DNA of 64,000 bases from an uncultured Hormoscilla sp. (GCA_963921275.4 OZ001293.3:576001-640000); one strand, 5' to 3'; positions 1-64,000 are shown, numbered from the stretch's first letter. Notes: generated by a model from the sequence alone, not told the origin. A program made the numbers and translations.

Positions 1-638
1 TTAATCACCTGGTTCTCTAATTTAATATACCACTGTTTTGCCCGAACGCAGCTGCCGGGAATATTGGTGATTAAATTACCAAAATGGTCGATATACTGAA
101 TGCAGCCTGTGATGCTGGTTTCTGTGTGAGTACATGCAAGTAGGGGTAACTGGACTAAAGTTTCTGGGTCGATCGGGTTTCCCAGTTCAACTAGAGGGAC
201 GCCGCTGGCCAGATGGGCCCCTACGGGGGCGAAGATATCTCTACCGTGAAAGGTACTGCTAGGTGTGGGCGTATGCCAATATTTTGGGTTTGTGAGTTCG
301 ACCGCTGCTAGCACGGGATTTTCCGCGAGAATGCCGCTGAATAGTCCGTTATCGGGTCCGACCAAATAACAGTCCGACAGGAAAATGGCGATCGCCCTCC
401 TGCTACTCCCCACTCCGGGATCGACAACAGCGACATGAACGGTCCCGACGGGAAAATAGGGCAGGGCCTCACGCAAGCAGAACCTGGCCGCGAGAATGTT
501 CTGGGGAGGAATGTTGTGGGTGATATCCACTACTTTTAAACTGGGGTTAATCCGGGCAATTACCCCCTTCATTACCCCTACATAGATGTCACTCAAGCCA
601 AAATCACTCAGCAAAGTTAAGAAGTGGCGATCATCCAT
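1..638 (-). CDS. SAM hydrolase / SAM-dependent halogenase family protein (DUF62); 3' end runs off the window
   Basis: Manual translation from ATG at 638 gives MDDRHFLTLLSDFGLSDIYVGVMKGVI...VHVAVVDPGVGSRRA...FHGRDIFAPVGAHLA...YIDHFGNLITN. Not in the ORF track. Confidence 0.9.
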   Translation of the reverse strand, partial: MDDRHFLTLLSDFGLSDIYVGVMKGVIARINPSLKVVDITHNIPPQNILAARFCLREALPYFPVGTVHVAVVDPGVGSSRRAIAIFLSDCYLVGPDNGLFSGILAENPVLAAVELTNPKYWHTPTPSSTFHGRDIFAPVGAHLASGVPLVELGNPIDPETLVQLPLLACTHTETSITGCIQYIDHFGNLITNIPGSCVRAKQWYIKLENQVI

Positions 639-810
639 TAACTTATTTTACCTTAAACAAAAAACTATTTTACAGCATGTTTATATAATACCATTTTGGC
701 AAAACAATGCTACAAGAGGTGGCGATCATCCATTAACTTATTTTCCTTTAAACAAAGGACTATTTTACAGCATGTTTATATAATACCATTTTGGCAAAAC
801 AATGCTACAA
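624..810. repeat. Tandem duplication (period 95 bp) of the start codon and upstream region of the DUF62 gene
   Basis: 624-715 is nearly identical to 719-810. Confidence 0.9.
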
Positions 811-854
811 TTAGTTTCAGTATCATCTTTTTAGTCGGTATAACACCGACTGAT

Positions 855-1075
855 CGCGCACTGCGCAGCGGAGGGTTCCCGGAGCGTGCCAGCCGTGCGC
901 TATCGGCCTTTAGGTTTGAACCGGAAGGTGTCGAGTGGGTAGTGTTCAGGAGATGTCCCCGAGGTAGTGCGGTTAACGCTCGCTTTTATCCGCCCGTAGC
1001 GGAGGGGGCCCGGAGCGTGCGCACCAGAAAAATCGGCGCTCCCGGGATATACCTCGACCCCACCGGACATCTCGG
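855..1075. repeat. Cluster of nested GC-rich hairpin micro-elements
   Basis: gagatgtcc...ggacatctc arms with a ggtagtgcggttaacgctc core. The motif agcggaggg...cccgg..agcgtg occurs twice here and again near 21335. Confidence 0.6.
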
Positions 1076-1089
1076 GACCACGATAAGTA

Positions 1090-1120
<31 letters not shown>

Positions 1121-1314
1121 GGACAGCAGAAAGCTTGAAATTACCACAGAGCAAGGGTTATAGTATTGTTGAGTTAAAAATAAAATCTAAAAATAATTAT
1201 GCCCTACTACTTACACCTGGTGGCGGGTGAAGTCCTCTTTATGCAGAGGTTGAAAGCAGCCACAGTTCCGGTCTAGCCTGCCGACATAAAAGCCGACTTG
1301 GTTATATAGTAAGC

Positions 1315-1457
1315 GTGACATGTCAAAGGTAAGGGTGACATGCCATATAGTAATGGTGACATACCATATAGTAATGGTGACATGCCACATAGTAATGGTG
1401 ACATGCCACATAGTAATGGTGACATGTCACATAGTAATGGTGACATGCCACATAGTA
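1315..1457. repeat. 21-bp tandem repeat, about 7 units (gtgacatgccacatagtaatg)
   Basis: Units start at 1315, 1335, 1356, 1377, 1398, 1419 and 1440. No unique spacers. Confidence 0.95.
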
Positions 1458-1897
1458 AGAAAGTACTTCTATGTTGGAGTATGTTTCAGTGTAGGGGTGC
1501 GCCATATATGTCTAGATATAATAAAAAGCTGGACAGCTGCGGCCCTTATAGATAAAGGACGTATCTAATTTTGATCATCCTGAGATAAAATGCTTAGATC
1601 GGCTTTTTATGACTGCCAGACGGGTGTAGTCATGGGTCAGTTAGTTTCAGGGGCAGCGGCAACTGTAGCATTGTTTTTCCAAAATGGTATAAGAGGCAGA
1701 AACTGGAGTTTGCGAAATGACAGCTGTGCCCAAGGTAGATTCACTTAAGGAAAAACCGAAAGGTTCTCATGAAATCCTTATGAGGCATCTACTATGAATT
1801 ACAAATTTATCAAGAATTTAACCGCTTCTAAAAATCTCTGCATATCTAGGCAAACAGCCCAGCCACGCTTTGATCCAAGTCCACAGTGTAACTTCGC

Positions 1898-3390
1898 TTA
1901 ACTAGAAGTGCATTTACGCTTGGTATGGTTTCCCCTGCAAGCGGGATCCACCAATTCCTTGACCTCTAGTCCCCAGTTAGAGACGCTATAAAAAGAATGT
2001 CGATTCTTAATCTTAGTGCAAGACTTTAGCAATTTATTCAGTTGATACCAGAGGCTCCATACGTGCTTTCCAGACTTCACATCTAGATAGGCGGTTATGG
2101 AGCTTGGTAGTTTTTCTGACAATTTCATTCCTCGCCTAGCCACGGCAAGAGCCGCAGCCTCATCGCTAGCCAATCCATACTGGCGAGCAAATTTAATCAA
2201 ACCAATCAGGCTGGTGTAAGCGGGATTTATTTTTAGTAAATAAATCACTCGGTTACTAAGAATACTTTCAAGTAGCTGGTAAAAGCGACTGTAAGCCCAG
2301 CCAGAAAGCATTCGAGCATATTTACTACCACATTCTCTCAACTGCTCTTTTTTCCTAGAAAAATCTAGATTTTCGCAGATGATTGGACATCTCCGTTAGC
2401 CAAAGTTGCCAATTGCAAGCAAGCATTGACAATCTAAGCATCCTGCTGACCGTGAAGCCATCCCATTTGCAGTGGAATCTGACCTTTGGCTTTCATCCCA
2501 TCTGGATCTACATACGCCCATCCGATCGAGCCGGGGTTCATGTCAATCCCGATGCAGCCGTAAGCTGAATGTTGCGACACGCGCTTAACCGGCGTTGGTG
2601 TAAATTGTACCGCAGCATTCCATTTACCATGCTTTCGGTAAAAATGCCAGCTTTTTGCTCCTGCCTGCGACAGTCTGTTTATTTTCCGATCAAACCCACC
2701 TAATTTAGTCGTGACATACTTACCAAACCGGTCCTTTAAGCAAGCGGGAACTCTAAACTTTATGTACTCTCCATTCCACTGGCAAACCTGATTTACCAAT
2801 TTTTCTGATGAACTGCCGACTACGAAACACTGACTGTGGGGCACTTTCACCTGAATAGGTTTTAATTTTAGATAGCTTATTTTTCGTTCTAGCAGACAGG
2901 ATTTCCGCTTCTTTTGGTGAATTTGAAAGCGTAAGTGCTGCCAAGAAGTATTGCGGTACTGTAACGAACTGGCGAGCGGGGATGTGCAGCCTGTCTTAGA
3001 GTGCTGCCAGTCTTTCTGACTGTAGAACTTCCGGGCTAATTTTAATTTTCTCTCAGCCTTGCGAATCCATTCTTGAGTTGATTTCAGCTTACCTTGCAGT
3101 TGCTTTATATGGTTTTGTCTACATTCTTTGGCTGACGATACCTGACCAATCGCATCTGCGATTACGCCGCCAGCATGACGCTTATTAATCAGGTAAGTCT
3201 GCTGCAAATGAGTATTCCATTGAGATTTATTAAAAGATTCGTTACTACACAGATGATTGACCGTCTCGCATACGGCTTGACGGTAAATGAGAGCATAAGA
3301 AGTCAAGAACATCTCAAATTGCGTAAATCCAAGGAAGTTCAATTCCTCTGCTGGGGTAGGTAGTCCTTTAGTATAGGTGAGAATAGCCAT
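1898..3390 (-). pseudogene. IS200/IS605 TnpB-related RuvC nuclease, inactivated
   Basis: RuvC-like motifs GIDMNP, ENLDF and INPAYTS...DEAAALAVARRG. In-frame TAG at 2434-2436 and a frameshift near 2390. Confidence 0.8.
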
Positions 3391-3563
3391 ACTATGATTA
3401 TACCCGCTTGCAGCAGATAAATTACATCCAATTATCCAATTATCTCGGCATAATACTAATATTTGCCCAGATATACCGATAAATTTGGTAACTGTTACTA
3501 GCCCCCTTCAGCTCGGAAAACTGCTGCGATCGCGGTCGGTTTAGCCAATACTGTTCACGCTGG

Positions 3564-4332
3564 TTGACCATTGGTTGGCCAACCCTGTCCCTAGCAGAAT
3601 CTGGTCTACCAGCGGTCGATGGACTGCCAACAAGACGAGAAGGAGGTGGCGCCCGCAGTATTTGTGTAGGCGGTGTTCAGCAGATGACTGCACTGGTGCC
3701 GAGCATCAATTTGGGCAAAACAATATCCAAAGATCCTACCTTCTTTGTCTATATTCCACCTAATAGGGCCCAGGGAGCAGAGATTGGTCTGATGGATTCT
3801 GAGGGTAACCAGATCTATAGCACTATTATTGAGCAGAATGTTGACTCTGGTGTGGTGGGCTTTAATCTGCCCGATCTCCCAACCCTGGAAATGGGTAAAA
3901 ATTACCAGTGGTACTTTCAGTTTATTTGTAATGATGACCTTGGTGCTTTTGTAGAAGGGTGGGTGCAACGAGTCGAACTGAGCGATCGCCTCCAGAGTCA
4001 GTTGCAACAGGCGGACTCACGCCAACGGGCCGAAATTTATCAACAAGAGGACCTTTGGTACGAGGCCCTGAAAACTCTGGCCGATCGCGTAGCGTGGCGC
4101 AGCCATGTTGCGCCGCTTGCATCCGTTCGATGCCTCTCGGGGCGAGGTGTCTCCTGGGAGCTCGATGTTTCCCGGGAGCGCTAAGCGCACTACCCAGGAG
4201 ACACAGGAGCGCTAATCGCACTACCAGAGAGGCATCGACGACTCAACCCTAGAGGCCCAATGGGAAGAACTCCTCACACAAGTCAATCTAAAACATTTGG
4301 CCCAACAGCCCGTTGTCAACACTGCTTTGTAA
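3564..4332 (+). pseudogene. DUF928 domain protein disrupted near its 3' end by hairpin insertions
   Basis: RREGGGAR, PTFFVYIP, YQWYF, GWVQRV and LWYEAL motifs. The C-terminus (DSTLEAQWEELLTQVNL) resumes after repeats at about 4089-4236. Confidence 0.75.
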
Positions 4333-4377
4333 GCACCCCAGGGAAAGTAGATCCCTTTTGTTGGCTTTGATGCTCCG

Positions 4378-4405
4378 GAAACCACCGGTTATAACCGGTG
4401 GTTTT
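4378..4405 (+). terminator. Hairpin, probable terminator
   Basis: aaaccaccggttataaccggtggtttt is a perfect palindrome followed by a T-rich tract. Confidence 0.5.
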
Positions 4406-4415
4406 ATTAATTTTT

Positions 4416-4429
4416 GTAACCATCGCTAC
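4416..4429 (+). promoter_or_regulatory. NtcA binding site
   Basis: GTA-accatcgc-TAC (GTA-N8-TAC) upstream of pirA, with a -10-like TATCTT at 4450. Confidence 0.7.
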
Positions 4430-4500
4430 ACAGTTTTTCCAGAAAGGGTTATCTTAGAAGTATGAGCCTTAATTAAATTTCGTCTAAAAAAAAGTCCACC

Positions 4501-4653
4501 ATGAACATGAATCGTCAAACCAGGAAAAAACTAGCCCAAGTCCATCAAGACAACCTGCAAAAGAACTTACAGCACCGGCTGGAAGTCGCCAGAACCAAAG
4601 GGGATGAAAACTTAATTCGGATGCTAGAGGCGGAAGCTAACTACTTCAGCTAG
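4501..4653 (+). CDS. pirA: PII-interacting regulator of arginine synthesis PirA (50 aa)
   Basis: MNMNRQTRKKLAQVHQDNLQKNLQHRLEVARTKGDENLIRMLEAEANYFS, with an NtcA box upstream. Below the ORF-track size cutoff. Confidence 0.8.
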   Translation: MNMNRQTRKKLAQVHQDNLQKNLQHRLEVARTKGDENLIRMLEAEANYFS

Positions 4654-4671
4654 AACGCTAGAGCATCGGTC

Positions 4672-4738
4672 AAGAAACCGGGTTTCTGTTACCAAAACGT
4701 CAATATAAGTGCTATTCCTGACGAGAAACCCGGTTTCT
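4672..4738. repeat. AGAAACCGGGTTTCT inverted-repeat MITE family
   Basis: Paired agaaaccgggtttct / agaaacccggtttct ends. Related copies near 6675, 15411, 17793, 18861, 20651 and 29346. Confidence 0.75.
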
Positions 4739-4800
4739 ATCTCATCTTGACCGACTCTATAGTCCATGTCAGCCGGTGTCAATTAATTTAACCGGTGCAT

Positions 4801-4832
4801 AGCCCACCCGATCGCTTCTCGGGTGGGCTTTT
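4801..4832 (+). terminator. Rho-independent terminator
   Basis: AGCCCACCCGA-loop-TCGGGTGGGCT followed by TTT. Confidence 0.6.
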
Positions 4833-4854
4833 GGCGCGATCGCCCCGTCCCAGA

Positions 4855-5243
4855 GGCGATTACTATCAATACTTCTCGGTTAATAACTTGTCATTGCGAA
4901 GGGGGGGAGTTTAAACCAACATTGTGAGTATCTTCGCTTATATTCCCCCCGAAGCAATCTCCCCGACGAGGTAGGAGATTGCTAGCTGCTGCGCAGCGGC
5001 TGCACGAACGGGGGGGTTAACTCAATTGAGAATAAGTTAATCGCTACTTCTGTGTTCCCTGCTGCTGCGTCTCCTGGGAGCTTGATGTCCCTCGGACGCA
5101 CGGCGAAACCCGGGGGACATCATCTGAGCACTACCCAGGAGATGCAGCGAGCTACTCGCACTACCCGGGGAACACAGCCCCCCCCTCGCAATGACAAATG
5201 TCCCAGCCGTCTTGCTTAACCGAAAAGTATTGCGATTACTATT
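4855..5243. mobile_element. Composite MITE with nested REP-like and hairpin elements
   Basis: Outer inverted repeat caatactt..cggttaa / ttaaccg..aagtattg, flanked by direct gcgattactat. Inner tgtcattgcga / tcgcaatgaca pair and nested hairpins at 5050-5178. Confidence 0.7.
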
Positions 5244-5285
5244 GTAATTAATATAGAATTAAATTGGCAGTAAGAGGAGGAGGGG

Positions 5286-5906
5286 ATGTCAAAGATAGCA
5301 GTTATCGAACCAGAAAAGTCTTATACATTTGCGGAATACTTTAAGTTGAACTGCGAACCAGACGATCTTCTAGCTTATTTTGGCTATGGGTACAAGGCCA
5401 AATCACTAACGTTGCCGCAGTCAAATCGGGAGTTAAATCGGTTAGAGAATCTGAAACAGCAGTTAGAACAAAATTTACCATACATTAGCCTGAGTAGTGA
5501 AATGGCAAGGCGAGAGTTTTTAATTGCTCCCGTGTTGATGGAGGTAATTTATTACACGAAAGCGCGAGTGAAGGTGGGGTATTCCTTAACCGTAAGCGAA
5601 CAACTGAAAGGAGAGTTAGATTATTATTTAAAATCCCAAAGTCAGTTACTGGTGATTGAAGCAAAAAATGCGGATCTCCAACGGGGCTTTACTCAATTAG
5701 CCGTGGAATTAATTGCGGTTTCGCAAGCGCAACTAGCGAAAGGAGACATACTCTACGGTGCGGTTTCCGTTGGGAATATTTGGCAATTTGCGGTTTTACA
5801 TAGTCAAGAACAGCAGGTTGTACAAGATCTAAATTTGTATCGGGTTCCGGCAGATTTACAGGAGTTGTTGCCAATTATAGTTGGGATTTTGGAACTGGAT
5901 TTGTAG
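5286..5906 (+). CDS. Hypothetical PD-(D/E)xK-like protein
   Basis: 206-aa ORF with SEMARREFLIAPVL, GELDY and VIEAK; GAGGAGG RBS upstream. Confidence 0.7.
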   Translation: MSKIAVIEPEKSYTFAEYFKLNCEPDDLLAYFGYGYKAKSLTLPQSNRELNRLENLKQQLEQNLPYISLSSEMARREFLIAPVLMEVIYYTKARVKVGYSLTVSEQLKGELDYYLKSQSQLLVIEAKNADLQRGFTQLAVELIAVSQAQLAKGDILYGAVSVGNIWQFAVLHSQEQQVVQDLNLYRVPADLQELLPIIVGILELDL

Positions 5907-5972
5907 TAGCATAAAATTTAGGATAATCCCAACTTGGAATTAAGATTATCCCTGTGCAACTGACTCTACTAC

Positions 5973-6569
5973 TTACTCAAGTCCACTCCGTAAGATCCCC
6001 AGAATCTTGCCAACATTATTCAGAAAATACTCATTTAAGTCTATGGATATCGTTTGTTCTTCAAGTTTCAAAAATTTCCAGTTAGTTCCTGTCGTGACTG
6101 AGCCATAGATGGTTTTAATTTCATTTTATTGGCGCTGATTAAATAACTGAGCTGCTAACATTTCGGCCATGCATTGCCCTAAGCCTGATTTAATGTTATC
6201 ATTTTTTGCTTCCACAAGAATGATAACGGGTGCTTCAATTAACAACTGTTCGGGAGAACGACTAATTAGAAAGTCGCAACGTCCATTCAAGCCTCTTTCC
6301 AAGTCAACATTAAAGTCTTTGCCTGAAAATAAGCTGATCTGACCCGTCAATTGTGTCTTGAGTTCAAATAAGATGGGGACAATGATAAATTCCGACCGGG
6401 ATTTTTCCGTGTCTATTGCTAGTGCTAAGGGTATATATTTTTGCAGCGCTTGTGCCAGAAAATCGCTGTACTCTATCTCGGGAATATCTGCAAATATCCC
6501 AAATTTATCGGAAATTGTTATGCCAAAGGTGATTTTGATTTCCTCTATGCTAAATTGACTGTATGACAT
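5973..6569 (-). pseudogene. Related PD-(D/E)xK-like protein with a premature stop
   Basis: EKSRSEFII, GRCDF and VEAK motifs. After the TAA at 6126 the frame continues as [16 protein letters not shown] to a stop at 5973. Confidence 0.7.
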
Positions 6570-6734
6570 TTGACTGCCTCTCTATTATCAGGAATGGGCG
6601 ATCGCCTCCTATATTGTAGCACATAAATCAGGGTGCATCTCACTTTTGCTGCTGGCATATTCGCTCCGGAGGCCAGAAACCAGGTTTTGACAAAAAACCT
6701 GGTTTCTTAATCCCAAATTGAGATGCACCTCATA

Positions 6735-7646
6735 AATCATTTGAAAACACCTGTCATGATATTAATAGTTAAACTGTCTCCATCGAGGGTTTTAATCACC
6801 AGATATTTACCAAACACGGACATTTCTATTCCCTGGTCTGGTAAGTCCTCACTAAATCGGATAGAACCACCTGGGTTAAACAGCAGCACTTCCTCTTCCG
6901 TCAGTACCGCTGTTACCCGATCGAGCGTCAGAATTTGTACTATAGGTTGTTAAGGGTAGTGCAACTAGGAGGCGACCGCTTTGCAGACAAATACAGGCTA
7001 ACTGTTGATCTACGCCGATCCAAACTGTATTTTGTTCCTCCCATACTTGAATTATCGGCTCTAGTGAGGAACTGCTTCGATATCTCCTGTTGTGCTCTTG
7101 TCCCAGGGGACTCGGCACACAGGAGATATCGCCAACTCATTCCGTAACTACCCAATCTTTCTCCCAAGTCTAAGATAGCAAATTTGTGAGAATAGTCATG
7201 GACAATTATCTGCCTCACTCCCTCCATAAGGTTGAACTCTGATTCTTTAATGCTTTCAATTTTATCCTGACTCCTGTTTATAGATTAACACTACGATCGA
7301 AGTTACTTGAGGCTTGACGGATAGGTCACCATTAGGATAAAAGTATCTAACTATGATAGCACTCTTAACTTCACTACCGCTTACTTCCACTTTCCTGGAT
7401 ATGTTCAGACCGTATTTGGTCAGTTTTCTTCCTTTCTGGATTTCTGGAGCATTTAATCTTTCCTGAAATATTTCGCTTGAGACGTTCTCTACCATCAGCA
7501 GCTTCGTCAATCCCTAGTAAATTCAAGTTTTCTAAGTTATCCGAGGATCTCCTGATATTTTTGGTGCTAGATGTAACCCTACCAAAAAAGAAGTCAAATT
7601 TACTTTCTTTGACGGTAAACCCTTTCCCCTCAATGTTCTGGCACAA
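6735..7646 (-). pseudogene. Two adjacent frameshifted hypothetical genes
   Basis: Overlapping ORF pieces 7374-7646/7262-7510 and 6940-7227/6876-7118. Confidence 0.35.
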
Positions 7647-7997
7647 TTGAATATTTACTCCCTACATAAATTATCTCTTATCCTCATCTTACTACAGTCG
7701 ATGTACTTGCGATATCGCCCTGATTGAGGCGCTATCGCGGCAACATCGTGGGGTTTTGAGTTGTCTGCATTTACTATCGCCATTTGGACAAATATCCTGT
7801 AGTTAACTACCCTGACTGTGTCAGCCAACTGGAAGCCTTATACTTATCTTACCATCGGATCGCTCAATTTTCAACCCCGCATTTTTTCCTCTATCTGCAC
7901 CGGATGCTGAGCCTCTAGAAACGGTCAATTTTACACTACATAATACTGCATTGTACCACATGATGCATACAAGACGCTACAGAAATGCTCCACCCGA

Positions 7998-8800
7998 CTA
8001 CTCTTTCGTCAGCAAAGGTTTAACATCGTGAAAGTGATTATAATCAATGTGTCGATCGCCATCCTTGCCCGTATACAAAACATCCACAAATCTCATATTC
8101 CAAATAATATCGGAGGCCCCATACAAATGACGAGCATGGATAGTCTGGGAAACTGTTTCATCCAGCCCTGTCATGAGCGCGATAATCTCCGGATTCCACT
8201 CAGCTAAATTCTCCTCTGTCACCCCATAAAGAGGACTGGTTTCGTCAATTTCATGCATCGCCATCCAACTGATAGTAAGAATGGGTGTCTGAGAACGAAC
8301 TAACTTAAGATCGCACAGCCGACGCAAAGAATGACCCTCCGACGTGACTTCTTCAGGCAGTACGATAGTAACTCGCAGTTGAGCTTCCACGATCCAATTA
8401 TTGCGCTGGTTAGCTATCCGAAACATCAGAGTAGGTATGCCATTGTAAGGACAAATAACTGCCACCCGACTGAACAGCACTCTCGCTGAAGGTTTTGAAA
8501 ACCGGGCAAACATCAGCGCCGTAGCGTTTGCGAACCCTAGCAGACCGAACAATGCCTCGAACGTTACCAACAGATGCGTGTAGGGTGTGGTAGGATACAT
8601 GGAACCGTAACCGATAGTTGCCATAGTCTGAATACTAAAAAAGAAAGCATCCTTAAAGTTACCCGATTGCGCATTGGCTATCCCATCTCCTCCAGCCAAG
8701 TACGCAAGGGCAAACAGAATGTTCGTCACCAAATACAATAGACAGATTAGCCCCAAAAACTCCCACCAAGAAATCATCAGCAGCCAATGGTACAGAAGTG
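7998..8800 (-). pseudogene. Inward-rectifier K+ channel (KirBac-like), 5'-truncated
   Basis: FFFSIQTMATIGYG filter and PTLMFRIANQR. The upstream LYHWLL segment runs directly into an unrelated gene fragment. Confidence 0.8.
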
Positions 8801-8824
8801 GAAGTGGGGTAACCCCAGCCGCAC

Positions 8825-9689
8825 GAACGATCGAAAGCTAGAGTCCTTATTTTTCAAGTGCTTTGATACCATGCGGGACTTACTCGATCGCCTGCAAGGA
8901 CCATTTGGCTTGCGAGATGAAGAAGCGAATCAAGTGATGCTGTCCGCGGAGCCAATCTTTGGCCAACTCCAAGCTTATCTAGAGAGTTTAACGGGTAGGG
9001 TTGCCGAACAGCCAATCAAAACAGATGCTGCTTCGATGTCTCTGGGGAGCTTGATGTCCCCCGGACGCACGGCAAAACCCGGGGGACATCATCTGAGCAC
9101 TACCCCAGAGACATCGCCACCTAAGCCAGATTTTGTGACTCAGGTAACGGCGGTCCTCAGAGAGATGTTGCAGCTGTTTAAGCAAAAAGCTAATCCTGCT
9201 AATCGTCAACAGCTGGAACAATTATGTAGCAGTCTCCTCAATCTGGGCGAAGATACGGAAAGCTGGCAAAATCTAGTACAAACGGCTCAGACTGCTATTG
9301 CTAATCCTAACTGTCCCTATCTCACCCTGGCTCCCCTGGTGATTAAGGAACTCAAGCAGGCAAGCGAACAACTGCAGGCTGGCCAAGCTAACCAAATCGC
9401 TCCTTCTAAAAACTTGCAACGCATAGCGGATAATTCTCCTTCTCAGCGAATTATCCTAGTTGTCGAACCAAAGGCAGCCGCAGAAACTCTGGTCAAGGCT
9501 TTCAACAAAAAGCAGCTATCACAATTTATGAAGGCGCTACAAACAACCGCTAAAACCCTCGACACCTCCCCATCACCCAACGTCCCCCGGTCGGGAAAAG
9601 TCCCCCGGGGCGAGGCATCCCCCGGGAGCGCTATTCGCACAAAAAGGGAGACGCCTCGCTCGACATCCCCCCAGAGGGAGACGCGCTAA
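8825..9689 (+). pseudogene. C-terminal part of a CheA-like/Hpt-associated protein, 5'-truncated, with hairpin insertions
   Basis: KLESLFFKCFDTMRDLLDRLQGPFGL segment; 84-nt insert at 9032-9115; repeat-derived tail after about 9560. Confidence 0.55.
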
Positions 9690-9845
9690 CCGCATCACCC
9701 ATCAGACATCATAACCACACCACCCGTCAGACATCATAACCACACAAAAAGGGAGACATCACCATCACACCACCCAGCGCAGTCCCGTAGAGGCGAGCAG
9801 GCATCGCAGCAAAGTAGTCTGTTGTCAATTGTCAGTTGTCAGTTG

Positions 9846-11171
9846 TCACCATTCACCAAAGGTGAGGGCTTGCCCCCGGACTTCTTTGCGCAAATTGCCG
9901 CGATCGTAGGCAACTTGACCGCCGACAATGGTCACAACGGGCCAACCTGTCAAGTTCCAACCTTCAAAGGGACTCCAACCACATTTGGTCAGGAGTTCCT
10001 CGCGGCGTACTGGACGATAGCTGTTCAGGTCTACCAGTACCAAGTCAGCATCATAGCCCGGGGCAATGACGCCTTTATTAGGAATCTTGTAGGCTTTCGC
10101 TGGTGCCAGTGACATCCAGTGAGAGACTTGGGCAATGCTACAACGCCCCTGCATTGCCTGAGTCAGCATCAGGGGTAAAGATGTCTCTACTCCTGGCATG
10201 CCCGAAGGAGAATTAGGATATCCTCGGGCTTTTTCCTCTAAAGTGTGGGGGGCGTGGTCTGTAGCGATCAAGTCAATTACCCCATCTAGCAAGGCTTGCC
10301 ACAGGACTTGGTTGTCCTGGGGAGTGCGCAAAGGGGGATTCATTTGAGCCAAGGTGCCAAGCTGTTCGTAAGCGCTACTATTGAGTAGTAGGTGTTGGGG
10401 CGTTACTTCTGCTGTCACCCAGATGGGCTTATCCTGACGCAGCAATTCTGCTTCGACACCGGTAGACATATGTAGAATATGCAGGCGTCGCTGGTATTTC
10501 TTCGACAGCCCCAGGGCCTGAACAGTCGCGTTCAAGGCTGCCTGTGAGTCCTGTATTTGGGAATGAACCGCTGGGTTAGTCTCGCCCACAAATAACTGCC
10601 GGCGCTCGGATATCCGGGCTTGGTCTTCGGCATGTACAGCGATCAGCCGCGTGCCAGTAGCAAAGATTCTCTCCAGCACCTCGGACTGGTCAACCAGGAG
10701 ATCGCCCTTCATGGACCCCATAAAAATTTTAATTCCTGGCGTGGGATTTGCGGAGAGCAGATCGGGGGAACAGGCTGACGTTGCTCCAATAAAAAAGCCA
10801 TAATTGACTAAGCACTTCTGTTGGGCCCGTCCCAGTTTGTCATCTAGAGTGGACTGGTCTGTTGTCAGTGGGCGTGTATTGGGCATCTCCAAAAATGAAG
10901 TCACGCCCCCCTTAGCACAAGCACTGCTAGCTGTCAATAGGTCTTCTTTATGCTCTAGACCTGGTTCTCGGAAATGCACCTGGGGGTCGATCGCACCTGG
11001 CAACAATGTCAACCCCTCGGCGTCTAGAACCTCCTCAGGGACGGATCCGAGATCCGGGGCGACTTGGACAATTTCTCGATCGCGGATCCCGACATCCCCC
11101 ACCAGGAAATCACCAGTGGGTAATAGTATCCGTGCCTGACGAATCAACAAACTAAAAGGAGTAGCTGACAT
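9846..11171 (-). CDS. pyrC: Dihydroorotase (type I amidohydrolase)
   Basis: IDPQVHFREPG, EMPNT, HAED, MNPPLR and ATDHAPH. Confidence 0.9.
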   Translation of the reverse strand: MSATPFSLLIRQARILLPTGDFLVGDVGIRDREIVQVAPDLGSVPEEVLDAEGLTLLPGAIDPQVHFREPGLEHKEDLLTASSACAKGGVTSFLEMPNTRPLTTDQSTLDDKLGRAQQKCLVNYGFFIGATSACSPDLLSANPTPGIKIFMGSMKGDLLVDQSEVLERIFATGTRLIAVHAEDQARISERRQLFVGETNPAVHSQIQDSQAALNATVQALGLSKKYQRRLHILHMSTGVEAELLRQDKPIWVTAEVTPQHLLLNSSAYEQLGTLAQMNPPLRTPQDNQVLWQALLDGVIDLIATDHAPHTLEEKARGYPNSPSGMPGVETSLPLMLTQAMQGRCSIAQVSHWMSLAPAKAYKIPNKGVIAPGYDADLVLVDLNSYRPVRREELLTKCGWSPFEGWNLTGWPVVTIVGGQVAYDRGNLRKEVRGQALTFGEW

Positions 11172-11265
11172 GGGAGAAGGTATTGCTCAAATTCATTACC
11201 GTTAATTGACTATACTTGATCTGTAAATAATTGTCAATCTTACTGATATATCCCCAAAATAGAAC

Positions 11266-11940
11266 ATGACTTCTGTGAATAAGCAAGATATGAAGGAAAA
11301 GCCGGCGAACAATAGTGAAAACCCTTGGATAGAGGGAATAAAGACGATCGCCATGAGTGGAATTTTGGCTTTTGGGATTAGAACTTTTGTAGCGGAAGCC
11401 CGTTATATTCCTTCGGGGTCGATGTTGCCAACTCTACAGATAAACGATCGCCTGATTATCGATAAGTTAGGTTATCGCTTCAGGGATCCGCAACGGGGAG
11501 ATATTGTGGTATTTAAGCCGACAGATGGACTGCTTGAGGACAATCCCAATCTGAAGGATGCTTTTATTAAGCGGGTGGTAGGTTTACCGGGAGAAAAGGT
11601 AGAGTTGCGCCAGGGAAAGGTCTATGTAAACGATCGCCCCCTGGCGGAAAAATATGTAGCTTCTGATTTTAACCCAGCTGCACCTGTGACGGCCTCATCG
11701 ACACATCAGCGGACGCAAATAAATGTCTGCCCACCAGATAAGCGGTTCCTCTCCCAACCAGTCACTGTGCCGGCCGACTCCTATCTGGTCATGGGCGATA
11801 ACCGCAATAATAGTTATGATAGCCGCTGCTGGGGGTTCGTGCCCCGCGATCGGATTATCGGCAGGGCGATCGTCCGCTTCTGGCCGTTTAATCACTTTGG
11901 TCAACTGGATGAGTCCTCGATATATCCCACTGAAAAGTAA
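11266..11940 (+). CDS. lepB: Signal peptidase I
   Basis: [20 protein letters not shown] and [11 protein letters not shown]. Confidence 0.95.
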
Positions 11941-12254
11941 AATACTGAGTGTTATTTTGACTTGAGAGGATAGTGCGATCGCTTTTTAACTGGGAAAATG
12001 CGATCGCGCTCTGTGTTCGTGGTAAGGGATCTATTATCCAATTATAACAACTGCGGTAGCTACGTTGGTCTTTGTTGAGTGGTTTATCTCTAATCTGGGT
12101 TGAATATATGTTACAGTTAAGGGATTACTTACTCTCTGGTAAGGTGGAAACTGTATATCTACCTCCTAAAGGGGGAAGTTTACTGGCATCCTGTCTTTTG
12201 CTGGCTTCTGTTTTGCTACTATCACTTTATCCGCCTGTACAGGAGAACCGGTTA

Positions 12255-12400
12255 TGACTTCATCAAACAAGGAAATTGTCACCCTTGATGTTGGTCCCAA
12301 TTTGGTGGACTGCGTTGGCGTTGTTCCCCAGAAATGTATGTTGGTGCGCGATGATCGGGATTTTACCTATTTCTATGAGGCTATTGAACAGTTGTCAAAG
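12255..12400 (+). pseudogene. DUF4377-like fragment
   Basis: An alternative frame reads VGPNLVDCVGVVPQKCMLVR..FYEAIE. Confidence 0.4.
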
Positions 12401-12449
12401 ACTCCCGCTACCCCGTAGAAGCGCTAAAGCGCTTACTACAAACGGCTTA

Positions 12450-13688
12450 TTACAAATGGACAACGCGCCCCTGTAATTTGCGCCCTAACCAAGGCGTATT
12501 AGCAGCACGAGATTTCAGAGTTCGATTCTCAACAGTCCAGGTTTGTTGAGGGTCAAATAGCATAAGTTCCGCTGGTTCTCCTGCTGATATGACAGCAGGT
12601 TTCTGCTGCAAACATAAGGCCGGATTTGTACTCATACTCCGCCATAATTGAGCAGCTGATAATTGCCCGGTTTCTACCAAACTGTGCCATAATAACGGTA
12701 ATGCTAGTTCTAACCCGATCGCCCCTGGGGGTGCTTCGGCAAAAGCTACGGTTTTTTCCTCGTAGGTATAGGGACTGTGGTCGATCGCGATCGCATCGAT
12801 TACCCCATCCCTGACTCCGGCAATTAAACTCTCCCGATCGACCGGGTTTCCTAAAGGCGGTTCCAAGCGCAAATTCGGGTCATAGCAATGAGTGGCGAGA
12901 TCCTTCGTATCCAGCAACAGATGCATCCAGGTAGTGCTAGCTGTCACGGGCAATTTGCGAGTCTTAGCATCGTAGATCAGTTCCACAGCCCCAGCAGTAG
13001 AAACCCGCATCACATGCACCCCCGTACCAGTATATTCCACCAATTGTAACAAAGCCGCCAGGGCAATTGTTTCCGCAATTGCTGGAGTTCCCGGTAACCC
13101 CAAACGTAGAGAGAAAATTCCCTCTCGCATCACCCCATCTGCCGCCAAACTGCCATTATTCGGCCACAGGGCCACGGGCTTTTTTAAAGGCTGCAAGTAT
13201 TCTAACAAACGTCTGAGTAGAGCCAAATTTTCCACAGGCTTACCATCAGCAAAACCTACCACTCCTGCTGCTGCTAACTCTGCTAATTCAGTCATCTGTA
13301 ATCCTTGGATCCCCAAAGTAAGAGCCCCCCAGCAATAGAGATGGGGGGCTCTTTTTATCAATGCCAAAGCACCCGGGTTATCCACTGGCGGCACCGTATC
13401 TGGTAAAATGGCAATTCTGGTAAAACCCCCCGCCGCCGCCGCTGCCATCAGAGACTCTAAAGTTTCCCGCTGCTCAAACCCAGGTTCTCCAGAATGGCTG
13501 TACAGGTCCACTAACCCCGGTCCCATTACCAGTCCCCGGCAATTCTTCACCTTCTCCTCACTTGGGTAGTCCGTAATTATTGGGGCAATCTCCTTAATAT
13601 AACCCTCTTCTATCAGCACATCGCCTACTCTATCCGTACCCGAAACTGGCTCAATTAAACGCAATTGTTGCAGCAGTAATTCACTCAT
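12450..13688 (-). CDS. Dihydroorotase-like protein (PyrC', probably non-catalytic)
   Basis: VDLYSHSGEPG, LPDT and IAIDHSP; several metal ligands are substituted. Confidence 0.85.
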   Translation of the reverse strand: MSELLLQQLRLIEPVSGTDRVGDVLIEEGYIKEIAPIITDYPSEEKVKNCRGLVMGPGLVDLYSHSGEPGFEQRETLESLMAAAAAGGFTRIAILPDTVPPVDNPGALALIKRAPHLYCWGALTLGIQGLQMTELAELAAAGVVGFADGKPVENLALLRRLLEYLQPLKKPVALWPNNGSLAADGVMREGIFSLRLGLPGTPAIAETIALAALLQLVEYTGTGVHVMRVSTAGAVELIYDAKTRKLPVTASTTWMHLLLDTKDLATHCYDPNLRLEPPLGNPVDRESLIAGVRDGVIDAIAIDHSPYTYEEKTVAFAEAPPGAIGLELALPLLWHSLVETGQLSAAQLWRSMSTNPALCLQQKPAVISAGEPAELMLFDPQQTWTVENRTLKSRAANTPWLGRKLQGRVVHL

Positions 13689-13830
13689 TATCGCTAATTT
13701 TCAATTGTTACCCTTTCTTCCTCTCGTTCTTCTCGTTCCCAGGTAGAACCTGGGAACGGTCTTCTGAGGCTCCCGCCTCCAATCAGCGCAGGAGTGCCGA
13801 GTCAAGATTGGAATATATGGTATTACCGTA

Positions 13831-13910
13831 CCATTTCTAGCATCTGGTGGGCGGTGCCCACCCTACATAAATTGCCATTTCTAGCATCTGGTGGGCGGTG
13901 CCCACCCTAC
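13831..13910. repeat. Duplicated GTAG-type REP-like palindrome
   Basis: ccatttctagcatctggtgggcggtgcccaccctac occurs twice. Confidence 0.7.
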
Positions 13911-15289
13911 AGTGCTCCTGCTGCTGTTTGGTCGAGAATACTGCCACTAATGTGGGTAGTAATATTATGAGTTTCTAGCACGGGTTTTCCTTCCAGTCCT
14001 TTGGGGTAATCTATCACCGTAACTGCACAATTTCCCTGCTTAAATTTCCAGAAATGCTCTGGAGACAAGCCAAACAATTGGCAGAGAACAGCTTTATTGA
14101 TCGCGTCGTGGGCAACCACTAGACCTATACTGTTAGGGGGCGCCGATTTAACGATTTCATTCCAAGCTGCCATTCCCCGTTCCCAGACCTGCTGCAAGTT
14201 TTCTCCCTCCGGCATTTGCACCGTTGCCGGATCAGTTTTCCATTGCTCTAATTGACCTGGAAACCCTTTTTCAATTTCTGCTTTTAACTTCCCTTCCCAC
14301 AAACCGTGACTTATTTCTCTGAGTCCCTCAGACAGTTGCAGCTGCAATTGTGGGTGATGCTTTCGATGCCTCTCGGGAGCGCTAATCGCACTACCCGAGA
14401 GGCATCGGAGAATAATTTCTGCTGTTTCCTTGGGGCGTAACATGGGACTAGAAAAGGTAAAATCAATCTTCACATCTTTGAGAAACTCCCCAGCTTTCTG
14501 GGACTGTTGGCGCCCGGTTTCATTCAGCGGAATATCATTCCATCCCTGAAAGCGTTTCTCGCGGTTCCATTGTGTTTCCCCGTGACGCACTAGCAACAGT
14601 CGGCAACCCCGATGTCCTTCTCGCGGTTTGGGGAAACTCTCTCCCATATGAGATGTGAGATTCATCGATTCTAGCTGCACTGCTTCGCCCAAATCTCCAG
14701 CAAAATTCAGCACGCTGATGCTGCAGTTAGACTGCTGGAGCGAATGGTAGTAAGCTTGTGGAATTTCCACAGCGCTTGCCAGCAAGCAACGGTTAATGCC
14801 GTTGTGCGCCACTACCATAATTGTCTTGCCTTGATGGCGAGGCAAAACTTCCTGCCAGAATTTCTTTGCTTGCTCGTAGAGTGCTAAAACTGGATAATGT
14901 TCTCTGTTTCCCTCTGGTTCGGGTACTAGCATGTGAAATTCATCGGGACGTTCCTTCCAGCAGCGGTAGTCGGCGGCAAATTTTTCCTTTACCTCATCCC
15001 TGAGCATTTCTTCCCAGAGAGGCAGGTCGATCTCCCTCAAATTATCTACCTCACGCAATTCCAGCGATGGCTCTAAGCAGGATGCGATAATTTCTGCCGT
15101 GCTTTTCGCCCGTTGCAGAGGACTACAGTAGATGGCATCAAAGCTGAGACTCTTCAGGGCCGCACCCACTTTGCTGGCGTCGGCACGACCTTTTTTCGTT
15201 AAGACTGAATTGTCACACCGGCCCTGAATGCGGCCCTCAATATTGTAACTGCTTTGACCGTGACGGACTAGAATAACGCGAGTAGTCAA
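13907..15289 (-). CDS. Two-domain histidine phosphatase (phosphoglycerate mutase family)
   Basis: Two RHG motifs (LVRHGQS, LVRHGET); in-frame 45-nt insertion at 14362-14406. Confidence 0.9.
   Translation of the reverse strand: MTTRVILVRHGQSSYNIEGRIQGRCDNSVLTKKGRADASKVGAALKSLSFDAIYCSPLQRAKSTAEIIASCLEPSLELREVDNLREIDLPLWEEMLRDEVKEKFAADYRCWKERPDEFHMLVPEPEGNREHYPVLALYEQAKKFWQEVLPRHQGKTIMVVAHNGINRCLLASAVEIPQAYYHSLQQSNCSISVLNFAGDLGEAVQLESMNLTSHMGESFPKPREGHRGCRLLLVRHGETQWNREKRFQGWNDIPLNETGRQQSQKAGEFLKDVKIDFTFSSPMLRPKETAEIILRCLSGSAISAPERHRKHHPQLQLQLSEGLREISHGLWEGKLKAEIEKGFPGQLEQWKTDPATVQMPEGENLQQVWERGMAAWNEIVKSAPPNSIGLVVAHDAINKAVLCQLFGLSPEHFWKFKQGNCAVTVIDYPKGLEGKPVLETHNITTHISGSILDQTAAGAL
14362..14406. 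mobile_element. 45-nt hairpin micro-element, in frame within the CDS
   Basis: TTCGATGCCTCTC-GGGAGCGCTAATCGCACTACCC-GAGAGGCATC. Removing it gives EIILQHHP. Confidence 0.85.
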
Positions 15290-15469
15290 GAGTTCTCTCC
15301 TCCGTATTTTGCGCGACAGCTGGATTTACATATGCAACGCCAATATTTTACCCTGTCTGGGGCACTGGGAGCTTGATATTCTTACTACTCTGATGGTTTC
15401 ATCGGTATCCAGAAACCCGGTTTTGCCGGAATTACCGGGTTTCTTATACGCAGTCCGCAGCCCATGCGC

Positions 15470-15885
15470 TATTCTTTCATTAATATGCTCCCAAGGCACT
15501 TGCTCCCATATAATGAACCGCCATCGGGTGATCGCTAAAACCCAAAATACTTGCGCAATATAGCCTTCGCCTGGTGAGCGTAGTTCAGTTTCCAGTTGAC
15601 CCAACTGTTGTACCAGTCTGACTTTATCGAAGGTCATTGGTTCGACACAGACTAACAAACTATCTACCGATAAACCATTTTCTGCCGATGATGGTACGAC
15701 CACCACAGCCGGAGAAATTCTAGGATCGTTCGGACTGGTTGAGGTAAAGGGCAAAACAGTCACCTTGGTGCGCTGGGCATTATACAGAAGCAGAAATTAC
15801 CAGGGCTGGACGTGCGCGTGCGAATTTCCGTGCCTACTGACGGTTCAAACCTGACTATCCAGATACTTCCTAATCCATAATCGCT
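15470..15885 (-). pseudogene. PemK/MazF-family toxin, frameshifted
   Basis: IWIVRFEPSVGTEIR, a frameshift, then RPALVIS...TKVTVLPFTS...NGLSVDSLLVCVEPMTFDKVRL. 3' end approximate. Confidence 0.7.
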
Positions 15886-16125
15886 CTTGCGGTGTCCCCT
15901 GGGAGCGCTACTCGCACTACCCAGGGGACACCGCTCTGCCATTCTTCATCCCAGCCTAAATCTAGTTCATCAACCAGTCTACAAGCCTCCGCTAGGGCCT
16001 TGTCTTCCTGCTGCTGCCGCCATTGTTGCAAGAGAGATTCAATCAAGGCGCTACGGTTGTCTACCTTTTGGTCTAGGTATGCCAGCAAGTCATCGGGCAT
16101 GGGCGGCCATTTGCTACGATGAGTC
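15870..16125 (-). CDS. CopG/RHH-like antitoxin with an in-frame 45-nt insertion
   Basis: PDDLLAYLDQKVDNRSALIE, directly upstream of the toxin. Insert at 15888-15932. Start uncertain. Confidence 0.6.
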
Positions 16126-16215
16126 CTACTTTGATTAGCATAGCAATAAAAATACGGCTCTGGGGCGCTTTAGCGCCACACGATCAAACTGAGCACTACT
16201 ATTGACAACAGACGA

Positions 16216-17769
16216 ATGACTATCAAGCGGTTTATTTTAGGTGCCCTCACAGTTTTGGCTCTGGCCCTAGTTGGTCTGTCTCTGTACAGCAGCTGGAGTC
16301 AGCCTCAGTTTCAAGGTCGTCTGGAACTCTATGAAACTAATCTCTTACTTCAAGCTAGCGAGTGGCAAGGCGGTTCTGACGATGGGCGTGAGAACTCTGT
16401 ACGCGATCTACTGCTAGGGTCCGGCGTGACTGAAACTGCCTTACAACAGTATCTCGATGCCCGCGATCGGGCCCAGTCCTTACTAGACCAACTCCAGATG
16501 CAACTCCCACAGTCCGCCGATCCCAGCATCCCCGGGCAAATATCTCAGCTGCACAATGAGATCGATCGACTGAATCTGCGCCTCGGCATTTTACAGATAG
16601 CTACCGATCAAACCTTCGATGCCGTCGGGGTGTCGCGCTACTCGCACTACCCCACGATGCGCGAAAAATCGCGCATCGAGGCCGCAATGGATACCTGGGA
16701 CAATTTATCTGACTCTTCAAGGTTGGTTAATACTGCTATCCTCTTAGAGGGACTTTGGAAAGATCCTCCTCGCTTCCCCGCTGATACTGAGCTCCAAATT
16801 AACGAACAGTTGGACGGATGGTTCCGCTATCAAGCTTTATTGCGACTTTATCAATTACAGAAACGCCAGGACTTATTTGGGGCCCTGTCCGCTGCGGAAC
16901 AAGAAGTGGCCCAGGAAGTTTTTTTCAAGTTAGTGCTAGCTAGCGGTATTCAAACTTTAGCCGCAGTCTTGGGGACAGGATTGTTAATTTTTATTCTGGT
17001 CCAGCGGCTGCTGAAAGGTAAAGAATCCCTCTGGACTCAGAATGTCGATCTTTCCTGGTTCGCCCCTTGGGATCTAGAGACGATTTTGCAGGTACTTGTC
17101 CTCGGGTTTTTCTTTGTCGGACAAATTCTTATCCCCCTGTTCTTGCAGTTGCTGCCCATCAACGAAGCTGCTGCTGGCGCTACCACTCAGGCTTTTTATA
17201 TTCTGGTAAATTATCTGCTACTCGCTTTGGGGGGCTTGTTAGTATTAGTGCTATCTGTAAAGCAATTTTTACCCTTGCCCAGCCCTTGGTTTCGTTTTGA
17301 TTGGCTAGAATATCAATGGTTAGGATGGGGACTGGGTGGCTTTCTGGCCGCCATGCCTTTGGTGATTGCCGTATCTTTGATTAATCAGCAGTTCTGGCAA
17401 GGACAGGGGGGCAGTAATCCCATTCTGCCTCTCGCTTTGCAGGGTCGCGAACCCTTGGCGATCGCCCTTTTCTTCTTGACTGGTTCGGTAGCTGCACCTA
17501 TCTTTGAAGAAATCATCTTCCGAGGATTTCTCTTGCCCTCTTTAACTCGCTATTTTCCCCTTTGGGGGGCGATCGCCTTTTCGAGTCTCTTGTTTTCTGT
17601 CGCTCACCTCAATCTCTCGGAAGTCCTGCCCCTGATGACTTTGGGCATGGTGCTGGGGTTCGTTTATACCCGATCGGGCAATCTCCTAGCTCCCATTTTA
17701 CTCCACAGTCTCTGGAATGGCAGCACCTTATTCACTCTCTTTCTCCTCGGCAGTGGTGCCAATGGTTAA
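16216..17769 (+). CDS. CPBP/Abi family intramembrane glutamic endopeptidase
   Basis: APIFEEIIFRG, FSVAH and LLHSLWN; in-frame 63-nt insertion at 16615-16677. Confidence 0.9.
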   Translation: MTIKRFILGALTVLALALVGLSLYSSWSQPQFQGRLELYETNLLLQASEWQGGSDDGRENSVRDLLLGSGVTETALQQYLDARDRAQSLLDQLQMQLPQSADPSIPGQISQLHNEIDRLNLRLGILQIATDQTFDAVGVSRYSHYPTMREKSRIEAAMDTWDNLSDSSRLVNTAILLEGLWKDPPRFPADTELQINEQLDGWFRYQALLRLYQLQKRQDLFGALSAAEQEVAQEVFFKLVLASGIQTLAAVLGTGLLIFILVQRLLKGKESLWTQNVDLSWFAPWDLETILQVLVLGFFFVGQILIPLFLQLLPINEAAAGATTQAFYILVNYLLLALGGLLVLVLSVKQFLPLPSPWFRFDWLEYQWLGWGLGGFLAAMPLVIAVSLINQQFWQGQGGSNPILPLALQGREPLAIALFFLTGSVAAPIFEEIIFRGFLLPSLTRYFPLWGAIAFSSLLFSVAHLNLSEVLPLMTLGMVLGFVYTRSGNLLAPILLHSLWNGSTLFTLFLLGSGANG

Positions 17770-18279
17770 TTCGCGATCGCCTTCCACTTGCAAGAAACCG
17801 GGTTTCTACTATAGATTTTGGTCTTTTACCAAGGTTGACTTATAGAAACCCGGTTGCTGTCCCCTGATGCGGGCGAGCGCCGGTCAAAAACTCGCGATTT
17901 TTCGGACCGTCCGCGGGCCGATCGCCGGTTTCGATCGCGGTGCGATTAATTCAGGCAGGAGCGTCTTGAGGGTCTATACTTAAATTTAGACCCGAGAATT
18001 TTTTGCCTAGTCCCTAGTCCAAGCAACAACTTCAAGAAATTTTTATAGTCAGGAGTAGTTATATATAGATAAAAACTCGATTTTTAATTTTCAACAATAA
18101 ATTGTTAATTGCTAATTGCTATGATAGAATATCAGCATGATTAACCTTAATATGTTCGGCTGTAAACTGACGACTGACTGGCTAGACGCCAGTTATACCA
18201 ACTGACCACTCACAACTAGCGATCGAGTCTAACTCGTCAAGCTGATAATGCAATAATTATTTGCAGATGTTTTTTGGCA

Positions 18280-18561
18280 ATGAATGAGTCCATCAAGCCT
18301 ATTCAAAAAATTCTCTTTGGGAGTCCCGGCACCGGCAAAAGCTATAAAATACGACAAATTGCTATTGAAAAGTTAGGCATTGAAGTCGATCCAGATAGCC
18401 AACTCCTTAAAAATACTGTGAAAACCGTATTCCACCCAGAGTACACTTATGCAGATTTTATGGGAAAATTACTGCCTTTAACTCAGGGAAATTCTATTAT
18501 ATATAAATTTTATCCCGGTCATTTTCTGCAAATATTAGGGATGGCCTATAAGGGGTTCTGA
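18280..18561 (+). pseudogene. McrB-like AAA GTPase N-terminal fragment
   Basis: ILFGSPGTGKS and TVFHPEYTYADFMG, then a stop. Confidence 0.7.
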
Positions 18562-19478
18562 GAATATTGAAGAAATAAAAAATAGAAGTGTTAGAAAACA
18601 GTTTGTATATGAATATTTAATTCAAAAACATATTCAAAGTAATCAAAATCATTTGAGTCAATTAAATATTATGAGTGACTTTTGGATACCGGGCTATAAG
18701 CAAAATTATTCGATAGAATATTCGATCGAAAACAAGCAAAAATTTATGGACGGATATATCAAGCTTTGCAGTTTAGATTTTGAGCGTCTTGCTGAGACAT
18801 ATTTATCTTAGCCAATATTCACTCTCTTCATCCTCAATTGTTGTTGCTTGTCATTTTGCTAGAAACCGGGTTTATACCATAGCCTTTGGGATTTTACCAA
18901 GGTTGAATAATAGAAACCCGGTTTCTGTCTCCTGGTCCCAGCGATCGCTCCTGCTACGGGGCCAGTCACAGAGAGGCGATCGCCTCTCTGTGTATAAATT
19001 GGGGTTTTGCTTTCATCTCATCGTTTGTCCGAAGAGATTAATAACAGTAAGTTTGTTATTAATGTTTTGTCCATCCTGTAGGTCTTCGCTGTAGAGAATA
19101 TCGCAACCAACTTCTAAGGAACTGGCAATAATGAGGCTGCTGTGTACCACGGGTAGTGCGGGTACGATGTTCCCCCTTTTGTGCGATTACGATGTCTGAC
19201 GGGTAATGCGATTAATGGGCCATGCAGTCTGGAGCTTGTTTTTGATTTGGGTAGATGGTGGTTGACTGAGAGGTGTACCTCACTAGGGTGAAACCCGCTA
19301 TAATACCATTCTCTCGTTCCCTGACGAAGGCAGAGAACGTCTTCGGGAGGCTCTGCCTCCTGACAGAACACGAGGCAGAGCCTTTGATCATCGTTGCTAG
19401 CTAGAAACTAGCAACGATGGAGCGCTTTCATATCTCGTTCCCATTAGCAATTCACAATTAGCAATTCACAATTAGCCA

Positions 19479-20405
19479 TTAGCCATAAAATTCCGGCTTC
19501 AAATCTCTTTCCATCAAGGCTTCCACAGCCTGTTGGGGCGTGATTTGATTATTCAGCAACAGATACACTTGCCAGGAGATGGGCACGGAGATTTGCTCCC
19601 GACGGGCAATATCAATCAGCACATTAGTAGTATTAACACCTTCGGCAGTACTCTGCAATTCTGCTAGGATTGCTTCTAGAGTTTTCCCCTGTGCCAAACC
19701 GTAACCAACCCGATAATTGCGACTGAGAGGGCTGTTGCAAGTTGTCAGAAGATCCCCTAAGCCAGATAATCCGAAAAAGGTTTCTCTTTGACCGCCTAAA
19801 TGGGTACCGATGCGAAGGATTTCTGTCAAGGCGCGAGTCAGGAGGGCCGACTTTGCATTGGCGCCCAGCTGCATGCCGTCGCAGACTCCAGCAGCGATCG
19901 CGATCGTATTCTTGAGAGTCCCGCCCAACTCGGTCCCCAGGGGGTCTGTACTGGTATAAACGCGAAACTTTTTGGAAGCAAAAACCTGTTGTGTGGCCAC
20001 AGCTGCATGGATATCTGTACTAGCAACAACAGTAGCAGCAGGCAGTTGCTGTGCGATCTCCTTAGAGAGATTTGGTCCAGAAAGCACTACAATAGGACGA
20101 TCGGGAAAGTTATCTTGCCAAATTTGGGCAGGAGTGCGCCTGCTGTGGGGGTCTAACCCCTTAGTAGCCGTGACAATTATCGCTCTTAGAGGGAGTCCGA
20201 TCGCCTGTATTTTGGTAGAAGTAGCAACAACTGCTGTCATCGGGATAGCAGAGACAACAAGAGAGACATCAGCTAAGACATCATGCAAACTGTAGGGGCT
20301 GCGGCGGGACCAGAGACGGACATGATGACCATTATCGCTAGCCAACTTAGCCAGGGCCGATCCCCAAGCCCCGGCACCGAGAATTGCCAGAATTAATTTC
20401 TTCAT
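19479..20405 (-). CDS. gpsA: NAD(P)H-dependent glycerol-3-phosphate dehydrogenase
   Basis: GAGAWG, SGPNLS, GGTLKN, GLGDLLTT and SRN. Confidence 0.95.
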   Translation of the reverse strand: MKKLILAILGAGAWGSALAKLASDNGHHVRLWSRRSPYSLHDVLADVSLVVSAIPMTAVVATSTKIQAIGLPLRAIIVTATKGLDPHSRRTPAQIWQDNFPDRPIVVLSGPNLSKEIAQQLPAATVVASTDIHAAVATQQVFASKKFRVYTSTDPLGTELGGTLKNTIAIAAGVCDGMQLGANAKSALLTRALTEILRIGTHLGGQRETFFGLSGLGDLLTTCNSPLSRNYRVGYGLAQGKTLEAILAELQSTAEGVNTTNVLIDIARREQISVPISWQVYLLLNNQITPQQAVEALMERDLKPEFYG

Positions 20406-20698
20406 CCGTTTGTAATGCCGGTTTGTAGTAAGGACTTTAGTCCTTACCTTATAATTCCTAATGCTGATATGAATACACCATCTCACTTCCTGGTCTCTTG
20501 TTGCTGTTTCCCCTGGAATGGACCATCCGCTTTCAAAGTCCTGTCAGCTATTGGGACGAGCGCTACTACGGACGAGAGTTTAGCCAGTTTGAAGCTATTT
20601 TAGACATTTATATTGAAAGCTTAACAGACAGTTTGGTGCATCTCTATTCCAGAAACCAGGTAACTCTTAACTTACCTGGTTTCTTAATTTAAAAGTTA

Positions 20699-21229
20699 CT
20701 ATTTAGGAGACTTCAAGTAATTGAGCATTGTATCTGCATCAGAAACTTCAAAGGGGTCATCGAGGGCATTGTCAGCAAAACCGGGCTCAACAAACATCTT
20801 TTCAATGGTGCCATCATTAACTACCATTGAGTAGCGCCAAGAACGCATCCCAAACCCGAGATTATCTTTTTCCACCAGCATCCCCATTTTCCGAGTGAAC
20901 TCACCGGAACCATCGGGCAGAAGGAAAATATTCTCCACCTTTTGATGTTTTCCCCACTGAAACATCACAAAGGCATCGTTAACGGATAGACAAATCACTT
21001 CATCTATTCCTAGTGCCTTAATTTCATCATAGAGTTCTTCGTAGCGGGGCAGATGGGTAGAAGAACAGGTGGGCGTAAAGGCACCGGGCAGCGCAAACAA
21101 TACTACCCGTTTCCCACCAAATACCTCTTGGGTGGTGCGGTCTTGCCAGCGAAAAGGATTGGGTCCGGCGACTGATTCATTTCTGACCCTTGTCTTAAAT
21201 AACACGTCTGGTACTCGAGCGTTATACAT
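20699..21229 (-). CDS. Type II peroxiredoxin (Prx5-like)
   Basis: [18 protein letters not shown] and RSWRYSM. Confidence 0.93.
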
Positions 21230-21391
21230 TGTTTTACTTTGCTCTCGTTGGATATTCATCAACATCCCCATTATACACATGAAGCGGAAATTAATGCAAG
21301 TAATTTCTGAGACATCGCAGGAAGGTTGCCCTCGCAGCGGAGGGGGCCCGGGGAGCGTGTAGCCTGGGAACGGGTTCGGCCTTCATAATTA

Positions 21392-24166
21392 CTATAGTTC
21401 CCACAACAGCATTACATCACCCCCAGATAACAGAAACTTACCATCGGGACTGAATGCTACACAGGTCACCCAGTCTGTATGTCCCTGAAGTAGTCGCAGT
21501 TCTCTGCCACTCGCCACATCCCACAACCGCACGGTTTTATCCCAACTCCCAGAGGCCACTGTCGTGCCATCGGGACTGAAGGCTACACTTTCCACATAGG
21601 ATGTATGTCCCTGAAGTAGTCGCAGTTCTTTGCCACTCGCCACATCCCACAACCGCACGGTTTTATCATTATTCCCAGAGGCCACTGTCCTGCCATCGGG
21701 ACTGAATGCTACACTTAACACAGAGTCTGTATGTCCCTGAAGTTGTCGAAGTAAACTGCCACTCGCCACATCCCACAACCGCACGGTATTATCCCAACTC
21801 CCAGAGGCCACTGTCCTGCCATCGGGACTGAATGCTACACTGAACACATAGGATGTATGTCCCTGAAGTAGTCGCAGTTCTTTGCCACTCGCCACATCCC
21901 ACAACCGCACGGTTTTATCCCAACCCCCAGAGGCCACTGTCCTGCCATCGGGACTGAAGGCTACACTCCACACAAAGAATGTATGTCCCTGAAGTAGTCG
22001 CAGTTCTTTGCCACTCGCCACATCCCACAACCGCACGGTATCATCCTCACTCCCAGAGACAACTGTTCTGCCATCGGGACTGAATGCTACACTTAACACA
22101 GAGTCTGTATGTCCCTGAAGTTGTCGAAGTAAACTGCCACTCGCCACATCCCACAACCGCACGGTATTATCCCTACCCCCAGAGGCCACTGTCCTGCCAT
22201 CGGGACTGAAGGCTACACTTAACACAGAGTCTGTATGTCCCTGAAGTAGTCCCAGTTCTCTGCCACTCGCCACATCCCACAACCGCACGGTTTTATCCGA
22301 ACTTCCAGAGGCCACTGTCCTGCCATCGAGACTGAAGGCTACACAGGTCACCCAGTCTGTATGTCCCTGAAGTAGTCGCAGTTCTCTGCCACTCGCCACA
22401 TCCCACAACCGCACGGTATCATCCCAACTCCCAGAGGCCACTGTCCTGCCATCGGGACTGAAGGCTACACTGTCCACAGAAAATGTATGTCCCTGAAGTA
22501 GTCGCAGTTCTCTGCCACTCGCCACATCCCACAACCGCACGGTATTATCCCTACCCCCAGAGGCCACTGTCCTGCCATCGGGACTGAAAGCTACACTGTT
22601 CACAAGGGATGTATGTCCCTGAAGTTGTCGCAGTTCACTGCCACTCGCCACATCCCACAACCGCACGGTATTATCCCTACCCCCAGAGGCCACTGTCCTG
22701 CCATCGGGACTGAAGGCTACACTGGACACAAGGTCTGTATGTCCCTGAAGTTGTCGCAGTTCTCTGCCACTTGCCACATCCCACAACCGCACGGTATTAT
22801 CCCTACTCCCAGAGGCCACTGTCCTGCCATCGGGACTGAAGGCTACACTGGACACATAGGATGTATGTCCCTGAAGTTGTCGCAGGAAATTCCCCGTAGT
22901 TAAATCCCATAAATAGATATCTCGCTGGCTTCCCAAAGCTAGCAGCTTACCATCAGCACTGACAGCGCTGCAGTAGGCAAGAGGACAGTCTATCTCCCAC
23001 AGCGCCTCGCCACTACTAAGATCGAACAATGCTGCGCCACCCGTAGCACAGACTACTACTAACTCATCATTCAGATAAATCACATCCGTGATACTTCCGC
23101 GCCCCAGTCGCCGCACCATCCCCTGTGCTTTCAGTTTTGACAAGACAAAATAGCCTCGCAATGTTCTTACATCCCCAGAAAAAGACACCCTCGGCGGTGG
23201 CGAAGGTATTGTTGGCGCAGGCGAAGGTCCAGACTTCCCAGACACCGCATCACCCCACCATTGCCCCACGCTGCTAGGGCGTTCTTCCTTCTCCAAAGGC
23301 AAGGCTTTTTCCACCAAACTCTGCCAGGGTTCTGCCAAAGAAGGTTCCCAGTTTGTCCCCATCATCCGACTCAATGCTGGTTCCGGCAGCGTCCCCGCAA
23401 TCATTTCATGCAGCATCATCCCCAATTCAAAAATATCGCTTTCCGCCCCCACAGACTTTCTGGCAATTATTTCCGGTGGCGCATAGGTCTCGGTAAACGC
23501 CCGCGTACTCTGAGTGCGAGTCATACCCGTCCCTTGCTTCGCCGCCCCGAAGTCTATCAAAACCACCCGTCCTGCCGGAGTCAGCAAGATATTGTCGGGC
23601 TTCAGGTCCAGATGATAGACTTCCGCTTGGTGAGCAATTTCTAAAGCATCCACCAGGGGTTCCATAATTTCCGCCACCCTTGTCGGGGGCAAAAGCTTGT
23701 CAGGTTGGGCGTCTAAGACTTGCCGCAGGGTCTCCCCGGCTATTAATTCCATCACCAGATAAGCAGTGCCCCGTTCCGTGAATAAATCTTGCACCCGTAC
23801 TAAGCTAGGATGGTTGAATCGCGCCAACATCCGCCCTTTCCGCTTGAACCGGTCTAACCAACCTTGGAATATATCGGCTTGGTTTTGGGGGACGGTAAGG
23901 TTCCCTGTAGAAATGTGGCGATGGACAAGTTTTTGGGGGTAATATTCCTTGATCGCAACGGGTTGTTCTAAAATAAGGTGACAGGCGCGGTAGGTGATGC
24001 CAAACCCACCCCGACCTAAAGCATACTCGATCTCATAAGTATCCTTGTCCAAGCCGGTGCCTGGAAAGAGTACGTCTCGCAGCAGGGTCGGCAAATGGAT
24101 GCCGCATTCCGTGCAGTATTCAACGTTGGACGGGATCTTATATAGGTGGCAGTTGAGACAACGCAT
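21392..24166 (-). CDS. Ser/Thr kinase with a C-terminal WD40 propeller
   Basis: N-terminal Zn-ribbon, LGRGGFG, HLDLKPDN and DFG, followed by 12 GH...WD repeats. Confidence 0.95.
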   Translation of the reverse strand: MRCLNCHLYKIPSNVEYCTECGIHLPTLLRDVLFPGTGLDKDTYEIEYALGRGGFGITYRACHLILEQPVAIKEYYPQKLVHRHISTGNLTVPQNQADIFQGWLDRFKRKGRMLARFNHPSLVRVQDLFTERGTAYLVMELIAGETLRQVLDAQPDKLLPPTRVAEIMEPLVDALEIAHQAEVYHLDLKPDNILLTPAGRVVLIDFGAAKQGTGMTRTQSTRAFTETYAPPEIIARKSVGAESDIFELGMMLHEMIAGTLPEPALSRMMGTNWEPSLAEPWQSLVEKALPLEKEERPSSVGQWWGDAVSGKSGPSPAPTIPSPPPRVSFSGDVRTLRGYFVLSKLKAQGMVRRLGRGSITDVIYLNDELVVVCATGGAALFDLSSGEALWEIDCPLAYCSAVSADGKLLALGSQRDIYLWDLTTGNFLRQLQGHTSYVSSVAFSPDGRTVASGSRDNTVRLWDVASGRELRQLQGHTDLVSSVAFSPDGRTVASGGRDNTVRLWDVASGSELRQLQGHTSLVNSVAFSPDGRTVASGGRDNTVRLWDVASGRELRLLQGHTFSVDSVAFSPDGRTVASGSWDDTVRLWDVASGRELRLLQGHTDWVTCVAFSLDGRTVASGSSDKTVRLWDVASGRELGLLQGHTDSVLSVAFSPDGRTVASGGRDNTVRLWDVASGSLLRQLQGHTDSVLSVAFSPDGRTVVSGSEDDTVRLWDVASGKELRLLQGHTFFVWSVAFSPDGRTVASGGWDKTVRLWDVASGKELRLLQGHTSYVFSVAFSPDGRTVASGSWDNTVRLWDVASGSLLRQLQGHTDSVLSVAFSPDGRTVASGNNDKTVRLWDVASGKELRLLQGHTSYVESVAFSPDGTTVASGSWDKTVRLWDVASGRELRLLQGHTDWVTCVAFSPDGKFLLSGGDVMLLWEL
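21430..22880 (-). repeat. 126-bp near-identical WD40-coding tandem repeats (12 units)
   Basis: Recurring gccactcgccacatcccacaaccgcacgg...tgtatgtccctgaag. Confidence 0.95.
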
Positions 24167-24369
24167 AGCTGTAGTGTAGGTTAGTAACCGGTTCTATTCT
24201 TCACCATTATATTGTATGGAGTCTTTTTCGACAACCCGCCTTCCCAGTCTCCCGGCAAGTGGTCAGAACTAGGTAATTTTTCCTAGCGGTACTAGTACTG
24301 CACTTTTTATACATCGAAGCCGACTCTGGGCTTTTTCTTTAAATGGCGTTGATAGAAATATTTTATCCG

Positions 24370-24605
24370 GAAATGACTTGCTCATTTTCAAGAGTGACTC
24401 AGTCATTCCCGGGAAAAATAATTTATTTCCAGAACTAACTATTTATTTCCTGGAGTGACTGAGTCATTCCACTGAGTCCGAAAGTCATTCGGTGGCGGCA
24501 AAAGGTTACTCCTTGGTGGACGTCAGCACCGCTTTGGCCGGAGTAAGCACCGCCTTAGCGGGGGTAAGCACCTCTTTGGCGGGAGTAAGCGCCTTGGCCG
24601 GGGTA
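24370..24605. repeat. Degenerate ~21-bp tandem repeats
   Basis: gagtgact.agtcattcc units, then about four gtaagcaccgc.ttggc.gg units. Confidence 0.6.
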
Positions 24606-24679
24606 AAATCGCCGAAAAAAAACGGAGAAATATTTCGCAGCATCATGCTTGCCATGTGATATTATATTGGACAGCCGCT

Positions 24680-25312
24680 TTATTGAAGAGATCGCAACTG
24701 CTGCCAACGCTGCTGAACCTGGGCGATCGTAAACACAGCCTGAAACTGCAACCCATCTGACTGATAAAGTTCAGCCCCCCCCTGCTGTCTGTCTATCAGG
24801 GCAATTACCTGGTCTACAATGTAACTGGCATGACGCAGTCGTTCAACGGCTTTCATAGCAGATTGTCCAGTAGTAACAACATCTTCTAATACTACTACTT
24901 TCGCTCCAGGGGGCAGATGGGGTCCTTCGATATAGGCCATCGTGCCATGTCCCTTAGCCTCTTTTCTGACAATTAGGGCCGGTATTGGCTGGTTTTTATA
25001 GGCAGAAACAACGCTGACTGCCGTGACGATCGGGTCAGCACCCAGAGTCAATCCCGCCACAGCTTGGGTAGTCCCCGGCAACATGGATAACAACAACCGT
25101 CCAACAGCCAACGCCCCTTGGGGGTGCAGAGTTACCTGCTTACCGTTGATGTAATAACTACTACGCAGTCCCGAAGAAAGGACAAAGTCTCCTTCTCGAT
25201 AAGCCAGCTGGCAGCATAAATCTAGCAGCAGCAAGCGTAAGTCCAGTAGATCTGTAGTAGCTAGTGATCCATTTTTGGGAACCTGATAAAGAATTTTAGA
25301 AGTTATAGCCAT
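24680..25312 (-). CDS. pyrE: Orotate phosphoribosyltransferase
   Basis: FVLSSG, VRKEAKGHG and VLEDVVTTG. Confidence 0.95.
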   Translation of the reverse strand: MAITSKILYQVPKNGSLATTDLLDLRLLLLDLCCQLAYREGDFVLSSGLRSSYYINGKQVTLHPQGALAVGRLLLSMLPGTTQAVAGLTLGADPIVTAVSVVSAYKNQPIPALIVRKEAKGHGTMAYIEGPHLPPGAKVVVLEDVVTTGQSAMKAVERLRHASYIVDQVIALIDRQQGGAELYQSDGLQFQAVFTIAQVQQRWQQLRSLQ

Positions 25313-25409
25313 GAGCTTAATGCTGAGTGTGGTAGATATAATAGTACGTCAGAGCAGAGCACAAACATAATGTAGCTCAAGTTTAGCCATAATTGATAAA
25401 TCAATAATA

Positions 25410-26339
25410 ATGCGCTATACTATTGAGAGTCGATTTCAAGGAACCTTCCTAGGGGCAGCTGTCGGAGAGATGTTGAGCAACTTCTACACTGGCCGCTCTT
25501 GGCACCAGGTCAGTCTCAACTGGTGGGATTTAAATATCGATGAAGGCCAACAAGACCAGTTGTTACCTGGATGGGGAAGCCAGGCTGTGAGTGGGTGCAA
25601 AAGCTTGATTGCCTATGGTCGGGTAGAGGGAAATAAGGTGGTGGATAATGAAGCTACGGCCAATGTTCTACCAGTCGCCCTATTTTTTCACGAAGATGCC
25701 GCCAAACTGCGCCGGAGGCTCAATCAACTTGCGGCCAGCAGTAAAGAGACAAAAGATGGCTCACTGGCAATTGGCTATTGCTTATTGCAAATAGCCCAAG
25801 AAAAGCTCGACCCCTCTACGATCGTTCCTCAAATCATAGCTTATCTCCAGTCGGACGGGGCGATCGCCTCATCACTGGCGCAAGTGCAAACCTTGCTAGA
25901 GATGGGGGCTAGTCTAGAAACAACCAGTTATATGCTCTCAAATAGTATCGGACTAGCGTTATACTGCTTTCTGAGTACTCCAGAAGATTTTCGTCTCTCC
26001 GTTATGCGAGCCTTGAGGATTGCTAGAGTCCAACCACAACTGGTCGCATCTCTGACTGGGGCAATGTCAGGAGCCTATAATAGTCTTGCGGGTATCCCAG
26101 TCTCATGGCGCATCGCTATAAAACGCCCTCTGACTGCTGAGAAGTTCCTTCTTCCTTGCTGGGGCGTCACCTCAGCTGCGGAAATTGTCCAACTAGCTAC
26201 TAACTTATTCGCAGCTTGGTCAGGTGCCTTATTGCCAACCCATCTGAGCACTAAATCACCTCAAAAATATGCTGTTGCTGCACCTCAGGTAATGCGCCCT
26301 CACGGCTCGACGGACCAGATAAGTAGTATAACCTCCTAG
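25410..26339 (+). CDS. ADP-ribosylglycohydrolase family protein (degenerate active site)
   Basis: RFQGTFLGAAVGE and LTGAMSGAYNSLAGIP. Confidence 0.75.
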   Translation: MRYTIESRFQGTFLGAAVGEMLSNFYTGRSWHQVSLNWWDLNIDEGQQDQLLPGWGSQAVSGCKSLIAYGRVEGNKVVDNEATANVLPVALFFHEDAAKLRRRLNQLAASSKETKDGSLAIGYCLLQIAQEKLDPSTIVPQIIAYLQSDGAIASSLAQVQTLLEMGASLETTSYMLSNSIGLALYCFLSTPEDFRLSVMRALRIARVQPQLVASLTGAMSGAYNSLAGIPVSWRIAIKRPLTAEKFLLPCWGVTSAAEIVQLATNLFAAWSGALLPTHLSTKSPQKYAVAAPQVMRPHGSTDQISSITS

Positions 26340-26744
26340 GAGGTCAACTCTCAAGATATGTTAGGTTAGAGGAAATGCTCAATCCCCGATAGCCACGATC
26401 AGCCTAAAATAGGAGAAGGGCCAGGGCAGACCAAAGGCATCATCGTTCATCATAGTGAGGGGTCAGATACTATGTAAATTGACGCGCTAGCATTAGTCAT
26501 TGTTAAGTAAAAGGAGGATTGGGTAAATGGCAAGAAATGACAATCAGTAGCTCCTCTCTCGGCTCAGGGCGGTCAGCTATGATAAAAAGTTGATACATGT
26601 GGTATTTGCTGTTGCGCAGTAGCTCACCAAATCTCAAAGCTCAAATCCTTCGAACGGCAAAGGATATCCCGGAGGCGTAGTCAGGAAGGTTTGATGGTGA
26701 AAAATGCTAAAATAAAGGGTTGCGGCTGTTAAATGGGTGCTAAA

Positions 26745-29276
26745 ATGAAAACAATTCAGGATTTGACACGCCAGGTAGATCGGTGGTGGCGAGTGTACTT
26801 CACGGAAGCCCCGCGATCGCGCCAACCAGTGCGAAATAAGCTGTGCTCTAAGAAGAGTAAAGTGCCAGGGACTGGAAAAGAAAACAAAAAACAAACCAGA
26901 AGCAAAAAAAAAGCCCATCCAGGGGCAGTATTGGTGCTAGCAGTGGTGTCGCTGACGAGTACAATAGGCTACCGCTTATACAACGCCCCGAAACTATCGT
27001 CGGAAACGATCGCCCCAGAGACGATATCGGCTCCCTACACGGCGGAGATACCCGATCGCCAAGCTACGGAAGCAAAGCGCCAGCGAGAGCGTACAGGTGC
27101 CATCCCGGTCTTGATGATCGATGAAGTGGTAAATAAACAGGTTTACCAGAAGGTAGAGGAAATTCTGGACCAGGGAAATGAACTGCGACGGCAGGCAGGT
27201 GAATTTCCCTTCGTGGGGCCAGAGTTGCTCTCGTTCGACACCCAGCAGCACCTTCGTCAAGCCCAGGAGTGGGAGTGGCGTATGGTACTGCAAGGGGTAA
27301 ATAAAGCCCCGACAGAAGAGGAATCGCAAGAGTCGGCGACCTTGTCCCCAGAGGCAGTAGCAGCTAATAATAGCCAAGCAGCAACAGATGAGAAAATATC
27401 ACGCACAGAGCAAGATCAAGCGATATTTGAACTGCGATCGATCGAGCAGTCGGAAAAGTCGGAAAAGTTAAAAGCATTGCTTGACCAGATAGCCCAAGTG
27501 CGTCAGGGTTACGCGCAAGCATTAAACGAGATTAAAGCGCTCCAGGTAAAAGATCGAGCAACAATATACGATGTTAAACTGCTGGAGATGTCCGATGCAA
27601 CTTGGGACCAAACAGTTAAAGGCATCCAGGAAAGCACAAGGAGGATGATGGCGCAAGGGATCCCCAGAGGATTGTCCGATAATCTGCTCAGAAAGGCGAT
27701 CGCGTTACATGTGTCCGGTTCAGTGCCAGAGTCCACAGCAGCTTTGGCGATGAAACTGCTGCCGAGGGTGCTAAAAGCAAATCTGATTGAAGATGCTGAA
27801 AAAACCAGGCTACAAGCAGAACATGCAGCTTTATCTGTCGAAACAGTGGTGATATCAGTCCTGGAAGGTGAGGTGATTGTGGAGGCGGGCGATCGCATCA
27901 CCAGACCAGAATTTGTGGCGATCGATTATTTTGGCTTGTCTCAGCGGCAGGTAAACTGGAAAGGGTTGCTGGGGTTTGGCATGCTGGTAAGTGGGGCGAT
28001 CGGGGTATTTTGGGTGATGGAACGAAAGTTTCACCCGGGAATGCGCCAGCGAGACCAGCTATTAGTGTTGTTACTGACTCTGACTGCGCCATTGCTGGTA
28101 GTTTTAAATTTGAATGCTGCTAGCTTGCCAGTAATAGGGCTGTTGATGGGCAGTTTTTATGGTTCAGCCCTGGGGGTGACAGTAGTCGGACTGCTGAGTT
28201 TTGTATTGCCGATCGGCATGGAAATAATTAGCCTGAGTGATTGGCTAGCGAGTGTCGCCGGGGGGATACTGGGGGGTTTGATGGCCGGGAGAATGCGATC
28301 GCGAGAGGAATTTGCACTGTTAGGGGTAGCAGTGGGATTGACTCAGGGAGTTGTCTATCTGACGGTCACCCTCATTATCAGCGCCGCAGCTTCTGTAGTC
28401 TGGCCGCCGTTGCTAGTTGCTGCTGGGATCCGCAGTCTGGGAGGCTTAGCCTGTAGCATTATCGCACTGGGTTTGAGTCCTTATTTGGAACATGTGTTCG
28501 ATTTAGTTACCCCGGTGCGTTTGGCAGAGTTAGCGAATCCGAACCGCCCCTTGTTGCAGCGCCTGGCCTCGGAAGCCCCAGGAACATTTCAACACACCAT
28601 GTTTGTGGCGACTCTGGCGGAAGCAGCAGCCCGAGTTTTGGGTTGCAATGTGGAATTAGTGCGGGCGGGGACTTTGTATCATGATATCGGCAAGATGCAC
28701 GACCCGTTGGGGTTCATTGAAAATCAAATGGGCGGTCCGAATAAGCATGATGAGATTAAAGACCCCTGGAAGAGTGTAGAGATTATCAAAAAGCATGTCA
28801 GTGAAGGATTGGTAATGGCTCGCAAGTATCGGTTGCCTAAGTCCATTGAGGGGTTTATTCCAGAACATCAGGGAACGATGCTGATTGCCTATTTCTACTA
28901 TCAGGCGAAGCAGATGGCAGAAATTGACCCTAGTATAGTGGTGCGGGAGTCGGATTTCCGCTACGATGGTCCGATTTCCCAGTCCCGAGAAACGGGGATT
29001 TTGATGCTGGCTGATTCCTGTGAGGCCGCCCTGCGATCACTCAAGGATGCGACCTATCAGGAGGCGCTGGGAATGGTGAATAAAATCCTCAAAGCGCGTT
29101 GGCAAGACAATCAGTTGGTAGATTCAGGGTTAAAGCGAGAGGAAATGCCGATAATTGCGGATATTTTCGTGCGGGTCTGGGAACAGTTCAATCACAAACG
29201 CATTGCCTATCCGAAAGGGGCACTAAATTCTTCCCTCTCTAAAGAGAAGAACCGCGAACCTGTCTGTTCTAAGTAA
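26745..29276 (+). CDS. 7TM-HD (HDIG) phosphohydrolase, PgpH-like
   Basis: APGTFQH, YHDIGK, EHQGT and LADSCEAA, with a block of transmembrane helices. Confidence 0.9.
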   Translation: MKTIQDLTRQVDRWWRVYFTEAPRSRQPVRNKLCSKKSKVPGTGKENKKQTRSKKKAHPGAVLVLAVVSLTSTIGYRLYNAPKLSSETIAPETISAPYTAEIPDRQATEAKRQRERTGAIPVLMIDEVVNKQVYQKVEEILDQGNELRRQAGEFPFVGPELLSFDTQQHLRQAQEWEWRMVLQGVNKAPTEEESQESATLSPEAVAANNSQAATDEKISRTEQDQAIFELRSIEQSEKSEKLKALLDQIAQVRQGYAQALNEIKALQVKDRATIYDVKLLEMSDATWDQTVKGIQESTRRMMAQGIPRGLSDNLLRKAIALHVSGSVPESTAALAMKLLPRVLKANLIEDAEKTRLQAEHAALSVETVVISVLEGEVIVEAGDRITRPEFVAIDYFGLSQRQVNWKGLLGFGMLVSGAIGVFWVMERKFHPGMRQRDQLLVLLLTLTAPLLVVLNLNAASLPVIGLLMGSFYGSALGVTVVGLLSFVLPIGMEIISLSDWLASVAGGILGGLMAGRMRSREEFALLGVAVGLTQGVVYLTVTLIISAAASVVWPPLLVAAGIRSLGGLACSIIALGLSPYLEHVFDLVTPVRLAELANPNRPLLQRLASEAPGTFQHTMFVATLAEAAARVLGCNVELVRAGTLYHDIGKMHDPLGFIENQMGGPNKHDEIKDPWKSVEIIKKHVSEGLVMARKYRLPKSIEGFIPEHQGTMLIAYFYYQAKQMAEIDPSIVVRESDFRYDGPISQSRETGILMLADSCEAALRSLKDATYQEALGMVNKILKARWQDNQLVDSGLKREEMPIIADIFVRVWEQFNHKRIAYPKGALNSSLSKEKNREPVCSK

Positions 29277-29659
29277 GGGTTCGTAATAAGCACGAAGCGT
29301 GCTTCCCAGGCGCGAAAGCGCCTATAATATCGGTCAAGTATTCTGAGAAACCGGGTTTCTACTTAGCTTTTCAACGATATATAAATGTTAGTTCTAGTGA
29401 CCAGGGTCTCCCTGGTCACTCCCGGTTGAGGCTCTTCCGGTGTCTCCCGGGAGCGCTACTCGCACTACCCGGGAGACACCGGCTCCTGGCCTACCGTTCC
29501 GGAAAAATCGGAGGGCGACTGTTTTTCCGCACTCACGAGAGTAATTACCGAGGCTGCTTTTCTCATTCACAGGAGGCAGCCGCTTCCCAGGACTGAGTAT
29601 TCCCAGGGAGACCCTGGGAACGAGGGTAACGAGGGTATGGTTCTACAGCGACCAAGCTC

Positions 29660-30070
29660 TAGTAGACCTTAATCATTAAAAACAGGATAAAGGCGTTTAA
29701 GTTTGGTTCTAGCAGAGCGCGGTGGTGAAGTGCCAAGAGATAGTTTTTCTTGTGGCGTTTCGTGCTCGTATTCCAGGCCGTCAGTTCGGATTGAAGAGTG
29801 GGAAGGTCCTCTATTCGCTGCGCGAGGCACTGGCCTGTAAGTGCGGCGAGTTCAATTTCGGCTATATTGAGCCAGGAACCCTGTTTGGGCGTATGATCGA
29901 TTTCCAGGCGGTTTACTCATACGTCTAGCTTCCTGTGGTGGAAAGGTTTTGTCCGTTCGTATTTCTCCGTTCGTATTTCTCTTCCAGAGAGCTTCAAATT
30001 ACCACATAGCAAGGGTTATAGCGTTGTTGGCTAAAATTTCAAATCTAAAAATAATTATGCCCTGCTGCTT
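29660..30070 (-). mobile_element. IS630-family remnant
   Basis: The minus strand encodes GSWLNIAEIELAALTGQCLARRI. The segment 29990-30070 is also present at about 1133-1213. Confidence 0.65.
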
Positions 30071-30526
30071 ATAGTGGTTTTCATCTGAGTGGAGTACATC
30101 TATATATTATTCACCGGTGAGCTAATGAGCTAATGTGCCTCTGTACCTCATCGAAATGTCAACCGTCTCATGTCAAGCACAATAAAGCAATACCAGCTGC
30201 TATCCTCATCACTGGTCTCGGTCCAAGTTGTCGATAAGTTGTCGGAGAGAGGAAACCCGAACTGCGCGTTCCCAAGGCTACAGCGGGTAAGGAATGAGGA
30301 TTTAATAACCTGTCAAATTCCTCTAAAATGATCCTGTGACAAAACTTTATGGCTTCTCGGATGAGCATCTTGTTTAATCCTCGTTCCCAAATGTTTAACT
30401 TTTTTTCTCTTAAATATATTGTAGCAACATACACTAAATTGTTGTCATAAAAATTTACATAAATTTAAGAAATATTACATAATTATCTATTATAGAATGT
30501 TAGCTAAAGCATAAATCAGCCTGATA

Positions 30527-33396
30527 TTATGTCCAGTCACCGAGCGCCCGAACGAACGCCTGTTGGGGCCGCACCCAGAGGACAGTCTCTTGCTTGTAGA
30601 TGACCATACCAGGTTTGGCGCCCTTGGGTTTATAAACATGCTTGGGGGCTGTGTACACCACCGGCACCCGATCGCTCTGGCGTCCCTGACTATAATACCC
30701 TGCCAGGTCGGCGGCAAATTGCAAATCCACGTCATCGGGTAGTTTACCAGGTTGTAACCGCATGAGCACGTGACTACCAGGAATTTCTTGGGTGTGAAAC
30801 CAGAGGTCATAGTCATTGGCGATCCGAAAAGAGATCTGGTCATTCTGCCGGTTGTTGCGACCGATTAACAGTTCAAAACCGCTGGGTGTCTGGAAACGAT
30901 AAGGAACAGAAGTATCAGTATGGCGTCGATGCCTGAGCGATGCCCGAGGGGTAGTGCGACTAGCGCTCCCCTCGGGCATCGTAGGTTTTTGCGTTAGCGC
31001 AGCGGCTGCGCAGCCGCTAGCATCCCGAAGGCATCGAAGGCGGGGCTGTTCGGACTTGTCCAAATATCCCTGATCGATTAACTCTTCGCGAATTTCTGCT
31101 AGAGTTTGTAAATCTTCCTTGGCCTCGTAGCTATCCAGTTGCCAGACGGTAGCTTTCACCAGTTCGAGATACTCAATTTCTACCTTCACTTGGTTGAATA
31201 ATGGTTCAACTGCACTGCGGGCCCGTTTCAGCTTCTGGTGACGCTTGTAAAGGGATTGAGCATTTTGGATAGCATTCTTTTTGGGATCTAGGGGAATGGT
31301 AATGGGTACATTTGTTTGGAAGTCGCACAGGGAAATGGATGTCATTCCCGGTTGCCATTCTTGCAAGTAGGCCATCAGCAAGTCAGCCTGTTGACGATGC
31401 TCGTCGGCGGAGTCCGATTGCTGTAACCGTTCCCAGAATGTCAGGGCTTTTTGACCCTGCTTTTCTAAGAGGCGATCGAGTTTTTGCAGGAGTTGATGGC
31501 GGAGTTGGGTGAATTCCTGGCGGTTCAACTGGCTGGTATAGTAGCGATCGAGCAATTCATGGGTAGAAGGGACTGGTGCCGTTGCGCCCCAACCCATGAT
31601 AGTATATCCCTCTTTTGTCCAGCCCGGATGAAATTGCGCTGTTTCTAGGGCCTGCAACCAGAATTGCCAGCATTTCCACAATTGCTGCCACTCTACATCT
31701 GTGAGAGTATCGGTAGGTTGATTTGGCTCTAACCCCGCTGCTGCGACCATTGATTTTACCAGGGTTGGACTCAGTCCGCGATAGCATTTGAGCAGTTGAC
31801 GCCACAACTGTCCGGGAACTAATCCCACTCGCTCTTGCCAGTGTTGGGGAGATTCGCTTAAATTGGGAATAGGATTAGTCAGGGCTGGTGGCAGTGAGTA
31901 GGGCTGACCGGTGAGAATGGGACGGACGCTGGATTTTTCTTCGCTTACCTGGTGGGCGGCTGTGACGATCTGGTTCTGCTGATTGGTTAAAATTAACCTA
32001 AGTTGCGACCTATTAAAAAAAATATGAATTACCCACTTAGACTTTACAGATATTTGGGATATTTCGTAGCTTTTGATACAAAATTATATTTTTTTTGTGC
32101 TAGACGGCGGGTTGGCTGTTTATAGGTTATAATGTACTAAAATAATAGTTAATTGCTGGGGGATGTAGATGATGGAAGATATGATTACAACAATTTTTGT
32201 TCTTTGTGACGAGCTACTAAAAGCGTTAAATATAAAAGAAGATCCACAAGTAAAAATGAACAATGCCGAAGTGATGACAGTCGGATTAGTTGCTGCATAT
32301 TTTTTCGGAGGACACCACGATCGCTCTTGTCAATTTATGGTCGAACACAAGTATATAAAAAATCTGTTAAGTAAAAGTAGGTTCAATCGTCGATTACACA
32401 ATATTGACGACCAATTTGGATGTTTTTCTTCCAAGTTATAGCTCAAACATTTAAAGAGCTCAATCCGGGTCAAGAATATATTCTTGATAGTTTCCCGGTG
32501 CCAGTATGTGATAATATTAGGATTGATAGATGCCAAATTTATAACAAGGAAGAATATCGAGGGTATATTGCCAGTAAAAAACGTTATTTTTATGGATTAA
32601 GAGTTCATATGTTGGTAAACAAAAATGGAAAGCCAATAGAATTTTATCTAGATCCTGGTAGTTATAATGATGTTAAAGTTTTGCAATCTTTTGGCTTTGA
32701 CTTACCATCAAATTCAATAGTTTATGGAGATAAAGCTTATAATGATTATCAATTAGAGGATTTACTAAAAGAGTCGTCAAGTATAATGTTAAAACCTTTG
32801 CGAAAAAAGAACTCAAAAAGAAAAGAATCTTCTTGTTTTGAATATATACAAAAAGTAACAAGAAAACAAGTTGAAACCTGTTTTAGTCGAATCACCAATT
32901 TGTTTCCCAAGTCAATTCATGCTGTTACATCTAAGGGATTAGAGTTGAAAATAATTCTCTTTATCATAGCTTTTTGTATCCAATTTTTATAGATCGCAAT
33001 TTGAGTTAAAATTACGTTACTGTATTTGCCCATGATCTCTACGTACAGGTGCCAGAGGGCTGGTTCTCCCGGACGCTTGGCAAATTGTAGGTCTAAGGCC
33101 CTTTCCCAAGGGGCGACTGTTTCAATGGCCACCCAGGCCAGACCATGCAGTTGATGTCGGAGTTGGTCGCTAAAGGTAAAGGTATCGGGGATTTTCGGCG
33201 GTGGGTCGCCGATGCATATATGTGCGGCTTGGGGATGCCAGCAGATATTTAGCCAATTTCGGCCCCTCAGGGTACGCAATGCTAGGGCCAGATTGTGCCG
33301 ATCGCGCTGATAGACTTGTTCTAGTCTGGCGGGCAGCATGCGATCGCGCAGTTCAGCACAAGCAGCAGTTAGGGTAGTAAAGTCAACGGGTTGCAC
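30527..33396 (-). pseudogene. NFACT/RqcH (FbpA-like) protein split by an IS982
   Basis: VEIMGKYSNVIL|TNQQNQ rejoins across the IS; GRNNRQND and WFHTQEIPGSH. Also carries an in-frame 111-nt insert at 30928-31038. Confidence 0.9.
31996..33006 (+). mobile_element. IS982-family element with a frameshifted transposase (32169-32992)
   Basis: TIRs acctaagttgcgacctat / atagatcgcaatttgagt; 8-bp TSD taaaatta at 31988-31995 and 33007-33014; DSFPVPVC, YFYGLRVH and GDKAY motifs. Confidence 0.9.
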
Positions 33397-33529
33397 GGCG
33401 AGTCTTACCTAGAGGACAGCGTGAGAGGCCGTTTGTAGTGACGACTACAGTCTTTACCATTTGTAGGGAGCCCCGTAAACCATTAGGTCAAGTTTAGTAT
33501 TATCAAACCCGATATTGACAACTTGAGTA

Positions 33530-33801
33530 ATAACTCCATACCTGCTGCTGATAGTCACCAGCAGTCATAGTCCTGGTAGAAAAGGAACCATTGGAACCGC
33601 TAATGTTGACATTAACGCCCCCTAGTCCTTCGCCGCTGTCGTAGAAATTGTCGCGCGTCAGCATCTGCAAACACTACTCCCAACAACCAGGGTAGGCCGT
33701 TGTTTGAGCGCGAGCCAAAATTCTGGACGACCACCAGGGGACCGACGCTAGTATTGGAGTTATTTTCGGGTAGGACCGCAATACCCACCTCCCGGTAATT
33801 C
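33530..33801 (-). pseudogene. 3' remnant of a CAP/SdrD-B-like secreted protein gene (3' exon of intron I1)
   Basis: YREVGIA...GPLVVVQNFG...LLGVVFAD, then a frameshift to SGEGLGGVNVNI. Confidence 0.5.
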
Positions 33802-34600
33802 GTTAAACTAAGCCAGGGTGTTGCCACCCCGTCTCGTCTTCAGAACCGGACGATCTGCTTTTCACCTCATCCGGCTCCTCAGTAATGCCATCCCTGTCAT
33901 GGATACGGCGACTACCATCGCTGGCAGTTTTTTTTACATCGTAGCAGTTGTCGCCACGTTGTGCCGCTCTGTAAATTCTCAGAAGCAAAAGACTTTCCTT
34001 TCCAGCTTTCGCCAGGGGGGGTTGTCCTCCATTCATTCATTGGTTTGATTACCGTGCTCATAAGGTTTTTACTGCTACTTACAACTTCACATTTGACATT
34101 ACCGTGGTCGGCTTATCCTGTCCATTACAGATAGGCGTTTGCTTCTCCACGAAATCCTTCCTAATCATGACCTGCCTGATGAAGGCAGAGGTTGCGCCTT
34201 TGGTGGCTATCGACTCGATAGAGAGTACATGATCAGGTTACTTCGTTCCTACAGGTGATTAGTTGTAGCTAAGGATGGATTCCTTACGCCGGGTTTGTTG
34301 TCGGTGCTTACTGGTCGGTGAGCAGAACCGCCAGCGACCTGTATCCTTTCCCTTTTGGGCCGTCAGCCTTATTTCACTGGTTTTATGTTACGACGCTGCA
34401 AATCTTTGCTTTATGCTCATCATGGCTACTTGCTTGGCTTCGATGCCTTCGGGATGCAACGCAGGCAACCCCTCAGGTATCGGACCGGTGTAGGCTACCA
34501 GTCGCCTTTCATTCCCGCTTTACGGATTGATGCCATCGCTACCGTCGGGAATGTGCTGTCACTCCTACACCTGGAGGGATTGAATGTTCTCCGCTCATGC
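33802..34600 (-). mobile_element. Group II intron I1: RT internally deleted, 5' end lost
   Basis: DV gagccggatgaggtgaaaagcagatcgtccgg and DVI ending tagtttaac. The RT N-terminus (RIYRAAQRG) is fused to its C-terminus (KTASDGS). The RNA is homologous to I4. Confidence 0.8.
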
Positions 34601-36564
34601 AATCGTGGAAATAACATCCCTACCGCAGAATAGCTGGTCATCCTAACCACCTTGCTAACTTCAAATGACACAGGGTAAACCCTACAGGGTCTTGAGGACA
34701 GGTCGAATCCTCAAGTAAGTATGAGGCAACAAAGACCGAACGGAGGGTAGAAGATGAGGCAGGAAGCGAACGCTGCTCTGTAATGGAGTGGATAAGGGTT
34801 CAAAATTTGCCCTTGACCGAAAGGAATAGCAGACTTGCCTTGGGTCTTATACGAGAGAGACAATTGACAAGGAAACTTAACGGAGTGATAAGTTAGGTGT
34901 CAAACAAATGTTTGATAAACGGAAGCAACGGACAACTACTGGAGCCAGATTAATTGGAAAAAAGCCGATAATATTGTTAATAATTTCCCTCAATAAATCC
35001 TGCCCGAAAACTTGGTCAAGCAAGTACGTAACCGGCAAAAACTGTTAATAAGAAGCCGAGCAAACCTATTGCTTAGTGTCAGAGAAATTACTCAAAAAAG
35101 GAAAGAGCACCCCAGCTATTGATAAGGAGGTGATAGAAACACCAGGGGATAGAGTCAAGCTTGCCAACAACTGGGAAATGCCGAAAGCCAATCCCACTAA
35201 GCGGGTCCATATCCCGAAAGCTAATGGCAAGAAACGTCCTCTCGGTATCCCAACCATGAAGGATAGAGTCGCACAAGCTATAGTCAAAAACTCATTAGAA
35301 CCCGAATGGGAAGCAGTGTTTGAAGCCCACTCATACGGATTTCGGCCAGGCCGCTCGTGCCACGATGCCATCGAGCAATGTTTCATTAGATTGAGTAAAG
35401 GCAGAGACACTTGGGTTCTAGACGCTGATATTAAAGGATTCTTCGACAACATAGCCCATGAAGCCATTATCAAGAAAATTGGCTCGTTTCCATATAGCGA
35501 CTCAATCAAGAGATGGTTAAAATCTGGATTTATCGACAAGGGTAGTTATAGCCCAACTGAGACAGGCACTCCTCAAGGTGCTGTAATAAGTCCTTTACTA
35601 GCCAATATCGGACTGCACGGGTTAGAAGAATTTATCAAACAAGTTAACCCCTCGCTAGGCATCATCCGGTATGCTGACGATTTTGTCGTCACATCCAAGG
35701 ACAAAGAATCCTTAGAAACAGTGCTGATCCAGCTAAAGCAATGGATGTCTGAAAGAGGACTGGAAATCAGTACGGAGAAAAGCAAAATAGTTCACAGAAA
35801 TGAGGGGTTTGACTTCCTGAGCTTCAACCTCCGCCATTACGGCGGTAAACTTTTAACCAAACCTCAAAAGTCCAAAGTCCTTGACTTTTGAAAAAAGATA
35901 AGTGACGAAGTTAAGGAAAAAGTTGATTGGGCTCAAGAAGCTATAATAAACGAATCCAATTCTCCGAGGTTTTGCTAACTCCTAGTGGGGTAAGCAAAGA
36001 AGCCTTCAGCTACATCTAGTATCGATTGTGGCATCTTCCGTTGGGCTTTACGTCGGCATCCCAACAAATCAAAAACATGGGTCCTTAATCGTTACTTTGG
36101 AAAATGTAAGGGACGTAGCTATAACTTCGTAACTGATATAAAGGGTCGGAAAAAATTCCGGGATCTCTATGATATCAGTAGTAGGTCAGGCACATCAAAG
36201 TTAAAGGGACCGCAATGACGACCCAGCACTCCAAGAATACTGGTTCAAACGCAATAAACGGGCCAAATTACTGGGCAAAAGGCTCAAAATATGAAAGGGT
36301 TGCCCAAGAACTGGAATTGTCCCATTGGCAATGAACCTCTATTCAACGGAGAAAAGATTGAGACTCACCACATAGTACCTGTAAAGCAAGGTGGTTCGGA
36401 CGACACTGAAAACCTTGTCCATTTACACGCAGCGTGTCACAAACAGGTACATTCAAAATTCAAGAAAGAAAGGCTTGAAGTAAGGTCTTAGCCGTATGAG
36501 GGGATAACTCTCATGTACGGTTAGTCGGGGAGGGGAGAGAGGTGACTCTCAAACCTTACCCTCT
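34600..36564 (+). mobile_element. Group II intron I2 with a decayed RT-maturase-HNH ORF (about 34908-36491); 5' end not found
   Basis: RPLGIPT, GTPQG, RYADD and HH..NL.H..CH motifs with several stops and frameshifts; DV agccgtatgaggggataactctcatgtacgg. Confidence 0.85.
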
Positions 36565-36624
36565 AAAGTCTCACGTCCGGTTCTGGAGACGAGTCGCCTC
36601 CTCGACTCCCTGGCTTAGTTTAAT
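36565..36624 (+). mobile_element. Group II intron stub I3 (half of DV plus DVI)
   Basis: aaagtctcacgtccggttctggagacgag...ggcttagtttaat, the same end type as I1 and I4. Confidence 0.7.
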
Positions 36625-36900
36625 CATAGCTTACTGTTACTACACGACCTGATATCGTGTTAATAATTACAGTAATATTATTGATGGCATCGTGATTGTT
36701 GTGCCAGGAACTTTTCCAGACATCGACGTACCCTAATTGCATTTTCAACGACCGACGGCTTTAAACCCCTTCTTTGCATTTATCCAAAGCATGACCCGAA
36801 TACTCGCGACCTGCAATTATTTTCGATGTATTTGTTTCGGATACTACTTTTAGAGGTGCCTCCTTTCTCCCAACTGGTTTCGATGCTGGTGTTGCATTAG
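36625..36900 (-). pseudogene. Decayed polymorphic-toxin C-terminus (DUF4258-like)
   Basis: Across frameshifts: AGREYSGHALDK.QRRGLKPSVVENAI..GKVPGTT.HDAINNITVII..GRVVTVSY. Confidence 0.5.
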
Positions 36901-36969
36901 ATAAATCATTCAATCTTTCTATCGCCTTTGCTCTCTGATCTACTCCTGTCAGTTATATTAGATATTAAA

Positions 36970-39618
36970 CTAAGCCAGAGGGTCACCCCTCCGACTCGTC
37001 TCCAAAACCGGACTTGATACTTTCGCATCATCCGGCTCCTCAGTAACGCCACCCTTGTCATGGGTACGGCTGTGACTACCATCGCTGGCAGTCTTTATAT
37101 CGTGGCAATGTTTGTGTAGTAACTGTAGGTTGTCGTACTGGTTTTTACCCCCTAATGAGAGGGGCTTGATATGGTCAACTTCCCACTTGTCACCATCCAT
37201 AAACGTTAATCCGCATTGTTGGCACTTTCCCTTTTGTCTCTTGAGTAGCGTTGCTACCCTCTTATTTAGCTCGGGGCTTTTGCCTAATCTCGTACTCCAA
37301 TATGTAAGGTTCCCGTCATATGGGCTTGCTGTACCTTTCACTTTTATGTGCCTGATTATCTCAGTTTCGGAGTATCTGTACAGCGTTATTTTTTCCTCTC
37401 CTATTTGGCACCGGAATCGCCATTTACCGTCCTCACTCAGGGACCAGTACTTACGAGCTATCCAATGACTGGATTTATTGGGATGTCTCCTTTTTGCCCA
37501 CTGCCAGAGAATGGTCCATAGGTAGTGGTCCATGTAGCTGTATGTTTCTTTACTTACCACTGTCCTATAATAGTTTGACCATCCCCGTATTATCGGGTTT
37601 AGCTTACTTATTAAGGCTGCTTGTGGTGCTGCTTTATGGCTGGCCACCATTTCTGATAGCCGTTCTTTATGCTTCCCTATGGACTTATTACTGGGTTTGA
37701 TTAGGGTTTTGAATCCTAGGGGTGTTCCGTTGGTTGACTTGCCGGTTCTGTATTTACCTATCTCATATTGCCTTACTTTGAAACCCAGGAAGTCAAACCC
37801 CGGGCTTTCTCCTTTTAGCGTATGAGCTATTTTTGTCTTCTCGGCTTTCAATTCTAGCCCTATTCCCTTTAGCCATTCTGCCACCACTATCTGCGCTCTG
37901 TCTATCATTCCCCTATCTTCATGCATTACCACAAAGTCATCAGCATACCTGACTACTGTCAGCTTTTGCTTTTCTTTTTGTGTCCTGGCGAGTTCCTTTA
38001 CTGCCTCCTCTAGTCCATGTAGGGCTATGTTGGCTAGTAGTGGTGATATGACTCCCCCTTGGGGTGTTCCCGCTTCGGTTGCATGCCATTCTCCTTTGTC
38101 TATCACCCCGGCTTTTAACCATGCCCGTATCTGCTTACGGATTGGTGACGTTGTATTTAATTTTTTTATTAGCGCTTTGTGGTCAATCTTATTGAAACAT
38201 TTTGCAATATCGGCATCCAATACCCACTTGGGTTTATATCTGATGCTGTTAAATATTGCCTTGATTGCATCGTGGCATCCCCGACCCGGTCTGAATCCAT
38301 AGGAGTTCCCTTCCATGTACGCTTCCCATTCGGGTTCGAGCGCAATCTTGAGGAGTCTGTGCGATTCGTTCTAGCCTAACGTGGTCAAACACGGAACGCT
38401 AGCCCGGTTTCATTAGCCGGGAACTCTGACCGCATGGGGGTTAAATTCCCCTCCCCCCAGGTACGGGGGTGACACCGGTCCTCGGTGCTACGAAGCGACA
38501 TCATCGTGGTGCTAAGCGAGGACTCAAATGTAGGATAACTGGCAGCCTAAGCCGGTGACGCCGCTAGGAAAGATATCCAAGGTTAGAGCAGGCAAACATG
38601 TGCAAGCCTCGTTATAAGGAACCAGCGAAATAAGGCTATATGCGCTGGCCTAAAAAGGAAATGGTAGCTAGTATTAGTTTTAGACTCTGGCTAATATAGT
38701 ACTCAAATAGCTCCCGGGGTATAGTGTGGACCTAAAGGTATCGCGAAATGTTGTTAGGGAACGAAGTAACCTCTCGTGTGCTGTCCATCAGGACAAGTTA
38801 GATGTTAAGCGCAAGCCACGGGGGGAGGGATGGCCCAAGAAGCGAATGCCCGGGGTAATTCCTGGGATAACATCTACAGTAATGTAGATGATGCTGGGTA
38901 GCCAGCGCTGACGTGGGTCGGTGATACTAGGAAGCTGCTGGAATGAGTAATCCTAAAAAGCCACGGAACTAATCCGAAACGCAAGTGGAGGATAAGGTAT
39001 GGATAACTGGTAAAACTGACTTGAAAATGGTGATACTAACGGTTATCAGAACAACCACTCGCTAAACCAGGAAAGGGAAGAAAAGACAGGCGGCAAGGGC
39101 TAACGGAAGTAATTCCTATTAAGTCTACCTATGAAAAGGGCCTAGTACCCAGTAGCCGGATGCGGTGAAAATCGCAAGTCCGGTTCCTCAAGGGAGGGTC
39201 GGGAAGCGATTCCCGGCTCGACCCCATCCCTGTGTCGCACGGTCGTACATCGTTGGTATTCCTAAAGGACGCTTCTCCTCTCTCCCCGGCTTTGGTATCC
39301 ATACACGACGTGTAGGTTTGGCCTTGTTTGAGATTTCAATCCGTCCTACCAGTTCTGAGCGTTGCTTTGGGGTCAGTGCTTTTACACTGTCCACTCCCGC
39401 CGTCTTCTTTCCCTGGTTGTCTTGAGTTACCTGTCGTACCGCTAGACTTTTGGCAGCCCGGGATTTTACCAGTAACCTTTGGAGTCTGCGAACTGGTCGC
39501 TTATTACGCCTTCCATTGCCGCTCTGTAAATTCGCTTTTGCAACTTAAAGACTACCCGCTCCAGCCGAGGCCAGGGGGTATCCTTTCATTCATTCATCGA
39601 TTCGGAAATCGTGCTCAT
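36970..39618 (-). pseudogene. ltrA: Intron-encoded RT/maturase/HNH of I4, interrupted by I5
   Basis: YDRATQ|RLLKIALEPEWEA rejoins across I5; GTPQGG, RYADD and HNH motifs are present. There is an early TGA and a frameshift near the N-terminus. Confidence 0.88.
38359..39229 (+). ncRNA. ORF-less group II intron I5, inserted antisense in the I4 RT gene
   Basis: GTGCGATTCGTTCTAG start; DV agccggatgcggtgaaaatcgcaagtccgg. EBS1 AGACTC (38682-38687) is complementary to exon GAGTCT. Removing it restores the RT frame. Confidence 0.9.
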
Positions 39619-39670
39619 GACCTGTGTATTGCTACTTACAACTTTACAATTAACGTTACCGTGAGGGCGT

Positions 39671-40613
39671 GGTCGGGGTCGAGCTGGGAATCACTTCCCA
39701 ACCCTCCAAGAGCGAAACCGGACTTGCGACTTTCACCGCTGGGGCTTGTCCTTAGGCATATCATCATCAATAATTAGGTCACCCCGTTTCCCCTTACCCT
39801 CTGTAATTTTACCCCTTATGGTCAATCCTATTGGACCGTTAATGATTTCAGCTCCGGAAGGTTCGCGGAGGGTAGTTCAGCAAACCGGTCTAACCGCTCT
39901 TTACTAACATTTCCCCATTCCTGATTTATCGGGGCTCTGAACTTTACCCGGCTGAGACTCTAGTCCATATTCATACTTTTGGATTTCTCCTAAGTTTTGC
40001 GACATATTAGGGCTACTTTCACCAAAGGCTTCTTACCATATCCGTCCGACGTCAGCTTATCCACGGGCATTACCCCGGGCATTTGCTTCTTAGGACATCC
40101 TTCCCCTCGTGGCTTGCGCTATGCGCTCCGCGCACGCTACGCGGACGTACATCTAACTGGTTCGGCCCCGTTGAGCCGAACTGCACACAAGAGGTTACTT
40201 CGTTCCCTGGTATCATTTCTCGATGCTTTTAGGTTCCTGCTATACCCCGGGAGTTCTTCGAGTGCGATGCTAGTAAGTACAGATTACCAACACTAACTAC
40301 CATTTCCCTTTTGGGCCAGCGTATCAGCCTTATTCCGCTGGTTATAGGTGACGAGGCTTACACAGGTTCGCTTGTTCTAACCATGAACATCTAACAAGCG
40401 CGGTGTTGCTAGCTTAGGCTGCCAGCTACCCTACATTTAAGTCCTAGCGGAGCACCACGGCGATGTGACTCCGCAGCACTAAGGACCGGTAGTACCCTCG
40501 ACCCCCCACACCTGAAGAGAGGGAATTTAACCCCCATGATAACCAGAGTTGTCTAGCAAATGAAACCAGACCAGACTTTCACCGTCACCGGTTTACGCCT
40601 GAACGAATCGCAC
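39671..40613 (-). ncRNA. ORF-less group II intron I6 inside the I4 RNA (twintron), DV damaged
   Basis: GTGCGATTCGTTC start and cgaccccgacc end; the host rejoins as ggatatgcag|acgccctcacgg. The gtagccggat part of DV is missing. Confidence 0.88.
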
Positions 40614-41514
40614 CTGCATATCCTATCCATTACAGACAGGCGTTGGCTTCTCCTCGAAATCTTTCCCAGATACAACCTGCCTTCCGGAGAGCAGATGTTG
40701 CGCCTGTGGTGGCTACTCAACCTATTGACCGGTGGTTGAGAGTATGTACCTGGTTTACTTCGTTCCTCTAGATGATTGGTCGTAGTTTTAGGTGGACTCT
40801 ATATGCCGGGTTTGTTGTCAGTGCTTATTGGTCGAATTACAACCGCCAATGACCTGTATCCTTTCCCTTTTGGGCCAGCGTATCAGCCTTTTCGCTGGTT
40901 TGGTATAACGACACTTATGAGCCTTTGCTTTTGCTCACCATGACTACTTGCTTGACGGTAACCGGTTTAAGCTGCCAGTTATTGCGCCTTTCTCTCCCGC
41001 TTTACGGATTGATGCCATCGCTACCGTCGGAAGAGTGCTGTCACTCCTGCACCTGGAGGGGTGGGCTTTCACCACCATCATCTAAAAGTTGTCAGGGCTA
41101 ATGGAACCCTGCTAGTGGTCCCTTTTTTTGACATGTGTCAAGTCATTTTACAATAAACGAATCGCACTATAACAGATATAATCATAGATGTCAAGCGAGC
41201 CGACGATCGCATCTTATGTTCCCGATCTCTAACAAGCAACAACTAACAACCAATAACTGAGTCCCCCCGTCAGTTCGTAGTCATAGCGACCCGAAGATAG
41301 GAAACGCATACCTCCTTGCAGCGCCGCATGCGCCAGTCCGCCATTCCGGGCAGGGACCATAGGTTTCCCGGCAAACACCGTGCCACCGTCAAAAATGCGA
41401 TTCAACTCATTCCACCCCATCTGTCTGACCAATCCCACTCCCGTTATAAAACTTAACATCTTGTAATTTATCGCAACAAAATTAAAATCTACTTAAGAAA
41501 CAGGGATCTCCCAT

Positions 41515-42104
41515 GGGAGAGGAACGAAGTAACCCCCGTGGTGCTGTCCTCATTTGGACAAGTCAGATGTGCGTCCGCGTAGCGTGCGCGCAGCGCATAG
41601 CGCATGCCCATGAGGGGAGAGATGGCCCGAGAGGCTAATGCCTAGGCGGTGTCTGGAGCATGCCTTGGTGTCTGGAGCACACCGAGTCCTTCAGGACAAG
41701 AGTGTGCGGAAGACGCCAAAGTCCTTCAGGACAAGAGCATGCGGAAGACGCCGGTAATGCCTATGGATACGCAGACGCGGGTCGGTGATACTAGTAAACT
41801 ATTGGTACAAGTAGCTCTAAAATGTCATAAGCCCATTTACAGCGTTAGCGAAAGCGAGTTGAGGATTGAGGAATGTTTAACTGGTAAAACGGAGTGTTAA
41901 ATGGTGATACTAAAGGTTATCCGGCAGCTCCACTCACCAACCAGGAAAGGGGCGGACGTGCAAGTAGTAAGGGACAATGGGAGTAATCCCTAGTAATCCT
42001 ACCCGTGAAAGGGGCCCTAGTATCCAGTAGCCGTGTGCGGTGAAAGTCGCATGCACGGTTCCGAAAGGGAGGGTTGTCCCGCGAGGGACAGCTCGACCCC
42101 GACT
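41515..42104 (+). ncRNA. ORF-less group II intron I7, 5'-truncated
   Basis: Homologous to I5 and I8 from ggaacgaagtaac onward; DV agccgtgtgcggtgaaagtcgcatgcacgg; ends cgaccccgact. Confidence 0.8.
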
Positions 42105-42256
42105 TGCATTTAGCCTGTGCGGAAAAGATAAGGGTTGGTTATTTTATTACTTGTGACGATCACATGATTAAAAGGTATCGGGGATATCTGATTGTCATAA
42201 ATCCTACTACATTTGCTAATGATGCTATTAACACAGGAGGCGAAAATGACAAGTAA
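42105..42256 (+). pseudogene. C-terminal part of a PIN-domain protein (3' exon of I7)
   Basis: LHLACAE..YFITCDD...VINP. Confidence 0.65.
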
Positions 42257-42458
42257 ATTGGTTGTTCCGAAAATGGAGTATATTAGGATTGAAGGCATGA
42301 AAGCAATTATCGATCGATTGGTAATTGCTCAAGCGGCTTTCTTTTTCCGTGCTAATCTTTCCCAAGAGGTGGATTATTTACAAGTAAAAGAGGAGATGTT
42401 TGGCGATAAATCTGCTAGGGAACTTTATGAGGAAATTAAAAACCATAGTTCGGTGTAA
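42246..42458 (+). CDS. Small hypothetical partner of the PIN gene
   Basis: ATG overlaps the end of the PIN gene; AGGAGG RBS upstream. Confidence 0.55.
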   Translation: MTSKLVVPKMEYIRIEGMKAIIDRLVIAQAAFFFRANLSQEVDYLQVKEEMFGDKSARELYEEIKNHSSV

Positions 42459-42656
42459 TATAGCGTTTCTCAAATTAATGTGGTACGGAATCATCGCCTA
42501 CTTGTCATTGCGAGGGGGGGAGTAAGGCGAGTAACTTATGCGAGGAGTGAGTTACCCCCCCCCGAAGCAATCTCCGACAGCATATCACACTAATATGAGA
42601 ACTGCTATAGCAGCTTTTATTTGTGAGAGATCGCCCGTTATCGCCGCTGCACGCGA

Positions 42657-43409
42657 TCACCCGATCGGGTGCCGCCCGTGCAGCCCGATCGCACCCCCCC
42701 ATCGCGCACTTGATCGCCCCTTTCCCCGATCGCCCCTTCCCCGATCGCCTTCCGGAACGCCCGCACTCACACCCGCTTCGCCCCTTTGCCCAAGCGCCCA
42801 TCTTCCAAGGGTTCGGGCTCTATCAGTTATATCTATACCTAGATTTGACAACCTTTGCAGTGATATACTTACTTCGTACCTAACCTGTTCTGAAGGGTCA
42901 TTTTTCATCTGCAAAAGCTCAGCTAATGCTTCCTGTGACAATTCTTCATCGCTCTCGTTTTGAACTATATGTTCTAATCCATGAGATACAAACGCTCTCG
43001 GACCTTCTTTTTCCAATGTCTTCATAGAACAGAGCGTTTCAAATGCCCGTCGATCCTGATAATATTCTCCTATAATTTCATAAATTACAAACCATGACAT
43101 CCAATCCTCGAATTTTTCATAAGAATCTTTTAATGCTGGAAGAAGTCGCTCTTTTTGTTCCTCAGACAGAAACTCCCAATTATACATCAATACCTGAACA
43201 AATAAGCATCGTGATTCTTCTAGTTCTAAAATCTCCCGTCGCTTTAATAAACTAAGAATCATTTGGAATATCTCTTCGGGAAAATTATCACAAAAAAAGA
43301 TTAGATTATCGTCCAGAGCCTTGCAAAACGCTTCAAACTGTGCAACACCACCAATACTAATAGCTTGGACAGCTTCTTGGAGAGCTTCTTCAATACTTTT
43401 TCTATCCAC
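42657..43409 (-). CDS. Putative immunity protein (helical-repeat), paralog of 51619-52323
   Basis: Highly similar to the gene after the main Rhs, and preceded by a copy of the toxin tail GVLILIPGPQPI (43590-43630). Its C-terminus is extended by repeats. Confidence 0.7.
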   Translation of the reverse strand: MDRKSIEEALQEAVQAISIGGVAQFEAFCKALDDNLIFFCDNFPEEIFQMILSLLKRREILELEESRCLFVQVLMYNWEFLSEEQKERLLPALKDSYEKFEDWMSWFVIYEIIGEYYQDRRAFETLCSMKTLEKEGPRAFVSHGLEHIVQNESDEELSQEALAELLQMKNDPSEQVRYEVSISLQRLSNLGIDITDRARTLGRWALGQRGEAGVSAGVPEGDRGRGDRGKGRSSARWGGAIGLHGRHPIG

Positions 43410-43638
43410 TATCCCTACTCCTTATTAATCAACCTTTCTGTCGGTACATTAATAAAACTAATTGAACAAACCGTTGCCAAGTCCGAAATATTGTAGCTAT
43501 TATATAGCATTTTTAATCTAGTGAGGTACGGAATAATTGGCTATCACTGGCAGTGCCAAGAATGTCGTACCTCACGAGGGTGAAACCGCTATATAGGCTG
43601 TGGTCCGGGTATTAGTATGAGAACTCCAAACTTGTTTA

Positions 43639-44502
43639 TCATTCCCCCCAATGAGATCTCTTGTGAGAGTAATGACGTCTATTTTGAAAAGAGACTATGG
43701 AAAGGTTTTTTAACTTTAATAAAGGAGAAAGATCTCCATCTACTATCTTTGTCGAACCAGTAAACAAAACCATCTCTAGCTTGTTTAATTTTTCCAGTAG
43801 TTTTAACGAATCAATGTCACGGTTATCACAAATCTGTAGCTTTTTAAGCTTGTCAAGATTGGCAATTTCATTTATAGATGTTAAGGACGAACAGTTCTTA
43901 ATTTCGCATTCTTCTAGAAGAGTTAAATCTTCTATCCCAGACAAAGATGGTAGTTTTGTTAGATAATAAAGACCGAGAATTTTTAGTTTACATAGTTGTT
44001 TCAAACCCTCAAGACTTTTAATTGGTGCAACAGATATCCGCAATGACTCTAATTCGGTTAAATTTGAAAACTTGGATGTGTCTTGTTTAGTATAGCGATA
44101 GATAAACAACCGTTTTAAGGTTTTTCGATTAAATATAGATTTTGCTTTTGCTCTCCAAGATAAAAAGCAGTCTTCTAAATGAGGAAATTGCTCGAAATTT
44201 ATTTCGGTTTTACAATATGTACTTACTTCTAAGCTTTGTAATGAATGAAGATAGTTGATTGGAGAAATATCATCTATATTCCAATCAATTATGGAGAAAC
44301 ACCTTAAATGCGACATAGTTTTAAGAAAAGATAAATCTTTTCCTTTCCATCCTCTAGCATAATTAAGGTGAAGCTCTTTTATATCACGATCTAGAATGAA
44401 TTGGGTAATCTCATCGCTCCATGAAGAAGTTACTACAACCTTAACACCATGCTTTCCTTTTTCAAGAATAAATTTCTGCTCCATTGTTATTTTATGCTCC
44501 AT
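43639..44502 (-). CDS. Leucine-rich-repeat protein, putative immunity protein
   Basis: LxxLxxLxL repeats; AT-rich; follows a toxin fragment. Confidence 0.75.
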   Translation of the reverse strand: MEHKITMEQKFILEKGKHGVKVVVTSSWSDEITQFILDRDIKELHLNYARGWKGKDLSFLKTMSHLRCFSIIDWNIDDISPINYLHSLQSLEVSTYCKTEINFEQFPHLEDCFLSWRAKAKSIFNRKTLKRLFIYRYTKQDTSKFSNLTELESLRISVAPIKSLEGLKQLCKLKILGLYYLTKLPSLSGIEDLTLLEECEIKNCSSLTSINEIANLDKLKKLQICDNRDIDSLKLLEKLNKLEMVLFTGSTKIVDGDLSPLLKLKNLSIVSFQNRRHYSHKRSHWGE

Positions 44503-44636
44503 TATTATTCACTGTGTGAGGGGCAAGAGTACCATTCAGGCTTAATATCCTGTAAGCCAGGACCTCTAAAGGCTTAAGCCTTTAGAGTAGGTCTTTTTTC
44601 AGGATAACTTTGCACTCTCCAGTTGTTTATCCAATG

Positions 44637-45275
44637 TTATTCATCCAATAAATGCCTTCTTTTTGGTCCAATCGGGTTTTTCTTATTCTCAAGATTTTGA
44701 ATCCCACCCAGTTCATCAATTATTCGTTGTTTGGCAATTTCTCGTTGGGTCTTACCGCCAACAACTTCTATTCTGTTAGCATTAGGTAACTCATCAGGAT
44801 CTAGTTTCCCTGTCTTTATATGTTGTTGCGAAAGATAAATCTTTTTCTTCCCATCCTTTAGCATGATTAATCTCGAGATCCTTTAGATCGCGATCTATAA
44901 TGAATTGTACAATCTCATCGCTCCATCGCCCAACAAGACCAATGAGATCGATCTCGGTAAACTGACCAATAGCATTGTAGCCAAAGTCCACCCGCTTATC
45001 CCTGACATTGTTGCCCGTCTGGGTGAGTTGGGTGAGGCGGTTCAAGGAGGAGAAGCTGTAGGCATTCGTGCCCCCTTTCGATGCCCTCGGGATGCTTCGC
45101 AAAAACCCCTCGGGCATCGCCACCCCATTGATAGTATCTGTCACCGACTTGACGTTGTCAACACCGTCGTAACTGTAGCTGAACCCACAAGGAACCACAT
45201 TGGGTGCCCCTGGAGTGCCAGTATTGTCTGCCGTCAGGACGCGATTCGCGGTTGTCATAGGTAAAGGCCAGGTGT
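44637..45275 (-). pseudogene. Mosaic of an Rhs core fragment, an LRR fragment and an orphan toxin tail
   Basis: Rhs (GNNVRDKRVDFGYNAIGQF) joins WSDEIVQFIIDRD..GWEEKDLSF (a copy of the LRR gene) and then ..RIIDELGGIQNLENKKNPIG. Confidence 0.7.
45077..45118. mobile_element. 42-nt hairpin micro-element with empty-site paralogs in the window
   Basis: TTCGATGCCCTCGGGATGCTTCGCAAAAACCCCTCGGGCATC inserted in ccccct|gccacccc. Empty sites are at about 48637, 51374 and 54070. Confidence 0.9.
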
Positions 45276-45402
45276 GGTCATAAGTAGTTGATAGCCGGGT
45301 GCATCTGGTGATACATGTATATAGCCCGCGCAGGCGGGCTTTGTTCATGTAGCCGGACCCTTTAGGGTGAGGGATCGAGCAAGCTCTGTATTGCGCATCG
45401 CT

Positions 45403-45888
45403 TCACCTATCATTTTTTTTCCAATAACTTTGAAGCGCTTCATCAGCGTCACCCAACGAGTACTCCTCATATTGCTCTTCCACACATTTTAAAAATGACG
45501 TAATCGCTTTTTTTTGTTCGCTTGTAAACTTAGCTACCCGCGATAGAAAATATTCTCTTAGCCTCGGTTCGCTGGGAGCTGATGCCGTCAAATTATAAAC
45601 CGTAAACATCAACACATTGCTATCTGGATTTTCCAGTCCATGAATCATATATGCTGGCAAAAAAAAGGGATAAGCTTCTGGACTTAAAAAAGACAAGGTG
45701 GAATAATTACTATTTATTATTTCCCTAGAAAGATCTTTCCAACTCTTCCAATGTTTTCCCTTAAAATCCTCAACTTCTGACTCCTCATAGCTTTGAGGAT
45801 GAAGAAGATGTTCGTCTCCTGGATATTTCACATTTTTAAATGCATCTTCTATTTCTTTTTTTACCTCTGTTGCTTTGACATTACCCAT
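45403..45888 (-). CDS. DUF6714-like immunity protein
   Basis: IEDAF..VKYPGD and FLSPEAYPFFLPAYMI; paralogs follow the Ntox16-like toxins. Confidence 0.7.
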   Translation of the reverse strand: MGNVKATEVKKEIEDAFKNVKYPGDEHLLHPQSYEESEVEDFKGKHWKSWKDLSREIINSNYSTLSFLSPEAYPFFLPAYMIHGLENPDSNVLMFTVYNLTASAPSEPRLREYFLSRVAKFTSEQKKAITSFLKCVEEQYEEYSLGDADEALQSYWKKNDR

Positions 45889-46076
45889 CTTCTTACTTTT
45901 AACTTAGGAACTTAACTTACTTTTATCCAGGGTTATTTTATTCTACCCGATCGCCGTCACCCGTTCCCAGGCAGCGCATCCCGCAGAGCCGCATCCCGAA
46001 GCACGAGCGCCTAAGCGAGTGCGGAGAGGAGAGCAGCCGTGGGAACGAGGGGTGCGGCTACAAGAACCAAGCAATG

Positions 46077-47000
46077 TCATTGCGATTTTTCGCGCAGCGT
46101 GCGCAGCGTGGCAACCTTCCTGCGCTCGCTATATTGAGAAGCTCTACGCCGACAATTTTCTGCTGCACGACGCGCTTTGTCTGCTGCTTCTCTGTGACCA
46201 TCATCTTCACCTCTAAAAGATTTTTTATTTATAGCATCTCTGACTGCTGCTAACGCCTCAAAAAAAGCCGCATTTACAAGAGCTATTTCTTTATCCATGC
46301 CCGGGTTAAACCCCCACCCCTCCATTTGTAATACATCTTCTATTTCTTTTTTCGCGTCTTCAAATGTTGCTTTTACATTACCCAGATCGTAGCCGAAATT
46401 CGTGCTGCCACCACCGGGGTCGAGCGTCTCGTCGAGCGTCTCGATTAGGCGATCGCGAGGATCAATGCAGCTCGAACCACGCTCTGTATTGTGCATCGCT
46501 TCACTTATCATTTTTTTCCAATAACTTTGAAGCGCTTTATCAGCGTCCTCTCTATCGTATTCATCGTACTCATCATCTTGCTCTTTCACGCATTCTAAAA
46601 ATGACGTAATCGCTTTTTTTTGTTCGCTTGTAAACTTAGACATCTGCGATAGAACATATTCTCTTTGCCCCGGATCGCTGGGATCTGGTACCGTCAAATT
46701 ATAAACCGTAGACGTCAACATATCGCTATCTGGATTTTCCAGTCCATGAATCATATAGGCTGGCAAAAAAAAGGGATAAGCTTCTGGACTTAAAAAACAC
46801 AAGGTGGAACGATTATAATCTATTGTTTCCTTAGGAAGCTCTTTCCAACTCTTCCAATGTTTTCCTTGAAAATCCTCAACTTCTGACTCCTCATAGCTTT
46901 GAGGATGAAGAAGATGTTCGTCTCCTGGATATTTCACATTTTCAAATGCATCTTCTATTTCTTTTTTAACTTCTTCAATTGTTGCTTTTACATTACTCAT
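46077..47000 (-). CDS. DUF6714-like immunity protein fused in frame to Rhs, immunity and toxin scraps
   Basis: Immunity to about 46510, then DPRDRLIE (Rhs core), GNVKATFEDAKKEIED (immunity N-terminus) and RDAINKKSFRGEDDGH (toxin). Confidence 0.75.
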   Translation of the reverse strand: MSNVKATIEEVKKEIEDAFENVKYPGDEHLLHPQSYEESEVEDFQGKHWKSWKELPKETIDYNRSTLCFLSPEAYPFFLPAYMIHGLENPDSDMLTSTVYNLTVPDPSDPGQREYVLSQMSKFTSEQKKAITSFLECVKEQDDEYDEYDREDADKALQSYWKKMISEAMHNTERGSSCIDPRDRLIETLDETLDPGGGSTNFGYDLGNVKATFEDAKKEIEDVLQMEGWGFNPGMDKEIALVNAAFFEALAAVRDAINKKSFRGEDDGHREAADKARRAAENCRRRASQYSERRKVATLRTLREKSQ

Positions 47001-47037
47001 ATTCTTACTTTTAACTTAGAAACTTTACTTACTTTTA

Positions 47038-49170
47038 TCAACAACATTGAGTAGCTATCTCCCGACATCTTTTTGCTGCATTACGCGCTTCGTTTGCCCT
47101 CTTTCTGTGACCACCATCTCCACCTCTAAAACATTTCTTATTTATAGCATCTCTGGTTGCTGCTTCGATATCATGTAAAATCGCATACATAAGAGCTGTT
47201 TCTTTATCGGTGACTCGTTTACACCCCTTGCCGTATGCATTAGCTTTAGCATCATTCACTGCCTGTTGTAGTTGATACCACTCCTGCTGCGTACAGTCCC
47301 CAGGTGGTTTTAATGTTACTGAGTCTGTTGCTGAGTCTGTTGGTGATTCAACATTTCCGTCTTCAAGTATTTCAGATAAAAGTAGCCCAGCTCCAATTCC
47401 CACAAGTATAACTAGCCCACCTATAATTATCGCACCGCCACCAATAAAGACAATCGGCGCAGCTGCTATGGTCGCCTCTCCTCTTGGATCGCTAGCATTT
47501 ATAGGCGAATTAAAAACATAACGATATAAATTAGGATCTCCGCCTCTAAACCCAATCGGATCGTTACTCAAGAACTTGCCCTGGATCCCATCGTAGTATC
47601 GCGCTCTATAGTAGTACAATCCTGTCTCCTCATCAAATTCCCGACCAGCGAACAAGTAGCACGTCTCAAAGTCTGCATCAGTCTCCGAGACTACATTACC
47701 AAAAGAATCGTAGGTTATATGGTTTATTACTGTACCGCTATTGTCCGCCAAATCGCGGATGGTTCCCAGGCGATCTGTCAGATGCCAGATCGCATCGCCA
47801 CCCACTTCTTCTTGAGCGAGAATTTGATCTACTTCCGGACCCTGTAGGTAACGGATGTCCAAAACTGGTTCATTGGCACCATCGGAATCGACAAACTCTA
47901 GATGCACATCAGACCCGTCATAAACAAAGTGAGTAACTAGGGCATTAACTGCATCTTGGGGGTTATTGTCTACCACCTTGGCAATACGCCGATCGAAAAC
48001 ATCATAGGTATACTCAACCCGCTGCGTCTCGTTACCCGCTGCATTCTTATCTATTACAGCAACCAACCGGTTACGATAATCCCACTCCAACTCCCGCACC
48101 ACACCCGTAGCAATCTCAGTCCGACGAATTAAATTCCCTTCATTATCATACTCATAGTTGAACGTACCGTCAGAAAGCAGCCTGTTGCCATCCCCCGTTT
48201 CATAACCTTCGCCGTGAATGCTGGAACTGACGCGGTTGCCATTGGCCTCGTAACTGTAGGACTCATCCGGGTTATTGGTATCACTGCGGTCAGATGCCGT
48301 CAACTGATCGCGGTTATCGTAGCTATAGTCAGTGACCCCGTCAATATCGGTAATCTGAGTAATGCGGCTACCAGCATCGTAGGCGAAGTTGTAGAATGCC
48401 ACATCTGCCGTACCGTTGTTGTGGGTTAAACTGGCCAGCCGGTTCATTTCGTTGTAGACATAGTCAGTGCCCGTCACCAACTGAGTCCCCGCCAGGTTAG
48501 CATAGCGATCGATCGCGGTAAACTGACCAATAGCATTATAGCCGAAGTCCACCCGCTTATCCCTAACATTGTTGCCCATCTGGGTGAGTTGGGTGAGACA
48601 GTTCAAGGAGGAGAAGCTGTAGGCATTCGTGCCCCCTGCCACCCCATTAATAGTATCTGTCACCGACTTGACATTGCCAACACTATCATAGCCGTAGCTG
48701 AGAACCACATTAGGTGCTCCTGGAGTGCTAGTATTATCTGACGTCAGGACCCGATCTCGGTTGTCATAGGTAAAGGCCAGGGCACTAAACCGGTCTTTCG
48801 CTGCTAGCAGATTGCTAGCTTTATCGTAACTGTAGTCGATCGCCTGCTCAGTTTCCACCCAAGTTTCCCCTATCAAGCGATCGATCTCATCATACTCGAA
48901 CTCAGTCCTGCGGCCATTCCCGTCCGTTCGGGCAATTAGGTTATCCACCGCATCATACTCATACTGAACGGTATTGCCCAGGGGGTCCGTCTCGCTAATC
49001 AAGCGATTCCGGTAATCGTAGACAAACGTCGTCTCGTTGTCAACCGGGTCCGTGACTGAGTTCAGGTTGTCATCCAGATCGTAGCCGAACTTAGTGCTGC
49101 CACCACCGGGGTCCAGCGTCTCTATTAGGCGATCGCGAGGATCGTAGATGTTCGTCGTCTCATTCCCCAG
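47038..49170 (-). CDS. Orphan Rhs core with an Ntox16-like C-terminal toxin
   Basis: YD repeats, GLYYYRARYYD and DPRG, a hydrophobic helix, then PGDCT...RDAINKKCFRGGDGGH. Confidence 0.85.
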   Translation of the reverse strand: MGNETTNIYDPRDRLIETLDPGGGSTKFGYDLDDNLNSVTDPVDNETTFVYDYRNRLISETDPLGNTVQYEYDAVDNLIARTDGNGRRTEFEYDEIDRLIGETWVETEQAIDYSYDKASNLLAAKDRFSALAFTYDNRDRVLTSDNTSTPGAPNVVLSYGYDSVGNVKSVTDTINGVAGGTNAYSFSSLNCLTQLTQMGNNVRDKRVDFGYNAIGQFTAIDRYANLAGTQLVTGTDYVYNEMNRLASLTHNNGTADVAFYNFAYDAGSRITQITDIDGVTDYSYDNRDQLTASDRSDTNNPDESYSYEANGNRVSSSIHGEGYETGDGNRLLSDGTFNYEYDNEGNLIRRTEIATGVVRELEWDYRNRLVAVIDKNAAGNETQRVEYTYDVFDRRIAKVVDNNPQDAVNALVTHFVYDGSDVHLEFVDSDGANEPVLDIRYLQGPEVDQILAQEEVGGDAIWHLTDRLGTIRDLADNSGTVINHITYDSFGNVVSETDADFETCYLFAGREFDEETGLYYYRARYYDGIQGKFLSNDPIGFRGGDPNLYRYVFNSPINASDPRGEATIAAAPIVFIGGGAIIIGGLVILVGIGAGLLLSEILEDGNVESPTDSATDSVTLKPPGDCTQQEWYQLQQAVNDAKANAYGKGCKRVTDKETALMYAILHDIEAATRDAINKKCFRGGDGGHRKRANEARNAAKRCREIATQCC

Positions 49171-49230
49171 GAGGTCTACTGATTGATGTCAGAGCAATGC
49201 AGCGAGAACCACGCTCTGTATTGCGCCGCT

Positions 49231-49725
49231 TCACCTATCATTTTTTTTCCAATAACTTTGAAGCGCTTCATCAGCGTCATTCAACACGTACTTCTTATAT
49301 TGCTCTTTCACGCATTCTAAAAATGACGTAATCGCTTTTTTTTGTTCGCTTGTCAACTTAGCTATCTGCAATAGAAAATGTTCTTCTAGCTCCGGATCGC
49401 TGGGATATGATGCCGTCAAATTAAAAACCGTATACATCAACACATTGCTATCTGGATCTTCCAGTCCATAAATCATATATGCTGGCAAAAAAAAGGGATA
49501 AGCTTCTGGGCTGAAAAAAGGCAAGCTGCAATAATTATGAGCTATTATTTCCCCAGGAATATCTTTCCAACTCTTCCAATATTTTCCTTAAAAATCCTCA
49601 AAATCTGCATCTACATATTCTTGAGGATGAAGAATATCATCGTCATCTTCTGGATATTTCACATTTTCAAATGCATCTTCTTTTTTTTTTTTAACGTCTT
49701 CAATTGTTGCTTTTACATTACTCAT
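49231..49725 (-). pseudogene. DUF6714-like immunity protein with an in-frame TAA
   Basis: MSNVKATIEDV...EDF*GKYWKSW, where the paralogs have Q or K at the stop. Confidence 0.75.
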
Positions 49726-49762
49726 ATTCTTACTTTTAACTTAGAAACTTTACTTACTTTTA

Positions 49763-51517
49763 TCAACAACATCGATCAGCTATCTTTTGACAATTTTTTG
49801 CTGCATTACGCGCTTGCTCTAATGCCTTTCTGTGATTCTCATTTCCACCTCTAAAACATTTTTTATTTATAGCCTCTCTGGCTGCTGCTAGCGCCTCATG
49901 TAAAGCCGCATATGCAAGAGCTGTTTCTTTATCCATGCTCTATATACACCCCTTGCCGTGTGCATTACATTTAGCAGCTTTCACTGCCTGTTGTAGTTCA
50001 CGATGCTCCTGCTTTGTACAGTCTCCAGGTGGTTTTAAATTTTCTACTGAGTCTGTTGCTGAGTCTGTTGGTGATTCAACACTTCCGTCTTCAACTATTT
50101 CAGATAAAAGTAGCCCAGCTCCAATTCCCACCAATATAATTAGCCCACCTATAATTATCGCACCGCCACCAATAAAGACAATCGGCGCAGCTGCTACGGC
50201 CGCCTCTCCTCTTGGATCCCTAGCATTTATAGGCGAATTAAAAACATAACGATATAAATTAGGATCTCCGCCTCTAAACCCAATCGGATCGTTACTCAAG
50301 AACTTGCCCTGGGTCCCATCGTAGTATCTTGCCCGGTAGTAGTACAACCCTGTCTCACTATCGAACTCTCGTCCCGTAAACTGATAGCGCGTATCAAAGT
50401 CTGTATCAGTCTCGGAGACTACATTACCAAAAGAATCGTAGGTTATATGGTTTACCACTGTACCGCTACTGTCCACCAAATCCCGGACTGTACCCAGATG
50501 ATCTGTCAAATGCCACAAGACATTACTGGCCGCATCTTCTTGAGCAAGGACCCGATCGACACCAGGACCCTGGAGGTAACGGACATCCAAAACTGGTTCA
50601 TTGGTACCCGCTGCACCATCGGAATCGACAAACTCTAGATGCACATCAGACCCGTCATAAACAAAGTGAGTAACTAGGGCATTAACTGCATCTTGGGGGT
50701 TATTGTCTACCACCTTGGCAATACGCCGATCGAAAACATCATAGGTATACTCAACCCGCTGCGTCTCGTTACCCGCTGCATTCTTATCTATTACAGCAAC
50801 CAACCGGTTACGATAATCCCACTCCAACTCCCGCACCACACCCGTAGCGATCGCCGTCCGACGGATTAAATTCCCTTCATTATCGTATTCATAGTTGAAC
50901 GTACCGTCAGAAAGCAGCCTGTTGCCATCGCCAGTTTCGTAACCTTCGCCGTGAATGCTAGAACTGACGCGGTTGCCATTGGCCTCGTAACTGTAGGACT
51001 CATCCGGGTTATTGGTATCACTGCGGTCAGATGCCGTCAACTGATCGCGGTTATCGTAGCTATAGTCAGTGACCCCGTCAATATCGGTAATCTGAGTAAT
51101 GCGGCTACCAGCATCGTAGGCGAAGTTGTAGAATGCCACATCTGCCGTACCGTTGTTGTGGGTTAAACTGGCCAGCCGGTTCATTTCGTCGTAGCCATAG
51201 TCAGTGCCTGTCACCAACTGAGTCCCCGCCAGGTTAGCATAGCGATCGATCGCAGTAAACTGACCAATAGCATTGTAGCCAAAGTCCACCCGCTTATCGC
51301 TAACATTGTTGCCCGTCTGGGTGAGTTGGGTGAGACGGTTCAAAGCATCGTAGCTGTAGGCATTCGCGCCCCCTGCCACCCCACTGATAGTATCTGTCAC
51401 CGACTTGACATTGCCAACACTATCATAGCCGTAGCTGAGAACCACATTAGGTGCTCCTGGAGTGCCAGTATTGTCTGACGTCAGGACCCGATCGCGGTTG
51501 TCATAGGTAAATGCCAG
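49763..51517 (-). pseudogene. Orphan Rhs core with an Ntox16-like toxin and a premature TAG at 49940
   Basis: The frame continues past the stop as SMDKETALAYAALHEALAAAREAINKKCFRGGNENH...CC. Confidence 0.8.
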
Positions 51518-51618
51518 GTGTGGTCATAAGTAGTTGATAGCCGGGTGCATCTGGTGATACATGTATATAGCCCGCGCCGGAAGGTTGCCACGCTGCGCTC
51601 GCAATGACATTGCTTTGT

Positions 51619-52323
51619 TCATGTAGCCGGATCCTTTAGGGTTCGGGCTCTATCAGTTATATCTATACCTAGATTTGACAACCTTTTTGACAACCTTTGC
51701 AGTGATATACTTACTTCGTACCTAACCCGTTCTGAAGGATCATTTTTCATCTGCAAAAGTTCAGCTAATGCTTCCCGTGACAATTCTTCATCGCTCTCGT
51801 TTTGAACTATATGTTCTAATCCATGAGGTACAAACGCTCTCGGACCTTCTTTTGACAATGTCTTCAGAGAACAGAGCGTTTCAAATGCCCATCTATCCTG
51901 ATAAAATTCTCCTATAATTTCAGAAATTACAAACCATGACATCCAATCCTCGAATCTTTCATAAGAATCTTTTAATGCTAGAAGAAGTCGCTCTTTTTGT
52001 TCCTCAGACAGAAGCTCCCAATTAATTTCCAATACACTAACAAATAAACAATGTGATTCTTCTAGTTCTAAAATCTCCCGTCGCTTTAATAAACTAAGAA
52101 TCATTTGGAATATCTCTTCGGGAAAATTATTACAAAAGGTTAGATTGTAGTCCAGAGCCTCGCAAAACTCCTCAAACTGTGCAACACCACCAATACTAAT
52201 GGCTTGACATAGGGCTTCTTCAATACTTTCTTTATCCACACTAACGGCTTGGACAGCTTCTTGGAGAGCTTCTTCAATACTTTTTCTATCCACTATCCCT
52301 ACTCCTTGTTTCTGTCGGTCCAT
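51619..52323 (-). CDS. Putative immunity protein for the main Rhs toxin
   Basis: Immediately downstream of the Rhs C-terminus; AT-rich and helical. Confidence 0.7.
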   Translation of the reverse strand: MDRQKQGVGIVDRKSIEEALQEAVQAVSVDKESIEEALCQAISIGGVAQFEEFCEALDYNLTFCNNFPEEIFQMILSLLKRREILELEESHCLFVSVLEINWELLSEEQKERLLLALKDSYERFEDWMSWFVISEIIGEFYQDRWAFETLCSLKTLSKEGPRAFVPHGLEHIVQNESDEELSREALAELLQMKNDPSERVRYEVSISLQRLSKRLSNLGIDITDRARTLKDPAT

Positions 52324-52461
52324 TAATAAAACTAATTGAACAAACCGTTGCCACGTCCGAAATATTGTAGCTATTATATAATGTTTTAATCTAGTGAGGT
52401 ACAGAATAATTGGCTATCACTGGCAGTGCCAAGAATGTCGTACCTCACGAGGGTGAAACCG

Positions 52462-55400
52462 CTATATAGGCTGTGGTCCGGGTATTAGTATGAGAACTCC
52501 AATCCCTATTACCCCTATTACACCAATCCCTATTAGAACTGCCCACTCTGCGGCTGTCAGGGTTCCGGTTTTTGATCCTGCAATAAGGTCTTGAATATAT
52601 TCTGTAAAATCATCAGTAATAGATTCATCGGCTGGCTTTTCTACTGGTTTTGCGACCGGAACTCCTGGTGGGTTACCTCCACACATATCCATGTATTTTT
52701 TCATTTTTTCTTCCAAATTCTTCTCTCGATCTCTCACTATATCTCGATGACCTTCCACACTCTCTCTCGGTTTCCCTCCCGGGCATGTCTCAGGAAGATT
52801 TAGGGGGTTTTCTTCTATCTCCCTTAGACGCTTCTCTATATCTTTCTGAAGATTTTTAATCTTTCTGGCAAGTGCTATGCAATCAGGATGACTTGGATCG
52901 AACCTCCTGACTTCGCCAAATGGATCTATATACTCTATTGGCAAATTTCCCACATAGGCATATAAATTCAACCCTCCTTCCAATCCTATTGGGTCTTCAC
53001 CAATGAAACGCCCTGCTTGGGGATCATAGAATCTTGCCCGGTAGTAGTATAAGCTTGTCTCCTCATCAAATTCCCGACCAGTGAACAAGTAGCGCGTCTC
53101 AAAGTCTGCATCAGTCTCCGAGACTACATTACCAAAAGAATCGTAGGTTATATGGTTTATTACTGTACCGCTATTGTCCGCCAAATCGCGGATGGTTCCC
53201 AGGCGATCTGTCAGATGCCAGATCGCATCGCCACCCACTTCTTCTTGAGCGAGAATTTGATCTACTTCCGGACCCTGTAGGTAACGGATGTCCAAAACTG
53301 GTTCATTGGCACCATCGGAATCGACAAACTCTAGATGCACATCAGACCCATCATAAACAAAGTGAGTAACTAGGGCATTAACTGCATCTTGGGGGTTATT
53401 GTCTACCACCTTGGCAATACGCCGATCGAAAACATCATAGGTATACTCAGCCCGCTGCGTCTCGTTACCTGCTGCATCCTTATCTATTATAGCAACCAAC
53501 CGGTTACGATAATCCCACTCCAACTCCCGCACCACACCGGTAGCGATCGCCGTCCGACGGATTAAATTTCCTTCATTATCATACTCATAATTGAACGTAC
53601 CGTCAGAAAGCAGCCGGTTGCCATCCCCCGTTTCGTAACCTTCACCGTGAATGCTAGAACTGACGCGGTTGCCATTGGCCTCGTAACTGTAGGACTCATC
53701 CGGGTTGTTAGTATCGGTGTGGTCAGATGCCGTCAACTGATCGCGGTTATCGTAGCTATAGTCAGTGACCCCGTCAATATCGGTAATCTTAGTAATGCGG
53801 CTGTCAGCATTGTAGGCGAACCTATAGAATGCCACATCTGCCGTACCGTTGTTGTGGGTTAAACTGGCCAGCCGGTTCATTCCGTCGTAGCCATAGTCAG
53901 TGCCCGTCACCAACTGAGTCCCCGCCAGGTTAACATAGCGATCGATCGCGGTAAACTGACCAATAGCATTATAGCCGAAGTCCACCCGCTTATCCCTAAC
54001 ATTGTTGCCCATCTGGGTGAGTTGGGTGAGACGGTTCAAGGAGGAGAAGCTGTAGGCATTCGTGCCCCCTGCCACCCCATTAATAGTATCTGTCACAGAC
54101 TTGACATTGCCAACACTATCATAGCCGTAGCTGAGAACCACATTAGGTGCTCCTGGAGTGCCAGTATTATCTGACGTCAGGACCCGATCTCGGTTGTCAT
54201 AGGTAAAGGCCAGGGCACTAAACCGGTCTGCCAGCAGATTGCTAGCTTTATCGTAACTGTAGTCGATCGCCTGCTCAGTTCCCACCCAAGTTTCCCCTAT
54301 CAAGCGATCGATCTCATCATAATAGAACTCAGTCCTGCGGCCATTCCCGTCCGTTCGGGCAATCAGGTTATCCACCGCATCATACTCATACTGAACGGTA
54401 TTGCCCAAGGGGTCCGTCTCGCTAATCAAGCGATTCCGGTAATCATAGACAAACGTCGTCTCGTTGTCAACCGGGTCCGTGACTGAGTTCAGGTTATCAT
54501 CTAGATCATAGCCGAACTTCGTGCTGCCACCATCGGGGTCGATCGTCTCGATTAGGCGATCGCGAGGATCGTAGATGTTCCTCGTCTCATTCCCCAGAGG
54601 GTCTACAATCGATACGAGATTGCCCAAAGAGTCATAACTGAAGCTAGTAACCTGACTCAGGGGGTCGAGCGTCTGGGTTAGGCGATCGAGCACGTCATAC
54701 CTGTTCTCAGTCACCTTACCCACAGCATCTGTAGAAGTCAATAGATTTCCCGCCCCATCGTAGGTGAAAGTAGTAACAGGCGCAGTCAGGGGGCCGTCCC
54801 CATCCGGGTCTGCTTCCGTAATCGAGATCGGACGATTCATAACGTCATATGCAAACTCCGTGCGATTGCCATTTTCATCGATAATAACCGTCCGGTTGCC
54901 AGCAGCATCGTATTCAAACCGCTGCGTCGCGGAATCTGTTGTCCCCACGGCAAAGGTAATAGAAGTCAGCAGACCAGAAGCATTATAATCATAATCCGTC
55001 ACCCGGCCCAGGGGGTCCGTGACCCGATCCAGCAGACCCTCCTCCGTGTAGGCGAACCTCCTCACGATATCGTCATCCCCCCCTACTTCTCCGATAACTT
55101 GGGTCGTAGACAACACATTACCATTAGCCGAGTCGATTTCAAACAGCGTTTGCCGTCCCAGTTCGTCAGTGATGCCAGTCAGTTGGTTGAATACCGAATC
55201 GTAGGTAAACTGCCGACCGCGAAGCGTACCCAATTCTGTCCGAGTCCTCTTTTCTTCCACCACCCGGAAGTTGTAATCGATCGTACCATCTGTCCTTTCA
55301 TCACTTAGAATCAGGATATAAGTCCCGTCTACAGGTAGCGTTACTTGAAAATCGCGCCCACCCCTTTCGTCCCTAATCGACCGATCGCCCGGTCCATAGA

Positions 55401-56060
55401 GTAACCACCTACCATTGAAACTGTCCAGGTTATCGAAGAACAATCGTCTATCTGCAGTCCCCACGCTGCGCGAAAAATCGAAACTGTAAAGGTCGCTTTC
55501 CTTGCCCAGACTGCCAGTTATCTCCGTCCCCAGGGTGAGAGTAGCAGCGTCCGCTACATCCAACAACCGGAAGTTATAGTTTCCAATATCTCCGAAGCCT
55601 CCATCCACCACCAAGCGATAAGTTCCTGCTTCCGTTAGGGTAAACAGCCCGGCGTCATAATTCGTATTGGCATACAAGTCGGTGGTCTTTCCACTGGGAC
55701 TGAACAACTGCACGCCTATATTGGAGTTCGTATCCAGACCGTCAAAGTACAGTCGCTGACCCACTGCACCTGTGAATGCGAACTCATCTACTTCCCCTGG
55801 TTCGGCAATCTCACCGGTTATCGTTTCTCCCAAGGTTAAAGCCGTGGTTGTCCTGTCGGGAGTCACCACCTGGAAGCTATAGTCAACCGTACCGTCCACC
55901 GTGCTGCCATCTAACAGTAATACATAAGTCCGTCCGTTGGTAGCGTCACATCAGAGTCACTGGACCAACGGATTAACTTATTTCCCGGTCCGTACAGGAA
56001 CCACAAACCCCTCGACGAACTCAGGCGATCGAAGAACAGTTTTTGATCTGCCGTCCCTTT
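52462..56060 (-). pseudogene. Main Rhs/YD-repeat protein, C-terminal portion; N-terminus frameshifted and separated
   Basis: PPC-like beta repeats, a YD core and EDPIGLEGGLNLYAYVGNLPIEYIDPFG, then a ~150-aa CT with a hydrophobic tail. The frame breaks near 55930. Confidence 0.88.
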
Positions 56061-56120
56061 CACGCCCCCTTCAGATAATTACCGATTAGGAGGCGATCGG
56101 CTCTTAGCCAATTGTTTTCC

Positions 56121-56513
56121 TTACAGACAGCGAAAACCGTCTTCTCCTCTTAACTTTTTATCAAAACTTGCTGTTTGGAGGCAACCCGCCTGATGGGCGA
56201 TCGCTTCTATCAAATAATCTGAAAAATCTGCGCGTCCCTCTCTCGTGCGCTGTAATGCTTGATATACAGCAGAATGATTTTCAAATTCAAAGGTGGGACT
56301 GTGCAACATTGCTTCTATAGTTTCGATGATATCTCCTTTACTAAACTTGTAAGGTTCTCCTTTAAGCACCCAAACTAGCTCGCAAAGCACTATATTAGTA
56401 ATAAAGCACTTTTCCCCTGCTTGAATTAATTCAGTAGCTTGTTTCCACTGTTCTTCATCATCGCAGGTGAAGTAGCGAATGAGAATGTTGGTATCAAGTC
56501 CAATCACTTGCAC
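56121..56513 (-). CDS. vapC: VapC/PIN toxin
   Basis: GLDTNILIR, VLCELVWVL, DFSDYLI and SFD. Confidence 0.85.
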   Translation of the reverse strand: MQVIGLDTNILIRYFTCDDEEQWKQATELIQAGEKCFITNIVLCELVWVLKGEPYKFSKGDIIETIEAMLHSPTFEFENHSAVYQALQRTREGRADFSDYLIEAIAHQAGCLQTASFDKKLRGEDGFRCL

Positions 56514-56739
56514 CCTCCATTATTGCCGCTTCCATTTCCTCTATTGTTGCTTTCTGAATACCAGGACGGTGCCGAATTCCAGATAAACTTTCGACGGGGA
56601 CGTTCAGCGGAATGATTTTTACTTGTCCGTCACGATCTATGACAAAATTAATTTTGCTGCCATCTTTCAGTTTGAGGTACTCCCGAATTTCTTTCGGGAT
56701 GGTAATTTCTCCTTTGTTGGTTACTGTCGCGATCTCCAT
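56494..56739 (-). CDS. AbrB/MazE-like antitoxin
   Basis: TVTNKGEITIPKEIREYL; overlaps vapC. Confidence 0.85.
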   Translation of the reverse strand: MEIATVTNKGEITIPKEIREYLKLKDGSKINFVIDRDGQVKIIPLNVPVESLSGIRHRPGIQKATIEEMEAAIMEGASDWT

Positions 56740-57156
56740 GTTCGAGTCCTCACTCTTCATAATGCAATTATAACGCAGTTTGGCAACAGGAGCGATCGTC
56801 CGCCCGATCTCCCACCCTTACGCCCGCCCCCCGTATCCCTTACTGCATTCTTATCTATTACAGCAACCAACCGGTTGCGATAATCCCACTCCAACTCCCG
56901 CACCACACCGGTAGCGATCGCCGTCCGACGGATTAAATTCCCACCGGGGTCCAGCGTCTCGATCAAACAATCGCGAGAATCGTAGATGTTCTTCGTCTCA
57001 TTCCCCAGGGAGTCTACTGATTGATGTCAGAGCAATGCAGCTCGAACCACGCTCTGTATTGCTCTTCGCTTCACCTATCATTTTTTTCCAATAACTTTGA
57101 AGCGCTTTATTCAGCGTCATTCAACACGTACTTCTTATATTGCTCTTTCATGCATT

Positions 57157-57878
57157 CTAAAAATGACGTAATCGCTTTTTTTGTTCCCTTGAGTTTACAG
57201 TAAAGAGCGAAGTCCCGTACTGATTTATTAACCGCAGATCCACATTTTGGAATCCAAGCACTAAGCTATCAAAGTACAACTGCTGACCGAAGGTTCCCGT
57301 AAAGCTATACACCTCTGTCTCAAATGCCGATACAGTTGCAGTTACTGTCTCGCCCAGAGTTAATTCTGTTGCATCGCCTTCGAGATCCAAGATTCGGAAA
57401 TTATAGTCTCCTACAGATGAACTACCATCCCCCAGCACCCTTACCGTATAGGTGCCCGATCGCGGGAGGATAAATGGTCTCCGATCAAAGGCAGCATTTT
57501 GGAAGAATAGTCGGGTTTCCGTGGGGTCAATAATCTCTACCCTCACCGGGTCATTGTCACCATCCAGACTATCGAAGTAAAGTTTTCGTCCTGCTGGTGC
57601 CGTGAAAGTAAAGGTCTCCTGCTGTCCTTCTGCAATATCTCCGCTAAATACTCCGTCCAAACCACTCACCGCTACTGGCTCGTCGCTCGTATCTACGAGT
57701 CGGAAGCTATAATTCGTCGTAACGCCCGTGACATTACCATCCAACACCAAGGCATAAATGCCATCTGCTGGCAAGGTTACCTCAAAGTCTCTGACCAGGA
57801 TTCCCCTATTCCGCCACCGATCCCGTCTATATATTTGCCAGTTAGCACTAAAAATCTCGTCATCATTAATGCCATCAA
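57157..57878 (-). pseudogene. Upstream Rhs N-terminal beta-repeat fragment fused to an immunity-gene tail
   Basis: Same YFDxLD and YNFR(I/L)LD repeats as the 55-56 kb region; ends in EQKK from the DUF6714-like gene. Confidence 0.7.
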
Positions 57879-58330
57879 CTAGGGCGTGTCATCAGTTAGA
57901 TTAACGATATGGATCCCCACCAAAAATATATAACAAGATGATTGAGTTGACAACCAGGATATATTGGTGTGATCTAAGAGGGTAAAGGTTAGAGCAGGAG
58001 AATTTGAGAAATGCGTCGCTATGCTTTAAGAGATGACCAGTGGGAGAGAATCAGGGACCTATTGCCAGGTCGGGAGGGTTATGTGGGGGGACAGCTAAGG
58101 ATAACCGCTTATTTGTCTATGCTGTCTTGTATCGATCTAGAGCTCTGGGATACCTTGGCGGGACTTACCCGAGCGATTTGGGGACTTGAGGGTAATTCAT
58201 ACGCGCCATAGTAGGTGGTCAAAATCCGGGGTATGGGAAAGAGTATTCAAGGTACTTGCGTCCGATGCCGATAACGAATATGCAATGATTGATGCCACGA
58301 TATAAAGGGCTCATCAACATAGTGCAGGTG
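57879..58330 (+). mobile_element. IS5-family remnant
   Basis: ctagggcgtgtcatc end; MRRYALRDDQWERI, PWRDLPERFG and IDAT..RAHQHSAGA across frameshifts. Confidence 0.8.
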
Positions 58331-58703
58331 CTCATTCAAGAAGCCTTGAAACAGAGTTCGGCCCCCCCACGAGATAACTGCGGTCAACGATGGCGTAGAA
58401 GCAATGGCCTATCTGCGCCAGGAAGAACCCTACAGTGGGGTATGGCGTCCAGACATCATCCTGCTAGACTTGAATTTACCCAGAAAGAATGGTATAGAGG
58501 TACTCACAGAATTAAAAACAGACCCGCAGTTGAAACGTATTCCCGTGTTGGTAATGACAACTTCTAGACACGCAGAAGACATTGCCATCAGCTACGACAT
58601 GCATGCCAATTGCTACATCAACAAATCAAGAAACTTGAACCATTTATTGACAATAGTCAGGAGAATTGAAGAGTTTTGGCTGGACACCGTCACTCTGCCG
58701 TAG
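58330..58703 (+). pseudogene. Rcp1-like single-domain response regulator, 5'-truncated
   Basis: PDIILLDLNLPRKNG, IPVLVMTTS, ANCYINK and FWLDTVTLP. Confidence 0.75.
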
Positions 58704-58751
58704 TTGCGCAAACAGGGAAACTGTTAGCATTGAAATGAGAAAGATAATTTT

Positions 58752-61134
<2,383 letters not shown>

Positions 61135-61140
<6 letters not shown>

Positions 61141-62482
61141 ACCAATGGTCAGATGCGGGGTACAGTACTAGTGGCCCGGGATATGACTCACGCTTATGAA
61201 CTCGCCCGGGAATTGTCTTGGCAGGCCAGTCACGACCCCCTGACGGGTTTGGCCAACCGACGGGAATTCGAGCGGTGTTTGCAAGAAGCTGTCACAGATG
61301 CTAAGACCAGAAATCAACTTCACGCCCTCTGCTATCTGGATTTAGATCAATTCAAGATTGTCAACGATACCTGCGGTCATGCCGCTGGCGATCGGCTGTT
61401 GCGCCAGGTGACGGCCCTGTTGCAAAACCAGGTCCGCAAAACGGACATCCTGGCCCGTTTGGGGGGCGATGAATTTGGCCTGCTGCTGTACCAATGCTCC
61501 CTGGAAGAGGGACGAGCAGTGGCAACCCAGCTGCTCGATAGTATTGCGGCTTTTCGGTTTGTGTGGGCAGAGAAAACTTTTACGATTGGGGTCAGCATCG
61601 GTGTAGTAGCGATTGATGCCAAGATGGTAAGCTGTGCGATGGTATTAAGTGCGGCGGATACGGCGATGTATGCGGCTAAGGATGGCGGTCGCAACCGGTA
61701 CATGTCTACCAAACGGACGATCGGGATTTGGCACAGCGGTGCGGAGACATGCAATGGGTGTCGCGGATCGTCCAAGCTCTGGAGGAAAATCGGTTCTGCT
61801 TGTACTCTCAAGTAATTGCTCCGATCCAGGCAGATGCTGGCTATCATCATGAACTGTTGCTGAGGATGTACGATACCGAGGGTCAGCTAGTATTACCGAT
61901 GGCATTTATCCCGGCGGCAGAACGCTATAATCTCATGCCAGCGATCGACAGGTGGGTAGTGCGGACTCTGTTTACTCATTTGTCCTTAACTAAGAACAAA
62001 GGCAAAAATCTCTATGCTGTAAACCTTTCAGGTGTGAGTCTCAACTCCGACCAGTTTTTGGGATTTCTGACGGAGCAGTTTGCACTCCATCAGATAGATC
62101 CCCAGCAGATATGCTTTGAGATTACGGAAACCTCAGCCATTACTAACCTGAACAAAGCCGCTCATTTCATGAGTACATTGAAGGAACTTGGTTGTTGCTT
62201 TGCCTTGGATGATTTCGGCAGTGGCATGTCCTCTCTAGCTTATCTGAAAAATCTGCTGTGGATTATCTGAAGATCGATCGGCACTTTGTCAAGAACATTG
62301 TCTCCGATCCGATTAATGCTGCCATGGTCGAAGCAATTAATCGGATCGGGCATATAATGGGTCTGCAAACCATTGCTGAGGGGGTGGGAAATCAAGCTAC
62401 CCTGGAAAAACTCAAATCCCTGGGAGTTGATTATGCCCAGGGTTACTCAATTGCCAAACCTGCCCCTTGCCTTGTAAGTTAA
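61135..62482 (+). pseudogene. GGDEF-EAL protein, 5'-truncated with two frameshifts
   Basis: HDPLTGLANRR, RLGGDEF, ELLLR, FEITET, LDDFGSG, YLKID and IAEGV spread over three ORF pieces. Confidence 0.88.
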
Positions 62483-62523
62483 ATAATGTGGTACCTGGGT
62501 ATCCCCTCGCTTGTCCTATCCCC

Positions 62524-64000
62524 TTAAAGGTGGCGGTCTAATTTTAGAGGTTGACGGGGGGCAAGTTTTTTCACTTCCTCTGTCAAGTCTAGCCAAGGCT
62601 GTAATTGTCCCAGTTGGAAGGTGCGACTCATGACTACATATATGGATGTCTGGTCGCCACCGATACCTGCTGCCTGTACGGGCTGCCACGATTTGGTTTG
62701 CAATTCATCTGTTACCTGCCACTGGTGATTTTGCCATCGCAGCCGCCGGGAAAAATAGAAGGGCGCATCTTGTTTGCCTGTAATGAGCATTTTTTGCAGG
62801 AGTTTGCGAATTAAGTTGGGAAAGAACCGTCCGAATGTTAACATTACTACCCGCAGGATTAATAAGTTGACTGGGGTCATCTGCTTTTGTTTGGCCCACC
62901 CTAGTTGACCCATAATGGTGATTTCCTCGGCACTTACTTGCACGTCGTAGTTATCGATCAGGTGACCGACGGCATTCTTTAGTTTACCTCCCGATCGCAC
63001 TTGCAGGGAGAACTGGGTATCTGAAGCCACCAGCTTCTGGTCGCGAAACAGCTTGAACGCGCCGCCTTTATTCAGGGCGATATAGAGTTCCACATTTTCA
63101 CGCCTGTCAATCAGTATTTGGGCTGACTTGAGCCATATTCTGCCGGACCTGTGCGGGACTGCTAGGGGGGTGCGATCAACAAAATCTCGCCAGGTCAGGA
63201 GATAATTCCAGGTATGATGTCCGATGATATGGTCGTCAGCATAGCATGGTGCCAAACCTCGTGCAAGTCCCTGCAGGAAACAGTCATTAATGCGTAAGGC
63301 CCCTGGCAGCCATTGCCCGATCAATTCAAAGCCGTGAGGGAAGAAATTATAGGTGTTGCGACTGGTATACTCGCCGCCGTAGGAACCGTCGGGATGCAGG
63401 AAATGGGCTGCTAGTTCGACTGCTTTCTTGAGGGCTTCTTTGAGTCTATTATTATCTGGTTGGAGTTGGTAAATTCTTGCTAAACATGATATAGTCAGGG
63501 TATGATAGCCTGGGTCGCAGCCTTCGTATTCGGGAAACCAACCTTCTTCATCTTGCCAATCTAACACTTGTTCTAAGCGTAGGGCTTTGGCTCTGTCCCA
63601 GCGGGGAGTACATAACATCTGACTGAGTATTTCCAGACAGAGGACTATGAGGGCTTGGTGATTGGTCAGGCGTCCGCTTTCCTGGTGATGGGCCAGCCAA
63701 GATGCCCGCAGTTCAAAGAATCTGAGAATTTCTGGGTTGTCTAATCCTAACATCGAGTAACTTTCGATACATGCTAGCAGGGAAAAAGCCGCTGCACCAC
63801 CGGCCCGTTCAAAGGGAAAATAATCGTCGCAGGAACCGTCTTTATGGGCGGTTTTGGCGGCAAAGAGGATTCCTGCTTCTACCCAATCTCGGATGGCGGC
63901 TTGTTGGTAAAATGGATTGCTGGGAATGTTAGTGTAGTACGCCAGGGCCAGGGGATAGACGAACTCTTGGGTCATGCCGCTGGGAAAGTCGATAATCTTG
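62524..64000 (-). CDS. Conserved hypothetical protein; starts beyond the window
   Basis: The frame is open to the window edge (KIIDFPSGMTQEF) and over 490 aa long; GWFPEYEGCDPGY and HPDGSYGG. Confidence 0.75.
   Translation of the reverse strand, partial: KIIDFPSGMTQEFVYPLALAYYTNIPSNPFYQQAAIRDWVEAGILFAAKTAHKDGSCDDYFPFERAGGAAAFSLLACIESYSMLGLDNPEILRFFELRASWLAHHQESGRLTNHQALIVLCLEILSQMLCTPRWDRAKALRLEQVLDWQDEEGWFPEYEGCDPGYHTLTISCLARIYQLQPDNNRLKEALKKAVELAAHFLHPDGSYGGEYTSRNTYNFFPHGFELIGQWLPGALRINDCFLQGLARGLAPCYADDHIIGHHTWNYLLTWRDFVDRTPLAVPHRSGRIWLKSAQILIDRRENVELYIALNKGGAFKLFRDQKLVASDTQFSLQVRSGGKLKNAVGHLIDNYDVQVSAEEITIMGQLGWAKQKQMTPVNLLILRVVMLTFGRFFPNLIRKLLQKMLITGKQDAPFYFSRRLRWQNHQWQVTDELQTKSWQPVQAAGIGGDQTSIYVVMSRTFQLGQLQPWLDLTEEVKKLAPRQPLKLDRHL

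Follow-up and report, generated by a model that had tools for sequence, protein, structure and literature searches.

Hormoscilla is a cyanobacterium that lives as a symbiont of sponges, and a 64,000-nt stretch of the DNA of an uncultured member (hereafter, the window) contains short hairpins with a recurring tip, some of them inside genes. What are these hairpins, and how do they come to lie within coding sequences? The analysis below indicates that they are lineage-specific, very small, self-nesting and non-autonomous elements, found only in Hormoscilla among the matches listed.

A recurrent core on a common stem

We searched the window with the core GGGAGCGCTANTCGCACTACCC, allowing at most three mismatches, and obtained seven matches (Table 1), whereas 0.00 were expected and none of 100 shuffles reached seven, indicating that the core recurrence claimed in the original prediction is real. 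The core caps perfect hairpin stems of about 12–15 bp. When 185,579 species genomes were scanned with the exact 20-base core, at least 77 loci were found, and among the matches listed all 77 belonged to four Hormoscilla MAGs. The loop had been described as fixed; it does recur in the window matches, but its constancy in the fetched loci is overstated and partly an artefact, because these were found with the exact core. No description of the hairpin family was found in Hormoscilla genome papers or in full-text literature searches with the core sequence and related terms, in agreement with the view that the system is undescribed.

A single unit is 42–55 nt long. Its first two bases, TT in about 60% of copies, are unpaired and precede a GC-rich stem of 12–14 bp with the consensus CGATGTCTCCTGGG; the stem is topped by a conserved apical module, of which there are a few kinds, that of type 1 being A-GCG-CTANT-CGC-ACTA. 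Four or five different apical modules were found on this one stem consensus, indicating that the stems belong to the element. The proposed sister loop, GGGATGC..CGCA..AACCC, is present in the three elements listed with type 2 in Table 1, and type 4 recurs in L018 and L027, where the changes in the stem are compensated.

Table 1. Hairpin elements and a TnpB-like remnant in the window, with the core matches obtained by pattern search and the perfect stems.
Element	Position	Strand	Core match	Perfect stem	Location and remarks
Degenerate composite, ~120 nt	952..1071	-			GAGATGTCC/GGACATCTC arms, diverged type-1 core; possible host ORF 696-1163 gave no family match and no homolog evidence
TnpB-like remnant	1898-2341				Weak, sub-threshold match
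Nested composite, 111 nt	4126..4236	+	4174, 4205 (+)		Type-1 copies with internal deletions; 3' end of DUF928 gene 3564-4184(+)
Triple-nested composite, 129 nt	5048..5176	+			Outer type-1-like, middle type 1, inner type 3; outside ORFs of at least 100 aa
Type 4, 55 nt	7076..7130	+			Common stem consensus, different 27-nt apical module; outside ORFs of at least 100 aa
Composite, 84 nt	9032..9115	+		9034-9116, 14-bp outer stem enclosing second hairpin	Type-1 outer hairpin, type-3 hairpin (9052-9091) in apical loop; sense in Hpt-domain gene 8787-9689(+)
Degenerate type-1 copy	9609..9660	+			C-terminal extension of Hpt gene; covariance model 20.6 bits, E 0.0013
Solo type 1, 45 nt	14362..14406	+	14375 (+)	14364-14407, 14 bp	Antisense in two-domain histidine-phosphatase gene 13907-15289(-); adds RCLSGSAISAPERHR
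Solo type 1, 47 nt	15887..15933	+	15901 (+)	15889-15934, 15 bp	Between divergent genes; covariance model 73.4 bits; ends by boundary rule alone
Composite, 63 nt	16615..16677	+	16631 (+)		Type-1 5' arm and core, then 24-nt mini-hairpin (GATGCGCGAAAAATCGCGCATC); inside CPBP/Rce1-like gene 16216-17769(+)
Solo type 1, 47 nt	29435..29481	+	29449 (+)	29437-29482, 15 bp	160 nt downstream of 7TMR-HD gene; covariance model 71.5 bits; ends by boundary rule
Composite, 111 nt	30928..31038	-	30949 (-)	30938-30981, 14 bp	Type 2 with palindromic 23/24-nt module and complete type 1 (30938-30981); sense in RqcH/NFACT gene 30527-31828(-)
Type 2, 43 nt	34439..34481	+			One G-T stem pair; just upstream of group II intron RT ORF; outside ORFs of at least 100 aa
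Solo type 2, 42 nt	45077..45118	+			Antisense in RHS-repeat fragment 44794-45348(-)

The stems quoted in the original prediction were all present in the window and perfectly complementary; however, their sequences are not unrelated to each other but are variants of the consensus CGATGTCTCCTG. We tested covariation in 67 non-redundant copies and found that 11 of the 14 outer pairs covaried, with 153 compensated cells versus 46 ± 8.5 in shuffles (0 of 500 shuffles reached 153), so that stem covariation is highly significant. Paired cells amounted to 88.6%, compared with 76.2% in shuffles and 33–52% with slid partners, and 48 of the 67 copies had at least 10 of 12 Watson–Crick pairs, pairing being perfect in 30. 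As single-stranded DNA, eight of eight elements folded far better than their shuffles (Z −3.0 to −9.8; none of 200 shuffles folded as well). Only 2 of 22 stem mismatches were G·T, strand asymmetry was not significant (p = 0.065–0.57), and elements were found in both orientations within genes, indicating that the stem pairing is DNA-like rather than RNA-like. The hairpin is under constraint.

A selected hairpin could also mean that a host function came first and that spread was secondary, the element serving as a protein-binding or nucleoid site, an mRNA stabiliser or a terminator-like structure, as proposed for REP/BIME. This would agree with how strongly the apical module and the pairing are conserved. 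It would also agree with 17 pairwise comparisons of orthologous copies between the Hormoscilla MAGs, of which 14 showed an identical central 52 nt and three showed 98% identity over it. However, many copies lie within coding sequence in either orientation, one truncates a gene (DUF928), no T-runs follow the intergenic copies, and presence or absence varies between close relatives, all of which make a primary host function quite improbable.

Insertion sites and reading frame

Protein alignments revealed five gene inserts of 45, 84, 63, 111 and 42 nt that have no counterpart in relatives or paralogs. They are discrete insertions, which near and remote relatives or paralogs lack, and for one of them an empty site was available at the DNA level. 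Specifically, P0002 (92% identical) and eight other cyanobacterial orthologs lack the 14362 insert (15 aa), and P0001 (97% identical) has 17 additional aa at the same position. The 9032 insert (28 aa) is absent from four Hormoscilla-like orthologs (79–83% identical) and four more distant ones, and the C-terminal extension of the same Hpt protein (...GEASPGSAIRTKRETPR...) is missing from eight of eight aligned orthologs. The 16615 insert (21 aa) is absent from seven relatives that are 46–53% identical, and the 30928 insert (37 aa) from three Hormoscilla orthologs (P0122–P0124) and six other cyanobacteria. Three paralogs in the window lack the 45077 element, as judged from both protein alignment and DNA. 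Since other Hormoscilla proteins lack three of the five inserts, the insertion events are recent, although precise loss could in principle account for part of the presence/absence polymorphism. Five of the six predicted lengths were confirmed against relatives, but a second 45-nt insert in a gene, also predicted, was not located.

The exact DNA empty site is that of the 42-nt insert, GGC^AGG versus the filled GGC(42 nt)AGG, with the target neither duplicated nor deleted. At this sole DNA-level site the predicted boundary rule (two T, then C at the start, and an end just before a host G) is exact, and it fits the other four gene inserts; all five have TTC at the start and CATC at the end, followed by a host G. 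Insertion is immediately 5' of this G, which closes the stem, and a G directly follows the 3' arm in 44 of 48 well-formed copies. The only target sequence common to the sites is Y^G; right flanks starting with GCCA were found for 3 of 11 elements (GCCAAC, GCCACC and GCCACC), and CTGC^GCCA is common to two sites.

Complete, fixed-length units turn up at unrelated positions in four genomes, and units also sit inside one another's loops. Nesting, together with deletions between repeated cores (4147–4204 and L058), yields composites of 63–129 nt. The junctions within type-1 loops are one or two bases short of the canonical core, suggesting that nesting may partly be recombination rather than insertion. 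In addition, indels bounded by direct repeats distinguish the orthologous loci L042 and L060/L070, and the type-1 hairpin is contained in a larger, well-conserved repeat of ~130 nt at 12 loci. One might ask whether the family is a transposon at all, as opposed to a product of templated copying during break repair or replication template-switching, its arms being homogenised by intrastrand switching (quasi-palindrome correction). The perfect arms with few intermediates would fit such arm-to-arm correction, and the deletions and indels above, as well as the failure to find a mobilising enzyme within the window, point in the same direction. On the other hand, untargeted copying would not yield five independent inserts with identical ends beside G, nor does it agree with whole fixed-length units at unrelated sites, and we regard it as an improbable origin.

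Surviving gene copies preserve the frame and add 14–37 residues. Frame preservation, which had been taken as a property of the elements, holds in the five gene inserts but is not universal, as the 4126..4236 composite, a sixth genic insert, brings the in-frame stop codon of the DUF928 gene. Likewise, the gene inserts are multiples of 3, whereas copies outside ORFs measure 43, 47, 47, 55 and 129 nt by the boundary rule. From these lengths and the DUF928 stop, frame preservation looks largely like a filter imposed by selection. Peptides are indeed added by the in-frame gene inserts, but the claim that housekeeping proteins receive them is weakened by damage already present in several hosts: an IS interrupts RqcH, the N-terminal domain of the Hpt protein is missing, and the RHS-repeat host is fragmentary. 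Six elements of the window lie in ORFs (two in seemingly whole genes, one at a gene 3' end and three in damaged or fragmentary genes) and five outside ORFs of at least 100 aa, the latter including the remaining two solo type-1 copies (15887 and 29435); 952–1071 and 9609–9660 were left out of this tally. Among 62 non-redundant locus copies, 10 were in a frame open across the whole 620 nt, and 4 of the 13 longest open frames matched Pfam above the cut-off (AMIN, HI0933-like, RodZ and GHL10).

Comparison with known small elements

The family acts like SDR, REP or RPE and falls outside each of them in the membership tests run, the one for SDR being the HIP1 insertion site of SDR5. Nostocaceae SDRs are reportedly nested and associated with hairpins. 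In the excerpted text of PMC4390886, SDRs are 21–27 nt long and SDR5 inserts between the third and fourth base of HIP1, and a passage of PMC5861425 reports SDR-like repeats as not found outside Nostocaceae. Going by these excerpts, the present elements resemble SDR4-6 (Nostocaceae) in being tens of nt long, non-coding, high-copy and precisely inserted in a HIP1-rich filamentous cyanobacterium; they differ in having units of 42–55 nt with their own inverted arms of 12–14 bp and in inserting at Y^G rather than HIP1, a distinction of description, not of sequence. HIP1 is abundant in the window (27 versus 0.73 expected), and its halves flank none of the 11 elements.

RPEs, as described in PMC10969869, are palindromic repeats that enter protein-coding genes unrelated to one another, keep the reading frame and extend the proteins by a peptide. 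The present elements likewise lie in frame in unrelated genes and have their peptide read through, but RPEs are about 100–150 bp long, belong to Rickettsia and are unrelated in sequence, whereas units here are 42–55 nt; moreover, RPEs are not described as self-nesting or as having arms that covary around a constant tip.

REP/REPIN are likewise short, GC-rich, dispersed hairpins in high copy, and a Y1 HUH enzyme is proposed to act on them in their folded, single-stranded form. The type-1 core reads GTAG on its complementary strand; however, this tetranucleotide is part of the internal loop that separates the long stem from a 3-bp apical stem and is not at the hairpin foot, which is TT. Furthermore, copies here are solo or nested instead of head-to-head doublets, many are intragenic, and no RAYT is present in the window. 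IS200/IS605 elements insert on the 3' side of a conserved target of four or five nucleotides and carry a separate hairpin at each end. The lack of target duplication and the dependence on a DNA hairpin, which is probable here, are common to both, but Y^G is all that the insertion sites here share, apart from the GCCA on some right flanks, the two ends here form one hairpin rather than two subterminal ones, and the window has only a weak TnpB-like remnant. Cyanobacterial MITEs (Nezha, MaeMITE and Anabaena MITEs) have stable-folding terminal inverted repeats, empty/filled sites and occasional ORF fusions, according to a portion of PMC3184786. The present elements resemble the MITEs of that portion in being non-autonomous, with stably folding terminal inverted repeats (here, 12–14-bp arms that are the insert ends), empty/filled sites between relatives and occasional fusion to ORFs. 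They differ from the 120–435-bp MITEs described there, which have direct-repeat target duplications and a matching IS, in being 42–55 nt long and free of target duplication, and the window contains no IS that matches them.

How the elements may move

Taken together, the data favour a very small, non-autonomous DNA insertion family, so far encountered only in Hormoscilla among the matches listed, whose copies would be recognised and moved in the form of a folded single DNA strand; we give this reading a probability of roughly 0.6. The enzyme would be encoded outside the elements, and we consider a Y1 HUH transposase, either IS200/IS605-like or RAYT-like, the likeliest candidate. Cyanobacteria have their own RAYT subclasses, and IS200/IS605 is common in them, as stated in PMC6006769. 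The strict Watson–Crick arms could arise if only well-folded copies were mobilised, or if one arm were corrected against the other during replication. A search for a co-occurring HUH/RAYT nuclease or RT had been suggested; two RT ORFs were found in the window, but no HUH/Y1 or RAYT gene was found within its 64 kb. The only IS in the window (32420–32992) has ends unrelated to the hairpin elements.

The RT ORFs raise the alternative that a structured small RNA, for example from the ~130-nt repeat, is reverse-transcribed by RTs of the genome and its cDNA integrated or copied into breaks. Retroelements are unusually abundant in the window, with five group II intron domain V/VI matches besides the two RT ORFs, insertion without target duplication would be compatible with this route, and the inclusion of the type-1 hairpin in the larger repeat at 12 loci would provide a source. 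However, pairing is strictly Watson–Crick with rare wobble, there is no significant strand bias, element ends are sharp on both sides without a 3' tail, neither the element nor the larger repeat matches any Rfam family, and no positional link between introns and elements was seen except for the type-2 copy at 34439 near an RT ORF. An RNA route is therefore hardly probable.

Beyond movement of a folded strand by an enzyme of a familiar kind, a bolder version is conceivable, although we consider it rather unlikely. The elements might form a novel, gene-tolerant class of mobile DNA, a single hairpin of ~45 nt without target duplication, in which one arm templates the other through the chemistry of transposition or replication, the unit lengths (45, 42 and 24 nt) and stop-free frames have evolved to colonise coding sequence, and the mover is an enzyme not yet tied to any repeat family.

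Structure and pairing of the hairpin family

We found the 22-base core GGGAGCGCTANTCGCACTACCC, which marks the type 1 apical module, seven times in the window at up to three mismatches versus zero expected, a count reached by none of 100 dinucleotide-preserving shuffles of the window. A search for perfect inverted repeats showed the type 1 cores capping perfect 14–15 bp stems, a length that includes the GGG/CCC of the core, and similar stems were found around more complex hairpins (see the table). When folded as single-stranded DNA, all eight elements tested were better than every one of 200 shuffles (z = −3.0 to −9.8), indicating that the hairpin family of the original prediction is real; its sister loop type (type 2) was confirmed at all three positions named for it. 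All members have the stem consensus (TT)CGATGTCTCCTG...CAGGAGACATCG in common and differ in their apical modules, and when GRTRYM-armed hairpins were searched for without bias, the same discrete loop classes came back together with a few unrelated chance pairs and nothing else. Some composites are nested copies without one inner arm (4147-4204 in the window, and locus L058 of another genome), which looks like deletion between repeated cores.

Covariation was scored, for a specified hairpin structure, on an ungapped alignment of 67 non-redundant copies. These remained from 82 copies in the listed loci and the window after the removal of 15 that did not differ over the core ±13 nt and are orthologs in sister MAGs. 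Paired cells amounted to 88.6%, versus 76.2 ± 0.7% with shuffled partners, and fell to 33–52% when the partners were slid by 1–3 columns. Furthermore, 153 compensated cells were observed versus 46 ± 8.5 in shuffles (0 of 500 as high), and 11 of the 14 outer stem pairs were altered on both sides; note that the three apical pairs and two pairs within the search pattern are invariant by construction. The proposed covariation of the stems was therefore borne out. The stems of different copies are not unrelated but vary on a single consensus, and the "fixed loop" held in part: within the window the stems clearly vary more than the core does, but the constancy of the core in the scanned loci is partly ascertainment, because these were retrieved with the exact core. 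Sub-families such as CTGTGT... are present in all four MAGs and carry additional compensated changes. Hypervariability of stems between orthologous copies was rejected, since 14 of 17 ortholog pairs showed no difference over their central 52 nt and the other 3 agreed at 98%; the ungapped flank identities of such pairs are unusable where indels are present.

At least 10 of the 12 pairs beside the core were Watson–Crick in 48 of the 67 copies, with perfect stems in 30, and the remaining 19 copies were degenerate or recombined. The 48 good copies had 22 mismatches, of which only 2 were G·T or T·G, 9 were A·C or C·A, and the remaining 11 were of other kinds; the stem pairing is therefore Watson–Crick, DNA-like and wobble-intolerant. 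Copying via RNA by the abundant reverse transcriptases of the genome was weighed as a rival to handling of the element as a DNA hairpin. To tell which strand folds, the mismatches were tested for strand asymmetry, which was not significant (p = 0.065, and 0.57 with looser filters).

Features of the window and related loci, with their positions
Feature	Position (strand)	Details
Perfect stems tipped by core	14364-14407, 15889-15934, 29437-29482, 30938-30981	inverted-repeat search
Similar stems around more complex hairpins	4127-4238, 5050-5177, 9034-9116, 30926-31037	inverted-repeat search
Type 1 apical module		GGG-A-GCG-CTANT-CGC-ACTA-CCC
Type 2 apical module	45077, 34439, outer shell of 30928-31038	GGGATGC..CGCA..AACCC
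Type 3 apical module	5083-5122, 9052-9091	CGGACGCACGGCRAAACCCGG; two copies, both inside a type 1 loop
Type 4 apical module	7076-7130; loci L018, L027	27-nt module
24-nt mini-hairpins or palindromes	within 16615-16677 and 30928-31038	
45-nt insert, histidine phosphatase	gene 13907-15289(-)	+15 residues RCLSGSAISAPERHR; alignment
111-nt insert, RqcH/NFACT	gene 30527-31828(-)	+37 residues; missing from three Hormoscilla orthologs and six others
84-nt insert, Hpt protein	gene 8787-9689(+)	+28 residues; missing from eight orthologs, four at 79-83% identity
63-nt insert, CPBP protease	gene 16216-17769(+)	+21 residues; missing from seven relatives, all only 46-53% identical
42-nt insert, RHS fragment	gene 44794-45348(-)	+14 residues; missing from three paralogs within the window
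~130-nt larger repeat	L006, L008, L014, L033, L034, L041, L045, L051, L058, L063, L065, L075	loci of other genomes
Second hairpin family	4673-4738, 6675-6707, 15411-15444, 17796-17855, 18861-18926, 20651-20684	
Group II intron domain V/VI matches	36487-36564(+), 36964-37041(-), 39151-39227(+), 42026-42103(+), 59943-60020(+)	
Reverse-transcriptase ORFs	35076-35891(+), 36970-38316(-)	one with maturase and HNH domains

Insertion into genes and reading frame

Sequence comparison with orthologs and paralogs indicates that the elements are insertions, as five inserts were missing from relatives or paralogs and an exact empty site was found in the RHS paralogs. Specifically, the phosphatase insert was missing from a 92%-identical relative and eight other orthologs, and at this site a 97%-identical relative was longer by 17 residues. 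At the DNA level, the RHS paralogs read GGC^AGG versus GGC[42 nt]AGG in the RHS fragment, with no duplication and no loss. Read on the element strand, all five gene inserts start with TTC and end with CATC followed by a host G, so that the predicted boundaries (TT, then C, with the end just before the host G that closes the hairpin) fit exactly. Among the 48 well-formed copies, the closing G was found in 44 and C as the first stem base in 41. Beyond Y^G, the targets had little in common; GCCA opened 3 of 11 right flanks (GCCAAC, GCCACC and GCCACC), and CTGC^GCCA was common to two target sites. Templated repair without targeting was weighed as a rival here. Taken as a family, the elements insert as precise blocks adjoining G without target duplication, nest in one another, lie in both orientations within genes, covary by Watson–Crick pairing and differ in presence and absence between close relatives.

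Several of the window's host genes are already damaged: an IS interrupts RqcH, the Hpt protein is without its Hpt domain, and the RHS host is a fragment. The C-terminal extension of the Hpt protein contains a degenerate element copy. The IS that splits RqcH/NFACT is AT-rich (31829-33400) with a DDE transposase (32420-32992), and the N-terminal part of the gene lies at 32917-33396(-); a link of the elements to this IS was rejected, its ends being unrelated. In P0124, a Hormoscilla RqcH, we observed an independent insert of ~50 residues (...PPFQKGGLPEAPLFKGGLGG...) at a different site (A4 alignment columns 280-330), which suggests that more repeat families invade genes in Hormoscilla.

The predicted preservation of reading frame stood within ORFs, where all six elements delimited by the boundary rule (111, 84, 45, 63, 111 and 42 nt) were divisible by three, but did not extend to elements outside ORFs of at least 100 aa (129, 55, 47, 47 and 43 nt), of which one in five was; these non-coding boundaries were set by the rule alone. 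The Fisher exact test of 6/6 versus 1/5 gave ~0.015 by our own arithmetic, and the counts exclude the degenerate copy 9609-9660 and the composite 952-1071. Moreover, the DUF928 gene receives from its 111-nt copy an in-frame TAA that ends the ORF, so that 3n length mostly reflects what selection allows to survive in genes. Solo units are most often 45 or 42 nt long, lengths that are 3n themselves. A primary host function was weighed as a further rival to mobile insertion. Among the 62 non-redundant copies of the other genomes, 10 lay in a frame open across the entire 620-nt locus, and 13 in one of 450 nt or longer. Eight of these 13 frames used the same sense frame (...GSATRTT...), three the antisense, phosphatase-type frame (RCLxGSAxSAP), and one each of the two remaining sense frames. 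When all 13 were searched against Pfam, nine had a match at E ≤ 0.001, and four (AMIN, HI0933-like, RodZ and GHL10) exceeded the curated cut-off.

Distribution and comparison with known repeats

The elements are a real family of ~45-nt self-nesting hairpin insertion elements, and the family is probably lineage-restricted. A scan of 185,579 species, each represented by a single genome, with the exact 20-base core gave at least 77 loci, and among the matches listed 77 of 77 were in four Hormoscilla MAG assemblies; the nearest relatives of the window proteins were Hormoscilla proteins. A PLSDB plasmid search with a 52-nt element gave no match, an Rfam gathering-threshold scan of the window found no family at the elements, and the sole match of an Rfam E-value scan of 4000-17000 was a chance miRNA (E 0.85). 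Full-text literature searches with pieces of the core matched only unrelated primers, and repeats of this kind did not turn up in a term search of two papers on Hormoscilla genomes (PMC6520454, PMC7313196).

In their mode of working, the elements most resemble the small dispersed repeats (SDRs) of Nostoc, compared by description only, and REP elements; in their effect on proteins they are like Rickettsia palindromic elements, and a literature topic search found nothing closer. They differ from REP elements in tag position and in being neither predominantly extragenic nor arranged as doublets, and from MITEs in size and target duplication. Unlike SDR5, they do not insert in HIP1 (GCGATCGC), which is ruled out as the insertion target by the element flanks; HIP1 occurs 27 times in the window (388-56921) versus 0.73 expected.

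Other repeats were also observed. In 12 loci the type 1 hairpin is part of a ~130-nt repeat, always between GGCCCGCCTTC and GAGGGTTCAAACC, which terminates in a second hairpin, AGTCGGTT..AACCGACT; its flanks are almost constant and the type 1 stem varies between copies. A tRNA or tRNA-like origin was rejected (ARAGORN found no gene in any of the 12 loci), and Rfam gave no match at E up to 1 on the five loci searched. A 24-nt palindromic module, TCGCGTAGCGTGCGCGCAGCGCAT (L058, L077), is in one MAG and missing from the orthologous place in another, and is similar to a 23/24-nt module within the RqcH composite. The window also holds a second, unrelated hairpin family with arms AGAAACCNGGTTTCT around 5–40 nt. 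The region 44794-55899(-) resembles an array of polymorphic-toxin cassettes whose tips are displaced: it has three paralogous blocks of RHS/YD repeats with Ntox16 tips, together with DUF6714 ORFs and small ORFs that recur.

Possible mobilization and its implications

We infer that a trans-acting enzyme would act on the element in its folded, single-stranded form. The favoured candidate is a Y1 HUH enzyme resembling those of IS200/IS605 or RAYT, because its chemistry leaves no duplication and needs DNA hairpins, and because such genes are common in cyanobacteria, according to PMC6006769. The 64-kb window contains no such gene, so the co-occurring HUH/RAYT nuclease suggested originally was not found there; a TnpB-like remnant at 1898-2341(-) was below the cut-off (NCBIfam guided_TnpB, weak, E 4.9e-6). 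The remnant adjoins an array of 21-22-nt tandem repeats (1315-1430, GTGACATGCCATATAGTAATG-like). ORF 2434-3390 was rejected as a nuclease, all its Pfam and PDB matches being sub-threshold. The window is also unusually rich in introns, with five domain V/VI matches and two reverse-transcriptase ORFs. Perfect arms could be kept either by a need for a good hairpin in mobilization or by arm-to-arm correction.

Gene predictions in Hormoscilla MAGs are inflated and distorted by the inserts, and short-read assemblies are likely broken by them; since inserts differ between close relatives, they are usable as strain-level markers. The elements would rank with the smallest insertion elements of bacteria whose ends are exactly defined. 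Residing in an uncultured sponge symbiont, they would also be a first family of SDR-like repeats beyond Nostocaceae. They offer natural experiments on the upkeep of a perfect hairpin during sequence drift and on the tolerance of proteins (histidine phosphatase, RqcH, RodZ and a flavoprotein) for random inserts of 14–37 residues.
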